Shown: positions 1 through 64,000, numbered from the stretch's first letter. The stretch is 64,000 nt of DNA from a virus (IMGVR_UViG_3300029288_005873:288001-352000); one strand, 5' to 3'. Notes: generated by a model not told the origin, from the sequence alone. Made by a program: numbers and translations.

Positions 1-1030
1 CTTGTTCATCATCCAATGACATTAGATTCAAATAGTCAATCACAACCAATTGAGGCCTATCATCCTGATTGCTTTCACAGAGTTCCATAAATTTAGCTTC
101 AACATACCTCATTGTAGCACCACGAGGTATATCAACTATATGGAACTGATTATTGTATTTCTCTATAAATTCAAGAGCAGCAAAATATCGCGCTTCCTCT
201 TTATTATCTAAGGTTCCATCACGTATACCATAAAGGGGCACTCCAGCTATACATGAATGAAGACGTCTTTCAAGTTGGTCATAGGGCATCTCTATTGTAA
301 AATAAACTATTGACCTTCCCTTGTTGAAATCAATTTTTGACCCCGGATCTAGAGGAGGCTTATTTCCATTTAACCACGCATTAACAGCAGCATTCATCGA
401 TAATGTAGATTTTCCTGTTCCAGACTCACCACCTATTAGAAGAAGATCGCCATCTCCTAGACCATTTGTTATTCGGTCAAACTCTGCTAGACCTATTTTA
501 ACTCCAGGTGAACTACTTGGATCGCTTTTTACTCTACAATACTTTTCCTTGGCTTCAGTCACAGTTCCGGCTAAAGTGCCTTCTTTGTATGCGCTTACCT
601 TATAAAGTCTCTCTATCTGTGCCGTTGTATCACGAAACACCTTGTTAGCGTCTCCAAGATCGGAGAATTTACCTTCGCTCAAGTTTTTCTGAAATACATT
701 CTGACCAGCCTTTAGAAGGAGTTGATGATTAAATCTAGTCTTTATTTGTTCAAAATCAACCTGGAATTCACGTGGATCAACTTGCGCAACAAAACCAAGA
801 ACTTCAGCATATATTGCTGAAACTTGGTCCCATGCATCACCTGCAACATACTCAAGCATTCTTTCTGTTGGTATGTCCTTGTATTTGCCAAAACACCTAT
901 ACACAAGCTCCCAAAGAGCACGAAAATCTGGCTGGAGATACTCTCCATTCATTAATGACACCATGGACAAAAGTGTCTTCTTATCAGCCAGAGAATAGGC
1001 AAGAATGCGCAAATCCAAAATCCTATTCAT
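1..1030 (-). CDS. dnaB: DnaB-like replicative helicase (runs off the left edge; not in ORF track)
   Basis: Manual translation from ATG at 1030 (ATGA overlap with upstream stop): MNRILDLRILAY...GLAEFDRITNGLGDGDLLLIGGESGTGKSTLSMN (Walker A/H1)...VYFTIEM (H1a)...LVVIDYLNLM (H2). Open to position 1. Confidence 0.9.
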   Translation of the reverse strand, partial: MNRILDLRILAYSLADKKTLLSMVSLMNGEYLQPDFRALWELVYRCFGKYKDIPTERMLEYVAGDAWDQVSAIYAEVLGFVAQVDPREFQVDFEQIKTRFNHQLLLKAGQNVFQKNLSEGKFSDLGDANKVFRDTTAQIERLYKVSAYKEGTLAGTVTEAKEKYCRVKSDPSSSPGVKIGLAEFDRITNGLGDGDLLLIGGESGTGKSTLSMNAAVNAWLNGNKPPLDPGSKIDFNKGRSIVYFTIEMPYDQLERRLHSCIAGVPLYGIRDGTLDNKEEARYFAALEFIEKYNNQFHIVDIPRGATMRYVEAKFMELCESNQDDRPQLVVIDYLNLMSLDDEQ

Positions 1031-1707
1031 GCGTCTACCCCTTTGGTCTTCCTGGCATCCATGCCTCGTACTACCTTTTCAATAAAAAATTGTGATCTAA
1101 GAGACTTAAAAGACATTTCAAACTCACCAGAAAAGATCTTATCAAGTTCCCCAGCATTTGTACACATCACCATAGGCAATCTATTCTGTGTGCGCATTCT
1201 CAATATAGATTCAAATTGAGTACCATATAATATGCCCTTATTCACGGTGCCAAAAAAACGCTGATCGACCTCATCAAGAACCAAAAAATCCGTCATCTTC
1301 AACATGCGCTTATATTCATATGATTCTTCTGATACCATAACATCAACAGCGTCATTAAATGATGTATAGTGTGTTGAATAACCCTTCAAAATTGCCTTCT
1401 TGAGAATAGCACATGCTGCCATAGTTTTTCCAACTCCCCTATGACCGCAAAGACAAAGAACCTTTCCATCCGCATATACTTCTGGGATATTAGATATATA
1501 TTCATCAATCAGCCACTTACCAAACTCTTCATCTCCATACCATTGACTCATATCTCTAAACCAGTAATCTACTGGAATTCCTGCCGATGCCATCTGGTCT
1601 ACAAAAGAACAATACATCTGGCAACTGGGACAACTGGCTCCACCGCATTTTGCGCACTTATTTACAATACGCTTCTTTTCAGTTTCAATTTTGCGCTGTG
1701 GAATCAT
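1027..1707 (-). CDS. DnaC/IstB-like AAA+ ATPase, probable helicase loader
   Basis: N-terminal CxxC..CxxC, Walker A GHRGVGKT, Walker B FLVLDEVD, R..NRLP...TN motif; directly upstream of DnaB. Confidence 0.85.
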   Translation of the reverse strand: MIPQRKIETEKKRIVNKCAKCGGASCPSCQMYCSFVDQMASAGIPVDYWFRDMSQWYGDEEFGKWLIDEYISNIPEVYADGKVLCLCGHRGVGKTMAACAILKKAILKGYSTHYTSFNDAVDVMVSEESYEYKRMLKMTDFLVLDEVDQRFFGTVNKGILYGTQFESILRMRTQNRLPMVMCTNAGELDKIFSGEFEMSFKSLRSQFFIEKVVRGMDARKTKGVDA

Positions 1708-2099
1708 TTGCCTTCCTTATCAATACGTGGACGAAAAAGCGGCTTTACTTGTGAGGCTGTACCAAAACTATTATTGTGCCTATATCTGTCTTTTATATTA
1801 TCAATACGTATATTTTCAAGAATCTCATTATCTTGTGCTATTCCTGGAGTCTGTACCGAGTTTTCACTTTTATCACCTAATATTCTACAAATATCAGGAT
1901 CTGCGGACACAAGCTTTATGTACGATATATTATCATATGAGGCTGGAACCATAATCATAACCCCATCACTATCTCTTATCATAAACCAGTCTTTTCCGCC
2001 AATTTCGGCGGTTCCCTCCATTCTTCCATATACAACATTACAACTCCTAAGCCCTATCTCTACAGCCTCACTATTTGACATAATTTTTGCCAAATCCAT
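1704..2099 (-). CDS. hypothetical protein
   Basis: 131-aa ORF tightly packed between neighbours; no motif recognised. Confidence 0.7.
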   Translation of the reverse strand: MDLAKIMSNSEAVEIGLRSCNVVYGRMEGTAEIGGKDWFMIRDSDGVMIMVPASYDNISYIKLVSADPDICRILGDKSENSVQTPGIAQDNEILENIRIDNIKDRYRHNNSFGTASQVKPLFRPRIDKEGK

Positions 2100-2100
2100 A

Positions 2101-2832
2101 TTAATCCTCCAGCTTTACAAAACCTGGACCAGGTGGTAACATTCCTCGCCTAACAGCCTCTATTACAACTCTCCCCTCTGGCGTATCTTTTTGACTAGAT
2201 TTGACATATGCCACCATAAAATTGAGATCGTTCCATGTGTCAAATTCTTGATGCTCAAATACATCGGGCTCATTGGCTAAGCACCATTCTACAAATTCTG
2301 TTGGCAATGGTGTAGATCTGCGTAGGACCTTCGACCTAGTTTTGGCTAACATAAACTCAGCCACAAACTTCTGAGAAACAAAAAAACCTAGACTACTTAT
2401 AGCATAATCCTTTCCAGCCTTGAATAAAAGAGCCCATTTTATGTATGTTCTTGCCGCTTTGGCGTCTCCATCAAACATGGCAAGAAGACGCCTACCCATG
2501 ATAAAATCTTTGCTCTTATATGGATTAGGATTCGTGTAATCAAAACGAAAAGGATGACCATATAGTTCAGCATATTTGGCGCAAAAATATCCCACTAAAC
2601 ATGGAAGCTTATGTTTTGGATCTTCCCATTTTGAATTATCTTGCCATAGAAACCTATATTGGTTCCACCATAGTTCCCATTCGTTGCGCACATCGTTACC
2701 ACATTCCTGGCAAGAAAAAACGGGGTACTGGACCCCGTCTCCTAAAAAGACAACTTCTTTTGTGCGCCCACACGCACATATGTGTTTATTTAATCCTGCC
2801 TTTGACTTTCTTGACCTTTTTAAGTGATTCAC
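2101..2832 (-). CDS. hypothetical protein with N-terminal Zn-ribbon-like Cys pairs; possible replication accessory factor
   Basis: ORF track 2101..2925; GTG at 2832 preceded by AAGGGG is a likelier start; CAC...CQEC motif; sits between helicase and loader genes. Confidence 0.6.
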   Translation of the reverse strand: MNHLKRSRKSKAGLNKHICACGRTKEVVFLGDGVQYPVFSCQECGNDVRNEWELWWNQYRFLWQDNSKWEDPKHKLPCLVGYFCAKYAELYGHPFRFDYTNPNPYKSKDFIMGRRLLAMFDGDAKAARTYIKWALLFKAGKDYAISSLGFFVSQKFVAEFMLAKTRSKVLRRSTPLPTEFVEWCLANEPDVFEHQEFDTWNDLNFMVAYVKSSQKDTPEGRVVIEAVRRGMLPPGPGFVKLED

Positions 2833-4324
2833 GGTCAAACCCCTTTGGGAACTTAATCCTAAAGCTTGGCTCCGTCTCATAGACGGCAATACGTGTTGCT
2901 GAATGTTTGTCGAGGTATTTGGCATTATCTATAAAGTCCATTATTATGGCATCCGATTTTCCCTTATGTCCGCGAATCACGCGCCCAATGCGCTGAAGAA
3001 CACGTACAGTAGATTTTCCTCCGCCAGCAAGTATAAGAGCATCAAGGCTTGGTATGTCAACGCCTATATCAAATACAGATGACGCAACCAAACACTTAAG
3101 TTCCCCCTTCTCAAATTTTTCTTTTGCTTCTTGCCTCACGGTTCCATCAAGGCTGCCGTTGACAAAAAATACTGGCAAATCTCCGAGCATGTCGACAATT
3201 TTTTGTCCATGTGGTATGTAACGTACCAAAATCAAAACCTTTCTTCCCATTTCGACCAATTTTTTTGCCCCGTCGGAAATATATTTGTTCCTTATGTCAT
3301 TGTTTGTTATGTATTTACTATATACAGAATTCCAATTTGATGGACATGGTCCTGGAAGTGGTGGTACTTCCATGAGTGCTATTTTTGGAACTACAAGATA
3401 ACCTAGATCAATTAGTTTGGAGGCTGGCATGTTAAAAATACGTCTACCACAAGCTGCCTCTAGTAATAGATCTGCTCCATCATCACGCCAATCGGTACCT
3501 GTCATTCCAAACATATAACGGCATTTTTTACTTGCCTTAAATATTGCCTGAATCGTTTCACAAGCTAGGAAATGCGCCTCATCAAAAATAGCAAGGTTTG
3601 CTCCTTCGACAGCGGTCTGAATCGCGCGTTTATTTTTTGGTCCCATTGATACAACTTCTGGAGACCAATCTTCATCATCCAGAGAAACACTTGTTCTTAA
3701 TCCAAAAGCTGTTACAGCCGTCCAAACTGAACATACTGTAAATTTTCTAACGTCGCAATGTCCATCTCCTACAATTCCAACATTATCAATACCAAGAGTT
3801 TTTCCCATTTCCTTATGGAATTGATATAGAAGATCTTTTCCTACAACATAAATCATTGTTGGTACATTATATTCTGCTATTATCATTGCGGATGTAGCAG
3901 TCTTTCCTCCACCTGTTCCAATCCTTATTATTCCTCTACCCTCTCTAAGTGCGGCTTCAACAGCAGCTTTTTGATGAGGCCATGGTGTATATCCCGAAAG
4001 ATCAAATCTGCCTCCGGATACTATTTCTGTACGTTGGTCACAAACCTCATATTCTACTTTGTTTTTATCAAAAAACTCTAAAACTCTGGATAGAAAACCT
4101 GTGGGGAAAACCATTTTGCTACTAAGAAGATGTCGTTTACCATCCCATGTTTTCCATTGTTCAGTCTTTTTGTCATACCAGCCCTGTCTAAAGGCTTTCA
4201 TGTACTGGTATCCCTCGACAAAATATGACAATTGCCTATCGATGGCATCGACAAGAGAAATGTCCGTTTCCGCCAATCCGCTAATTCTACACCAGACATT
4301 GCTGACAAAAATTTTCACTGGCAC
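2786..4324 (-). CDS. Superfamily 2 DNA helicase (UvsW/XPB-like)
   Basis: GTGGGKT, DEAH, TGT, FDIGVDIPSL and QRIGRVIR motifs. Confidence 0.9.
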   Translation of the reverse strand: MPVKIFVSNVWCRISGLAETDISLVDAIDRQLSYFVEGYQYMKAFRQGWYDKKTEQWKTWDGKRHLLSSKMVFPTGFLSRVLEFFDKNKVEYEVCDQRTEIVSGGRFDLSGYTPWPHQKAAVEAALREGRGIIRIGTGGGKTATSAMIIAEYNVPTMIYVVGKDLLYQFHKEMGKTLGIDNVGIVGDGHCDVRKFTVCSVWTAVTAFGLRTSVSLDDEDWSPEVVSMGPKNKRAIQTAVEGANLAIFDEAHFLACETIQAIFKASKKCRYMFGMTGTDWRDDGADLLLEAACGRRIFNMPASKLIDLGYLVVPKIALMEVPPLPGPCPSNWNSVYSKYITNNDIRNKYISDGAKKLVEMGRKVLILVRYIPHGQKIVDMLGDLPVFFVNGSLDGTVRQEAKEKFEKGELKCLVASSVFDIGVDIPSLDALILAGGGKSTVRVLQRIGRVIRGHKGKSDAIIMDFIDNAKYLDKHSATRIAVYETEPSFRIKFPKGFDRESLKKVKKVKGRIK

Positions 4325-4332
4325 ATAGACTC

Positions 4333-5709
4333 CTATCGTCTCCTACGATCTATAATTTCGGGACGTTTATTTGCATTTGTGGTCAATTTTCCAAATCCGC
4401 TTTTGTTTTGCTGAATAAGACGTCTAATCTCCTGAGCTTTTGCGGAGGTTTCATTTCCAGCGCCGTAATCCACATTCATCCTAGAGGCTCTGGTCTTTTC
4501 TTTTTCTCGTATTTGCTTCATCTGCTCTTCAGCCTCTTGCTTAAGCATTTCTATTCTTGCAGCTGGAAGACCTAGACCGCTAAACATCATATATACTCTT
4601 ATACTATCATCACCAATGTCTGGTATTTCATAAACACCACGTGTTAATTGAGCATAATCACATAATTCACTAATCATATGTGAGGCATAATGTATATTTT
4701 CTGCGGGAAGATTTGACATGGCGGCGTGACTACCAACAACAAGAAGACCGCCGAACCTTGCTTCCTTCAAATTAAAATCACTCGATAGAAGGCTTTTCTC
4801 TAACTGTTCAACAACAGCTTCTGCTATTGCTGTTGTTTCCATGTAATTCTCAACTTCCATCATTCCATAGATCAAACAATCCCCTGCTGCAAAGATTCTT
4901 CCAAAATCCATAGAATCTAAACTATCATAGGGAGTAGCCATGGCTGATAGGCTGTTGAAAAGATGAAGAGGCTCAACAATCGCTCTATTTGCCGCAGGCC
5001 AAAATTCAGCCTTGCTGAGTCCAGGATAAAGAAGTTCGATTTTTGCATTATCAACAACAATCAGGGTCGCAATCACATCAGAACTTGCCATTTTTGCTAA
5101 CTTGCCCAAAGTTGTCACGGCGTTATGTTTACTCAATGAATCTTCGGTCTCCATGGGTAGTACATAAATTACTCCAACAGGCTTTCCTAAAGATCCAATA
5201 AGTCCCAAAATTGCTTCGGCGCCTCCACTTCCAGTTCCACCCCCTCCACTTACGGCTAAAAGAATCATTTCATTCTTGTCTCCAAACGTTCCTTGGAGTT
5301 TATTCATTATGATTTCGGCATTCTGTTCAACAGCCTGTCTGCCATTATCTAGTTCTTTTCCAGCTCCTCCAAGAGCAAATGGAAGAAAAAGTTTCTTTTC
5401 CTCCGGCATACCAATAAATTCAAGGTCCTGTGTTGCTGTATTCATTACACAAGCATCATATCCAAGACTATAGAATGTCTCAGCTATTCTTGAACCAGCT
5501 TGACCTAAACCAATAACTCCAAAATTCAAACTTCTATCTCTGGATACCTGATTGGTAGTTTTAGATTGAATTTTAGAACGAAGACCATCTATAATCTTTG
5601 GGTCTAACTCTGGAATAGATTGTAGCTGGTGCTCCAACTCCTCATCATCAATGTCTCCTGGGGTTGTTACATTTTCGTTCACAAAAATACGGTTTTTTTC
5701 ATCAGTCAT
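4333..5709 (-). CDS. Tubulin/FtsZ-superfamily GTPase (TubZ/CetZ/PhuZ-like)
   Basis: GLGQAGSRIA (T1), NTA..DL, GGAGKE, GGGGTGSGG signature, VVDN, LDSMD T7-like loop; likely start MTDEK at 5709 after GGAG. Confidence 0.9.
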   Translation of the reverse strand: MTDEKNRIFVNENVTTPGDIDDEELEHQLQSIPELDPKIIDGLRSKIQSKTTNQVSRDRSLNFGVIGLGQAGSRIAETFYSLGYDACVMNTATQDLEFIGMPEEKKLFLPFALGGAGKELDNGRQAVEQNAEIIMNKLQGTFGDKNEMILLAVSGGGGTGSGGAEAILGLIGSLGKPVGVIYVLPMETEDSLSKHNAVTTLGKLAKMASSDVIATLIVVDNAKIELLYPGLSKAEFWPAANRAIVEPLHLFNSLSAMATPYDSLDSMDFGRIFAAGDCLIYGMMEVENYMETTAIAEAVVEQLEKSLLSSDFNLKEARFGGLLVVGSHAAMSNLPAENIHYASHMISELCDYAQLTRGVYEIPDIGDDSIRVYMMFSGLGLPAARIEMLKQEAEEQMKQIREKEKTRASRMNVDYGAGNETSAKAQEIRRLIQQNKSGFGKLTTNANKRPEIIDRRRR

Positions 5710-5710
5710 T

Positions 5711-6616
5711 TCAATGATCTCCAAATTCGCCCTTGACATTTTCGTTTTGACCGGATATTTTTTCATCACCATGCCAAAGGGGGGATGAAACTGATCTTTC
5801 AAATACCCATTTATTCATCATATGCCACTTGGTAGTCTTCCTTACAACATCTATGGCATCATTTGAATCTGTACACCATCCTACAACATCTGTATTCTCT
5901 GTTCCTGTTAGCTGAGATAATAAAAGCATATCCATAGGACTAGCATTGAAAAGAGCCGGCATCTTTATTATATTATTACAGTCATTTTCTGCCATAAACC
6001 AAATCATAGAAGCTACATCATCAGCATAAGCATATCTTCTTTTTTCACAGCTCGGAGACCATCCATCTTCCATTTTACCTACAGCTATTCTCCTCAAAGC
6101 ATCCTCAAACCACCCATTGCCTCTGTTTCCAAAACAGGTTGGAAGTCTTAGGATTTTGCCTCCGGATTCGACTACCATAGATTCGACAAAATTCCACATC
6201 TTTCTATTCCCCATATCTGGAACATCTGTATCGGGAACGAGCCGTATGACTTTTGGTCTCTTTTGTAGATTGGAAAAACCTTTTGACGCATATCGACACG
6301 CTATTGATGTTGGAAGAACTATTTCATTAATTCCATCAGTAGATTCTGGAATTTTTGAAATAGGGGGAACAGACATCATTGTTCCTATTACTAAAATATC
6401 AGGTTTTTCCATCCATATCATGCGATCCATAAATTCAGCATCACCAGCATCACCAATGTGGAAAGAATGTTTTCTGTGCTGATATACTTTGCGAAAATCA
6501 AAGTTTTTAAGACAATCTACACTTGCGAACTCATAATCCTTTGTCCTATATAACATATAGCGCATAAGATTGGACATTAGAAATCCAGCCGAGCCGCAAA
6601 CAAGAATTTTTCTCAT
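5711..6616 (-). CDS. Divergent NAD-dependent epimerase/dehydratase-like (extended SDR) protein
   Basis: ILVCGSAGFLMSN Rossmann start resembling RmlB, R...FG and YAYADDVA later; canonical YxxxK not evident; ATGA overlap start at 6616. Confidence 0.65.
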   Translation of the reverse strand: MRKILVCGSAGFLMSNLMRYMLYRTKDYEFASVDCLKNFDFRKVYQHRKHSFHIGDAGDAEFMDRMIWMEKPDILVIGTMMSVPPISKIPESTDGINEIVLPTSIACRYASKGFSNLQKRPKVIRLVPDTDVPDMGNRKMWNFVESMVVESGGKILRLPTCFGNRGNGWFEDALRRIAVGKMEDGWSPSCEKRRYAYADDVASMIWFMAENDCNNIIKMPALFNASPMDMLLLSQLTGTENTDVVGWCTDSNDAIDVVRKTTKWHMMNKWVFERSVSSPLWHGDEKISGQNENVKGEFGDH

Positions 6617-7392
6617 TTCTTCCCCCACAAAAAATGTCCATCACATTCCCCAAGTTGGAAAGGGGGTCTGTCATTTGTAACCTTCTGTCCAGTACCACGT
6701 CGATCAAGAGAAGATTGTAGTGCTATTTTTGCATTCAAGTCTTGTTCAGGTCTTGCGGCTCTAGATACTTGTCCGGGATGTTGACGGTAATGATATGTTA
6801 TCTTCCCTTCTAGACGTCCCATTCTCCCAGGAAATTTTTCATCAAGACGTAATGCTAAATCGTAATCAACTGCCGATGATAATGTATTGGAATAACCCTC
6901 AAACGATGAAAACCTATAAAATCTAAGTGGAAAAAAGCACATGTATTTAAGAAGCTTGGATCTATCAAATCCCCTATCAGACATTACATGTGGCATAATC
7001 CATGTTTTTCCAGAGTCATCAAAACAATCAAATGTTCCACAAGCAGCAACTAATTCAGGATTCTTTTGCATAAATTCGAGATAAGATGAAAGACAATCTC
7101 CTGGTATTATATCATCTCCACCAACATGACAGATAAAATCCGGATCCTGTAGAATTGAAATTGCCTCATTTTTTAATTTACCTATGAGTCCACATCTTTC
7201 ATTTTTACGTATTACAATACATCGACTATCGGATGCTTTTTTTGCAGTATCAAACGTATCATCATCAGAGGCATCATCAATAACAACTAAGTGCCAATTC
7301 TGAAAATCCTGAGCAATTAGGCTGTCTATTGCCTCACCTACATATTTTGATACATTATGGCAAGGCATATATATTCCTACAGACTTTTTCAT
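6613..7392 (-). CDS. GT2-family glycosyltransferase
   Basis: IYMPCHN...AIDSLIAQ...VVIDDASDD, GGDD, VDYDLALRL, YRQH. Confidence 0.9.
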   Translation of the reverse strand: MKKSVGIYMPCHNVSKYVGEAIDSLIAQDFQNWHLVVIDDASDDDTFDTAKKASDSRCIVIRKNERCGLIGKLKNEAISILQDPDFICHVGGDDIIPGDCLSSYLEFMQKNPELVAACGTFDCFDDSGKTWIMPHVMSDRGFDRSKLLKYMCFFPLRFYRFSSFEGYSNTLSSAVDYDLALRLDEKFPGRMGRLEGKITYHYRQHPGQVSRAARPEQDLNAKIALQSSLDRRGTGQKVTNDRPPFQLGECDGHFLWGKK

Positions 7393-8378
7393 TATTCGAC
7401 CTTTGGAAGCTTTCCTTCCACTCCAAGAAGCTTACAGTCATGATTGACCATTATTTTAACAAGCTCATCAAACTTTACTTTGGGTTCCCATCCAAGTATA
7501 GATTTTGCTTTTGATGGGTCTCCACATAAACTCTCTACTTCAAGAGGGCGCATCATGAATCTATCAATCTCAACATATGTTCCCCAATCCTGTATTCCAG
7601 CATATGAGAAAGCTCTTTCAACAAATTCTCCCACAGTATGCATTTCTCCAGTTGCAAAAACGAAATCTTCAGGCTTTGGTCTTTGAAGCATAAGCCAGAA
7701 TCCTTTGACGAAGTCAGGAGCATAACCCCAATCCCTAGCCGCATCCAAGTTGCCAAGCCTAATCCTATGTGAAGGATCTTTAAGTATTTTTGCTACACCC
7801 ATTGATATTTTTCTTGTAACAAACAACGGACCACGCCTAGGTCCTTCATGATTATGAGTTATCCCAGCACAACAATACATTCCATATGCTTCACGATACA
7901 TCCTTACAAACCAATGAGCAGCCAATTTTGCAATAGCATACGGACTACGAGGTCTCATTATTGTATCTTCATTCTGAGGAGGAGGAGAATCTCCCCACAA
8001 TTCAGATGTACTAGCATGAAACAACCTAATAGAAGGAGCTAGTATTTTTATTGCTTCTAGAATATTCAGTACTCCTACCGCATCTATATTCATTGTAGCA
8101 ATCGGCTGATCAAAACTGGTACCAACATGAGACTGAGCACAGAGATTGAATATCTCATTTGGACGTCCACGTTGAATGATTCTGAAAACCGATGCTGAAT
8201 CAGTAATATCACCTTCTTCTATATCAATTTCTGACTCAAGGTGTGCGGCATTTCCAAGACTTCTTGTAGCATTTCTTCGAATCATGCCAATAACTCTATA
8301 ATCTTTCTCAAGAAGCAATTCAGCCATGTGTGAACCATCTTGTCCTGCTACGCCTGTTACTAAAGCAACTTTTTTCAC
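7392..8378 (-). CDS. gmd: GDP-mannose 4,6-dehydratase
   Basis: ALVTGVAGQDGSHMAELLL, AQSHV, ASTSEL, PRSPYAIAK, NHEGPRRG..FVTRKI, GNLDAARDWGYA. Confidence 0.95.
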   Translation of the reverse strand: MKKVALVTGVAGQDGSHMAELLLEKDYRVIGMIRRNATRSLGNAAHLESEIDIEEGDITDSASVFRIIQRGRPNEIFNLCAQSHVGTSFDQPIATMNIDAVGVLNILEAIKILAPSIRLFHASTSELWGDSPPPQNEDTIMRPRSPYAIAKLAAHWFVRMYREAYGMYCCAGITHNHEGPRRGPLFVTRKISMGVAKILKDPSHRIRLGNLDAARDWGYAPDFVKGFWLMLQRPKPEDFVFATGEMHTVGEFVERAFSYAGIQDWGTYVEIDRFMMRPLEVESLCGDPSKAKSILGWEPKVKFDELVKIMVNHDCKLLGVEGKLPKVE

Positions 8379-9322
8379 TGATTTTCCTCCTTGTTTAGGA
8401 CATCAGCTTTATTCTTAAGCCACCACTCATATGTTTCAATCAATCCTTCTTGGAAAAAGGTTTTTGCCTCGAATCCAAACAGTTCTTTTGCTCGCCTAGT
8501 ATCTAAACATCTACGAGGTTGACCATCAGGTTTGAAAACATCCCATTCAATATTTCCATCAAAACCAACAGTATCTTTGATTTTTTCAGCAAGTTTTCGA
8601 ATAGTGTATTCTCGACCATTTCCCAAGTTTACCGGTTCAGAACCATCGTATCGTTCCAAAGCATCGACAATTCCACAAGCCGCATCTTTTACGTAGAGAA
8701 ACTCTCTAGAAGCCTTTCCAGTACCCCAAAGCTTGACAGAGGCTTTCCCTTCTTCTTTGGCTGTATCAAACTTTCTTATCATTGCTGGAATAACATGCGA
8801 ATCTTCCAGAGAGAAATTATCTCCAGGTCCATATAGATTTACAGGAAGTAAATATATACCATTAAATCCATACTGTTGACGGTATGCCTGAAGCATTACT
8901 AAAAGAGCTTTTTTTGCAATTCCATATGCGCCATTGGTTGGTTCAGGATATCCATTCCAAAGATCCTTTTCCATAAAAGGTACAGGAGTATTCTCAGGAT
9001 ATGCGCAAATTGTACCAACACATACGAATTTTTTTATACAACATGTTCTCGCTACATCTATGGTATTTATTCCCATTAACATATTATCTCTAAAGAATTC
9101 TCCAGGGCGCCTCATATTAGCCCCAATTCCACCACATTTTGCAGCAAGATGAATAACAGCATCAGGATGCATAACTCTCATAAATGCATTAATAGTATCA
9201 TATATGTCAGTCAAGTCATATCCAGATTGATCAATCACATCAACAATATGACCTCTATTCTTAAGAACTTCGACAACATGCTTTCCAAGAAAGCCGTTTC
9301 CTCCAGTTACAAGTACATTCAT
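8375..9322 (-). CDS. fcl: GDP-L-fucose synthase (epimerase/reductase)
   Basis: HLAAKCGGIGAN, GTICAYP, YGIAKK, NLYGPGDNF..SHVIPA, WGTGKASREFLYV, KPDGQPRR. Confidence 0.93.
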   Translation of the reverse strand: MNVLVTGGNGFLGKHVVEVLKNRGHIVDVIDQSGYDLTDIYDTINAFMRVMHPDAVIHLAAKCGGIGANMRRPGEFFRDNMLMGINTIDVARTCCIKKFVCVGTICAYPENTPVPFMEKDLWNGYPEPTNGAYGIAKKALLVMLQAYRQQYGFNGIYLLPVNLYGPGDNFSLEDSHVIPAMIRKFDTAKEEGKASVKLWGTGKASREFLYVKDAACGIVDALERYDGSEPVNLGNGREYTIRKLAEKIKDTVGFDGNIEWDVFKPDGQPRRCLDTRRAKELFGFEAKTFFQEGLIETYEWWLKNKADVLNKEENQ

Positions 9323-9900
9323 TATTTTTCCTTTATTGCTTCAATATGTACAACTGGGTAGAAATTAATACTAGGTAAATCTCTAAAACTAGAGAAACCA
9401 TTTTTTGATAAAAGCGCTTTCAATGTCCTAGGTGTATATCCACAGAAATGATGTGACCATTTGTTTTTCTGCGTTCCATGTATCAATCGAATAGCCCAAT
9501 CCTCTTCCTCTTCTGTATTAGAATTTGCTAGAAGTTTTGCGGTTTCCTTTATGTCGGGAACACTAACTAAAAATTTACCACCGATCGAAAGTACGCGGAA
9601 TATATCAGAAACAATACGATCTACATCATATTTAGGCATATGCTCAAGAACCTGATACATAACAACTTCATCAACAGAACCATCTGAAAAAGGAAGAGGC
9701 TCCTCCATATTATGATCTAGGTCAGAAACAACACAATCATTTAATAATACACCAAAACCTCTTTTATAATAATGCTCATAATCAGTTGAGTTTCTTACCA
9801 TAATCTCAGTAGGACAGTTATATGACATATATTGCGGATCAGTATCTATATTAACATATCCAATAAGATATACCGGTCCACACCCAATATGAAGCTTCAT
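9322..9900 (-). CDS. Class I SAM-dependent methyltransferase
   Basis: LHIGCG...GYVNID, LPFSDGSVD, VLEH, RVL..GG...VSVPD. Confidence 0.85.
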   Translation of the reverse strand: MKLHIGCGPVYLIGYVNIDTDPQYMSYNCPTEIMVRNSTDYEHYYKRGFGVLLNDCVVSDLDHNMEEPLPFSDGSVDEVVMYQVLEHMPKYDVDRIVSDIFRVLSIGGKFLVSVPDIKETAKLLANSNTEEEEDWAIRLIHGTQKNKWSHHFCGYTPRTLKALLSKNGFSSFRDLPSINFYPVVHIEAIKEK

Positions 9901-10778
9901 TATTCTTCTCCATAATATTCATTAAATGTAATAAGATCGGAACTCCCCCAATCATGACCTTCATTTGCTACTACAATACCATTTCTTATATTATCTTGTA
10001 AAAGTATATAGTTATGTACCCAAAGATTATAGCCAAGATCTTTCCTTCTATCTATATGAATATTATCGTTAAAATCTTCTCTAGAATGGTCTTGATGTAT
10101 TCCTACTATTCCATGCTCAAACCTAGGGGTAACTCCAGAAAGTCTCATTCTATTTGAAAAATCATCGTCTTCACCACAAAGACCTCCTAAAAACCTTTCA
10201 TCAACTCCTCCGATATTTTCTATGTGTCGCTTTGCCACACACATAAAATACCAATATGCCGGCGGATGAGGAGGTCTTGTAACACATTCGTTTTTTGCTC
10301 CAGGTATCTGTAGAAGGTGAGACATAGGAAGTGTTTTTAGTCGACCCCATCCTTTTGCAATATAATCTGTACATGCAACATTTGCTCTGAAGACTAAACC
10401 ATAAAGACATTCCATTTTATCTTTAACAGACCATGCTATTTCAAGATTACTTGATGATTGTAGAGTTTCTGGTCCTGTTACAACAATAACCTCACCTCTT
10501 GAAAGCCTAAACCCAACATTATTAGTCAATACTGGAATAAAGCTTTTTACAGGCATAATACTTTTGCTCTTATCTATTTTTACAAATCTTATATTCAAAC
10601 CACTGGATATATTTTTACCATAACAAAGCTGACGAAGACTTTCCCTATCGGAATCGTCAACAATAATTATCTCAAAATCCTTTTTCGGCATAGTCTGAGC
10701 TGCCCAAGTATCAAGCGATCTTTCAAACAGATGAGTTCTGTTATCGCATGCAGAAATAACGACCGATATTTTCATCAC
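9900..10778 (-). CDS. GT2-like glycosyltransferase with GT7-type C-terminus
   Basis: ISVVIS, FEIIIVDD, NVGFRLSRGE, GGVDERFLGGLCGEDDDF. Confidence 0.85.
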   Translation of the reverse strand: MMKISVVISACDNRTHLFERSLDTWAAQTMPKKDFEIIIVDDSDRESLRQLCYGKNISSGLNIRFVKIDKSKSIMPVKSFIPVLTNNVGFRLSRGEVIVVTGPETLQSSSNLEIAWSVKDKMECLYGLVFRANVACTDYIAKGWGRLKTLPMSHLLQIPGAKNECVTRPPHPPAYWYFMCVAKRHIENIGGVDERFLGGLCGEDDDFSNRMRLSGVTPRFEHGIVGIHQDHSREDFNDNIHIDRRKDLGYNLWVHNYILLQDNIRNGIVVANEGHDWGSSDLITFNEYYGEE

Positions 10779-11533
10779 TTTACCCCATATGACTTTGCCA
10801 TCTTATCAATTCTGGAAATAAGTACAGGACAAAGATTGTCCTTAACTTCTACATTAGCTTTGAAAAGGGATTCTTGTGTCCCCGCATCAGACCACCATCC
10901 TCCAATCTCAAAAGTGTCGACAATTCCATCACGCACAAGCGTTCTATTGGCATCTGATATTTCCAACTCACCCCTTATAGACCTTCTAATTTTTGAAATA
11001 GCATCCCAAACCGCTGAAGAATATAGATAAGCCCCAGTAACGGCCAAATCACTTTTTGGATTATTTGGCTTTTCTTCAATATCAATAAGACACTTCATAT
11101 GGTCAACTTCAGCCACACCAAATCTACTAGGATCAGTAACCTTCTTAAGATATAACATACATCTTCCAGGAGTTTTTGTATGAAAATCTAAGAGATCCCC
11201 AAAAATGTTGTCCCCAAGAATCACAGCAATATCGTCTTGACCCGCAAAATCTTTACACAGCATTAAAGCTTCTGCTATTCCTCCAGCAGTATCCTGTACC
11301 TTGTATGTAAAGTTACATCCAAAGCGTTTTCCACTACCCAAAAGTTCGACAACTGACCCTAGATGAAAAAGACCAGATACTATACATATTTCTGTTATTC
11401 CATTCTCAAGCAACTGACTAAGTGGATAGAACAACATAGGACTTTTCCAAACAGGAAGTAGATGTTTGTTAGTCACTTTTGAAAGCGAGCCTAGTCTAGA
11501 TCCTGTTCCACCTGCAAGTATAATTCCCTTCAT
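10775..11533 (-). CDS. rmlA: Glucose-1-phosphate thymidylyltransferase
   Basis: MKGIILAGGTGSRL...NKHLLPV, GGIAEA, ILGDN, RFGVA, EEKP..PKS, RGELEISD; start at 11533 after GGAG. Confidence 0.93.
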   Translation of the reverse strand: MKGIILAGGTGSRLGSLSKVTNKHLLPVWKSPMLFYPLSQLLENGITEICIVSGLFHLGSVVELLGSGKRFGCNFTYKVQDTAGGIAEALMLCKDFAGQDDIAVILGDNIFGDLLDFHTKTPGRCMLYLKKVTDPSRFGVAEVDHMKCLIDIEEKPNNPKSDLAVTGAYLYSSAVWDAISKIRRSIRGELEISDANRTLVRDGIVDTFEIGGWWSDAGTQESLFKANVEVKDNLCPVLISRIDKMAKSYGVK

Positions 11534-11565
11534 GACATTTCTCCAAAGCGCAAATAGCGCTACAT

Positions 11566-12498
11566 TCAAAAATAGTTCCTATTTTCTGAATACCATTTTA
11601 TAGTGTTCTCTAGACCTTTGTCCAAAGGAATTTGTGCTACCCATCCAAGCTCATTATTGGCTATGGAAGAATCTAGAAAATAACGGAAATCATGTCCTTT
11701 CCTATCCTCTACAAATTTTACAAGTGACCTAGATTTACCCATAATATCTAGAATCTTATATACCATATCAATATTTCGCTCTTCATGACCACTACCAAGG
11801 TTATATATTCTTCCAGATTTTCCATGCTCTAGTGTCGCCATGATTCCGAGACAATGATCTTCGACAAACATCCATTCCCTCTGATTAGTACCATTTCCAT
11901 AAATAGGAATATGTTTGTCAGATAAAGCATTCAAAATAACAACTGGAAGAAACTTCTCTTTATACTGTAAAGGTCCATAATTATTACAAGATCTAGTTAT
12001 TACAACATTCATTCCATATGTTTTTCCATAAGATTGTACAAGAACATCTGCAGCCGCTTTAGATGCAGAATACGGCGAACTTGGCTTTATCTGAAACAGG
12101 TTAGAGAAAGGCTGATCATCATGTTTCAAATCTCCATATACCTCATCAGTAGATACGAAAAGAAAACGGTCAATATTTCGTTTTCTTGCCTGCTCAAGCA
12201 GTTCAAATGTACCCATGAAATTGCTCAACATAAATGGTCTTGGAGAAGCTATACTATTATCTACATGTGATTCTGCAGCCATATGTATCACAGCATCAAT
12301 TTTTCCTATGGAATCAAAAACTTCGTCCAAAAATGATCCATCTGATATGTCTCCAACAAAAGTTCGACAAAGACCTAGTGCTGAAGGATCAGAGGCATAT
12401 CTCAAAGCATCAATACCCACAATTTCATGACTGCTAGAAAACATGCGAACGAAATTCTGTGGTATGAATCCGCAGTTTCCAGTCACAAGGATTCGCAT
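11566..12498 (-). CDS. rmlB: dTDP-glucose 4,6-dehydratase
   Basis: AAESHVDNSI, VSTDEVYG, PSSPYSASKAA, NNYGP.Q..EK, DRKGHDFRY. Confidence 0.95.
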   Translation of the reverse strand: MRILVTGNCGFIPQNFVRMFSSSHEIVGIDALRYASDPSALGLCRTFVGDISDGSFLDEVFDSIGKIDAVIHMAAESHVDNSIASPRPFMLSNFMGTFELLEQARKRNIDRFLFVSTDEVYGDLKHDDQPFSNLFQIKPSSPYSASKAAADVLVQSYGKTYGMNVVITRSCNNYGPLQYKEKFLPVVILNALSDKHIPIYGNGTNQREWMFVEDHCLGIMATLEHGKSGRIYNLGSGHEERNIDMVYKILDIMGKSRSLVKFVEDRKGHDFRYFLDSSIANNELGWVAQIPLDKGLENTIKWYSENRNYF

Positions 12499-13577
12499 TC
12501 ACCAACCTCCATAACAGACTTAAGTACATGGTCTATTTCATCATCGGTCATCCAAGGATTGAATGGAAGAGAAATTACAGTTTCGGAAAATTCTTTAGCA
12601 TTTGAAAATAAGCCGGCGCCTGGGCGCCCCTCAACGGTCTCCATTAGGTGAAAAGGATAATGTTTTGAGGTCTCAACTTCACGCTTGGCTAGCATGGCAA
12701 CAACCCTATCACGGTTATTTGACATTATGGGGAAAAGATGAGGCAACGCTCCTTTTCTCCATGCGACCATTCTGAATGGAGTTTTAAGTAGGGCTTCTCG
12801 ATATTGCTCAAGCATTTGAATCCTTCTTTTTGCTTGAGCAGGAAAAAGCTGAAGCTTCTTGATTAGGATGGCACACTGTATTTCATCCATGCGACTATTC
12901 ATGCCAATCATTCTACCCATCCTATTCCTAGTCTCTTGACCATAAAATCTCAATTCTCGTATTGCTTTTGCCATCTGTTCATCACATGCGATAACAGCTC
13001 CACCATCACCCATACATCCAAGGTTTTTTGTGGGATAAAAACTTAGAGCTCCCGACATACCAAAAGTTCCAAGAAGATTTTCATCAAATGTGGCTCCAAA
13101 ACTTTGGGCACAATCCTCAACAAGAGAAATTCCCCTTTTAACACAATGATATTTTATCGTTTCTATGTCGGCTGGATTTCCATACAGATGTACAGGTATA
13201 AAAGCTTTAACATCAAGATTTTTTAATGTTGATGCGTTTGTACACATTGTCATACCAAAATCAACATCAACATATACTGGAATAGCACCGATCATTTTAA
13301 CAGCCACAGCTGTCGGTATGGCTGAAAAAGCAGGAATTGCGACCCTATCTCCATATCCTATACCCAATGCTTTAAGAGAAAGAGCTAGAGCATCTGTTCC
13401 ACTTCCAACAAGGACAACTGGACGATTGAACATTTCAGAAAGACGTATTTCAAGTTCTGTTGCTTTTGGACCAAATAGAAAATGTCCAGACCGTATGACA
13501 TCCTCAATATCTTTCATTAAACCAAGTCCAATAAGTATGTCAGCCTCGCGGTCTAAATTTAGAAAAGGAACTCTCAT
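12483..13577 (-). CDS. fdtB: DegT/DnrJ-family PLP sugar aminotransferase (FdtB/QdtB-like 3-aminotransferase)
   Basis: SGTDAL, PVHLYG, EDCAQ, SFYPTKNLG..GDGG, NSRMDEIQ; adjacent to an fdtA-like gene. Confidence 0.85.
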   Translation of the reverse strand: MRVPFLNLDREADILIGLGLMKDIEDVIRSGHFLFGPKATELEIRLSEMFNRPVVLVGSGTDALALSLKALGIGYGDRVAIPAFSAIPTAVAVKMIGAIPVYVDVDFGMTMCTNASTLKNLDVKAFIPVHLYGNPADIETIKYHCVKRGISLVEDCAQSFGATFDENLLGTFGMSGALSFYPTKNLGCMGDGGAVIACDEQMAKAIRELRFYGQETRNRMGRMIGMNSRMDEIQCAILIKKLQLFPAQAKRRIQMLEQYREALLKTPFRMVAWRKGALPHLFPIMSNNRDRVVAMLAKREVETSKHYPFHLMETVEGRPGAGLFSNAKEFSETVISLPFNPWMTDDEIDHVLKSVMEVGECESL

Positions 13578-13972
13578 TTCTTCACCTCTTCCAGAAACGT
13601 GGAGTAATCTCTGATGTAGTCATTTTCATCATATAACTCCGATGCGAGTACAATACATACCGTACTAGGATAAAGTGTTAAAGTACACCAAACTAACGGA
13701 GGAACATGAAAACCTACATTTGGACTACGTAGGTATATGGCAGTATTTCTCTGTCCATCATAATCGAGATCTACATTCATACCACCACTAGCCAGGATTA
13801 TAAATTGATGACACTTTCTATGCGCATGACCTCCCCGAGAAATCCCTTGCGGAGGAACATCCGTCATATAGAAAACCCTCTTGATCTCGAAAGGAACTAT
13901 GATGCCGCTTTCTACCCAGCGCAGATTGCCGCGTTCGTCAAAAACGCCTGGTAGTTCTATGGTATAAGCCAT
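13574..13972 (-). CDS. fdtA: dTDP-4-keto-6-deoxyglucose 3,4-ketoisomerase (FdtA/QdtA cupin)
   Basis: DERGNL, PFEIKRVFY, RGGHAH, VLASELYDENDYIRDY. Confidence 0.92.
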   Translation of the reverse strand: MAYTIELPGVFDERGNLRWVESGIIVPFEIKRVFYMTDVPPQGISRGGHAHRKCHQFIILASGGMNVDLDYDGQRNTAIYLRSPNVGFHVPPLVWCTLTLYPSTVCIVLASELYDENDYIRDYSTFLEEVKK

Positions 13973-14658
13973 TAGATGATTCTCTTAGTTATTTCATCCA
14001 TTGAGATGCCTTCGCGCTTCAAAAGTTCGAGTGCCCCTTTTTCCCACACTCCACGCGTTACTGCCGTGATAAAATAACGTACAGGACCTCCAGGAGTGTC
14101 GTCAGGCTGTCTCCAAAGGCTAAGAAACGGTTTTGTACAACTAAGTGATCTCTGACCACCTAAATTTTCCAGATCCCATGCTGACTCACCTTCACGAAGT
14201 AGTCCCATCAAGACATCTTTGTCCCAAATTGCAAGTTGTAAAGAAACTCGATATGCGTCATTTTTACCAATTGTTCCAAGGAACGAATCACACCACTTTC
14301 CAGAGGGTCCTGGGCATGGACAAATTCTTAAGCATCCAACGTCGTTATCAAATGAATATTTCACGAGTTTTTTTACTGTTTCAGTGTCCACCAAAGAGGT
14401 AAGAAGAAAATCCTCTTGGAAAACAATCACGCGTTTTGAGTCTGTTTGACGAAGAGCATTTAGAAAATTACTTGCCCAACCGCGATCCTCGCCCATCTGA
14501 ATAGTATAATTGGCTCCATTATGTGAACCAATATCAGTTACCATTGTAACTTTGTATGGACAATCTGGCCAATATCTGCGAAAAAGAGTAAAGAACGGAT
14601 CCCATACCTGACGGAATTTCCAGCATGTTACAACCATTATCTCTGTTGCTGAATTCAT
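13972..14658 (-). CDS. Putative GT-A fold glycosyltransferase
   Basis: W..FF..F...WPDCPY, FQEDFLL (DxD-like), SLQLAIW, ESAWDLE; ATGA overlap start at 14658. Confidence 0.65.
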   Translation of the reverse strand: MNSATEIMVVTCWKFRQVWDPFFTLFRRYWPDCPYKVTMVTDIGSHNGANYTIQMGEDRGWASNFLNALRQTDSKRVIVFQEDFLLTSLVDTETVKKLVKYSFDNDVGCLRICPCPGPSGKWCDSFLGTIGKNDAYRVSLQLAIWDKDVLMGLLREGESAWDLENLGGQRSLSCTKPFLSLWRQPDDTPGGPVRYFITAVTRGVWEKGALELLKREGISMDEITKRII

Positions 14659-15314
14659 TTTATGCTTCCCCATGAATGAAGCTGATCTGTTTTATCTATT
14701 CCTTGTACATTCCTAGTAACTATTGTATATCCTACGAGATGAGGCGTATTGGGATTCCCAAAGGCCTCAATTTTTCCATATTTTGGATAAGCAACTTCAC
14801 AGTCGTGTGGAAGAAGAGGTCCAATTAAAGCCATGCTACAAGGACGATTATCAGGTTTTGTCCTGTGTTCGCCGATTGTTCCACCCCCACCAGCGGAAGT
14901 TTCAAATTGCCCTTGCCCCGGGACTTCGAAATCGTCAACTAGGATTATGAATTTTGGAAGTTTTGCAATACCGGAAACCTCATCTGGCAATGGCCAATAA
15001 TCATGCCAATGAGCATCCAAGAAAAACATAGGTAGATCTCCAAGCATCCCTTCTGTAATAAGGCGGTCTATGAATTTCTCAGAAGACTCATTAGAAAGTT
15101 TTACGTTCTGGTATGGTTTTAGTATTTCACGACTTGTTGATAAGTATAAGTCATTTATTTCACACGTTAAAATAGGAAGTGTTGGATGTCTCTTCGCCAT
15201 ATGTAAAGATGTTGCAGCATAATGTGTACCTGTCTCAACAAATGATGATACTCCACATGTTATCAATTGATCTACTTTTTGTTGTAATATGCGATTACCA
15301 TGAAAACCTGTCAT
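14655..15314 (-). CDS. Putative SAM-dependent methyltransferase
   Basis: FVETGT, CEI, FFLDAHW, ILVDD; start MTGFHG at 15314 after GGAGG. Confidence 0.7.
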   Translation of the reverse strand: MTGFHGNRILQQKVDQLITCGVSSFVETGTHYAATSLHMAKRHPTLPILTCEINDLYLSTSREILKPYQNVKLSNESSEKFIDRLITEGMLGDLPMFFLDAHWHDYWPLPDEVSGIAKLPKFIILVDDFEVPGQGQFETSAGGGGTIGEHRTKPDNRPCSMALIGPLLPHDCEVAYPKYGKIEAFGNPNTPHLVGYTIVTRNVQGIDKTDQLHSWGSIK

Positions 15315-15315
15315 T

Positions 15316-16251
15316 TTAGCCTCCAAAGTGCCTATACATGTTTGAAAAGAAGCCCAATGGGGAGATCCATTCTTCCCAAAGCTTACGTAGTTTATTCTGC
15401 CGTTCCACAAATTCGTCTGGAGAAAGTGAATAATGAAAATCAAGCAAACGATTTCCAATATTTGGAATATCAGATTTATCAATAATTGGAAAAAATTCAC
15501 TCCAGTTTATCATAAAGTCATATGGTAGAACGCAATCTGTATTTACTAAAACGGGTATTCTTCCACCCATCATAGTTTCATAGATACGATATGAGAAATT
15601 CCCACCACCTCTTGCACAAAGTATATAGTCGGAGTTTTCCATATTGTTTAGGAATTCCCTACGCACTTGTTTACCAGCATCTTCTTTTCTTCCTCCAGCT
15701 ATCCACCCTCCCCAAAACTTATCTCGCCTGACAAAGTTTTTAGAGATCCTTGTGTCAGAATCAAGCACATCTAGAGCTGCTTTACGAACATCTAGAGGAT
15801 ATACCTGACCACAGAATCCTATAGTTGGAATGGAAGACCATTGACGCAATGGAAATTGTCCATAGTCCATGCTCCACCCTGGGACGGCAAATTCTCTTGG
15901 TCTTTTGGACGATCTATAGAAAGATGTTCTAAAAACCGTTGTATCATCCCTATAATCAAGTATCTCATCAGAATCATCATTGAAGAAGACCACCAATTGT
16001 TTGGGGAAAGTCATCTCCTGAAAAGCTCTAAAAGCTTTTGGATTCATTGTGGGTGACGCAGGATATATGGCAAAATCAGCACCAACAAGCGATTCCATCT
16101 GAAAAATTCCATGCCCATTTGCGATATACTTGTCGAACCTATCGGCATCTGGGTCTCCTGCCTCTTTTTCCTGCCCCCAAAACGGTAACATTATGTGACA
16201 TGAAAAACCTTTTGGAAGAAAACTTTTGTCAGAAAATATCTTGATTACCAT
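15316..16251 (-). CDS. Exostosin-like (GT47) glycosyltransferase
   Basis: IGFCG...R...L, SDYILCARGGGNFSYRIYETMMGGRIPVLV...LPY...INW; start at 16251 after GAGGAG. Confidence 0.85.
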   Translation of the reverse strand: MVIKIFSDKSFLPKGFSCHIMLPFWGQEKEAGDPDADRFDKYIANGHGIFQMESLVGADFAIYPASPTMNPKAFRAFQEMTFPKQLVVFFNDDSDEILDYRDDTTVFRTSFYRSSKRPREFAVPGWSMDYGQFPLRQWSSIPTIGFCGQVYPLDVRKAALDVLDSDTRISKNFVRRDKFWGGWIAGGRKEDAGKQVRREFLNNMENSDYILCARGGGNFSYRIYETMMGGRIPVLVNTDCVLPYDFMINWSEFFPIIDKSDIPNIGNRLLDFHYSLSPDEFVERQNKLRKLWEEWISPLGFFSNMYRHFGG

Positions 16252-16259
16252 AGTGCTCC

Positions 16260-17147
16260 TCAAATACCTAACTCACCTCTTTCAAGATTTATCTGCGCCT
16301 CTATTAACGATTTGTTCTTTTCGATAATATCTGGCAGTTTTCCTTGAAAAGGTAGCGTGTAGGCTGGACTTCTACACTCTTTTTTGAATTCCTGTACGCC
16401 CTCAAATTGTTTTTCTACATTCAATCGTTCCTCATCAGTGCGAGCTCTCATCCATGGGACATAAACGCGATTGAAGTAATTTGGAAGGATCGAACTTGAA
16501 AGCCACTGATAGTAGTCACTTTTGTGGCGCATTCTTTTTGGAGGCATGTGTGAAAAATGATAGATACGAACTCCTAGTTCCTTTTCTCCATCTACGTGAC
16601 CCATCTCACGACATGTTTTACCATTCGGTGCCCATATAAGTGTTGGTGGTCTATGTGTCTTCCATGTGGCTTTTGGAGATATTCTTTGTATGCGATGTGT
16701 CTCAAATTCAGCTTCAAATCCAGATATATATCGTGGATTAGACAATGTTCCAAAAAATGAATACAATTTGAATGACATACTATAGCATTCAGAATGATTA
16801 TTAAGATATGATATAACTTTTCTCATATCATCTTCAAGATAGAATTCGTCACAATCAACACACCATACAAAATCTCCAGACAAATGTTTTTCTGTAGCAC
16901 GAAGCATACTATCTTTCTCGTCCCATCCAAGACTAGATTCAAAAACTATTTTTCGGTCAGGATCGGAAAATTTGGCTAGTGTTTCTAAAGTCCCATCATT
17001 TGATTGCCCAAAACCCATTTTTCTATATGCGGCTACCGGTCCCTCAATCACGATTATACGATTGGCAAATGGATAAATAGCTTGTAGGTTAAGACCGAAA
17101 AAAGGTTGTCCGTTATGGGCAATAATTGCAAAATCGATCTTGGTCAT
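16260..17147 (-). CDS. GT2-like glycosyltransferase
   Basis: IIAHN, IIVIEG...SNDGTLE, WCVDCDEFY (DxD). Confidence 0.8.
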   Translation of the reverse strand: MTKIDFAIIAHNGQPFFGLNLQAIYPFANRIIVIEGPVAAYRKMGFGQSNDGTLETLAKFSDPDRKIVFESSLGWDEKDSMLRATEKHLSGDFVWCVDCDEFYLEDDMRKVISYLNNHSECYSMSFKLYSFFGTLSNPRYISGFEAEFETHRIQRISPKATWKTHRPPTLIWAPNGKTCREMGHVDGEKELGVRIYHFSHMPPKRMRHKSDYYQWLSSSILPNYFNRVYVPWMRARTDEERLNVEKQFEGVQEFKKECRSPAYTLPFQGKLPDIIEKNKSLIEAQINLERGELGI

Positions 17148-17156
17148 GTTTCTCTC

Positions 17157-17822
17157 CTAGAGACACTTTCTCGCGACAACACAACTAACAGCTCGACTAT
17201 CCCAATCGAATCTTTGCTCAATAAAACATCCAAGATCAGAAAGTGTTTTTGTAAATTCCGCATAATCCATAACCATGCGCGGCTGCGTCCTTCCAGCATA
17301 TGTGGGACAGATAATCATCTCAGTAGGTTTGTCATTTGCATCATGAAAAAATACCTTATGGATAACTATCCAATCAGAAGAAAGCTCAACCATACGGGAA
17401 AGGAAACTTTTCCAATCAACAAAATGTTCTATAGATCCACACGCCATTACAACATCCCAAAGTTTTTCTGGATGAAAATCCATAATATCGGCAACATGAA
17501 AATCCCCAGAAGGATAATTTCGTTTTGCTCGTTCGCACATATGCGATGATATATCCATTCCTTCGTATATAAATCTTACATCTAATCCCAAACTAGACAT
17601 ATAAACAGCCTGCCAGCCTGCTCCGCAACCTATGTCTAGGCATGATAACATGCTGGTTTTCATATCTTTCTGATCAATTAATTTCAAAGCCTTGGCTAAA
17701 GTGTCGAAATATGGGTATTGTCCCACATTTCCGCGCTCGAAATAAGTGCGATTCATATCGTCATGTTCGGCAGCCACTTCGGGCAAAGCCCACCAAAAAT
17801 AATCAGTTATTTCGTTTGCCAC
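17157..17822 (-). CDS. Class I SAM-dependent methyltransferase
   Basis: LDIGCGAG, GMDIS..M...A, F..ADI, WDVV....IEH. Confidence 0.88.
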   Translation of the reverse strand: MANEITDYFWWALPEVAAEHDDMNRTYFERGNVGQYPYFDTLAKALKLIDQKDMKTSMLSCLDIGCGAGWQAVYMSSLGLDVRFIYEGMDISSHMCERAKRNYPSGDFHVADIMDFHPEKLWDVVMACGSIEHFVDWKSFLSRMVELSSDWIVIHKVFFHDANDKPTEMIICPTYAGRTQPRMVMDYAEFTKTLSDLGCFIEQRFDWDSRAVSCVVARKCL

Positions 17823-18657
17823 AATGGCCTCCTGAAGATTTTTTGATCAGTTCAAAATATGGATCGTAGACGAGACGTCTATCACTCGCAGTGTGTTTCC
17901 ATCCAGTGGGATAATATGAATCTGGTCCAGTTATAGAGAATTCATGATAATGGTAACACACAAGATTATATTTGCCATCAATAATTAGCTTACCATCTAT
18001 AGTCTTCGATATCGTGTGCCGTCCTATTCCCCATGGTCCCAGATTTATTCCAGGATGAGGACAAGAGAGGGCTCCCTTAAATCTTTCTGGCTGATCATGT
18101 AATATGTTTAACCACCCCTGATCTGCACAACGTCCATCAGGAAGAGTGACCCAGTAACACCATTCTATACAACGGTCTTTCCACCATTCCAAGAATTCTC
18201 TACAGTTACCATCATTTCTATATCCAAGAATACCAACATTAAATCTAACGCCAGATCTGGGGGGTTCAAACCCATGGTCTGTAACCATAAGGGAATGATT
18301 CCCCATAATATTTTCAATCTCTTCAGGACTTGACCAAAAAGCCATATCAGCATCAGTGTAAAATACTGTATCGATCCCAAATTTATCAAAAAGGAACATC
18401 GGAAGCACAGGGGTTATCGTGGCATAATATTCCTTTGGTTGTCTATTACCTTTTGCCTTCAACAGATCCGGACAATATTCTTCTACATCAGAAAGACAGA
18501 TAGGAATAACACCATCAAGTTTTTTGGCCTGCTCTAAAACATTAACATCCAATGCAAGTACAAAAAGTTTTGAATTTGGACTTTCATGTAATAAAGTACT
18601 CCAACAGGTCCAACCCTTTGCCGCATATGCGCTATCAAAATATGTACAGAAGTTCAT
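17803..18657 (-). CDS. GT-A glycosyltransferase (GT8/GT77-like), paralogue 2
   Basis: FCTYFDSAY, YTDADM, FNVG, WW..RC.EWC, DQGWL, GINLGPW, CYHYH. Confidence 0.82.
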   Translation of the reverse strand: MNFCTYFDSAYAAKGWTCWSTLLHESPNSKLFVLALDVNVLEQAKKLDGVIPICLSDVEEYCPDLLKAKGNRQPKEYYATITPVLPMFLFDKFGIDTVFYTDADMAFWSSPEEIENIMGNHSLMVTDHGFEPPRSGVRFNVGILGYRNDGNCREFLEWWKDRCIEWCYWVTLPDGRCADQGWLNILHDQPERFKGALSCPHPGINLGPWGIGRHTISKTIDGKLIIDGKYNLVCYHYHEFSITGPDSYYPTGWKHTASDRRLVYDPYFELIKKSSGGHCGKRNN

Positions 18658-19496
18658 GCTAGTGTTCCTTTCTTTGCCAGTAACATCATATTGTGATAAG
18701 GCTCATATATATTACTCATGTTCCATGGGGAAACTTCCCATCCTGTATCATTCACACACTTTCCAACAATGTCCTTATATCCGTGAAAATGATAACATAT
18801 TAGGTTGTGTCGACAATCTAGGACTATTTTGCCATTGGAAAACGAGGTAGGATGCATGGATAAATTCCAAGGTCCAAGATTTATTCCAGGATGCGTGCTA
18901 ACCTTTACACCAGAAAATCTATTTGGATTGTTATGTATTATAGATAAATATCCTTGATCTGCACAACGTCCATCAGGAAGAGCGCGCCATTCACACCATT
19001 CGAGACAACGTTCCTCCCACCATTTCAAAAAACTAATACCATCTGGACTTTTTCTATATCCGAGAATTCCAACATTGAAGAAACCAGCCCCTCCAGCCAT
19101 AGCAATCGGGTTTTCGTGCGGAGTAACCAATAGAGAGTTGCTACCCATTTCGCTAGATATTTCATCTACAGAAGAAAAAAAAGCCATATCAGCATCAGTG
19201 TAGAATACTGTATCAAGACCAAATTTGTCAAAAAGAAATTGTGGAAGTATAGGCGTTATTGTTGCATAATATTCCTTAGGCTGTCTTGATCCTTTTATGT
19301 TTAATAAAGATGGTCTATATTCTTCTATATCTTTCAACATTATTGGAATTACACCGCGCCATTTAGATACAAGACCGGCAACCACATCATCCATACAAAG
19401 AACAAAAAGACGGACCGATGAATTCGAAGTCAAAGTATGATGGCACACTTTGGCTTTTGTGGCATATGCTGAATCGAAATATGTACAGAAATCCAT
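18654..19496 (-). CDS. GT-A glycosyltransferase (GT8/GT77-like), paralogue 1
   Basis: Same motif set as the adjacent paralogue (FCTYFDSAY, YTDADM, FNVG, DQGYL, CYHFH). Confidence 0.82.
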   Translation of the reverse strand: MDFCTYFDSAYATKAKVCHHTLTSNSSVRLFVLCMDDVVAGLVSKWRGVIPIMLKDIEEYRPSLLNIKGSRQPKEYYATITPILPQFLFDKFGLDTVFYTDADMAFFSSVDEISSEMGSNSLLVTPHENPIAMAGGAGFFNVGILGYRKSPDGISFLKWWEERCLEWCEWRALPDGRCADQGYLSIIHNNPNRFSGVKVSTHPGINLGPWNLSMHPTSFSNGKIVLDCRHNLICYHFHGYKDIVGKCVNDTGWEVSPWNMSNIYEPYHNMMLLAKKGTLA

Positions 19497-19499
19497 GAC

Positions 19500-22400
19500 C
19501 TATCCTTGAAGAAGTTTTTTTACAAAAGGAGTATTAGACCTTTCCATCGGACGAACTAGAGAATTTCCAGCCCTCCCAACACGTATTACAAGATCGGAAG
19601 TAGACCTTTGTCCAGTAAGTGGAACGCGCCTAAGAAATGAATTCTGACCATGCACATCAAGATGCTCTGACCCTTCACCTGCCACAAAAATATGAGAATT
19701 GGTAAAATGGCATCTAATACGCAAAGCAGCTTCAATGATCCTATTGGGTTCACAGCCCTTAACAGGAATTAATAGAACCGTAGGATACGGAAAACGAGAA
19801 GATTCTCCAGGTTTCCAGGCTGCAAGGATATATTTCATATCATGCATAAGTTTTGAATGAGCTATACCGTTGCTTCTTCTAAGTTCATCATTCGTACAAT
19901 TATGCATAAGATTACAATGAGTACATGCTATTATCCTTCCACCAGTTCTTAGAATACGCATATCAAGATCAGTATCCTGTGAATAATATGGATAATCCAT
20001 GTTAATCCCATCAAATTTTTTCAAGGTCTCTGTATACATACAACCAACTGTTGGAAAATATATACCACTATCCATCCTTACAGTATATACATCTCCCCAT
20101 GAATTTTTTACACAAAATCCACCCATATCTATTGGTGATGATTCATCCATAACAAGACACATATCTGAAAGTGCCGCCCCCTGGGGAACTATATCATCAC
20201 TTAGCCAACAGATGTATTTTCCTTTTGCTATGGCAAGAGCCTCATTGAAGGCTTGAGTAAAGCTTGTTCTTTTGCCAGAAAATATTGGAATTATTCGCTT
20301 GTCCTCACCAGATCGTTTGCGCAACCATTCCTGCGTTCCATCATTGGAACCAGCATCATTGACAATTATTTCTACCGAGTGCAAATTAGAAGATACCAAT
20401 GACGAATCAACCGCTTGTTGTAGCTGGTTTAGACGATTGTGAGTTCCTATAAATATCGTAAGATCTACAGGTTTTCCATTAGCATTATTGAGGAAATTTG
20501 CCCTTCTACTATTCATGCTTCGCATTAGATCAAATACAGCATTTCGAAAAGCTGCTGGATTTTCTAAAGGCAAAACTCCAGGATCCCAAGACCATGTGCC
20601 GATAAGAGACATTGAAAAATATGGCTGTAGAAATGAATCATATCTAACGGTCAAATGATCCACACAAAAACGTAAATCAATCATTCTCTGATCTACATAT
20701 TCCCCTCCAGGATGCCATGCTATAGCGAGCATATTAGGAAGCTTTCTACGCAGATCAAGCATAAGATCTCGCCAAGGAAGACCATCAGCCTGTTCATCAA
20801 GGAAAAGTAATAGAATATCTGGGTTAAAACGCAAAATCTTAGCAACAAGATCTCTACATTCTGTGAATGGTATAGTTAAGAAGTCCATATCATGTAGGGT
20901 CGTTTTTGACATAAGATCCATAGGAGGATCCCTCATGATACACAATGTCCGCTTGAATGTGTAGGAAATTCTGTTTTTTGGAAAGTTTGGCATAATTGCC
21001 TCAAAACATCCAATACGGAGTGCTAGTTCTTTAATACGTAGAACGCGCGAGTGAGAAAGGGCTGTTTTAGCACCATTGTCTCCGATTTTTTTTGCCTTTG
21101 TAGGATCTGCGGAAAGCTGTGCAACCAAAGACGCACTTTCTTCTGGAGAATCAAACAAGAGAAGATCATGCCCATCTTCGCACCATTCAATAATTTCCAT
21201 AGATCGCTTTGCGATCACAGGCACACCACTTGCCATAAGCCCAAAGAGTTTTCGCATAGGACCTTCTACAAAAACGATCGACTTGGCATCAAATAGAGCT
21301 GAGCGACATTCCGTATCACCATGTGCCGCTAGGCGTATATAAGCAGTATTTGGCAAGTGTGTTCGAATTGTTTCTAAATAAGTTTCTGAAGAACTTTCGG
21401 CAAAGATTACAGCATCGCATTTCTGTTCTCTATCTGGGGGGTTAAATCCGACAGCCCCAGCGTCCCAAAGCTCGACATTGAAGCATCCAGCAGAACGATA
21501 AATAGCAAGCTCAATTTCACTTTCCACCAAAGCTAAATCAACAGCTCGAAGGACAGCTAAAGCATTTTTGTCAAAAACAGGCCAACCCGGAGAAAGCCAG
21601 GCTGTAATAAAAACATTGGGAATAGAAAACCTAATATCATTTATTGTTGTTGTTGTAATTGCGGTCGGACGACCAAGATGAAAATGTACAATATTAGCAC
21701 CGCGTTCAACTGCAATTTTACTGAGATTTATAAGATTTCCGTAAACAGGTATTCCTTCGCACCGTATTCCATTCGCTATAAATGCGTCTTTTGTGACAAT
21801 TTCGTCATCAAGTTCAGATACCACTAGTACTTTTGTATCATGTCCAGAAAATCGTGAATATTGAAGATTGTTTGGAATAGGAGAAAGTTCAGCCTTATGT
21901 ATTTGAATTGGTGCTGCTGTCGTCGTCATATGTGGTCTGTTTCGCTTCACCAAACGCATTTGCGGTTTTTCTGGAGCAGAATCTGTGGCTGCCGAAACAG
22001 GTTCAGAAGACGATGATGCAATCATTTTAGGTTCTTGGACAGGGGTGTCTTGCGGAAGAACCTCAAAAGCAATTCGTTTTACTAACAGGGATCCCGTACC
22101 ACCAGGAGATCTCCAAAGTCTGAGCATAATTGGTATATTTGGTGGAAAATCACTGGTTTTTAATTGAAGTTCAAACGTACTCCATGCGGCGCTTTCACAA
22201 AGCATAGGTTGATGGGGAAAATCAAAACTTCGATTTGCATAAAAGTTACAGAAGAGTTTCCCATTCCCACTTTCCCTTTTAAGATCAAGTTGAAGGCGGT
22301 AAACTGAATTGGGTTCCACTTTTGCTGGCACAAACAAGACAGATTTTTCGCCTTCCATTGATTGGCATTTTACGCCACGTTCGTCCCTTTTTGCTACAAG

Positions 22401-22889
22401 ACTTCTGCCGCGCCAAAACTGTTGGTCAAAGCTGTTCATTTCCCACCAGTCCTCCATCTGCTCAAGGCAGTATTTTTTATCAAACGCACTAATATGACGC
22501 GGCTCTGGCATGGGTCCAACACCGCGTGGAAGCTTTACCGCATCAACTTGTTCAATAATTACAATACCAGAACCAGGAGTTCTTGATATTTTGATGAACG
22601 CCAGATTAATAGGTGTGGCAACATTTCCTGTTGTAACGTCTATCTCAAACACATGCCCATTTGGTGGGCAGTTAAAAGAAACCTGTGCAAATTGCTGTTC
22701 ATTTTCCGCACAAATCTCAAAACAAAGAATGCGCCCATCAGTATTTGGGTTTGAGGCCATAACCCTACAACGGTACACAGAATTTTTCTCAAATTCTACG
22801 GGAACGTATAGGCTGGAATCACAATCAAGACCAAAACAGCCATCGTCCATGTGTAGAAAATTTCCCCCCCACAAGCAAGGATCTGACAT
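19500..22889 (-). CDS. Multidomain glycosyltransferase: two N-terminal CBM-like beta-sandwich repeats, GT-B (CgeB-like) domain, C-terminal GT2 domain
   Basis: Repeated VPV/A..E.NSVYR; LMASGVPVI..EDGHDLLLF..PEE; IGTHNR..IIVNDAGSNDGT..AKGKYICWLSDD..QDTDL. Confidence 0.8.
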   Translation of the reverse strand: MSDPCLWGGNFLHMDDGCFGLDCDSSLYVPVEFEKNSVYRCRVMASNPNTDGRILCFEICAENEQQFAQVSFNCPPNGHVFEIDVTTGNVATPINLAFIKISRTPGSGIVIIEQVDAVKLPRGVGPMPEPRHISAFDKKYCLEQMEDWWEMNSFDQQFWRGRSLVAKRDERGVKCQSMEGEKSVLFVPAKVEPNSVYRLQLDLKRESGNGKLFCNFYANRSFDFPHQPMLCESAAWSTFELQLKTSDFPPNIPIMLRLWRSPGGTGSLLVKRIAFEVLPQDTPVQEPKMIASSSSEPVSAATDSAPEKPQMRLVKRNRPHMTTTAAPIQIHKAELSPIPNNLQYSRFSGHDTKVLVVSELDDEIVTKDAFIANGIRCEGIPVYGNLINLSKIAVERGANIVHFHLGRPTAITTTTINDIRFSIPNVFITAWLSPGWPVFDKNALAVLRAVDLALVESEIELAIYRSAGCFNVELWDAGAVGFNPPDREQKCDAVIFAESSSETYLETIRTHLPNTAYIRLAAHGDTECRSALFDAKSIVFVEGPMRKLFGLMASGVPVIAKRSMEIIEWCEDGHDLLLFDSPEESASLVAQLSADPTKAKKIGDNGAKTALSHSRVLRIKELALRIGCFEAIMPNFPKNRISYTFKRTLCIMRDPPMDLMSKTTLHDMDFLTIPFTECRDLVAKILRFNPDILLLFLDEQADGLPWRDLMLDLRRKLPNMLAIAWHPGGEYVDQRMIDLRFCVDHLTVRYDSFLQPYFSMSLIGTWSWDPGVLPLENPAAFRNAVFDLMRSMNSRRANFLNNANGKPVDLTIFIGTHNRLNQLQQAVDSSLVSSNLHSVEIIVNDAGSNDGTQEWLRKRSGEDKRIIPIFSGKRTSFTQAFNEALAIAKGKYICWLSDDIVPQGAALSDMCLVMDESSPIDMGGFCVKNSWGDVYTVRMDSGIYFPTVGCMYTETLKKFDGINMDYPYYSQDTDLDMRILRTGGRIIACTHCNLMHNCTNDELRRSNGIAHSKLMHDMKYILAAWKPGESSRFPYPTVLLIPVKGCEPNRIIEAALRIRCHFTNSHIFVAGEGSEHLDVHGQNSFLRRVPLTGQRSTSDLVIRVGRAGNSLVRPMERSNTPFVKKLLQG

Positions 22890-22901
22890 AATTACCGCCT
22901 C

Positions 22902-25166
22902 CTATGTAAACATACTGTCATATAGGTCTGATATTCCCGCATTATCCTTTCCCATTAATTCTTTCGCAAAATCAAATGCGTGTTTGGACATAACTGTATT
23001 TTGTTCAGGATTACACAGTTTCTTTATAGCGTCTACATATCTATCAGTACCTCCTCGCACTATAAAGCCATTAACCCCGTCCAAAACAACCTCAGGAATT
23101 GCTCCAACATTGGAAGCGACAACAGGAACTCCGGAGGCAAAGGCTTCCAAAATCGTCAAAGGCAAACCTTCCATTGCCGAAGGCAAAAGAAAAGCATCAA
23201 AGGCTGCGTAGAATCGTTCCGTATCAGTGCGACGACCGACAAATATTACATTCCCCAAACTACTAGCCATTTTCTTCAGAACGTTTTCTTGAGGACCGCT
23301 TCCAACTATAACAAATACAGCCTCAGGCAAGGCTCTAGCGCATGATAACACTATTGGAATATTCTTCTCAGGCGAAAGACGTGCTATTGTGCCAACAACA
23401 AAACGATTTGTTGGACAACCAATTTCAGTAAGAACCTGTTTGTTTTTTGGAAGACCGAATTTTTCCCATGCAATCTGCTGTGGCAAATATCGTACGTTTT
23501 TATTACCCTTTTTGGCAAGCTTTGTACAGATTGTCTCAGATACGCCAACAATCATAGAAACATTGCGTCTGGTTGCAACCTTCGCCATAGAATCTTGCCA
23601 AATTAGATCACTGTGAACCGTCTCTACAATCTTGCCACCCCATCCTTCACTCAATATCCTAAGCAACAGGGCATAAACCTGTAGACTGTTGTAAAAATGA
23701 ACTATGTCATATTTTTCAACTTCTATCAGACATTTAAGGGCATTTCCCTCACCTCGATGACTTAGGTTCTCCAAATTAACCCCAAGGTCACCAAAAAGGG
23801 AAACCAATTCGTTCGACATTCCAAGAGGAAAAGCAACCGTTGGTTCATACTTCTCTCTATCAAGGCGCAAAATAGCTTCGCGTACCCAAACCTCTCCTCC
23901 ACCAGCCATATTATATGGAATAACATATAGTATTTTGCGCTTACGTGTCTTTGGAATAAGGTTGTGTTTTTGTGCTAAACACTCTTCCGCAAGATCCGTT
24001 ATCTGTTTTGCAGCAGCAGTCCATGAAAATTTATTAACGGTTTCGTTTGCAGCATCTAATACTCTGGCTTTTTCTTCAGCCACATTGTTATAGACGCGAC
24101 GCATAAGCTCAGAACAATGTTTTGTACTAGGATCACCAACAACAGCGTCTTTTGAATGTGTCCAATATTGCATACTTGGTGGAGCCTTCATCTCACCAGT
24201 ATTAACAAGTATTGAATTTTTATCATTTAGAAAATCTAACTGTCCACCATGTCGTGGTGCTATAACCACATTCCCACATGCCAAAGCCTCAAGCAATGGT
24301 AGTGCAAAACCTTCACAAGAACTCATGCTAACTACCGCATCACAAGCAGTATATAATGATCCTATATCGTCAACAAAAGATGTGACTATCTCTATTTCTG
24401 GAGGATTAGCCCTACCCTTCATTTTATTTTCCAAAATAGCACGCACATCAACCTCAAAAGGTTTGTCTGGAGCAGGCTTTAGAAATTTGGTTTTCATAAC
24501 CAAACACACATCATCATCACCAGTGAAAGCATCAAGATACGCTTCAAGAACACGATCATGGCATTTCCTGGCATGTGGTATTGCGTTATGGAGAAACTTA
24601 ACCCTTTTCTTTGTGTGTAGTGGAAATGGAGCAATTCCTGGGTGGAATATTCTACGATCTACTCCATGAGGGACAACAACAAGTTTGGAACTAGGAATGC
24701 CGTTGTTTAAGAAGATGTCTGATGAATATTGGCTAGATGGAAGTATATAATCTACCCCCCGGTGAAATTCTTGCCAACCACACGGAAGTACTGAACTCTC
24801 AAAATTCCAAATAACCATTTTACTTCTAGATTCACCAAAAAATCTACGCGGAATCTGGTAAAGTATAGTATATGCTAATTCTAAGTCATAAGGTCTATTT
24901 ATATCATTTATATCATCAGGACATTTCTTGCGATCTATAGATACTTCTGATCCATCATCATCCAGAAACACAAGTTCCGGCTGAGAAGGATGCCCGTGAT
25001 ATCCTGGAAGCAGAAGATGTCTAAGGTCATCAGGAAAATGCTCTAACCCATTTGTGGATTTTATATGAACACTATGTCCAGCATTGTTCATTTCTCTAGC
25101 CAAGGCTTGTGTAACAAGGCTCCACGAATGAAGTGTAGCCGCCATGCCATGCCATCTAATCTTCAT
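22902..25166 (-). CDS. Tandem double GT4 (GT-B) glycosyltransferase
   Basis: Two GT4 signatures: EGFALPLLEALACG and EGLPLTILEAFASGVPVVASNVG; also VVPHGVD, GGGE, ARLSPEKN. Confidence 0.92.
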   Translation of the reverse strand: MKIRWHGMAATLHSWSLVTQALAREMNNAGHSVHIKSTNGLEHFPDDLRHLLLPGYHGHPSQPELVFLDDDGSEVSIDRKKCPDDINDINRPYDLELAYTILYQIPRRFFGESRSKMVIWNFESSVLPCGWQEFHRGVDYILPSSQYSSDIFLNNGIPSSKLVVVPHGVDRRIFHPGIAPFPLHTKKRVKFLHNAIPHARKCHDRVLEAYLDAFTGDDDVCLVMKTKFLKPAPDKPFEVDVRAILENKMKGRANPPEIEIVTSFVDDIGSLYTACDAVVSMSSCEGFALPLLEALACGNVVIAPRHGGQLDFLNDKNSILVNTGEMKAPPSMQYWTHSKDAVVGDPSTKHCSELMRRVYNNVAEEKARVLDAANETVNKFSWTAAAKQITDLAEECLAQKHNLIPKTRKRKILYVIPYNMAGGGEVWVREAILRLDREKYEPTVAFPLGMSNELVSLFGDLGVNLENLSHRGEGNALKCLIEVEKYDIVHFYNSLQVYALLLRILSEGWGGKIVETVHSDLIWQDSMAKVATRRNVSMIVGVSETICTKLAKKGNKNVRYLPQQIAWEKFGLPKNKQVLTEIGCPTNRFVVGTIARLSPEKNIPIVLSCARALPEAVFVIVGSGPQENVLKKMASSLGNVIFVGRRTDTERFYAAFDAFLLPSAMEGLPLTILEAFASGVPVVASNVGAIPEVVLDGVNGFIVRGGTDRYVDAIKKLCNPEQNTVMSKHAFDFAKELMGKDNAGISDLYDSMFT

Positions 25167-25218
25167 AATTTTCCTTTATTGGTCTAGCGAGGAGATCTTT
25201 CCATTGTCATAAAGTTTC

Positions 25219-25398
25219 CTATTGTGGATCTTGATTTTTTTCCTTGCTCTGTCTAAACAATGTCGCTATCATCTCGCGAACAACCGCAGTGACAGTTTTG
25301 TAGTTTTGACGAGCATATTCCACAAGAAAATCATGAAGCTCTGTCTCGAGACGCAGGTTGATCTGTCGGCGATCTACATTCTTGTTTGGTTCTCTCAT
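25219..25398 (-). CDS. Arc/MetJ-type ribbon-helix-helix DNA-binding protein (59 aa, below ORF-track cutoff)
   Basis: Manual translation MREPNKNVDRRQINLRLETELHDFLVEYARQNYKTVTAVVREMIATLFRQSKEKNQDPQ; QINLRL strand plus two helices as in Arc; GGAG before the ATG. Confidence 0.8.
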   Translation of the reverse strand: MREPNKNVDRRQINLRLETELHDFLVEYARQNYKTVTAVVREMIATLFRQSKEKNQDPQ

Positions 25399-25469
25399 TT
25401 TAGACTCCAGTTTTTAGAAAGGCATCAAATTATGCCCAGATACGCAAAACGCGCTAAGTAATGCTCAAC

Positions 25470-25480
25470 TATTGATAGAT
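25470..25480 (-). promoter_or_regulatory. ATCTATCAATA motif upstream of the glycosylation operon (candidate phage promoter)
   Basis: Identical 11-mer occurs upstream of the sheath gene and of the divergent gene at 63374, each oriented toward its gene. Confidence 0.6.
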
Positions 25481-25514
25481 TTCTGAACACAAAAGTACAG
25501 AAATTTGAGATAAA

Positions 25515-26684
25515 CTATGATGTCGCTAAGGGAATAGAACGAAACCGCCTTAAATAGCTGCCGCCACTTTGGTACATAATCTTTGGCTGATATCCATTAA
25601 CTTCAGCAGTGGCAGGCGTAGTATTGAGTGTAGCATATGTTCCAACGCTTCCTGAAAATCCATTTCCACCAGAATTTCCAGCAACTTCCCCACTTCCACC
25701 AGCTCCACCTCCGCCTGCTGACCCAAAAGCAACAGAATATGTCCCTTCGGAAAGGTGTCCTTTTGCATGGAAAATTTTTATACGTCCACCACAACCCCCT
25801 CCTCCACCGGCGCCGCCATCGCCCCCATCGCCATTTTCAGCATCTCCACCAACTCCACCATCTCCGCCAACACCACCAGCTCCACCTGTACCTCCTTTTG
25901 CGCCCAAGTATCCAGTACCATATATAACTGCTGGCGCATATAATAGAATTCCACCTCCAGAGCCTCCTCCCCCACCACAGCCTCCACCTCCCCCACCTCC
26001 TCCAGCTCCTGTACTTGATCCACCCGTTCCTCCAAAACCACCTATAGAGGCACTAGTTGCATCACAAGATATGGAACCGCCATTTTCTATCCTAATTGAG
26101 CGTTTTGCTACTAGCCAAAATGAACTTCCACCAGCTCCACCAGCTCCACCAGAATCACCATTTGTACCACTATTTGAACTACCGCCTCCTCCACCACCTC
26201 CACCTCCTCCTCCACCTCCACTTCCAGCCTCTATTGTATTAGTATATCCATCACCATACAAAGATGGGACCCCAACTGCTGGAAAAAAACCATCGCCACC
26301 AGCTTGTGACCCAGAATACCCAGAACCACCAATTCCACCAGTGCTTCCACAGCTTGATCCATTTTGCGAATGAGCGGCACCTTTTCCAGATCCACCACCA
26401 CCAGTTCCAACACCTGAAGTTCCTGTACTACCAGGATCTCCAGGTGTTGGAGTATCTGTGCCACCACTTCCACCACTTCCACCACTTCCACCATTTATTG
26501 TTCCATCTCCAACTACTTCACCAAGTATGTTGGCATCAACACATTCAATTTTATATCCTAACCCGCTGATGTTAAGTGTTGCACCAGCTGATACGGTAAA
26601 AATTCCAACGTTTATGTGGTCGTCCGAAAGTATTACACTTCCAGACACAGTCCAATCATCCCCCCGATGGTCAACAGTCATCAT
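25515..26684 (-). CDS. Glycine-rich virion/fibre-associated protein
   Basis: Long GGxGG runs separated by short hydrophobic strands (GGGSGGGILL, GGGGCGGRIKI); last gene of the structural block. Confidence 0.7.
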   Translation of the reverse strand: MMTVDHRGDDWTVSGSVILSDDHINVGIFTVSAGATLNISGLGYKIECVDANILGEVVGDGTINGGSGGSGGSGGTDTPTPGDPGSTGTSGVGTGGGGSGKGAAHSQNGSSCGSTGGIGGSGYSGSQAGGDGFFPAVGVPSLYGDGYTNTIEAGSGGGGGGGGGGGGGSSNSGTNGDSGGAGGAGGSSFWLVAKRSIRIENGGSISCDATSASIGGFGGTGGSSTGAGGGGGGGGCGGGGGSGGGILLYAPAVIYGTGYLGAKGGTGGAGGVGGDGGVGGDAENGDGGDGGAGGGGGCGGRIKIFHAKGHLSEGTYSVAFGSAGGGGAGGSGEVAGNSGGNGFSGSVGTYATLNTTPATAEVNGYQPKIMYQSGGSYLRRFRSIPLATS

Positions 26685-26712
26685 ATCACCTATTCAGATA
26701 ATTTTTACAATA

Positions 26713-28167
26713 TTATGTATACATTGCATAAATATCAGTATATTGCATTCTAGCCTCTCCTGTTCCAGAAGCAAGTCTTAATTGTATATTTGCAGTTATA
26801 AAACTATCATTAGGTTCATAACCATCATTTATTGCAACCGAATCAGCCTCTAACGCTTCAGAATTTGCTGATGATGTTAATAAAATACTATCCGTACCGC
26901 CAGATCCAACAAAATTGATTTTACATTCGGCAGAACCTCCAGCATCAGAAGCCCATAAAGAAACCAAAGCTCTCCATCTACTAGGAGAAAGGTCTGAATC
27001 CCTCACGATACGAAAAGTCTTTTTTGTAACAAATACTGCTCCAGACTCGGAAAAATAGGAATCGTCAGAAAATACCAAAAATCTGTCGACCGTTCCAGCT
27101 GTGCCAGAAATTGTTTTCGGTCTCCAACGATTAGTTGAACTATCCCAAACCAGGCTATCACCATTAGTAGGTGCTGAAGCGGAGACATTAAAACCTTGTA
27201 ATTGGTCAGCATTTTGAGGTTGGTTAAGATAACCATCAAGATTCTCTACGCTGATTTCATCAAAACCTTCATCTTGATGTGAAGAAGCATGGGAGTGTCT
27301 CGAAGGACGCCAACGACTAGTTCCATCATCCCAAGCCAACAAGTCCTCACTGGATGGTATTGATCCAGAAACAAGAAAACCTTGTAATTGGTCAGCATTT
27401 TGAGGCTGGTTAAGATAACCATCAAGCCCTTGGACGCTTATTTCATCATCACCGGTGTCCTCATGCGTAGAGGCATGTGCTGCTGGTGTCTGTGGAGTAC
27501 TCAAAAGACCAGAAAGACCAGTAACACTTATTTCATCACTACCGCCATTCTCATGCGAAGCAGCATGAGCCTCTGGCGTCTGCGGATCGGCAAGAACACC
27601 AGAAAGACCCGTGACGCTTATTTCGTCACCACCACCGTTCTCATGAGAAGTAGCATGAGATGATGGTGTCTGCGGATCGGCAAGAACACCAGAAAGACCA
27701 GTAACACTAATTTCGTCAGATCCTCCATTTTGATGGGTTAGGTGATGATGTCCGGGTGTCGTTCCTCCAGCTTCTATTCCATCTTCGAGTTGACTAATCA
27801 ATGTTTCAACGGCCACATTCCATCCACCAAGCTCTGTAGTTTCACCCGGAGCCGGAATACGCAATCCAAGAAATGTTGTTTTAACAGCTGCTATTGCTGT
27901 TGCTATCAGTCTACCATTTGCTAAAAGTTGTATAAGGTATGATCCGGCTTTATCTGGAATAAATCCACATGTTGAAGATATATGGGAATCCAATGCTGCA
28001 GATGATCCAATTGGTTTGGACAGCATTCTCCAATTCCACGAAACCAAACTTGTATCAGATTGGCTTGATAAAACTACCAAAATCGAAAGCGCTAAATCGT
28101 CACGACTTTGCCCAGGAACTCCAGCAGGTTTGCCAGCCTGGTTAATTGTGATATTAACAGCAGCCAT
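26713..28167 (-). CDS. Tail fibre-like protein with N-terminal Ig/PKD-like domain and His-containing repeats
   Basis: WNW....P.GSSA.L.......FIPDKAGSYL.QL; repeats HxxxHENGGxDEISVTGLSG; LAWD...RWRP fibre motifs; start at 28167 after GGAGG. Confidence 0.72.
   Translation of the reverse strand: MAAVNITINQAGKPAGVPGQSRDDLALSILVVLSSQSDTSLVSWNWRMLSKPIGSSAALDSHISSTCGFIPDKAGSYLIQLLANGRLIATAIAAVKTTFLGLRIPAPGETTELGGWNVAVETLISQLEDGIEAGGTTPGHHHLTHQNGGSDEISVTGLSGVLADPQTPSSHATSHENGGGDEISVTGLSGVLADPQTPEAHAASHENGGSDEISVTGLSGLLSTPQTPAAHASTHEDTGDDEISVQGLDGYLNQPQNADQLQGFLVSGSIPSSEDLLAWDDGTSRWRPSRHSHASSHQDEGFDEISVENLDGYLNQPQNADQLQGFNVSASAPTNGDSLVWDSSTNRWRPKTISGTAGTVDRFLVFSDDSYFSESGAVFVTKKTFRIVRDSDLSPSRWRALVSLWASDAGGSAECKINFVGSGGTDSILLTSSANSEALEADSVAINDGYEPNDSFITANIQLRLASGTGEARMQYTDIYAMYT
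27180..27745 (-). repeat. Intragenic tandem repeats (~90-nt/30-aa unit plus a longer duplicated unit)
   Basis: tgcggatcggcaagaacaccagaaagacc at 27581 and 27671; near-identical ttgtaattggtcagcattttgagg.tggttaagataaccatcaag near 27197 and 27382. Confidence 0.85.
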
Positions 28168-28179
28168 TCTAGCCTCCAA

Positions 28180-31008
28180 TCATATACCGAGCAGTGTACG
28201 CATCTGCCCATCTGTTATCTCCTGGGTGGGATTTGCGAAACCTGCCTTTTTTAAATATGTGGTAATAAGAATACGCATACTCTGTGATGGTATTAAGTTA
28301 CCATATCCATCATCCAATATATCTTTTACCTTAATCATGAGTAAAGAAGTTGATGGATCATAGTACATTCCAACAACATCATCTATATTTCCACCCATGG
28401 GTACTGGCCATGAATTTGTAACAGATTGAAGAGATGCTGATATGCGTACTTTCCCAGAGGAAAAATCTCCCACCTGAACGAAACTCCTATCACTATATTT
28501 CATTGCTGGAAAACCCATCGCTGTTTTACCATTAGAGGATTCAGCTACAAAGGAATCAAACAACAGAAAACCAACATATCCATCAAGAATGGTTGGACTT
28601 CCGTATGAATCTGTAACAGGTATTCTCAAGGATAGATGCGAAACCTCAAAATCAAGAGGATGTGGTGTATTATCAGGTTTCAACACATATCCGTCGAGAA
28701 GTAAGTTTCCTGGTACAAAATAGTCATTCCTACCACCATAACACAAGTCACCATCAGGCTTCTCAGTAAAAGTTGTCGGAGCAAGCCTACTCATGTCGCA
28801 TATGTCGATTCTGTCGGGCAACCAGGTTCGAAAATAATCTATCTGCCAGATTATATCTGAGAAAGGTAGCGTCTGGAAAGCTGTATTGTCTGATGGTATA
28901 TCTGCTGTTGTAGAGAGTGGGTCAAGCTTATTTTCCACTTGTACAACCATTCTTTGGAAAGAAGATCCAGCCGGAAAAGTGGCAATAGTTTTGTCCAGAA
29001 AATCCTGAATCAAAGCGAGGTCGGTCGCATCTACTTTTCCATCACCATTCACGTCCGCACGAAGTATCTTATCCAAAGATATTAAACCTTGGATAAGTTT
29101 ATCTTGTGTTCCGCCAGGAGTTCCATCTGAAAGGTCATATCCATCCGGCATCCAGGATGCTACAATAGCTAAATCATCATCTGTTACTTCTCCATCTCCA
29201 TTAACATCCCCATATGCATCAGTATATAAATCTGTTGATACAATTCTATATTCATAACTTGACGATGAATCTGGAAGCAGGATAGATCCTACAGCATTAT
29301 TAGATAATAGGTCAGCATCAGGAGAAATAACATATAATCTATCACCATATACGGCTCCAGCAAGAGTTGTATTTCCAGATATGGATGTTGGATTACCTCT
29401 TGGATTTGTATCCTTTGCTCTAGCTAAAGCCAGTGGCACAATATCACTAGCCAAAAGGGTCTGAAAATCAGTATCATCTGTTGTGGATATTGATGGTGAT
29501 GGAGCAACCCTAGAGGATATATTATTACCAGTACGCGGATCCTGTCTCGGAGAACTATATGTTGATTGGACTTCAACAATCACAAAGTTCTTTGTATTTC
29601 TGGCTGTAGTCACCATTGGAACCGAGGCAACAAAATATGGTTGTTCAACACCACTAGAGTCAGCCATGAGGCGCGGAATTTCAACCCCGATTCCGTCCTG
29701 ATATGCTGTACCATCTGATACCTTCAAATAGTCTCCATGTACTTCGAACCACATATCGCTTTCATAAACATTAACCCATTGTGTTCCATCATAAACAACC
29801 ATGTAACCATTACTTGCAGTATGGACAGCTTCTTCCAGTAGGATTGTTCCCACATTTGCATTTCCTGCGCGCCCAATTGTAAGAACATAATATCTTCCAA
29901 TTTCCACTGGCGAAATCAATGGGTCTGCCACAGATGTTTCTGTAAGAACAAAATCAATTTTACGCGCATAGCCATCAAGAACGATGCCTTGGTTTGCAAA
30001 ATCGTTGGCATCCAATGACAGTTGCGCAAGTACTGTTGGATCCGGGTCAAAATCTTCCAAGTTATCAGGGGTGGGTTTTACTGGACAGTCTACGGTTGTC
30101 TGAAGAGCATATAAACCAAGAATAATCTGACCAGACCAATTGTACTCATTACCTGGAAGAGCCGAGTCGTCCCTTTTCACTGACAGGAGCACAGATATTT
30201 TCTGAATGTTTGTCCCACTAGCAAGGAATTTTTGTCCTATCCTAGTGGTTACGTCATCTGGAGCAAGCTCACGCTGATCTACTGAAGCAAGCTCTATATC
30301 GAGATCCGACACCGATCTTGATGGACCGATTATATCTTGTAGCAATTCTGTCAACGTTGTGGTGGAATCACCCACTTTGAAATTTACGAAAAACTGGTTA
30401 GGCTGAGCTGTCTGCCAGGCCATTAGGCTGTCAGAAGACACCTCCATTGGTTTTGTTTCGCGTATGACGCATTGCCCAACAAGCTGATATCCATTCATAG
30501 CTGGGTCTAGACTTCCAAACAAATTTCCCGCAAAATCGTTGAATAAAATCCCAAGAATTTCACGATAACGATTGTGTGTAACCTGTGTGCCATTCTCTTC
30601 AAATACAAGATCGTCATGTACAAGAGAACCACCAAAAGTCTCGCCAATTATCGAAACTTTTGTTGACATTGAACCAGAAAGCGCCGTTCCAGATATCGTA
30701 ACAGCTAACATGACACCATCTACAACATCTGAAACCTGCTGTAGACCGGATCCTATGTACACATTCTGTCCATCAAAACTGTATGCATCTAGAAGTGCTT
30801 GTTGCTGAGAGTTTAAGCTTGACGAATCAAATATTATGGGTGGAGATGCAGCATCACCAACCACACCACTGCCGAAGAAATTTGCTACAGTGGCTGCATC
30901 TATGCCGACATTTCTGCTCTGTTCATCACGCATATCGTTGCGCGTAAGTTGCATTCCGTCGTAGTAATTAACCCTTGTCAGGTTTACCGGCAAACGTGTC
31001 GTGCTCAT
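28180..31008 (-). CDS. Baseplate/tail protein containing a dockerin-like duplicated Ca-binding motif
   Basis: N-terminal RVNYYDG.......EQ typical of proteins following baseplate wedges; GDVNGDGEVTDDDL and ADVNGDGKVDATDLALI. Confidence 0.7.
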   Translation of the reverse strand: MSTTRLPVNLTRVNYYDGMQLTRNDMRDEQSRNVGIDAATVANFFGSGVVGDAASPPIIFDSSSLNSQQQALLDAYSFDGQNVYIGSGLQQVSDVVDGVMLAVTISGTALSGSMSTKVSIIGETFGGSLVHDDLVFEENGTQVTHNRYREILGILFNDFAGNLFGSLDPAMNGYQLVGQCVIRETKPMEVSSDSLMAWQTAQPNQFFVNFKVGDSTTTLTELLQDIIGPSRSVSDLDIELASVDQRELAPDDVTTRIGQKFLASGTNIQKISVLLSVKRDDSALPGNEYNWSGQIILGLYALQTTVDCPVKPTPDNLEDFDPDPTVLAQLSLDANDFANQGIVLDGYARKIDFVLTETSVADPLISPVEIGRYYVLTIGRAGNANVGTILLEEAVHTASNGYMVVYDGTQWVNVYESDMWFEVHGDYLKVSDGTAYQDGIGVEIPRLMADSSGVEQPYFVASVPMVTTARNTKNFVIVEVQSTYSSPRQDPRTGNNISSRVAPSPSISTTDDTDFQTLLASDIVPLALARAKDTNPRGNPTSISGNTTLAGAVYGDRLYVISPDADLLSNNAVGSILLPDSSSSYEYRIVSTDLYTDAYGDVNGDGEVTDDDLAIVASWMPDGYDLSDGTPGGTQDKLIQGLISLDKILRADVNGDGKVDATDLALIQDFLDKTIATFPAGSSFQRMVVQVENKLDPLSTTADIPSDNTAFQTLPFSDIIWQIDYFRTWLPDRIDICDMSRLAPTTFTEKPDGDLCYGGRNDYFVPGNLLLDGYVLKPDNTPHPLDFEVSHLSLRIPVTDSYGSPTILDGYVGFLLFDSFVAESSNGKTAMGFPAMKYSDRSFVQVGDFSSGKVRISASLQSVTNSWPVPMGGNIDDVVGMYYDPSTSLLMIKVKDILDDGYGNLIPSQSMRILITTYLKKAGFANPTQEITDGQMRTLLGI

Positions 31009-31038
31009 GAAAAATCCTCCTGGCTATAACTGTAGCCC

Positions 31039-34000
31039 TTAACAGCCACTACTGTCTCCAAAATCAACAAACCCTCTAGTATGCGCTGGCTTAAGTCTTT
31101 CAATTAGTTTTACAATCAAGTCTTTGACATCCTGATTTGGTATAAGATGGAACGAATCGATGACAGTGACGAAAAAGTCAAAAATTCCAGCGGCATCATC
31201 ATGGACATTAGCCAAATGCTCAACAAGACTTTCCTCTGTATCAAAATCGAGAAGCAGTGTAGTAAGCGCATCATCAATAACTGGTTGAGCTGTATCCGTA
31301 TTACTGGTGTATAACAAATCATAACCTATAAGCTGTCCAGGACCACTTCCGCCGAGATATGATATTGGTCTAATCTCGTCTGAAAAACGTAGATTATCAA
31401 TTTTGGACATCGCTGGGAACTGTCCAGTAAAATCTCCGCCAATATACACTGTGGAAAAGAAATCAGTCATGTTTATATCAGCTAGAATATTCCTAGAAGC
31501 CTGTGTACCTGCTATTGCCTGACCCCAAATACCAGACATCCCATATCTTATTCCAGTTCCATACCTAAGCCCAGTTCCATACCTTATAGTTCCTCTTTCT
31601 GATCCATCTACCATAAGAATAAGTCTATCTTGATTATCTGAGTTGTTTAAACTCCATCCAACAAAAATACGGTGCCATGTGTTCTTTTTCCAATATATTG
31701 GAGCAGATATCTGGTAATCCGTTCCAGATGCTGTTACCAGAAGAACCAAGAAGCCATTTTCGTCTTTGAAGATACTAAACCGGTCCCCTTGGCTTGTTAT
31801 TGGAACATAGGTCACAATAGGTTGGCTATTTACGGGAATTGGCTGACCAAGATGAATGGTTACACCATCCGAATCTAAAGAGCCACCTGTGAAAAAGTTA
31901 GTATCATTCCCAGGTATAGTCACAGAACTAACAGATCGAGCTCTAACAGGAATGCTAACCACTAGAGATGATAAAACATTTCCAGAAACAAATTGATCCG
32001 TACTAAGGTCAATGAAATATCTTCGCGCAGGATCATTATAAGTATCCATTATAGGATTTGCCCAAAATTCTATAGTTCCAGAATTATTGAAGAAAATACC
32101 TTTATTATCTAAAGCCATTGAACTGGCTTTGTCAAATACAGCTGATTGTCCAAATAAACTATTGACACTACTCGAACTCTGAAAATATGATTGCGAAAAA
32201 CCAGCATAAAATCCAGCCTTATTTTCTAGGCAACCGTTGAAATGATACAAAGCAAGAGATTGCGTGGTCGGTACAAGTTCACGTACACTGTTTGCTTCAG
32301 AGGTTATACTTATTCCAGAACTTGGAAGCACTTCGCCAATCCCGGTGTCTGTTAGCATTTCCCCAAGTATATGCATCTCATCAATTACCGCAGAGGCTTG
32401 ATTGGCTCCATTCATGTCTGAACCTACATATAAAGTCTCTGGAATCTCGTCGAATAGAATTACAGCATAGCTTGGGAAGTCGACCTCATACCAGCAATTG
32501 CCCAACAGAAAAGGAAGACCGCCGCTATTGGCTATCTCCAATGTTATCAATCCATTAGCAAAACCAGAATCCGAAAACGATAGGTTAAGCATTTGCCATT
32601 TCAAACCCGAATAAGATCCAGACACTGCCGTACCAGACAGAATTACTGTATCAGAATCCTTAACAATACCAGAAGGATCAAGCGGTACATCTGTTATAAC
32701 AAACACTTGTCCAGAGCCAGAAGGCAAAGGAGTCTCAATATATATGAGTTTATTGATATCTTCCGCTCCAAAGCGCGAATATCCATCAGAGAATGTTTTT
32801 GTACTTCCAATCTGAAGAATCCCGTCAGAACCAGCCTGCTCTACGACTGAAAGCCTGATTTGGGCATAATCACCGCCATTTTCGGATTGTGTGATAGGAG
32901 AAGCTTCACGTATCTCAATAGCACCAGCTGATTTTGTAATATCCAATGGTGTAAAAGCTGCTGATATACTTGTTATTGATGTAAAGAATTGTGTAGTAGT
33001 TTGTGTTCCAACCTGTGCAAATGTAAGAGTTTCTGCTCCAGACGATACAGATGTCCCATTACTGACGTCACCAGTGATGATGACCTGATTTAAACCGCTG
33101 AAATCAAAATTATCACCAGTGATATTCACAGAAAACCTTCGACCCGTAGCCAAATTGCTTGGTTGACAGAATGGTAAGTTTGAAACAAGTGCTTGAACAG
33201 CGTGTCCTCCAACAACAGTTGCTATCAAGGCAAAAGAGCCAGCTTCTATATTAATACGCCTGGTTATTATATTCGTAATCCTGATTTTCGAAACAGCTGT
33301 TGGCTGCGGCATTATTGTTTTAATCAGGTTTGTTCTTCTATATGGCCAAATATATGCAAGTTGTTTACTACGTTGCTGAGTTAAACCATAAGAATACAAT
33401 ACAACATCATACCCTATTGGAACACCATTATTTACAACAACATAATCTTGGTAGCCATCGCGCAAAAAAGAATAATCTGGATCAAGGGCATTAGGAGAAC
33501 GCAGCTCAGTTTCAACACCAGTAGGAGAAACAGAATATACCCTTACCTTCTCTATTAATGGATCTGAAACAGTTTCTAGAACAAGTCTATTTACAGAATA
33601 TTTAACATCAGTCAATGTTGAAATGGCATAATATGGTAAACCCCCACACTCAAGTCTTAGTGTGTTTTCATCAACAACCTCTGAAACAAGGACATATGGA
33701 GGAACAACTGTGCGCGTATTTGTTCCATCTGCTGTATTGTCCAATATTGTGAACCTATCCCCAGGCACAATTCCGTCTGTAACAAATGTCGCTCCAGACG
33801 AACGAAAAATGTCTGAACCAGAAAAGGTTACCATGTCTTGTCCGCCGACAGTGGCTGAATAAGCATCTGCTAGAAGTATCTCTCCAGCAGTATCCATATA
33901 TTTAACACCACCAGTAGATGGAACGGGAAGGTATCCAGCAAACCTATATGTGTTTGGCACTTCACGTCCATCGACAAAAAGATGTAGTTCATCGCGCTGT

Positions 34001-37000
34001 TCGACAGTTCCTACTTTCCATGATACTGCGACTGCATGCGTGTCTCCAGCTTCCCAGTCACGAATATTTGTACTTATTGTTTTAAGTCTACCATTATGGT
34101 CGTTAACCTTGTAGCGAAGGAATCCGTGTCCATCTTTAAACAAGGACATACGGTCAATATTCTCAGAAACTCCAGTATCGAAGACAAAGTGTACATTGTC
34201 GGACTGAAAGTCTATACCGTCAAAAGCTGCCCAAGTTCCACTTCCATATGCGTCAAATGGAAGATTTACGATGTCCCACCCATCAACCGTAAATGAAAAC
34301 TCAACCAAGGAATCGGTAGACCTGATAAAATCATTGATTTCATCCCCGCCGTAGCCGTCTGCGGGCGCAATTCCATCAACCGAAGAAGCCACCTCTACCT
34401 CTGAGAATTGTCCTGTTGATGTAATCTGTCCATCAAAGAGTCGAGCTTCATCAATTGGAGCTCTTACGCGCAAACGCCATTTTTTTGCCGTGCTGTCGTA
34501 CCAAATAAAATATCCATTTTCACTGTGTAAAGTTAAAGGTCTCCCTAAAACCAATGGATCGGTGCGATCTAAGGTGAACGGTATATCTTCTGGATTGTAG
34601 GAACTAGAGCCTACAAATACTTTGGATGGCATCCTATATCCATCAAAAAGGATGTCGAATGTTAGAGATGCATCATTATCTATTCCAGACCAAAGAGGAG
34701 TAAGTTGACATTCCCATGTCCCTTCGGAAAAGCGCATATTCGATGTAGCTGGAAGTGTAGCAGTTTGTCCAGAACTATCCAAAAGAATGCCATCTCCAAA
34801 TTTGCCTGGAGCAAATGCGGGGTCAAATGAAACACCAGGAGTTCCTTCGGCTACCATTGGAATAAGGTTAAGATAGTCACGCCCAAGTATCCATTCAAAA
34901 AATACAGATTCTTCGATTGTTGGATCAATTGATGTAAATGCGCTCACCAGTCTTTTAATAGCTGGAATGGTTGGACCTTGTAGAAAAGATTGAAGAGATC
35001 CAACTAAGGCTGCGCGGTATATTTCCCTATTAAGGTTTAATGGGGCTGTCGATAGTTCATCTATACCAGTAAGTACACCAAAATTGTCCCTCAACGAGTT
35101 ACGTAATGCGCCGTATCTATAACTTACATAATATGTAGATCCTTCAGAAAGCGTATCGGATATGCTCCAATCAAGAACATTGTCCCCATATTCATAGCTG
35201 ACAAGGATTTCGTCTGCCAAATATGTGTAATCTATGAAAATATCTCCAGGAGTATAGTCTACAATAACTGCTGCCCCAGGAACCAAAGCAGCCCTATATC
35301 GCGCTTCAACCATTGATCCTATGGCACTATCAGGTGTTCCAGTTGGTAAGTATATACGATTGGAGTTGGCATCGATATAGCCATCCGATCCAAGAGCAAA
35401 TAGATTTGCCCCAGTTATCATATCAATAATCCAATATTCTCGTAAAAGAAAAGATGGATCAGCTGGTTTATTAACCATAAAGGCAAGCTGAGTTATCCCT
35501 GACACTATTCCAGAAAGTCTAGTAACCTCCACAAATTTCCTGGATCCATCAGACTGGACCTCAAGTCCTAAGCCGCTTCCAATATCAACTACTGGAACTC
35601 CGTCCTGATCCATTACAATAGTTGTTGGCTGGGATGACGATATTGAAGATCCCGATACAAAATCAACTGGGCTATCAGAGGTACGCAGATCAGTAACTTG
35701 GAAAATATGTCTAACACGCAAAGCATTTTTCGATACAGTTACCGTATTTCCAGCCGAACCATTTGTAACAAGTATTGGATCTCCATCAACATCTGACTCT
35801 CCCACATGTTCTAGATCACTAATTCCAACCGTATCATCTCCAATAGAACCTATTGAAAAAGTTTTTATGTTATCAGATTTTGTGCTCGCACTCCTATATA
35901 TATTTGATACTTCTGTAATATGTCCATTGTATGTCTTTACAGTTCCAAAACGGTATGATGCGTCTCCTATGTCCGTATCACTTCCAGAAAGTACAGCCAC
36001 GTAAGCTATGCCATTTACATAATCGACCATAAAGTCTCCTACCCCTTGGAGACGCTGAAGGTTTTCATCCTCTGTTCCGCTTGGGTCGAAGTACATTTCA
36101 CGTACAAAAGTCGAAGTATCAGAAAATGTCAAAGAAGAGTTAAAACTAGCCCCTATGTAGTCACCCGTTGCAGCTGCTATGTCTGCATCCTGGAGTTCAA
36201 CCTTAAATGCAACAAAGGCTTTAGAAGGAATGGTTATCTCATCAGATACAACAATTTGAGCTTGTGTATGTTCGTCAAATGTGGCAGCTTCCCTTATTAC
36301 GGAAAAAAGCCTTGGCGGTTGTGAGGACTCAAAAAAGACCTGATTCCCCGAAATCCTGGATACATTATAGAGTTCTCCCGTGGTCTCATTAAAGATGCGA
36401 AAAACCTCATTTACGGGACCATGAAGAGTCCTGAGCCCAAAATTGCCTATTAACCTATTATCAATACGTTCATCTATACTTTCGACATGCGAGGAGAACG
36501 CAAAATCTGTGCCCTCAGCAAAAGCTTCTTCATATTCAAAAGATATAGTAGCAGCTTCTCCATCCAAATCCCGCCCCGGTACTACTGCTATCTCCCACAA
36601 ATCACTGGAGAAATTGTAGTCAAGTCCATCCTGAAATGTGCGAAGAAAATAGTATGTAGCAACTGGTGGCACAACTGTTGTTCCGTCTGTACCAGTACCA
36701 TCAACACCAAAAACTATAACCTGACCAGTGCTGTAGTTGACCGCAAACTCACCAGGGCTGGTCGGCAAACTGGATTCACTAAATGGTATTTCAACCAAAA
36801 AGGCTGGATGTTTTGTAGATGGATCGAAATTAACTGCTGGATTCAGCCATATTATTCCTCCAGATGTCACAGTATTGCCAAGCTGATCGACAATAGGCGC
36901 ATGGTTCAAAAAGAAAGATGTTGCAACAGCCGGAACACTTTCTCTTGGCACTAATACAACAGATGTTATAACCACTGTTGACGCATCAGGAGAAATACCA

Positions 37001-37962
37001 AGTTTTTTGTATATATATCCAACTTCTATGGTATCGTTACCCTGTGGCATCGGAAAAGTTGGTCCAACTGCCGCAGTACTTAGACGTATCTGATTAACAT
37101 CAATATCAAGTGCTGGATAAGCATTTTGACTATCATATTTGCTTTCAGATATTCCATACCTATATGTGCTTATATCATATGTATATCTGTTCGTACCTCT
37201 AACAAGCACTATTGAAGATACCGATATAACTGGGCTTTTAGAAACAGATATGAGCAAACCATCAAAACCGTTACCACTTCCAGATGTATTTGACACAATC
37301 TCACTTGATACAGAAGTTTGCTGTAGACTTACTGGGTCTAGTGGAAATTGATCATACTGTATTGATCCGTCCAAATTAGCATTTGTGGTTGAGGCTCCAG
37401 CACGCAGTAGCTTAAACACCCCCTCATTGGCAAATCTGTCATATGGACCAGAACCTCGGACAATTTCTTCATCTACTACATCTATGGAAACGTAATTCGC
37501 AGCTCCGACTTCATTGGCAGAATGTTTTGCGTCCTCTATTTCATCTGCTGTTGGCATAATAAGATTACGCAACAGTGATCCTGAAGATGGGTCATATATA
37601 GATGGCAACGAATCGGTCATGGATTTGAAAGTGTCGCTTTCCTCCTCCATGCCTACAAAAAATAGATGATTAGTAGCGCCGTCTTCAACAAGCCTTTCCC
37701 CATGAGCACCTTGGAAAGGCTGACTGTCAGTCGACCCCAAAACCATCTCATACAAGGAACCTGATACCATTGGCTGAGTATAAACGGTCATATTCCATTT
37801 GGATATGGACACCGATTTAACGTCAATACCAGAAGTAGTTCCTCCAGCTCCATTTATGACAATATTGGCTACACCAATATTCTGGTCAAGGCTAGCCGTA
37901 AAAGTTAGCTCGATGGAGGAGCTGGTCAAAACTGTCAGTTTTGTGGCGCGCAGATTAGCCAT
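31039..37962 (-). CDS. Giant baseplate wedge/tail protein with LamG-like domains
   Basis: YRAAL..SF.QGPTIPAIKRLV and C-terminal LKPAHT wedge motifs; EGTWE/SGTIEFW, HAVAVSW, WHRIFVGW, LFVDG, IDEMHI/IDNLRFS LamG-like signatures. Confidence 0.75.
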   Translation of the reverse strand: MANLRATKLTVLTSSSIELTFTASLDQNIGVANIVINGAGGTTSGIDVKSVSISKWNMTVYTQPMVSGSLYEMVLGSTDSQPFQGAHGERLVEDGATNHLFFVGMEEESDTFKSMTDSLPSIYDPSSGSLLRNLIMPTADEIEDAKHSANEVGAANYVSIDVVDEEIVRGSGPYDRFANEGVFKLLRAGASTTNANLDGSIQYDQFPLDPVSLQQTSVSSEIVSNTSGSGNGFDGLLISVSKSPVISVSSIVLVRGTNRYTYDISTYRYGISESKYDSQNAYPALDIDVNQIRLSTAAVGPTFPMPQGNDTIEVGYIYKKLGISPDASTVVITSVVLVPRESVPAVATSFFLNHAPIVDQLGNTVTSGGIIWLNPAVNFDPSTKHPAFLVEIPFSESSLPTSPGEFAVNYSTGQVIVFGVDGTGTDGTTVVPPVATYYFLRTFQDGLDYNFSSDLWEIAVVPGRDLDGEAATISFEYEEAFAEGTDFAFSSHVESIDERIDNRLIGNFGLRTLHGPVNEVFRIFNETTGELYNVSRISGNQVFFESSQPPRLFSVIREAATFDEHTQAQIVVSDEITIPSKAFVAFKVELQDADIAAATGDYIGASFNSSLTFSDTSTFVREMYFDPSGTEDENLQRLQGVGDFMVDYVNGIAYVAVLSGSDTDIGDASYRFGTVKTYNGHITEVSNIYRSASTKSDNIKTFSIGSIGDDTVGISDLEHVGESDVDGDPILVTNGSAGNTVTVSKNALRVRHIFQVTDLRTSDSPVDFVSGSSISSSQPTTIVMDQDGVPVVDIGSGLGLEVQSDGSRKFVEVTRLSGIVSGITQLAFMVNKPADPSFLLREYWIIDMITGANLFALGSDGYIDANSNRIYLPTGTPDSAIGSMVEARYRAALVPGAAVIVDYTPGDIFIDYTYLADEILVSYEYGDNVLDWSISDTLSEGSTYYVSYRYGALRNSLRDNFGVLTGIDELSTAPLNLNREIYRAALVGSLQSFLQGPTIPAIKRLVSAFTSIDPTIEESVFFEWILGRDYLNLIPMVAEGTPGVSFDPAFAPGKFGDGILLDSSGQTATLPATSNMRFSEGTWECQLTPLWSGIDNDASLTFDILFDGYRMPSKVFVGSSSYNPEDIPFTLDRTDPLVLGRPLTLHSENGYFIWYDSTAKKWRLRVRAPIDEARLFDGQITSTGQFSEVEVASSVDGIAPADGYGGDEINDFIRSTDSLVEFSFTVDGWDIVNLPFDAYGSGTWAAFDGIDFQSDNVHFVFDTGVSENIDRMSLFKDGHGFLRYKVNDHNGRLKTISTNIRDWEAGDTHAVAVSWKVGTVEQRDELHLFVDGREVPNTYRFAGYLPVPSTGGVKYMDTAGEILLADAYSATVGGQDMVTFSGSDIFRSSGATFVTDGIVPGDRFTILDNTADGTNTRTVVPPYVLVSEVVDENTLRLECGGLPYYAISTLTDVKYSVNRLVLETVSDPLIEKVRVYSVSPTGVETELRSPNALDPDYSFLRDGYQDYVVVNNGVPIGYDVVLYSYGLTQQRSKQLAYIWPYRRTNLIKTIMPQPTAVSKIRITNIITRRINIEAGSFALIATVVGGHAVQALVSNLPFCQPSNLATGRRFSVNITGDNFDFSGLNQVIITGDVSNGTSVSSGAETLTFAQVGTQTTTQFFTSITSISAAFTPLDITKSAGAIEIREASPITQSENGGDYAQIRLSVVEQAGSDGILQIGSTKTFSDGYSRFGAEDINKLIYIETPLPSGSGQVFVITDVPLDPSGIVKDSDTVILSGTAVSGSYSGLKWQMLNLSFSDSGFANGLITLEIANSGGLPFLLGNCWYEVDFPSYAVILFDEIPETLYVGSDMNGANQASAVIDEMHILGEMLTDTGIGEVLPSSGISITSEANSVRELVPTTQSLALYHFNGCLENKAGFYAGFSQSYFQSSSSVNSLFGQSAVFDKASSMALDNKGIFFNNSGTIEFWANPIMDTYNDPARRYFIDLSTDQFVSGNVLSSLVVSIPVRARSVSSVTIPGNDTNFFTGGSLDSDGVTIHLGQPIPVNSQPIVTYVPITSQGDRFSIFKDENGFLVLLVTASGTDYQISAPIYWKKNTWHRIFVGWSLNNSDNQDRLILMVDGSERGTIRYGTGLRYGTGIRYGMSGIWGQAIAGTQASRNILADINMTDFFSTVYIGGDFTGQFPAMSKIDNLRFSDEIRPISYLGGSGPGQLIGYDLLYTSNTDTAQPVIDDALTTLLLDFDTEESLVEHLANVHDDAAGIFDFFVTVIDSFHLIPNQDVKDLIVKLIERLKPAHTRGFVDFGDSSGC

Positions 37963-37979
37963 TTTTCAACCCCATGTGT

Positions 37980-40900
37980 TCAGCGGGTCTTTACCGTCAC
38001 GTTTATATCGCCTGCCGCAAGATATTCATTCTTCTTGGCAGAGATGGTTGTTACCGTTCCAGACAGACCTTGTTTGTTGAAATGTGTTATCGTAATTTTA
38101 TCCAAACCAGCAACGCTATGTGCGGCAGTTGACACATCATCTACATCCAATGTCGTTCCAAGAGCTGTTGCATTCAGGCTAGATGATATGTTGTTTGCTA
38201 CATCTTGTTTAACGGATGAAGATGATGTTTCATAAGCTGGAAGTACAATTATGTCAGCTGTCACATCAATAGGTACTTTGGTAGAAGCTTTTACAAGAAC
38301 ATCCGCAGTTATTGGTCTTCCACTCTCTACAGAATTTGTAGCATCACCTATAAGCTTATTATATTCGTAGTTTATTGTTATCCTTTCGTTGTTTTTTGGA
38401 GCCGTATAGCTATAATCTACTGAATACGAGGCATTCTGGTCTGGTTGTGTAACTGTATCAATGGACATTCTGCCGCTTACAGCTCCAGCCGAATTCGTAA
38501 ATCCAGATATCCTACCTATGGAAGTTACTTTTGCAAAAACCTTGTCCGTAATTTGTGAACCGTTTTTGGAGAAAAACAGTCTTTCACTATCGTTCTGTTT
38601 CGTATAGTAAAATGTGGCCCTTATGTGTGTTCCAGTAGTTATTGGTTCCGAAGTATTCGCAGTCACCGAAGCAAGCTGTACGGAGGCGTTTCCTAGTGCT
38701 GTATTCTGTACAGCATGAGCTAGATCCCATCGCGAAGTTTTCAGCCCATAATTCGTAAGGTCATATGTTGTCAAAATACCAGAAATACTTCCAGAAATTG
38801 ATAAGGATACTTTTTCAATTGAAGCAACCCTACTAATCGTTATACTTGATGGTATAGACGCCGTTCTTCCAAGACCCTCTGCCGTACGTATTAGAGGAGC
38901 AAGATCAATAATATTCGAACTGCCAGTACTTGCCGAGGTGGTGGTAAATACACCAGTTACAGCTACCATAGTTGTTCCAACTACTTCAATGGTACCTTGG
39001 GTCGGAATTGCCGTAAGGCTGACCTTAAGATGAGCTGGAGTTCGACGCATATTATCCAACACAGAACTGCCAGAGAAAAGGTCAAGAAAGGGCTGATACC
39101 CATCAACATCTGAAAAAGAGTTATACCCATCTCCAGACACCGGCAAAGATATTATGTTCGTCTGAGGAAGTACGTTTGGTAAATTTGTAACATAGCTTAC
39201 CAAAAGATTTGTTCCCGAGGCAACCATGTTGGATGGAAAAAGAGTTATTGTCCTACCAACTGCCGAACATGATTGGTACGAATCCACAAGGTCTGTTAGA
39301 CTATATGTGGCATTTATGCTATCCCCTAATGATGCCAAAGTATCACTTGGAAGAACAATTAGCTTATTTGAGAATGTACCATCTGCCTCCAAGGTATTAT
39401 ATACTTCTGATCCGTTTTTTGTACTATCTTTCATACTATGTATATTACTTACCACATTTGATGTTATAACTGTTCTCCTAGATGATGTTCCAGATACTAG
39501 TAGTGTCTCATTATAGAATGTATTAACAGACAAAATTCGGCTTATTGGATATGACACTGTTACAGTTAAATTGCCATAGGAATCCAATATAGCCGTGGAC
39601 ATCTCATCCCTGATGTAGTTAGAAAATCCCCAGTCAACAGAATCTTGGGCTTCATCAGCAACATCCCTTGGGTCAAACGTATCAAATTCAACTTGCGGTA
39701 CAAAAGACATAACCCAAGTGTAATCAACCTGAAGTATGTCACTAGCTGTAGGAAGAGTTCGTCCGGATATCTGTATGCGCCCAGTGGTATTCAGACTTCC
39801 ACTTTCACCATCTGGATTCTGATTAGATATTGTATACCTCTCTCCAGTTGTAAGATTAAATACCCTGCTAACCGTACGTACAGGCTTATGCTTTGTGGTT
39901 ACGTATGAACGATCACTTGATACGGTTGAGTTTTCATTTGTGACGCGCACATCCTGAGAGATTGCCGAAACATTTAATACATCTGAAAATGAAAGCCCAT
40001 CTACGCTATTGAATGCGCCTTTTGTGCGATTTTCTCCTTGAAGGTCTATCTGTCCATTGGTCCATACGAGCTTATCCAATCCAAATGGACTTCCTGCTGC
40101 CGAACCTGTATCTTTTACAAGTTTATAGTTTCCAGCAAGTTCACCAAGATCATTGGTATATTGTTCAACAAAATTTGGTCCAGATGAACTTCCAGACACA
40201 GAAGTAATAGCGGACACTGGCTGTGTGGGCATCTGTTCTCCATCAGTGAGAACGGCTAGACGCCTACTATTAAGAGACAAACTTGCATCTGGTGTTAGAG
40301 AACTTTGCCCGAGCACATAGTCATTTTCTGGGTCAGAGGGATCATTTTTACCACTTTTATCTTTGTATATGAAACTATCAGTACCCTCCTGTAGATTTTC
40401 TCCAAACACATATATATCAACTTTTCCTCCAGTTCCTGGTTCTGCTACAATTACGTTTCCACTACTGTCTGTTGTAGTTACCGTACCATCCCTAGTCATT
40501 AGGGGGTCACCAGGTTCCACTACTAGTGCATCAATAGCATCAGCCAAAGATAGAATAATTCCCCTGTATCCAAGAGCTGTTCCAGTATTAGCGCCAGCAA
40601 AAGTCGAAAGAATGCGCGATCTGAAAGCCGCATCGGTCTCTAGGTCAGCCCCTCCAGTAAAAGACACCACATTAGTAACGCCATTTACACCAGGGGCAGT
40701 ATGAGATACAACAGAATATGTTGCTATATTTCCGCCAGATCCAACACTTTGTGCTTGTACGGACACTTCTATTGCATATTGGTCAGTTATTCCAGCGGTA
40801 TCTAGTTCATTTCGCAATCTTGTAGCTGTTGCTCTAAGAGCATTTGCGTCTGAAGGCTTAACCGTCACACTAGATATTGTCGAAAATGTTATACCATTTC

Positions 40901-41234
40901 TAGTACTTACGACAGTACCAGATGATATGGTTGTAGTTGTATCAATTGTTCGAAATGTAAACACAACCTGTCCACTAGCTCTTGTTCCCGTTTTTCGGCT
41001 AGCCCCAAAATTTGCACCATAGTTGGTGAGATCATTACCAGACAAGTTTGCCAATGCCTGTAATCTGGCAATATTTCTCATTGTTTCATATACATCTCCA
41101 AGCTCGAAAGCTGGAGGATCGACAAACACATCTCTTGCAACAGAGTTTGGTTTTGTATCCAATTGCGGCTGCGTCAAACGCAGACGTTCGAGTATAGAAA
41201 GCACTACTTCATTGAAACTTTTGAACCTTGTCAT
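37980..41234 (-). CDS. Baseplate J/gp6-like wedge protein
   Basis: R..GTRASGQVVF, GSGGNI, GVTN..SFTGGAD.ETDAAFRSRI, PGTGGKVDIYV. Confidence 0.88.
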   Translation of the reverse strand: MTRFKSFNEVVLSILERLRLTQPQLDTKPNSVARDVFVDPPAFELGDVYETMRNIARLQALANLSGNDLTNYGANFGASRKTGTRASGQVVFTFRTIDTTTTISSGTVVSTRNGITFSTISSVTVKPSDANALRATATRLRNELDTAGITDQYAIEVSVQAQSVGSGGNIATYSVVSHTAPGVNGVTNVVSFTGGADLETDAAFRSRILSTFAGANTGTALGYRGIILSLADAIDALVVEPGDPLMTRDGTVTTTDSSGNVIVAEPGTGGKVDIYVFGENLQEGTDSFIYKDKSGKNDPSDPENDYVLGQSSLTPDASLSLNSRRLAVLTDGEQMPTQPVSAITSVSGSSSGPNFVEQYTNDLGELAGNYKLVKDTGSAAGSPFGLDKLVWTNGQIDLQGENRTKGAFNSVDGLSFSDVLNVSAISQDVRVTNENSTVSSDRSYVTTKHKPVRTVSRVFNLTTGERYTISNQNPDGESGSLNTTGRIQISGRTLPTASDILQVDYTWVMSFVPQVEFDTFDPRDVADEAQDSVDWGFSNYIRDEMSTAILDSYGNLTVTVSYPISRILSVNTFYNETLLVSGTSSRRTVITSNVVSNIHSMKDSTKNGSEVYNTLEADGTFSNKLIVLPSDTLASLGDSINATYSLTDLVDSYQSCSAVGRTITLFPSNMVASGTNLLVSYVTNLPNVLPQTNIISLPVSGDGYNSFSDVDGYQPFLDLFSGSSVLDNMRRTPAHLKVSLTAIPTQGTIEVVGTTMVAVTGVFTTTSASTGSSNIIDLAPLIRTAEGLGRTASIPSSITISRVASIEKVSLSISGSISGILTTYDLTNYGLKTSRWDLAHAVQNTALGNASVQLASVTANTSEPITTGTHIRATFYYTKQNDSERLFFSKNGSQITDKVFAKVTSIGRISGFTNSAGAVSGRMSIDTVTQPDQNASYSVDYSYTAPKNNERITINYEYNKLIGDATNSVESGRPITADVLVKASTKVPIDVTADIIVLPAYETSSSSVKQDVANNISSSLNATALGTTLDVDDVSTAAHSVAGLDKITITHFNKQGLSGTVTTISAKKNEYLAAGDINVTVKTR

Positions 41235-41244
41235 TTGTAAACTC

Positions 41245-41673
41245 CTAAACCCTAAGCAGGAATGTTTCTTCGACTGGAGAAAGCTGGCGTGTTAGAGCCA
41301 CAATGGTTATCGACCACTGTCTTGGATCACTAGCATCTCTCTCAACCCTTATATCACTTACGCCAGCTAGAGTTTCGCCAGGAGACACATACTGAACACG
41401 AGCTTGTGCCGTTTGTAGAGCCATAAGTGTCGACAGTGTTTCCTGAATAGCACCAAAAACCTCTGCCTCCAATTGCTCGTTAGCTAGAACCTTTCCTACA
41501 GTACGTTCTGAAATTACACTTCCATACCACTGATGAAATCTATTGCTTCCGCGCGCAGTCAGAATTGCTTTGAGCAAATCCTGTTTCAGTTTTTCATTAT
41601 CCCGCACCGTCTGGACCGACCCATCAGGATTTAGGGCTAAGCTGTTACCAACTATTTTCAGATCGTAGGACAT
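41245..41673 (-). CDS. gp25/GPW-like baseplate protein (sheath initiator)
   Basis: KL.QDL.KAILT.RGSN.FH.WYGS, DPRQ..ITI; directly upstream of baseplate J. Confidence 0.8.
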   Translation of the reverse strand: MSYDLKIVGNSLALNPDGSVQTVRDNEKLKQDLLKAILTARGSNRFHQWYGSVISERTVGKVLANEQLEAEVFGAIQETLSTLMALQTAQARVQYVSPGETLAGVSDIRVERDASDPRQWSITIVALTRQLSPVEETFLLRV

Positions 41674-43265
41674 TATTGCTCCTTTGAAATATCTTCTGGA
41701 ATTTCATCCATATCCTGGTACCTTTCTTCCTGGTCATTTGGAAGCGGAGAACTACTTCTGCCAGACTGCTTTTCTCTATGCATGCGAATATCTATAGCAG
41801 CACCAAGCGTAGAATACAGGTCAAGTACCTTGTTTTCAAGGTTCTCTATAGCGCCAATGGGATCCCCTCCTGAATAAGTGTCTACAATCGTCTTAAGGAT
41901 TTTGTCATTTGCCATTTGTCCTAATGTATCTGTATCAAGCATGGCGATAAGATCACTGCGATCGACAAGAAAAAGACCTAATATTGTAAACACAATGTCT
42001 GGAAGCGACAAACCGGTAAATTCTCCTGTCATCATCTCCAACTCAAGACGAAGTTTATCCGCACGTTGCGTCCATGTATCTATCTGGTTATTCAGCTCTT
42101 CAAGCTTCTTCCTCTGCTGCTCCAAAGGTTGTCTTAGCACAGTTACAAAAGAGTTTGTTAAAGCATTAGGCATTACATTTCTAACCTTTGCTCCTGTGGG
42201 GTCAACAATATCCTCAGTAGGCAGTAGTCCGAGTAGCGCCTCTGATACCGCAATTCCGCGGTTAAGTGCTGCAAGGCGTTGACCTGTTGCACTATTATCC
42301 TTCACTTGTAGTTCCGTAGCCAAATTTCCGCGCTTTCCGAAAGAACTCCTTTGTGATGATAGGGTTTTTGGCTTAAGAGCAATCGTAATATCTTTGGACA
42401 ACCGTTCCCTGCGATTTTGTAGCATAACCCAACGGTCAGCAAATTGGTCAATCGACCCAAGCATCTGATTAACCACAAAAGCTTCATACATAGATGATTC
42501 TTGAGGTATCATATCTGAAGCACTTGACGACAGTTGAGAAACACGATCTCTAGTAGCTTTCAAATAGTCTTCTTGTTGTTGGTTTCCACCATCAAGCATA
42601 ACGGTGCGGATTCTAATCACGGTTTCAATAAAAGGTCGCCTAATCGGAGTCGAGGAAGGCGGAGGACGACCATCTTCTGGATCGGTTAAAAAAGGCTTAG
42701 AAAGTTCATTTTGTGCTGGAAACACCTGACTATAAGACACGGCAAAAGGAGATACCCTTTTGAAAACATCAAATCCATTTCTTGAATTATCATAGTTAAG
42801 AATCAATTCAAGCGGATCGTAAAAAGCGGCAGCCATCCTATTATTCATATCAGCTGTTCCTATTCTCTGCTCAATGCCCAAAAGACCTTTCTCTCTTATT
42901 TGTAGAAGAGTTTGAGCATCTATGTTTGTACCATCTGGACTAAGAATCTTTGTTTCACCACTGTCTACAACTATACCGCTTGGAGCACCGCTTTTTTTGA
43001 ACCCCGGTGTCATTACCATTTGTGCCGAATTGTTTCCAGACTTTTCCTTATCATTTTTTGGGGTTACAGATACAAACATCGGTAAACCCACAAGTCGGAA
43101 AAAGGCGTTGACTCTAGATTCCGTGGGACGCTGGTCAACCAATTTAACCTCGTCGTCAAACATTGGCGTATATGACCGTATGCTGTCGATTTCGGACATG
43201 ATTTCACTGGCAAATTTGATAATGTCCAATTTTGCGACAGTTCCTGAAGATGAAGAGGCAACCAT
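41673..43265 (-). CDS. hypothetical virion-associated protein with coiled-coil
   Basis: 530-aa ORF within the baseplate operon; heptad-like QQRKKLEELNNQIDTWTQRADKLRLEL. Confidence 0.6.
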   Translation of the reverse strand: MVASSSSGTVAKLDIIKFASEIMSEIDSIRSYTPMFDDEVKLVDQRPTESRVNAFFRLVGLPMFVSVTPKNDKEKSGNNSAQMVMTPGFKKSGAPSGIVVDSGETKILSPDGTNIDAQTLLQIREKGLLGIEQRIGTADMNNRMAAAFYDPLELILNYDNSRNGFDVFKRVSPFAVSYSQVFPAQNELSKPFLTDPEDGRPPPSSTPIRRPFIETVIRIRTVMLDGGNQQQEDYLKATRDRVSQLSSSASDMIPQESSMYEAFVVNQMLGSIDQFADRWVMLQNRRERLSKDITIALKPKTLSSQRSSFGKRGNLATELQVKDNSATGQRLAALNRGIAVSEALLGLLPTEDIVDPTGAKVRNVMPNALTNSFVTVLRQPLEQQRKKLEELNNQIDTWTQRADKLRLELEMMTGEFTGLSLPDIVFTILGLFLVDRSDLIAMLDTDTLGQMANDKILKTIVDTYSGGDPIGAIENLENKVLDLYSTLGAAIDIRMHREKQSGRSSSPLPNDQEERYQDMDEIPEDISKEQ

Positions 43266-43266
43266 A

Positions 43267-45360
43267 TTATCTCACTCCACTGTTTGAACCAACTGCCCCA
43301 AGAGGCTCCCTGGAATCCTGTGGCGCTGCGTCGGCAGGCTTGATGTCCGTAAAAACCAATGTCAATTTACGAGTCACATAATCAGGGGGACTAATAGACG
43401 TATCAAAGTCACTAATATATTGATCAGCCACAGTTGCCGTAACTTCTGCTGCCCCTGTTATTTTGCTCGTAAGCGTTGCCCTGAATTCCCCAGTTGATGC
43501 CCCATAAGCATCCATGACCTCTACAACCGAGGAAATTGTCCCAAATGTTGAGAAGGCCTTAACATCAACCACACCGGGTGGAAGATCGTCTGCAAGACGA
43601 TTTCCATTTATATCGATTGGGATGATGCTAATAACAATGTCCCCACCCGCTGTCTGAAAATATCTATTTGCTGATAGCAAAGATTTATCCCGACTAAGTA
43701 CACGAGGATAGATTTGTTCAGCATATAAAACTACGTCGTTTGCCAATGTCCCTAGAACATTTGACACACAGACACCAGCTGTAGCAGCGCCTTGTGCAAT
43801 ACTACCATAGTTGTCTATGATATATTGTGTATCAGCATCTATTGGCGCTATTGCTGTTATACATGCCATTGCAGCAGTAGCTGCTCCACTTATATCTGGA
43901 AGTTCTGGTATTGGAATGTCAAGGTAAGGGCTTCTGTTTTTAGCACCCCTTACTGCCGCCTTGACATCTGGATGACATCCCACACCAATCATATTGTGGC
44001 GCAAAAGTTCTTCATGATTTATACCAAGAACATATGAGAGCCCAGAGCCACTTGATGGAGCAGCAATTTTGCGCCATACCATTTTAGATCCTGGACCAGA
44101 AGCTGGATTATAAAGCCCAGATGCTAGCCAGGAGTTTGCTGTTAAATGGTCGATTTTTACATTGTATGCGTCATACGCAGATATAATTTGAAAAGTTCCA
44201 GAATTCTTGACAGCTCCAGTGCTGTCAGAATCCATTATTTCAAGCCACATGCCGTCATATCCATCACTACTGGAAAACTGTGGAGTCCTTGTTCCAAACC
44301 GGGCATATCGTCCAGGATTGAGATCATCTACATTTGCGGCACCATTCGAAGATCTGTATATACTTGATAGATAACCATCACTATGTTGCCTATCAGGTAT
44401 CCTCATAATATCAAGTGTTCCGTTTTCGCTTTCGTCCCCAGACACGATAACTGATGTAACAGCATAGTATCCATCACAATATAGATAATAAGGAATTTTC
44501 CTGTAATCTGTCACAGAGGCATAATCTATCCCATCTGGGAAAAACGAGGAGAGCGCAAGAAAATCCTCTTTATGAACTGCTGAAGCAAAACGCAGAAAAT
44601 AGCTTAAACTACTTCCCCCAAACATTGGCGTAACCGTCAAAACGCCGTCGGAGCCATTTAACGTGAAATTCTCAAACACCTCTGGACACTGGTCGTCTCC
44701 ACAACCTCCGCAAGATCCTCCACTCCCTCCACAAGGAATGCCTATACCAAGACCCAAAAGCGCCTTTACCATAGCTAAAATTGCATCAAGAGCAGCCATG
44801 ATGCCAACAACATTCATAAGTTCCCTTAAAAGGGAGACAATTTTGAATGCTACGGCGTTGACAGCTTGCTGATTTCCAGTCGACATAGCATCAATGAGAT
44901 CCTGGATATTTGATATAATATCCTGGATAAGAGGAATTATAACCGTTATAACATATGTTACAATTGCTAGAATGATCTTTATTAGGCACAATATCATTGC
45001 CGGTATTGCTAGCTGAGGCAGTATAAGTATAAAATCAGGTATACACGATCCGAATAAACGTATAACGGCAGCAATTAAAGAAAATGGATTAGTAAGAGCG
45101 CATATAACATCAATAATACAGGTCACCAGCTTCATAACCACTGTCAACATGCTATATCCAGCAGCAAAAGCAGAAAGAAGTTTAGCCTGGTCGGCGATTA
45201 TATCGCCCATATTGAATCCCGTTATTGGTTGGATACTCGGCTTTATTATAGCACCAGCTGGACATGTACATGACATAGAGCGCACAAGCTCAGGATATGT
45301 CTTGTCAATACCGCCATTGGTTGGCAAGGGAAACAGTGTTCTAATGCTTGGTGACGTCAT
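43267..45360 (-). CDS. Baseplate-region protein with long hydrophobic N-terminal helices and a C-terminal Ig-like domain
   Basis: Residues ~60-210 strongly hydrophobic and Cys-rich; GEFRATLTS...GAAEVTATV resembles a bacterial Ig-like fold; follows the spike gene. Confidence 0.6.
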   Translation of the reverse strand: MTSPSIRTLFPLPTNGGIDKTYPELVRSMSCTCPAGAIIKPSIQPITGFNMGDIIADQAKLLSAFAAGYSMLTVVMKLVTCIIDVICALTNPFSLIAAVIRLFGSCIPDFILILPQLAIPAMILCLIKIILAIVTYVITVIIPLIQDIISNIQDLIDAMSTGNQQAVNAVAFKIVSLLRELMNVVGIMAALDAILAMVKALLGLGIGIPCGGSGGSCGGCGDDQCPEVFENFTLNGSDGVLTVTPMFGGSSLSYFLRFASAVHKEDFLALSSFFPDGIDYASVTDYRKIPYYLYCDGYYAVTSVIVSGDESENGTLDIMRIPDRQHSDGYLSSIYRSSNGAANVDDLNPGRYARFGTRTPQFSSSDGYDGMWLEIMDSDSTGAVKNSGTFQIISAYDAYNVKIDHLTANSWLASGLYNPASGPGSKMVWRKIAAPSSGSGLSYVLGINHEELLRHNMIGVGCHPDVKAAVRGAKNRSPYLDIPIPELPDISGAATAAMACITAIAPIDADTQYIIDNYGSIAQGAATAGVCVSNVLGTLANDVVLYAEQIYPRVLSRDKSLLSANRYFQTAGGDIVISIIPIDINGNRLADDLPPGVVDVKAFSTFGTISSVVEVMDAYGASTGEFRATLTSKITGAAEVTATVADQYISDFDTSISPPDYVTRKLTLVFTDIKPADAAPQDSREPLGAVGSNSGVR

Positions 45361-45369
45361 CTATATCCT

Positions 45370-47616
45370 CTACATTGTCTTATTAGATGTGGTTTTCCTG
45401 AGAACGATTCTCTGCTGGTCGCCTTTATAGAATACCACCGATTTTGCGTCAAGTACTATTTGTCCACCACTCTGTAAAATCATATCCATGGTAGACTTCA
45501 TGCTCAACTGACCAGTTGCCTGTATACTTACGCCATTTTCATCTATAATGATCTGCTGGTCTAGGTTATCACTATCTGTGTCTGGACCTGTCCTTTCGGC
45601 ATTCGCTCTACGTACACAGAGCACAACTTTTCCAGCCCTAAATACTTTTGTATCTTTCGGCAACGTTATTTCGCGATTAGCGAAACGCTGATCAACCGCA
45701 GAAGCATCCGAACCTACAAAATCATATCCGCCAATATCCATGGCTAGATATCCGTCCATCTGTAGTAGGGCACTCCTACCATACCTATCTCTGCCTATCC
45801 TTGCGACTATTCCTCCGGCCGTATCTAATATCCACGATAAGCGATCTACAGTATTTGCGCCAATGGATATTTCCAAACTACCATCCATGTTTGCATGAAG
45901 ACTTCGTCCTCCAGCATTGGGATAGTTTACTGGACAACCCGTTACATCTCTCTTGACGTTTTCGCCCGAATTCGAAAGAAAACCTTGGACTATTTCACCA
46001 TGTAGGGCAGGACCATCTGGGGATGGAGTTGGTGCGTCCTTATCAACAATCTCATAAGATGCTTTATTCATCGACGAAGCAAGAAGTCTGGATGCCGTAC
46101 GCGTAATATCGTGAAATGCGGTTCCAGCATGTACTTTTGCTGGTAATGAAATCTTAGTATTATCAACAAAACTTGTGTCCTTTCCAGCCAGTCTGTTGTT
46201 TGGTGATTGAATTGTTTGGGAGGGTGCCTGAGTTACGGAAATCCCTCCAGGTCCAAACTGGTCAAGAAAGATATCTGGACGTTGTTGACCAGCCTCAAGG
46301 TCATTACGAAACAACTTCTTTGTGCCGTTCTCGTCGCGCCCATTTACTTCAGGATTGCCATTCTCATCCACCTCTATAGAACTTGAACTTTCATGCCGTA
46401 CAAGAAGTGGCACATTACCAGTTTCGGATGTAGCTGGTATGTTTAGTTTAGTCAAACCTTCTTTATCTACATCTATAAACCAGCGGCTACGATCACGCGC
46501 ATTGTCTGAAGATTCCGATGGATCTGGTATGTCAACAAGATCTGGAATTCCAGGACCGCGATAGGACCACCCTTTTCTTGTGTTTATCTCCCTATGTAGA
46601 ACTACAGAATGCCTGGTGTTCTCTATCATACTTTCTAGAAGTGTATGAGGATCTGAACCAGTTGGTGGAAGGATAATGTTTCTATTTATGTCAAGAATGT
46701 TTCCAAACACATCAACCAATGTGCCATCAACAGATTCCATAAGTTCATTAGGGAATGACAAAGAAAGGCTAAGTATATTGCTACGTCGTTCTCGCCTATC
46801 AGAGAAAACGCGAACAGGAAGGATTCCCTCACGAAGCATTCTCTCTTCTTCCTGTTTAGTATCAACATTCCATCCCGTTCCAAATTCATACATGACGCGA
46901 CGATTCTCAACAAAAGGAGGATTTCTAAATGCAGCAACGGCAGCATTCTGACCACCATTTGTTGTTCGCCTAGTACCATGTGTAACATCCTGTATCGGAT
47001 TACGTCCTACCTCCTCAAGAAGATGTTCAGCATCTAGATCAAACATAAGATCATAGGCCGCAGCATCAAGAGATTCTTCATTGGGTCGCATATCGCGCCT
47101 AATTATTCCTTGTGCCTCTAGTCCCATTTGGGAAAGTGTATATGATACTGGGGGTAGACGCATAATAGCGCATCGATGTGCTTCATCTTGATCATCACCG
47201 ATTAAAAACCCCTCCCAAGCGCTATTTTTCAGCGATATATCTCCAGACGAACTAAACCTGAATTGACCACCCGTAGGTCCTTGTAGTACAATTTCACCCT
47301 CCTCCAAAGAAGGAGGATTGACATCGTCAAAATACATCTCGGCAATATCAGACAAGTCCGCAGCGTAAAATCCACGCAATGGTATGACGGCAACCGGAAT
47401 AAAGCGCGCATTTGAAGCTCTAGTGAGCGCAACAAGTGAACCTTTGCGCAGACCCACATAAATTCCCTCTCCACGCCCAGAAAATGGATGTGGCAGCGGA
47501 ATGGTGGGACCATCCTCATCATCATCAAGCCATCTGGTCTGAGCCTGCCCAGTACTAAAGTCTACTGAGGTAACAATTGCCAAACGTGTCTGTAGATTAT
47601 GAAACCTGCTGGTCAT
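45370..47616 (-). CDS. Baseplate central spike (gp5/gpV/VgrG-like)
   Basis: N-terminal AIVTSVDF..G.....W...G.....P OB-fold-like pattern; C-terminal short beta repeats (IIIDENGVSIQATGQLSMKS..DMILQSGG.IVLDA); start 47616 by ATGA overlap. Confidence 0.7.
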   Translation of the reverse strand: MTSRFHNLQTRLAIVTSVDFSTGQAQTRWLDDDEDGPTIPLPHPFSGRGEGIYVGLRKGSLVALTRASNARFIPVAVIPLRGFYAADLSDIAEMYFDDVNPPSLEEGEIVLQGPTGGQFRFSSSGDISLKNSAWEGFLIGDDQDEAHRCAIMRLPPVSYTLSQMGLEAQGIIRRDMRPNEESLDAAAYDLMFDLDAEHLLEEVGRNPIQDVTHGTRRTTNGGQNAAVAAFRNPPFVENRRVMYEFGTGWNVDTKQEEERMLREGILPVRVFSDRRERRSNILSLSLSFPNELMESVDGTLVDVFGNILDINRNIILPPTGSDPHTLLESMIENTRHSVVLHREINTRKGWSYRGPGIPDLVDIPDPSESSDNARDRSRWFIDVDKEGLTKLNIPATSETGNVPLLVRHESSSSIEVDENGNPEVNGRDENGTKKLFRNDLEAGQQRPDIFLDQFGPGGISVTQAPSQTIQSPNNRLAGKDTSFVDNTKISLPAKVHAGTAFHDITRTASRLLASSMNKASYEIVDKDAPTPSPDGPALHGEIVQGFLSNSGENVKRDVTGCPVNYPNAGGRSLHANMDGSLEISIGANTVDRLSWILDTAGGIVARIGRDRYGRSALLQMDGYLAMDIGGYDFVGSDASAVDQRFANREITLPKDTKVFRAGKVVLCVRRANAERTGPDTDSDNLDQQIIIDENGVSIQATGQLSMKSTMDMILQSGGQIVLDAKSVVFYKGDQQRIVLRKTTSNKTM

Positions 47617-50600
47617 TTTCCAGACTCCTGCGACCATCCACCAACTGGAGGTTGTCTAAGCCGCACTTCAACCACGCTGTCAAGAGTATCATCTAATGTC
47701 CACGACTGATCACTAGCAGCCACACCAGCTTTCAGAAGGTCAAGATCAGTCTTGCTTAAACCAGAGGCATTTGCTGCCAACTGTTGTAGCCAATCCTGCT
47801 GTATAAGTTTCTGTGGTACTGCTGTATTTACCGCATTAGGACTACCCATTACAGCACTGGCGGCCGAAGAGAACCCGTCGCTTTTTTCTCCAGGAGCTAC
47901 AGGTTGCGACAACCAATTAGCCACTGTTGCCATGCGATCTTTTTGGCTAGATTCGTTCGAAGAACTGCCAAAAGCTATAACCACAATGCGTGGACTAATA
48001 TCGGGCTTGTTTGGGTCTAATAGGTTCTTAGCAACATTAAGAACATTTAGAAGCATCTGATAATTTCTCGTTCCATCCTGCCCACCAAGCAAACCTGTCT
48101 GTCCAGTCTCATTTGGAGAAAATCTTAAAGCAGCAAGCACCGTATCCGTTCCAGAACGGCTACGTCGTACTCTAAATGCGCCTTGGGCATTTGCTTTATT
48201 TGACAAACCTTTGCCTATAACATCCAAAGGAGTAGGTATGTATTCTCCAGGAGCATGACCATATGTAAGAGTTAAATTGGTTGAGAATCCATTCTCATAT
48301 GTAAAATTGTGTCCAACTCCATTTACATAGAATAACATCTGTAGGTCTGGGAGATAAACAACATCACCAAGCTGATAGAACTCATTCCCAACAACCTCTG
48401 CACTTCCACTTAGTATCTCTTTATATTGACGCGTCAAAAGCATTTTAGCATATGGTGCGCATTGAGTCTCAGCATTCCAGAAAAAGGGCTTCTCGAAATT
48501 CGGCTCCTGCCTAAAACCATATTGCCTCCAAAGGTCGAAATCTACCCCCACAGCTTTGTACATTGGAAAGTTTCCCGCTATAAGTCCACCGGGCTGACCA
48601 ACAAAGGCATCCGTACCAGTAACCGAGCATACTGTAAATGTAGGGGGCTTCTCATCAACTTTATATGTGTGTAGGTTCTCATCAGACAATATAAACCTTC
48701 TACCTGATAGGTGACCAAGAACACTCTGTGTATCATCCTCGATCATCTTCTCAAAAAGAGCCGAAGGTCTTGTAGATGTATTAGACCAACCTGGGGCTGA
48801 TTGAATTGCTCCACCACTATTTACGCTGGCTATTTCAACACTTTGCTCGAATGTTTTACCAAGAACGCGAAGAAGTTTTGAGCGTATACCAACTTGTTCA
48901 GCTATCCTATCCGTAATAGACGAAACATCGCTAGCTGGTGTTTGTTTGCCGTTCCTTATGGCGCCAACTTTTGCCTCATCAAAGGCTGGAAAGCTTCGTT
49001 TTGGCTGACCTGTTAGCTTTACAAGGTTATCTACCTGTTCATCATAGAAACTTGAACTGCCAATCGCGGCACCCGTAGGTGACACTTCGCTCTTCACCAA
49101 ATTGGCTTGAGCAACAGCCGAAAAAAGACCAGATCCATATGACGACACTCCGCTCCCAGTAGATACCAACTCTTGTAATTTTGCGAGTTCAACTTCGTTA
49201 ATTGCTTGGTCCTTAGTTACAGCAGCTGACCACGATCCTTCTATTAGTAATTGGGCTGAACCACTACCATTCCTAGATAGCGAACCTTTGAATATCATAG
49301 CTTTAGCTGATTCATTATCCGTTGCCCCAAGAAGCGCAGCTTGACGCAACATTTCATATTCGGCTGCCCTAATATCATTCATCAATGAATCAACACGATT
49401 TGATACCAGCTTCTCCAGGAAATCTGGAAAAATCTTTATTCCTGAGTTCGCATTTAGCGCAAGCATAGCATTCAAAACAGTAAGTGGAACACGATTGTAC
49501 TGAGGGGGTCGAAGCTCAAGATGACCCGACGAGTTACAGAAAAATTCCAGATCCATGGTATCCGCAGCCTTTTTACAAAGTTCGTACACCGAATCTCTGG
49601 TATTCTTCCACATCTCTGGGCTCTGGTCCCGTAAACTAAGCGCAAATGCCTGAACGTCGAAATCTTTATCATATTCCTCAGATACGATGAGGAAATTCTT
49701 GTCCCTGTTATACATTACATCTTCGCGGCGACGCTGGCTGACGAAAAGCATCCGATCTCCAAAAAGCTTAGCATCATCCGTATCGGTTGGATTAACTAAG
49801 TCGAAACCTATATCGTCTCCAGCTATACGCCAAGTGGATGGATTGTTCTGGACAAGATCATTAAAAACATTCTCTTCACTATCAAGCTTGCTTTTGAGTC
49901 TCGCTTGCTCACGTTCCAAGGCGCTTTTGCTTTGGAAATAAAGAGGATCACGCTGACGACCCGTTTCATTGAGGTTTGCGAAAGAATTCTCAAGATTCAT
50001 AATATCGTCGGAAACCTTAGCATATTGGCTAACAGTTTGCCTAAGTTGTGCCGACTTTTGCGTAAGACGTTGCTGAGTGGATATAGCCTGAGCAAGGTCT
50101 TTTCTATCCGCATTTACAACTTTGAAGGGAGCAAAATTTCCTTGTACAAGGTTTAGTGACTTCTGGACATCCAACAAACTATGAAAATAGTCCCTTCCAC
50201 TATTCAAGGTTGTGTCTAGAGAGAAAGAGCCAGAATTAAGGGCGCTAGATACGAATGTGGCAGTGTTGTGCGGATAACCAGTTACCAGAGAACTTATAAT
50301 ATTTGCTATGTCCATATTAGCCATGGCAACATTTGCCGCAAAAAAACCAATATCGCGACGTAGCTGACGTTCGTTCGCCTTGGTTGGATCAAGGGGATCA
50401 GTAGTAGACATGTCGTATGTCATTGTTACAATTCCCTCTTTCCATCGATATTTTAACCCTGGAGGCATTTCGTATATTGGAATAAGCGATCCTCCAATTA
50501 CTTGTATATCCTGCTGCATTTGATCAAGACTACTAATGCTATCGCCCCTATTCCTACCATGTGTAGCAAAAATACCATTGTTTAGCAATTTTGTATTTGT

Positions 50601-52346
50601 ATCAGATAATACAGCCCTACCAACAGGAAGACCTGTGGCAGGATCGGTATCAAACTTAAATGGTGTAAGTGGGTCATATATGATACCTTCAGTCTGCTGT
50701 AGAGCTGGTTGTTGATTATATTTGGATATTTTCAACCACTCCATATTCGAAGTAGCAGACACGGAAACTTCATATTTGCCAGCCTCAGCATTGTATGACC
50801 CAGAGGCACTCATAGTGAGACCGCCAAAAACCGGAGCACCCGGAGCTCCAGCTATTGAATATAACTTTTTGAAGTCATCAAAATTAAGCCATTTTCCACT
50901 GCGTTCCCATGCAACTCTTAACAATGGTTCGTCTATCTGCCATGTCTCTTGTAAACCAAGAGCTTGACCAAGTGATGAAAGCGGATCTGTGTCAACAGAT
51001 GTTCCGATATCAGCAGCCTCACCAGAAAGTCTAGAACCACTGTCAATAAAGATATAAATGGCATCCATTGGCTGTATGACAAGTTTACCCATATAGAACT
51101 TTCGCATCATGCTTCTGGCATAACGCATTGATTCCCTAGTTGTAGCATCGTCGCCACCGCTAACTTGTAAACCATCCATTAGATTTCGCCTAGTAGACAT
51201 AGAATAAGCTTCAAGGTTGTTCAAAATAAGCTTTACTAAACTCTTCTCATTTGAACTCAAAGTGTGCGGTTCAGGAACCATGTCCAAATTATCCGCCGTA
51301 AGTGTCATACCTACGGCATCAAGTGTAGCTGAGGCTCCTTGTCCAGACACGCTTACAGAGAATGATATTGAGCTTTTTTTGGAACTGCGACGACTTTCCG
51401 TTAATTGGGCATCCTGTCTTTGCGCGTTTGCCAAAGCTAGACCGGCTGCTTTGTCCAAAACATTCACTAATTTAGAAAGTGCTGTATCACGCAAAGCCAT
51501 TTCTATGTCGTTCTCTGAAATTCTAAGTATATTATATGGATTTTCAAGCGTTAGACTACATGTACCCTCGCCACCTATAGATAGATTTGTATTAAGCGCA
51601 GACACCAATGTTAATTCGAATACTCCACTACCAGCTCCAAGCTTAGGATCGAATGGAACATCTGGATCATAGAACCAAGTCGTTACATCTACAGGCTGTC
51701 TGTCTCTTATTGCTTTCTCTAGGTTGCGCATAGATGTAAAAAATCCCACTTGCGAATCCGAGGATTGTGTATCATCCAACTCTGCTGCGAAACCACTTAT
51801 CAATGAGGCAAGTGCAGATCCTGCGGTCGAACCTCCCTCAGCCAGTTTTTTAATTTTCGAAAGACGCTCATAATCAGCTATTTCTGCGCATTTCCTAGCA
51901 AACAACCTTTTGGTTGCGCGAAATAGCCATTGTTCAGCATCATCCATGAGAGTGGGATCATATAGATGGTTTAGTGATGCAAAGGCTCGTTTCTTCACCA
52001 GAACGCTTAGAATAGGCGTTTGGTTAGTAACGCGCATTACAGAAGCACCCTCCATTGGAGATAATAAACCTCCAGAAGGAGCACCACCACCTGGAATAAC
52101 AGTATGACCACTACCGGTAAAGTTCTTGTCGAAAATCTCGGCATTGGCACTATACAATCTATCTAAAACCCCACCCATAGCATCTTGGACAGAACTTAGA
52201 AAATCGCTACCACCGCGTAGTTTTGTACCATTTGGTGCGTTGAAAAGGTCGGGTTGCCCAATAGAGGATCCAAATTCACGAAGTAGTGATCCGAATCCGT
52301 CCCCAGAAGATATATCGGCCTGAGCCGAGGAGATAATTATAGACAC
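47613..52346 (-). CDS. Baseplate hub (gp27/gpD-like) large tail protein
   Basis: LEFFCNSSGHLELRPPQYN; GSAEVVGNEFYQLGDVVY....MLFYVNGVGHNF.....FSTNLTLTYG; lies between tube initiator and spike. Confidence 0.7.
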   Translation of the reverse strand: MSIIISSAQADISSGDGFGSLLREFGSSIGQPDLFNAPNGTKLRGGSDFLSSVQDAMGGVLDRLYSANAEIFDKNFTGSGHTVIPGGGAPSGGLLSPMEGASVMRVTNQTPILSVLVKKRAFASLNHLYDPTLMDDAEQWLFRATKRLFARKCAEIADYERLSKIKKLAEGGSTAGSALASLISGFAAELDDTQSSDSQVGFFTSMRNLEKAIRDRQPVDVTTWFYDPDVPFDPKLGAGSGVFELTLVSALNTNLSIGGEGTCSLTLENPYNILRISENDIEMALRDTALSKLVNVLDKAAGLALANAQRQDAQLTESRRSSKKSSISFSVSVSGQGASATLDAVGMTLTADNLDMVPEPHTLSSNEKSLVKLILNNLEAYSMSTRRNLMDGLQVSGGDDATTRESMRYARSMMRKFYMGKLVIQPMDAIYIFIDSGSRLSGEAADIGTSVDTDPLSSLGQALGLQETWQIDEPLLRVAWERSGKWLNFDDFKKLYSIAGAPGAPVFGGLTMSASGSYNAEAGKYEVSVSATSNMEWLKISKYNQQPALQQTEGIIYDPLTPFKFDTDPATGLPVGRAVLSDTNTKLLNNGIFATHGRNRGDSISSLDQMQQDIQVIGGSLIPIYEMPPGLKYRWKEGIVTMTYDMSTTDPLDPTKANERQLRRDIGFFAANVAMANMDIANIISSLVTGYPHNTATFVSSALNSGSFSLDTTLNSGRDYFHSLLDVQKSLNLVQGNFAPFKVVNADRKDLAQAISTQQRLTQKSAQLRQTVSQYAKVSDDIMNLENSFANLNETGRQRDPLYFQSKSALEREQARLKSKLDSEENVFNDLVQNNPSTWRIAGDDIGFDLVNPTDTDDAKLFGDRMLFVSQRRREDVMYNRDKNFLIVSEEYDKDFDVQAFALSLRDQSPEMWKNTRDSVYELCKKAADTMDLEFFCNSSGHLELRPPQYNRVPLTVLNAMLALNANSGIKIFPDFLEKLVSNRVDSLMNDIRAAEYEMLRQAALLGATDNESAKAMIFKGSLSRNGSGSAQLLIEGSWSAAVTKDQAINEVELAKLQELVSTGSGVSSYGSGLFSAVAQANLVKSEVSPTGAAIGSSSFYDEQVDNLVKLTGQPKRSFPAFDEAKVGAIRNGKQTPASDVSSITDRIAEQVGIRSKLLRVLGKTFEQSVEIASVNSGGAIQSAPGWSNTSTRPSALFEKMIEDDTQSVLGHLSGRRFILSDENLHTYKVDEKPPTFTVCSVTGTDAFVGQPGGLIAGNFPMYKAVGVDFDLWRQYGFRQEPNFEKPFFWNAETQCAPYAKMLLTRQYKEILSGSAEVVGNEFYQLGDVVYLPDLQMLFYVNGVGHNFTYENGFSTNLTLTYGHAPGEYIPTPLDVIGKGLSNKANAQGAFRVRRSRSGTDTVLAALRFSPNETGQTGLLGGQDGTRNYQMLLNVLNVAKNLLDPNKPDISPRIVVIAFGSSSNESSQKDRMATVANWLSQPVAPGEKSDGFSSAASAVMGSPNAVNTAVPQKLIQQDWLQQLAANASGLSKTDLDLLKAGVAASDQSWTLDDTLDSVVEVRLRQPPVGGWSQESGK

Positions 52347-53177
52347 TTACTCCTCCCCCTTGAAGGTAAGTGGGGTTGTCTCATAGTCTGAATGCCTATA
52401 GTTTATTGGCTTACCAGTCGTCTGGTCTATATCTGCGGGAGACCTGTGCCATCCTACGAAATTGGTACGTGTACCTCTCCTGTCAGTAACCTGGAAAGAC
52501 ATCTGGTATGTAAAAACTCCAACTCCTTGTTGTACACTTTCTTCTATAGAGAAATCAATAAAGTATCCCTTAAAAACCCATCCTTGAAAATACATCTCAA
52601 CTGCCAAGGCAAGAGAACCCAAGGTAGGAAGAAGGGGAGGATTTACACCCGGACCAAAAAGACCAGCTATGGCGCTACCAATAGCTTTACCTGGGTTTGA
52701 AACTGCTGCTTGTATACTCCCAGTAATACTTCCAAGAGAAAAACTACCTAGACGGTCGGAAAGAGATTGAGCAACTTTCTCAAATGCTTTCTGTTCGGCA
52801 AGGTATACATCCCGCAGAATGTTTATGCCCTCAATCCCAGATGCACCAGTTGTTCCACTGATTATTACAGCGGGAAACTCAAGACCCCAGTATTGAACTA
52901 TGTATCCACCCTTTGTTCTGCGTTTTGAGATAACCTTTTTTTCCTGTATTCTCATCTGCTGTGGGTTGATATACATATCGACATAACCAAGGTCTGGAAC
53001 GCGCCAACGCATAAGCTGTCTCTTGCGAGAGCCGTTCGGCATTTGCTGATTATTAGAAACAATTGAAGGAAGCTGTGGGTCCCCTTCGCGTATATTTCCC
53101 TTATCACGCAATGGATCAGTTGCTGGATCCTGCGCTGGATTTACTGTTATTTGCTGACCAACGGTTGATATAGCCAT
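52347..53177 (-). CDS. Tail tube initiator / baseplate protein (gp48/gp54-like)
   Basis: MYINPQQ....KK......TKGG..VQYWG......ISGTTG; F.G.F..FSIEES; directly after the tape measure gene. Confidence 0.7.
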   Translation of the reverse strand: MAISTVGQQITVNPAQDPATDPLRDKGNIREGDPQLPSIVSNNQQMPNGSRKRQLMRWRVPDLGYVDMYINPQQMRIQEKKVISKRRTKGGYIVQYWGLEFPAVIISGTTGASGIEGINILRDVYLAEQKAFEKVAQSLSDRLGSFSLGSITGSIQAAVSNPGKAIGSAIAGLFGPGVNPPLLPTLGSLALAVEMYFQGWVFKGYFIDFSIEESVQQGVGVFTYQMSFQVTDRRGTRTNFVGWHRSPADIDQTTGKPINYRHSDYETTPLTFKGEE

Positions 53178-53198
53178 CAGGTCCTCAATAAGACAAAA

Positions 53199-55334
53199 CT
53201 ATTCCGTCTCTCCCCCAAATTCCCTACCTGCCCCGCGTACTATTTTCCTAACCTCTTTCCTCAAACAGTCTTTACATATGATATGAACATCTATCGTCTC
53301 TGATTTTATCGGCTCGGCTATATATGTCTCAGCTTCAGTATTTTGAGCCCGCCCTCCAGTCTTTCTAGTTGGTTCGGCTCCACCTTCTGCTGCTTTTGGT
53401 ATTTCTAACTCAGGTTTCCTATAGAAAATCGGCATAGCACCAGTGCCAGCAAATGCTGAATTTGATCTATTATCCAATGCCGGTCGCAACGGTTCTGCCA
53501 TAAACTGCTCCATAGGTCTGGATGGATTTATTGGAGCTTCACCAGAAACTGTTCGACGCGCCATCCAAGCTGTCCTTCTTGCTTCTGCGCTGCCCGCTCC
53601 AATAAAACCTCGCCTATATGCCTGACCTTCTTCCTCTATTCGCGCAAAAGCACTTCCTGCAACACTACGAATAGCACGCCCAGCCATAGGAATGGATCTG
53701 GATGCCCTTGTTACATCAAGATGACTGAGTCTTTCACCAACAGATCTCGCCCCAAGGGCTTCACCTATACCAGCAAGTTTTGACCCAGCAGCACTCTCTA
53801 TATCCACAAGGCGACGCATGAATTCATTCATACGCCCAATGCCCATGGCTGTCTTTTCTGCGGCAGTTGTACTAGCATTTTGAGCCTTTTGTCCATCGGA
53901 CATCAGACTTTGCATATCCTTGGAAGCAGCAGCGCTTGTTATACCACCCTTCTCTACATTCTGTAGAACCTCTAAAACCCTAGATTGCTGAGCGCTACCT
54001 TGGACTCCTAGCATTTGACCGGCTAATTGCCTCTGTAACTGGAATTGCATCTCTAGTGCGGGACTATTTGCGGCTTCTTGTAAAGTTATAATTCGTCCAC
54101 CGCCAAGTCTAGATATCGCCTGTTGGACGCGCTCAAGATTCTTTTCCATTCCACCTTCCTGTCGCATCTCAAGCTCCATACGCAGGGCACCACCAAGAGC
54201 AGATGCGCCACGAGCCATACCTGACATCTGAGCCACAAAAGCTTGTGTATTTAAGCTCATACCAGCTATTCCACTGGACACTACACGAGTAAGCTCTCCA
54301 ACCTGTGACACTGGAACTCCAGTTAATGAAGTCTTAAATGTTGTCCATAGATTCTGAGCTTCGGAGATGTGCCTTCCAAAAATTGCCAAAGGAGCACTTG
54401 CTTGCTGAATCTGGCTGGATGCAATCTCAACTGATACTCCACCAACTGCTGCCGCATTCTTGAAATCAACAAGGGCTTTTGCGACTTCTGGAAGTCTAGC
54501 CTCCCCAAAATCTTTGAACGAGGTATTTAGAAGCTTTGCTGCCTCAGTAGCATCAATACCAGCTCCACGCGCAACCAGGAGATATTGTGCCAACTGAGTC
54601 ATATTTTGACCAGTTCCACGCGCTGCCGTCGTAACAGCATCCAAGGCACCTGGAACCATGCGGGTAGCTTCTACAAATCTCTTTTGTGTTTCACCGGAGA
54701 TGAAGAACTGCGCAGCCGTTTTCTGTATAGAATCAATGACGAGATTTCCCCGACCACTGACTTCATCCATGGACTTTCCTAGTCCTAAGTATCCAATATT
54801 AACAAGATCCTGAGCTTGAGCATGTTTACTAAATACTTCATTGAGCTTCAAAAGATCAGGACTCATTGCGCCTATGACATCTTTAGCCTCGGAAAATGGC
54901 TGTAGCAGAGCCTTGCCTGTATCTGAAGCAAGCATAAGTCCAGCTATTCCAGCTCCAACCAGACTTTGCTGTAGTTGAAGCATACTTTTATCAAGTCCTA
55001 AGCTAGAGACTGCGGTTTCGCTGAGACGTTCGCGCATATCTGCCACAGATCGTGAAACAGCCTGGGCTGCCTCTTTAGCCTTTATAAAAGCAAGTTGTGC
55101 CGCATCTAACGATGGGGTTAACTTAGCCATACTTTTGCTTATCCCATCAATTTCCTCTTGTAGTTCCTTGACCTGTTTGGAGTTGTCGCCATAGACCCTT
55201 TTTAGGGTCGTCATCTTATCGATAAGCGCTTCCTTCTCCCTCGACAATTTTGCATACGAAGCAGCAGCCTTGTCAGCAGCTTGCGAAGAAGCTTGTAACA
55301 GTTCAGGATCCACGGTGTTGGGATCATCAGCCAT
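53199..55334 (-). CDS. Tape measure protein
   Basis: Ala/Gln-rich helical sequence directly after the chaperone pair; start MADDPN at 55334. Confidence 0.75.
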   Translation of the reverse strand: MADDPNTVDPELLQASSQAADKAAASYAKLSREKEALIDKMTTLKRVYGDNSKQVKELQEEIDGISKSMAKLTPSLDAAQLAFIKAKEAAQAVSRSVADMRERLSETAVSSLGLDKSMLQLQQSLVGAGIAGLMLASDTGKALLQPFSEAKDVIGAMSPDLLKLNEVFSKHAQAQDLVNIGYLGLGKSMDEVSGRGNLVIDSIQKTAAQFFISGETQKRFVEATRMVPGALDAVTTAARGTGQNMTQLAQYLLVARGAGIDATEAAKLLNTSFKDFGEARLPEVAKALVDFKNAAAVGGVSVEIASSQIQQASAPLAIFGRHISEAQNLWTTFKTSLTGVPVSQVGELTRVVSSGIAGMSLNTQAFVAQMSGMARGASALGGALRMELEMRQEGGMEKNLERVQQAISRLGGGRIITLQEAANSPALEMQFQLQRQLAGQMLGVQGSAQQSRVLEVLQNVEKGGITSAAASKDMQSLMSDGQKAQNASTTAAEKTAMGIGRMNEFMRRLVDIESAAGSKLAGIGEALGARSVGERLSHLDVTRASRSIPMAGRAIRSVAGSAFARIEEEGQAYRRGFIGAGSAEARRTAWMARRTVSGEAPINPSRPMEQFMAEPLRPALDNRSNSAFAGTGAMPIFYRKPELEIPKAAEGGAEPTRKTGGRAQNTEAETYIAEPIKSETIDVHIICKDCLRKEVRKIVRGAGREFGGETE

Positions 55335-55338
55335 TTTT

Positions 55339-55769
55339 TTAGTGCTCCATTGGAACAAACTTCACATCGTCCAACTCTGTCTCAAGATATGCGCTAGCAT
55401 CCAAATCTTCGCGCATCTTCCTGCGAACAACCTTTCCAGTATTCGGAAGAGCGAGTCCTTCCTTCTTTTCGGGCACGCTCAGTTTTCTTCCAAAAGTCTC
55501 CTCTATCTGTCGCGCAAAATCCTTATCACTTATCTTAAAGGTTTTTTCGCGCGCCTTGCGAACCTGGTCGACACCTTCTGGGTTCCAGAAACTGGCATTA
55601 TATTCAGCCATATCGCGCATAAGTTCAAACTGTTCTTTGTCGTCCGCCGCTAATTGCGCAGCATACCACAACCATTGTGTAACACTTATGCGCTCAAGAA
55701 GGGGGTCGTCGACAGGCAAATGGAGAGCTTTACATAGCTTCCAGCGCAGCCGAGCCCACGGCCCCTCTG
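55339..55769 (-). CDS. Tail assembly chaperone frameshift extension (gpT-like part of gpGT)
   Basis: The -1 frame after the slippery site reads LAEGPWARLRWKLCKALHLPVDDPLL... and is continuous with ORF 55339..55719. Confidence 0.8.
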
Positions 55770-56264
55770 CTAGTTTTTTACCTGCTCCGGTTCCACTCTC
55801 TGCTTACTGCGTTTGAGAAGTTCTTCGTAGAACATATAAAGCCTGTCAACCACGGATCCCTGCATTTTCCGCACAAGTGTAAGCTTTTTCTCGAGAATGT
55901 TAGCCTTTGGTTCCGCATCAGCTGGATAAAGATCCTCAAATGGGCGACCACAAAAAGTCTCCACCGACATGGCTACAACTAGACGGCGAAGTTCGACAAA
56001 CCCAGCTGCATCGGATGCTGTTGACGAAAAATTCCTAAATATGGTTTCCTGGGTGTCGTCGGCCAGAGTGGACATCCTAAAAGGTTTGCCATCCACTTCG
56101 ACAGTGGCTGTTACTTTTCCACATTCAATTAGCGACCGCAGGTCATCCGTAGAAATAGTTGGCTCTTCGACCGGCTCAACCTTAGCGATGGGCTCATTTG
56201 CCTGTGTGCCCTGTGGACGCCCAATATTACCAAATATAGGATGGGAAAACTCTACCATGTTCAT
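55770..56264 (-). CDS. Tail assembly chaperone (gpG-like)
   Basis: Between tube genes and tape measure; ends ...EQVKN* on slippery GTA AAA AAC. Confidence 0.82.
   Translation of the reverse strand: MNMVEFSHPIFGNIGRPQGTQANEPIAKVEPVEEPTISTDDLRSLIECGKVTATVEVDGKPFRMSTLADDTQETIFRNFSSTASDAAGFVELRRLVVAMSVETFCGRPFEDLYPADAEPKANILEKKLTLVRKMQGSVVDRLYMFYEELLKRSKQRVEPEQVKN
55773..55779 (-). other. -1 programmed ribosomal frameshift slippery site A AAA AAC
   Basis: X XXY YYZ heptamer in the correct phase just before TAG, followed by GC-rich stem GCCG-TGGGCT-CGGC. Confidence 0.8.
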
Positions 56265-56638
56265 GCTCCTTCTTTTTCAGCCAGAATTTTGGCTGAATTG
56301 TAAATAATATGGTCATCAGTGGAAATAAAGATGTCTATTTCCTCAGTTAACCAGCAATACCTAAATGCCTCTAAAAGATGTCCGTCTTTAACTCGGCGCA
56401 CTTCAATTCTAAATGGCATGCGCTGCGTTTTCATCATAACGGGAGAGTTAAATATATCAAAAATTTTCTCAAGGTTTAGCACAAACTGGAAAGCTGATAC
56501 GAACTCTATATAGGATCTAATCTCCTGGATGGTACCAATTTGTTCTCCCTGATCCGACAACACAATAATATGCGTAGACGAATCAGTACGGAAAACGGTT
56601 TGAGCCGTCTCGGTCTGCGGATAAGAAAGTTCTGCCAT
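56261..56638 (-). CDS. Short, divergent tail tube paralogue 3
   Basis: YPQT, IGTIQEIR, QRMPFRIEV, CWL, II..SA.I.AE align with tubes 1 and 2. Confidence 0.7.
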   Translation of the reverse strand: MAELSYPQTETAQTVFRTDSSTHIIVLSDQGEQIGTIQEIRSYIEFVSAFQFVLNLEKIFDIFNSPVMMKTQRMPFRIEVRRVKDGHLLEAFRYCWLTEEIDIFISTDDHIIYNSAKILAEKEGA

Positions 56639-56658
56639 GGAATGCCCCTTTGACGTCT

Positions 56659-56676
56659 AAAAGGCTGATGCCAGCC
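56659..56676 (-). terminator. Possible weak intrinsic terminator/attenuator hairpin
   Basis: GGCTG-GCAT-CAGCC followed by TTTT on the minus strand, after the high-copy tube genes. Confidence 0.4.
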
Positions 56677-56736
56677 GGGTTGTCGGCGGAGGAGGGAACC
56701 TTCCATTTTTCCGCCGTTGGGAAAGAAATGGGAAAA

Positions 56737-57510
56737 TCAAGATTGATTTCCCTGATTGTTTTTATGGAAACAATGTCCATAGATTCCAAAAGATTGATTA
56801 CAATTCTGACAAAGTACTCTAAAACCAATGGGATAATTGTTTTTTCTCAACCATGAATATAGCCTTATGCTACTTCCTCCAACTTCTTTGCGATGTTTTG
56901 TTCCTCCACCATCAATATGGTCAATACATAGAAATTCGAGATTCGTTTCATTACAACAAGCACCATAGTGTTCAATTACTTGGCATCGCAAACGTACACA
57001 ATATCTAGCTACACATTCTGTTTGTTTTGTTCTAGATTTCTTTTTGTTTTTATACTCATTAACAATTTCCTGAGCTTGATGTGGACAATATCCATAAGCA
57101 CCAAAAGATTGATTACAGTTGTAACAAAGAATCCTAAAACCCTCTGGATATCCTTCTCTGCGCAACTGAGCATAAAATGTACTGCTGTGTTTTCCTGTTT
57201 CTCTTCGCTGCCTTGTCCCTCCTCCGTTTATGTGATCCAAACACAATAATTCGAAAATAGATTCCCCACAACACTCACATTTGTTTCCATAGTGCGCAAA
57301 CACTTCTTTTTTAAGAAGTAAACGATAAGCAACAGCACGCTCAGCATCTTTTAATCTAAAACTAGGTCCTTCTTCACGCAATTTACGCATACGAGTGCGT
57401 GCTCTGGTATTTATTTCATCCCTATGCGCTTCATCGTATGCGTGTTTTCGTTTTAACACTTTATCACGATTTTCGCGATAATATCTCTGATAACGCGTAA
57501 GTTCTTCCAT
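56737..57510 (-). CDS. HNH-family homing endonuclease with two tandem HNH-like domains
   Basis: CECC...LCLDHINGGG...ILCYNCN and CC...LCIDHIDGGG...VLCQNCN; basic N-terminal helix. Confidence 0.85.
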   Translation of the reverse strand: MEELTRYQRYYRENRDKVLKRKHAYDEAHRDEINTRARTRMRKLREEGPSFRLKDAERAVAYRLLLKKEVFAHYGNKCECCGESIFELLCLDHINGGGTRQRRETGKHSSTFYAQLRREGYPEGFRILCYNCNQSFGAYGYCPHQAQEIVNEYKNKKKSRTKQTECVARYCVRLRCQVIEHYGACCNETNLEFLCIDHIDGGGTKHRKEVGGSSIRLYSWLRKNNYPIGFRVLCQNCNQSFGIYGHCFHKNNQGNQS

Positions 57511-57517
57511 ATTTATT

Positions 57518-58120
57518 TTACGAACTGAATGCTGCAGAAATTAACCCAGGTGCATCAAGAACACCTCGACGATTTCCAAGGTCTGCCTCGCGCTCAATCT
57601 GTTCAATCTGAGGCTTCATGTCGCGCGACCCGCCCTGAGCCGCATTTGCACTCGACCCAAGCCTGCTGCTTATATCCTCAGCCCAAATTGTTGCCGACTC
57701 GGTGATGATGTAATTGTCGGCCTTGTATGGCGTCGAATAGTCCTGAAACCAGCAGTTCGTGTATGTATGTGTAACTGCCAGTTCTCCATCTCCGCCCATC
57801 TGGTCGATAACAAGAATGTCAAACGGAAGCCGTTGAGACTTGATATTCAAGAACCCACGCTCAAAAGCTTCGGGAAGGCGCAAACGATCAAAGACCACGC
57901 GCTGTACCGAAAGCTGTACTTCGGCGCATTTGGTCGGGACAATCTCAAGAACGCCGTCCAAACCTAGTTCTACAACCCTTGTCAGCTGGCGACTTTGCCG
58001 CACCTCGATCGACTGGAGTGCTCCAACCGTATCTGAACCGACCTTTACGACAATCTGCGTAGAAAGTCCAGTGCTAACGCTGCTCTGGAGTGTACTCCCA
58101 GTTTTCGGATAATCCGACAT
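57518..58120 (-). CDS. Tail tube protein 2
   Basis: YPKTGS, GLSTQIVVKV, VGALQ, RVVFD.LRLPEAF.RGF, QRLPFDI, NCWF..YSTPY.ADN..I.E. Confidence 0.85.
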   Translation of the reverse strand: MSDYPKTGSTLQSSVSTGLSTQIVVKVGSDTVGALQSIEVRQSRQLTRVVELGLDGVLEIVPTKCAEVQLSVQRVVFDRLRLPEAFERGFLNIKSQRLPFDILVIDQMGGDGELAVTHTYTNCWFQDYSTPYKADNYIITESATIWAEDISSRLGSSANAAQGGSRDMKPQIEQIEREADLGNRRGVLDAPGLISAAFSS

Positions 58121-58124
58121 TTGT

Positions 58125-64000: not shown

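What the first reader, a model, noticed from the sequence alone, without database searches (positions are those of the whole stretch)
5711..25398. ~19.7-kb self-contained cytoplasmic glycosylation operon next to the tail genes of a jumbo phage
Seen: 20 co-oriented, mostly abutting or overlapping genes. They include gmd, fcl, rmlA, rmlB, fdtA, fdtB, about nine GT-like genes (GT2, double GT4, GT47, two GT8/77-like, one multidomain), three methyltransferases and an RHH regulator. There is no Wzx/Wzy/Wzz, ABC exporter, undecaprenyl-phosphate priming transferase or obvious membrane protein. Known: bacterial surface-polysaccharide loci generally need such membrane steps. Chloroviruses and mimiviruses encode a comparable soluble toolkit (GDP-sugar enzymes, multidomain GTs, glycan methyltransferases, amino-sugar pathways) to glycosylate their particles. 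Inference: a giant-virus-style system building a complex methylated glycan directly on phage particles, for shielding or adhesion.
Basis: partly seen in the sequence, partly recalled or inferred. Interest (0 to 1): 0.88.

Follow-up and report, generated by a model that had tools for sequence, protein, structure and literature searches.

The report
Huge-phage sugar-coating gene island
A 442-kb uncultured phage carries, right after its tail-fibre genes, a 20-gene block of soluble enzymes that make rare sugars and join them into a complex methylated glycan. This block is the enlarged form of a smaller sugar-enzyme slot found at the same place in most related huge-phage records checked, and it most likely coats the phage particle, but what it coats has not been shown.

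Summary
Window 5711-25398 (minus strand) has 20 tightly packed, co-oriented genes in a 441,904-bp IMG/VR phage record. They encode Gmd and Fcl; RmlA, RmlB, FdtA and an FdtB-type aminotransferase; nine glycosyltransferase genes with about 11 catalytic domains; two firm and one weak methyltransferase; a diverged SDR; and an Arc/RHH-like protein. No cluster protein has a membrane segment. The genome has no priming transferase, flippase, polymerase or ABC exporter.

New here:
- The island is the expanded form of a slot (GT4, two GT2, one SDR) between the fibre genes and tubulin/UvsW/DnaC/DnaB. A GT4 homolog was found in 18 of 19 larger related records, and at that position in all ten regions I mapped. 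Its content is hypervariable; one relative adds a sialic-acid-type pathway.
- The operon is headed by a phage-specific promoter-like motif that also heads the tail-sheath gene.
- The hydroxymethylase behind known DNA glycosylation is absent.

Best reading: late, cytoplasmic glycosylation of outer virion proteins (about 0.5). Modification of host envelope polymers through host carriers remains a serious rival (about 0.25). DNA glycosylation is unlikely.

Earlier notes of this scan on the same genome reported the DGY tag and the promoter motif. I re-tested both.

Novelty: a new variant of virus-encoded glycosylation.

The parts
25461..25478 (-). Promoter-like motif CTATCAAT-N6-RCAT, 63 nt upstream of the RHH start codon
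   Evidence: There are 18 copies in the genome against about 0.2 expected. Thirteen are intergenic although only 6.5% of the genome is non-coding. Other copies head the tail sheath gene and a tail-protein gene. The full motif occurs once in the 23-kb locus of the closest relative, upstream of its RHH gene.
25219..25398 (-). 59-aa Arc/RHH-like protein, first gene of the operon
   Evidence: PHROG 876 and 582 repressor families, E 2.7e-6 and 1e-3. Conserved at 55-69% identity before the GT4 gene in four relatives.
22902..25166 (-). 754-aa fusion of two GT4 (GT-B) glycosyltransferases. The N-terminal module is conserved in most related records and is the candidate initiating enzyme.
   Evidence: PF00534 1.6e-44 in two stretches, PF13439 and PF20706. 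E-x7-E is present in both halves (sequence). The N-module has a homolog in 18 of 19 related records, just after the fibre genes in the regions mapped.
19500..22889 (-). 1129-aa multidomain glycosyltransferase: N-terminal domain, GT-B-like region about 156-620, GT2 domain about 808-1040
   Evidence: PF00535 1.2e-15 at 811-939 and PF13524 at 543-615. The modules occur separately in homologs.
18654..19496 (-). GT8-clan retaining-type GT-A glycosyltransferase (paralog b)
   Evidence: No Pfam hit. AF2 model pLDDT 93. Foldseek hits LARGE1, glycogenin, LgtC and XXYLT1, E about 1e-8. 86 homologs, all metagenomic and many on contigs of 90-340 kb.
17803..18657 (-). GT8-clan GT-A glycosyltransferase (paralog a)
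   Evidence: 52% identical to paralog b, with the same DxD-type motif.
17157..17822 (-). Class I SAM methyltransferase (221 aa)
   Evidence: PF13649 2e-11 and PF08241 7e-11. Weak match to sugar N,N-dimethyltransferase TylM1-type structures, E 0.004.
16260..17147 (-). Probable GT-A glycosyltransferase (295 aa)
   Evidence: PF00535 9e-5, just under the cut-off. Conserved at 45-49% identity in three relatives.
15316..16263 (-). GT47/exostosin-like (GT-B) glycosyltransferase
   Evidence: PF03016 5e-10, over the cut-off, and PF24785.
14655..15314 (-). Possible third methyltransferase (219 aa from the internal ATG; the ORF runs to 15500)
   Evidence: Only a weak match to catechol O-methyltransferase, E 0.005. 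No Pfam or NCBIfam hit. 70% identical ortholog in G001.
13972..14673 (-). Unannotated GT-A fold glycosyltransferase (233 aa)
   Evidence: AF2 pLDDT 91.7. Foldseek hits B4GALNT1, TarS, TarP, RmlT and WrtF, E 2e-8 to 1e-5. 178 homologs without a Pfam domain.
13574..13972 (-). FdtA-type dTDP-4-keto-6-deoxyhexose 3,4-ketoisomerase
   Evidence: PF05523 9e-39.
12483..13577 (-). DegT/FdtB-type PLP sugar aminotransferase
   Evidence: PF01041 4e-78.
11566..12498 (-). RmlB, dTDP-glucose 4,6-dehydratase
   Evidence: TIGR01181 1e-110, 369.8 bits, over the 365 cut-off.
10775..11569 (-). RmlA, glucose-1-phosphate thymidylyltransferase. It is the only nucleotidyltransferase in the genome.
   Evidence: PF00483 7e-48 and TIGR01207 2e-58. 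Single genome hit.
9900..10778 (-). Probable GT-A glycosyltransferase (292 aa)
   Evidence: Weak PF00535 and PF02709 hits; NF041875 EpsD N-terminus 7e-10. 40-72% identical orthologs in relatives.
9322..9900 (-). Class I SAM methyltransferase (192 aa)
   Evidence: PF08241 8e-9. It travels next to GT8-clan genes in three MAG contigs.
8375..9322 (-). Fcl, GDP-L-fucose synthase
   Evidence: NF047922 2e-86 and PF01370 5e-56.
7392..8378 (-). Gmd, GDP-mannose 4,6-dehydratase
   Evidence: PF16363 1.4e-114 and TIGR01472 1e-109.
6613..7392 (-). GT2 glycosyltransferase (259 aa)
   Evidence: PF00535 2.6e-22.
5711..6628 (-). Diverged SDR (305 aa), last gene of the island. It holds the position of the RmlB-like SDR that closes the slot in distant relatives.
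   Evidence: PF01370 1e-8, partial. Its N-terminus is 33-40% identical to the slot SDR next to tubulin in distant relatives.
26713..37962 (-). Context and candidate acceptors: three genes (488, 942 and 2307 aa) lying after baseplate J, read as tail fibres by position and size
   Evidence: Baseplate J at 37980-41234. Dockerin-type repeats in the 942-aa protein. DGY tripeptide counts of 3, 5 and 5 against 0.06-0.6 expected.

Best explanation
The island is a late-expressed operon that works in the cytoplasm and glycosylates phage proteins.

Proposed steps:
1. Sugar donors. Gmd and Fcl turn host GDP-mannose into GDP-L-fucose. RmlA, RmlB, FdtA and the aminotransferase turn glucose-1-phosphate into a dTDP-3-amino-3,6-dideoxyhexose. 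This sugar may be N-methylated, since no acyltransferase is present.
2. Start of the glycan. The conserved N-terminal GT4 module of the 754-aa enzyme puts the first sugar on outer virion proteins. The fibre and tail proteins encoded just upstream are the obvious candidates, possibly at the over-represented Asp-Gly-Tyr sites.
3. Extension. About ten further GT domains and two or three methyltransferases extend and cap the glycan without any lipid carrier or export step.
4. Outcome. The glycan is hypervariable between related phages, as expected for an exposed coat that shields or mediates adhesion.

Shown: gene content, solubility, absence of membrane steps, synteny, motif sharing.
Inferred: the acceptor, the order of action, the timing.
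For: (1) All GT2, GT1 and SDR-epimerase hits of the 442-kb genome lie in this island. None of its proteins has a TM segment, and the genome lacks PF02397, PF00953, an ABC_tran hit over cut-off and any protein with more than 7 TM segments.

(2) A homolog of the GT4 N-module (35-40% identical) occurs in 18 of 19 larger related records. In all ten regions mapped the order fibres, GT4, variable GT/SDR set, then tubulin/UvsW/DnaC/DnaB where the fetched stretch reaches that far, is kept. An enzyme conserved together with conserved phage fibre proteins, while downstream GTs vary, fits a phage-encoded acceptor.

(3) The motif CTATCAAT-N6-RCAT (18 copies against about 0.2 expected, 13 intergenic) precedes the RHH gene, the tail sheath gene and a tail-protein gene. 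It is kept upstream of RHH in the closest relative.

(4) Content varies like a surface glycan locus. G003's island is about 33 kb and adds NeuB, a CMP-cytidylyltransferase and a GT29-like transferase. No membrane protein appears in the relatives' islands.

(5) DGY is the most over-represented tripeptide in the window's virion proteins (23 against 2.3 expected) and across the family. It is absent from the island's own proteins.

(6) Precedents: mycobacteriophage virions glycosylated by phage GTs (as described in PMC12363180 and PMC12619734) and soluble chlorovirus GTs (PMC9614988).
Against: - No direct evidence for any acceptor.
- The whole region from sheath to DnaB is syntenic in the family, so adjacency to the fibres may be one inherited arrangement and not repeated selection.
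- The other flank of the slot is replication genes, and one distant relative has an Fpg DNA glycosylase inside the slot.
- GT4 is also present in two low-DGY relatives, so no co-variation signal links DGY to the enzymes.
- The promoter class is assigned only from the genes it heads; three copies head homing endonucleases.
- Soluble GTs are also typical of lipid-linked host pathways.
Confidence: 0.5

Rival explanations
1. Host-envelope remodelling. The soluble phage GTs act at the inner face of the membrane on the host's own lipid-linked intermediates or polymers (O-antigen, capsule, teichoic acid, S-layer glycan). They use the host's priming transferase, flippase or ABC exporter. The result changes the infected cell's surface, for example to block superinfection or to stop progeny from sticking to debris.
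For: Most GTs of bacterial surface-glycan loci are themselves soluble, so lack of TM segments is not diagnostic (my own knowledge). The GT-A model matches TarS, TarP and RmlT, which glycosylate wall teichoic acid in the cytoplasm. As I recall, TarP is prophage-encoded. Cyanophage GT islands of up to 13 GTs are read this way in the literature (PMC12801897). The sugars made here (fucose, 3-amino-3,6-dideoxyhexose, nonulosonic acid in G003) are classic envelope sugars.
Against: No priming, flipping, polymerising or exporting gene in any of the islands examined. The GT4 is conserved across a broad phage family with differing base composition and probably differing hosts, whereas host acceptors would differ. 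The promoter-like motif is shared with the sheath operon, which points to late expression, when surface remodelling would bring little benefit in a lytic cycle.
Confidence: 0.25
2. DNA hypermodification. The enzymes attach sugars to modified bases of the phage genome to evade restriction, as in T4 and other phages that glycosylate hydroxymethyl-pyrimidines.
For: The slot abuts replication genes (tubulin, UvsW, DnaC, DnaB). One distant relative has an Fpg-type DNA glycosylase inside the slot. Phage GTs that build di- and tri-saccharides on DNA are known (Pyle et al. 2024, as cited in PMC12619734).
Against: No thymidylate-synthase-family hydroxymethylase in the genome. No Tet/JBP hit, though that control did not ring, so it says little. 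Eleven GT domains, three methyltransferases and two or three nucleotide-sugar pathways far exceed any DNA glycan I know of. The promoter-like motif is shared with structural genes.
Confidence: 0.07
3. Another soluble acceptor. The glycan is built on non-virion proteins (phage or host), on a small molecule or on a free oligosaccharide, for example to disable a host defence or to form an intracellular or secreted matrix.
For: Nothing in the sequences fixes the acceptor. PF20706, a GT4 family named for conflict systems, matches the double GT4 (3.8e-10).
Against: No partner gene suggests such a target. Position and motif sharing with tail genes favour a virion role.
Confidence: 0.15

Closest known systems
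Mycobacteriophage virion glycosylation (Che8, Corndog, Myrna; Freeman et al. 2023, read only through PMC12363180 and PMC12619734)
   Same: Tailed phages that encode their own soluble glycosyltransferases. In those phages the glycans are on capsid and tail-tube subunits and shield against antibodies.
   Different: As far as I recall, those phages have few GT genes and no nucleotide-sugar pathways. Here there are nine GT genes with about 11 domains, two sugar pathways and methyltransferases. No close homology was found: the GT2 gene 6613-7392 found no actinophage match, and the GT4 N-module is only about 26% identical to Streptomyces phage GTs. The acceptor here is unknown.
Chlorovirus PBCV-1 and Megavirinae glycosylation machinery (PMC9614988, PMC7826918, PMC10117803)
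   Same: Virus-encoded Gmd/GMER-type GDP-sugar enzymes, amino-sugar pathways, multidomain GTs, glycan methylation and mostly soluble cytoplasmic enzymes. Gene content is clade-specific.
   Different: Those are eukaryotic giant viruses with N-linked capsid glycans or fibril polysaccharides. Only fold-level similarity to their GT8-like proteins was seen. Here the genes form one operon in a tailed phage, next to tail fibre genes.
Cyanomyovirus GT / 'cell-wall' gene islands (S-SCSM2R, S-SCSM1, P-SSM2; PMC12801897)
   Same: Large phages with many soluble GTs (up to 13) plus Gmd and epimerases. gmd homologs are common in cyanophages. Function is equally unproven.
   Different: Different GT families. 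The GT8-clan family here has no match in the isolated-phage collection. FdtA is nearly absent from isolated phages. This island has a fixed place after the fibre genes across a phage family.
Bacterial cytoplasmic protein O-glycosylation (serine-rich adhesin GtfA/GtfB systems, flagellin glycosylation islands; PMC5207246 for C. difficile flagellin)
   Same: Sequential soluble GTs (GT4, GT8, GT2) and methyltransferases build a glycan directly on a folded or nascent protein before export or assembly, without a lipid carrier.
   Different: No homology beyond family level. Structures of the adhesin GT4 Gtf1 are among many equal GT4 hits. No adhesin or flagellin substrate is present here.
Wzx/Wzy- or ABC-dependent surface polysaccharide loci
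   Same: Same nucleotide-sugar pathways and GT families, and a low-GC, hypervariable locus.
   Different: Priming transferase, flippase, polymerase, chain-length regulator and exporter are all absent from the phage genome.

Membership tests
Bacterial Wzx/Wzy- or ABC-dependent surface polysaccharide locus | Initiating polyprenyl-phosphate sugar-phosphate transferase (PF02397 or PF00953) | tested here: not met
   No match in the 442-kb genome. Controls rang in 9 and 12 of 14 genomes.
Bacterial Wzx/Wzy- or ABC-dependent surface polysaccharide locus | Flippase/polymerase (10-14 TM segments) or ABC exporter | tested here: not met
   No ORF with more than 7 predicted TM segments in the genome. The multi-TM ORFs are an M50 peptidase, small DUFs and a tail protein. 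ABC_tran hits are below the cut-off. No TM ORFs in the relatives' islands.
Phage-encoded virion glycosylation (mycobacteriophage type) | Phage-encoded glycosyltransferases | tested here: met
   Nine GT genes.
Phage-encoded virion glycosylation (mycobacteriophage type) | Glycans covalently attached to capsid or tail proteins | not testable with these tools
   Needs virions or glycoproteomics. DGY enrichment is only a lead.
Phage-encoded virion glycosylation (mycobacteriophage type) | Sequence kinship with the Che8, Corndog or Myrna GTs | tested here: inconclusive
   tblastn of one GT2 (6613-7392) and of the double GT4 against 50,697 phage records listed no mycobacteriophage match. Only Streptomyces phage GTs at about 26% identity appeared. 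Those GTs were not compared directly.
Giant-virus autonomous glycosylation (chlorovirus/mimivirus type) | Virus-encoded nucleotide-sugar synthesis, multidomain GTs and glycan methyltransferases, predicted soluble | tested here: met
   compared with PMC9614988.
Giant-virus autonomous glycosylation (chlorovirus/mimivirus type) | Homology to A064R, A111/114R or the mimivirus cluster enzymes | tested here: inconclusive
   Only fold-level hits to giant-virus GT8-like proteins (TM 0.5-0.55, 10-14% identity). No direct sequence comparison was possible.
T4-type DNA glycosylation | dCMP/dUMP hydroxymethylase (thymidylate synthase family) that makes the acceptor base | tested here: not met
   PF00303 is absent; the control rang in 10 of 14 genomes.
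T4-type DNA glycosylation | TET/JBP dioxygenase route to 5hmC | tested here: inconclusive
   No hit, but the control rang nowhere.
dTDP-3-acetamido-3,6-dideoxyhexose (Fuc3NAc/Qui3NAc) pathway | RmlA, RmlB, 3,4-ketoisomerase and aminotransferase | tested here: met
dTDP-3-acetamido-3,6-dideoxyhexose (Fuc3NAc/Qui3NAc) pathway | FdtC/QdtC-type N-acetyltransferase | tested here: not met
   No acyl- or formyltransferase domain in any island gene. The amine may stay free or be methylated.
GT8 clan (retaining GT-A) | GT-A fold with a DxD motif that superposes on glycogenin, LgtC or LARGE1 | tested here: met
   Model pLDDT 93. Foldseek E about 1e-8, TM 0.55-0.61. D101 and D103 are invariant.

The most novel reading that the evidence does not exclude
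A broad family of huge phages carries an ancestral, late-expressed glycosylation slot next to its fibre genes. The conserved GT4 starts O-glycosylation of outer virion proteins at the Asp-Gly-Tyr tag. Lineages then diversify the glycan (fucose, methylated 3-amino-3,6-dideoxyhexose, nonulosonic acids) into phage 'serotypes'. This would be a bacteriophage counterpart of giant-virus glycan coats and an uncommon case of tyrosine-linked viral glycosylation.
Probability: 0.2. Interest if true: 0.85.

Novelty: new variant of a known kind. Interest (0 to 1): 0.62.

Why it matters
Virus-encoded, host-independent glycosylation has been demonstrated, as far as I know, only in giant eukaryotic viruses and, with few enzymes, in actinophages. 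Here a whole family of uncultured huge phages keeps a sugar-enzyme slot at one genomic position. One clade has expanded it to about 11 transferase domains and two or three rare-sugar pathways.

If the target is the virion, tailed phages can wear complex, fast-evolving glycan coats. That bears on host recognition, environmental stability and antibody evasion in phage therapy, and on how metagenomic 'auxiliary metabolic' sugar genes are read.

The island also offers several GT families without a Pfam domain for enzymology: the GT8-clan family found almost only on phage-like contigs, and the 233-aa GT-A family.

Tried and rejected
I used the search for related loci, the genome search and the fetch from genomes instead.
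- Sigma-70 promoter and terminator scans were no better than shuffles.
- The protein atlas gave nothing for the N-terminal 500 residues of the 1129-aa GT.
- PDB sequence searches gave nothing useful for the GT8-clan family or the 233-aa protein. Fold searches were needed.
- Megablast of the island against phages found nothing.
- Co-variation test of DGY density against presence of the GT4: inconclusive. GT4 is near-universal, is present even in the two low-DGY records that extend far enough, and the other low-DGY records are short fragments.
- Bacillus phage G, the nearest isolated relative by tubulin, has no such slot near its FtsZ-like gene.
- Freeman et al. 2023 is not held. Al-Shayeb et al. 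2020 does not mention glycosylation.
- Misassembled host contig: rejected, because phage genes flank both sides and the order recurs in other huge-phage records.
- The methyltransferases could not be assigned to N- or O-methylation.
- The host was not identified.


Full report
**What is there**

The window is bases 288,001-352,000 of a 441,904-bp IMG/VR virus record that CheckV rates complete. Nearly all genes in the window run on the minus strand. In transcription order they are:
- tail sheath (60671-63199), a tape-measure-like protein, a tail lysin-like protein, and baseplate J (37980-41234);
- three large genes that I read as tail fibres by their position after baseplate J (2307, 942 and 488 aa), then a glycine-rich 389-aa protein;
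- the 20-gene block at 25398-5711;
- a tubulin, a UvsW-type helicase, a DnaC-like loader and DnaB.

Genes in the block overlap by 1-20 nt or are at most 52 nt apart.

**Gene content**

Firm assignments: Gmd, Fcl, RmlA, RmlB (over the equivalog cut-off), a DegT/FdtB-type aminotransferase, FdtA, a GT2, a GT47-like enzyme, two class I methyltransferases, and two larger GT proteins. The 754-aa protein is made of two GT4 units, each with E-x7-E. The 1129-aa protein has a GT-B-like region and a GT2 domain, and these modules occur separately in homologs.

Four ORFs had no family hit.
- Two are paralogs, 52% identical. A model of one (pLDDT 93) matches the GT8 clan: LARGE1, glycogenin, LgtC and XXYLT1.
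- The 233-aa ORF folds as GT-A, matching B4GALNT1, TarS, TarP, RmlT and WrtF.
- The fourth has only a weak catechol-O-methyltransferase match.

Two further ORFs are weak GT-A candidates that are conserved in relatives. The first gene is a 59-aa Arc/RHH-like protein. The last is a diverged SDR.

The count is therefore nine GT genes with about 11 catalytic domains, two firm and one possible methyltransferase, and two nucleotide-sugar pathways. No N-acyltransferase is present, so the 3-amino sugar may stay free or be methylated. This is inference.

**Is it soluble and alone?**

A Kyte-Doolittle scan finds no true membrane segment in the island. Genome-wide, no ORF has more than 7 segments. The scan does pick up an M50 peptidase and a tail protein, so it can detect such segments.

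PF02397, PF00953 and any ABC_tran hit over the cut-off are absent, and the control genomes rang. All GT2, GT1 and SDR-epimerase hits of the genome are inside the island.

The only nucleotidyltransferase is RmlA, so GDP-mannose must come from the host. 'Self-contained' is thus only partly right.

**Relatives**

The GT8-clan family has 86 homologs, all metagenomic and many on contigs of 90-340 kb. It has none in 50,697 isolated-phage records. Only three matches turned up in 185,579 species genomes, all on MAG contigs. One of these again pairs the family with rmlA, fdtA, fdtB and rmlB.

Four other huge-phage records (302-340 kb) show the same order from the fibre genes into the island (RHH, then the double GT4). 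Three of them were followed further: one closes with the SDR and continues into tubulin, UvsW, DnaC and DnaB, a second was followed to tubulin, and the third only into its island. The interior differs:
- one island is about 33 kb and adds NeuB, a CMP-cytidylyltransferase, a GT29-like transferase, SDRs and methyltransferases;
- others add HAD-nucleotidyltransferase fusions and homing endonucleases;
- one has an intein inside gmd.

None of the added ORFs has membrane segments.

**The wider family**

A baseplate-J profile recovered 79 loci. A homolog of the N-terminal GT4 module (35-40% identical) is present in 18 of the 19 larger records that could be searched. The one without it ends just after the fibres.

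In nine more distant genomes I fetched the region around that GT4. Three stretches show the whole order: fibres, GT4, a short variable set, an RmlB-like SDR, tubulin. In two the slot continues past the fetched end, and the other four were fetched from the GT4 onward, three of them reaching the SDR and tubulin and two running on through DnaB. In the two slots I annotated by Pfam the variable set holds two GT2 genes.

The 20-gene island is therefore an expanded version of an ancestral slot. Its frame is kept, with the GT4 at the head and a GT2 and SDR at the tail. Its interior is hypervariable.

**Regulation**

Earlier first-reader notes of this scan proposed a phage promoter motif. I tested it. 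CTATCAAT-N6-RCAT occurs 18 times in the genome against about 0.2 expected. Thirteen copies are intergenic although only 6.5% of the genome is non-coding.

One copy sits 63 nt upstream of the RHH start. Others head the tail sheath gene, a tail-protein paralog of the 488-aa fibre-region protein, three HNH endonucleases and several unknown genes beyond the window's high-coordinate end, where earlier scan notes place the head genes. I did not check those genes myself.

In the closest relative the full motif occurs once in 23 kb, again upstream of RHH. The TATCAAT core lies 60-350 nt upstream of RHH in three more relatives.

This supports co-regulation with structural genes. The temporal class itself is inferred.

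**The DGY lead**

Earlier follow-ups on this genome reported an Asp-Gly-Tyr tag on outer virion proteins. My own count agrees:
- 23 observed against 2.3 expected in the window's virion proteins, making it the top tripeptide, and none in the island;
- about ten-fold enrichment in most of the 79 family loci, while permuted tripeptides show much less or none.

The GT4 is present in nearly all records with enough sequence, including two low-DGY records. The co-variation test therefore says nothing.

**Weighing the readings**

Virion glycosylation is favoured by five points:
- absence of any lipid-carrier or export step in every island examined;
- conservation of the head GT4 together with conserved fibre proteins;
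- the motif shared with the sheath operon;
- surface-locus-like hypervariability;
- the precedents in mycobacteriophages and giant viruses (PMC12363180, PMC12619734, PMC9614988).

It is not shown.

The host-envelope rival stays alive. Soluble GTs are normal in lipid-linked pathways. As I recall, prophage-encoded TarP modifies host teichoic acid through host machinery, and TarP is among the fold hits. Cyanophage GT islands are read in this way (PMC12801897).

DNA glycosylation is unlikely, for three reasons:
- no hydroxymethylase is present;
- the enzyme set is far too elaborate;
- the regulation looks structural.

Against that, the replication-gene flank and an Fpg gene in one relative's slot deserve mention.

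**Novelty**

I found no paper describing this island or family-wide slot. The kind of system, virus-encoded glycosylation, is known. The new points are the scale, the fixed position after the fibre genes across a huge-phage family, the GT families without a Pfam domain and the sugar set in a tailed phage.

Noticed in passing
L036:10690-12879 (G002, IMGVR_UViG_3300005826_000294): The gmd ortholog of a 302-kb relative is interrupted by an intein. It is one 729-aa ORF with an Intein_splicing domain between the two Gmd halves. Inteins tend to sit in genes the element cannot lose.
   Followed up: partly
L035:5952-8232 (G003, IMGVR_UViG_3300023199_000204): The relative's island carries NeuB, a CMP-sugar cytidylyltransferase and a GT29-like (sialyltransferase-type) protein. 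This is a nonulosonic-acid branch absent from the window's phage.
   Followed up: partly
window 25515-26684 (-): A 389-aa glycine-rich protein (long GGS/GGG runs) lies between the fibre-region genes and the RHH gene. It has no family hit and no ortholog at this place in the relatives, which often have an extra GT8-clan gene here.
   Followed up: no
genome 33301-33639 (-), outside the window (L010): A 112-aa protein with four TM segments and a sub-threshold EamA-like match (E 1.4e-5). Small EamA/SMR-type proteins include lipid-linked sugar flippase subunits. It lies 260 kb from the island and is the only remotely export-like gene seen.
   Followed up: no
L138:13068-13901 (G011, IMGVR_UViG_3300033402_000292): A complete Fpg/Nei-type DNA glycosylase gene sits inside the minimal GT slot of a distant relative, between the two GT2 genes.
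   Followed up: no
window 26713-28179 (-); genome 8178-9860 and 9948-11642: The 488-aa fibre-region protein has two paralogs (560 and 564 aa) 280 kb away. One is headed by the same promoter-like motif. A GT8-clan gene lies directly next to a homolog of this protein in two close relatives and in a distant 15-kb contig (L024).
   Followed up: partly
L023:5298-6200, L023:14234-15568, L035:1057-2178: Homing endonuclease genes (LAGLIDADG, DUF4379 treble-clef repeats) are scattered through the relatives' islands.
   Followed up: no
L040 (JABMOB010000034.1, labelled Parcubacteria MAG): A 24.6-kb MAG contig carries two GT8-clan genes, the 192-aa methyltransferase, rmlA, fdtA, fdtB and rmlB in one row. 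This module looks portable, or the contig is a mis-binned phage fragment.
   Followed up: partly
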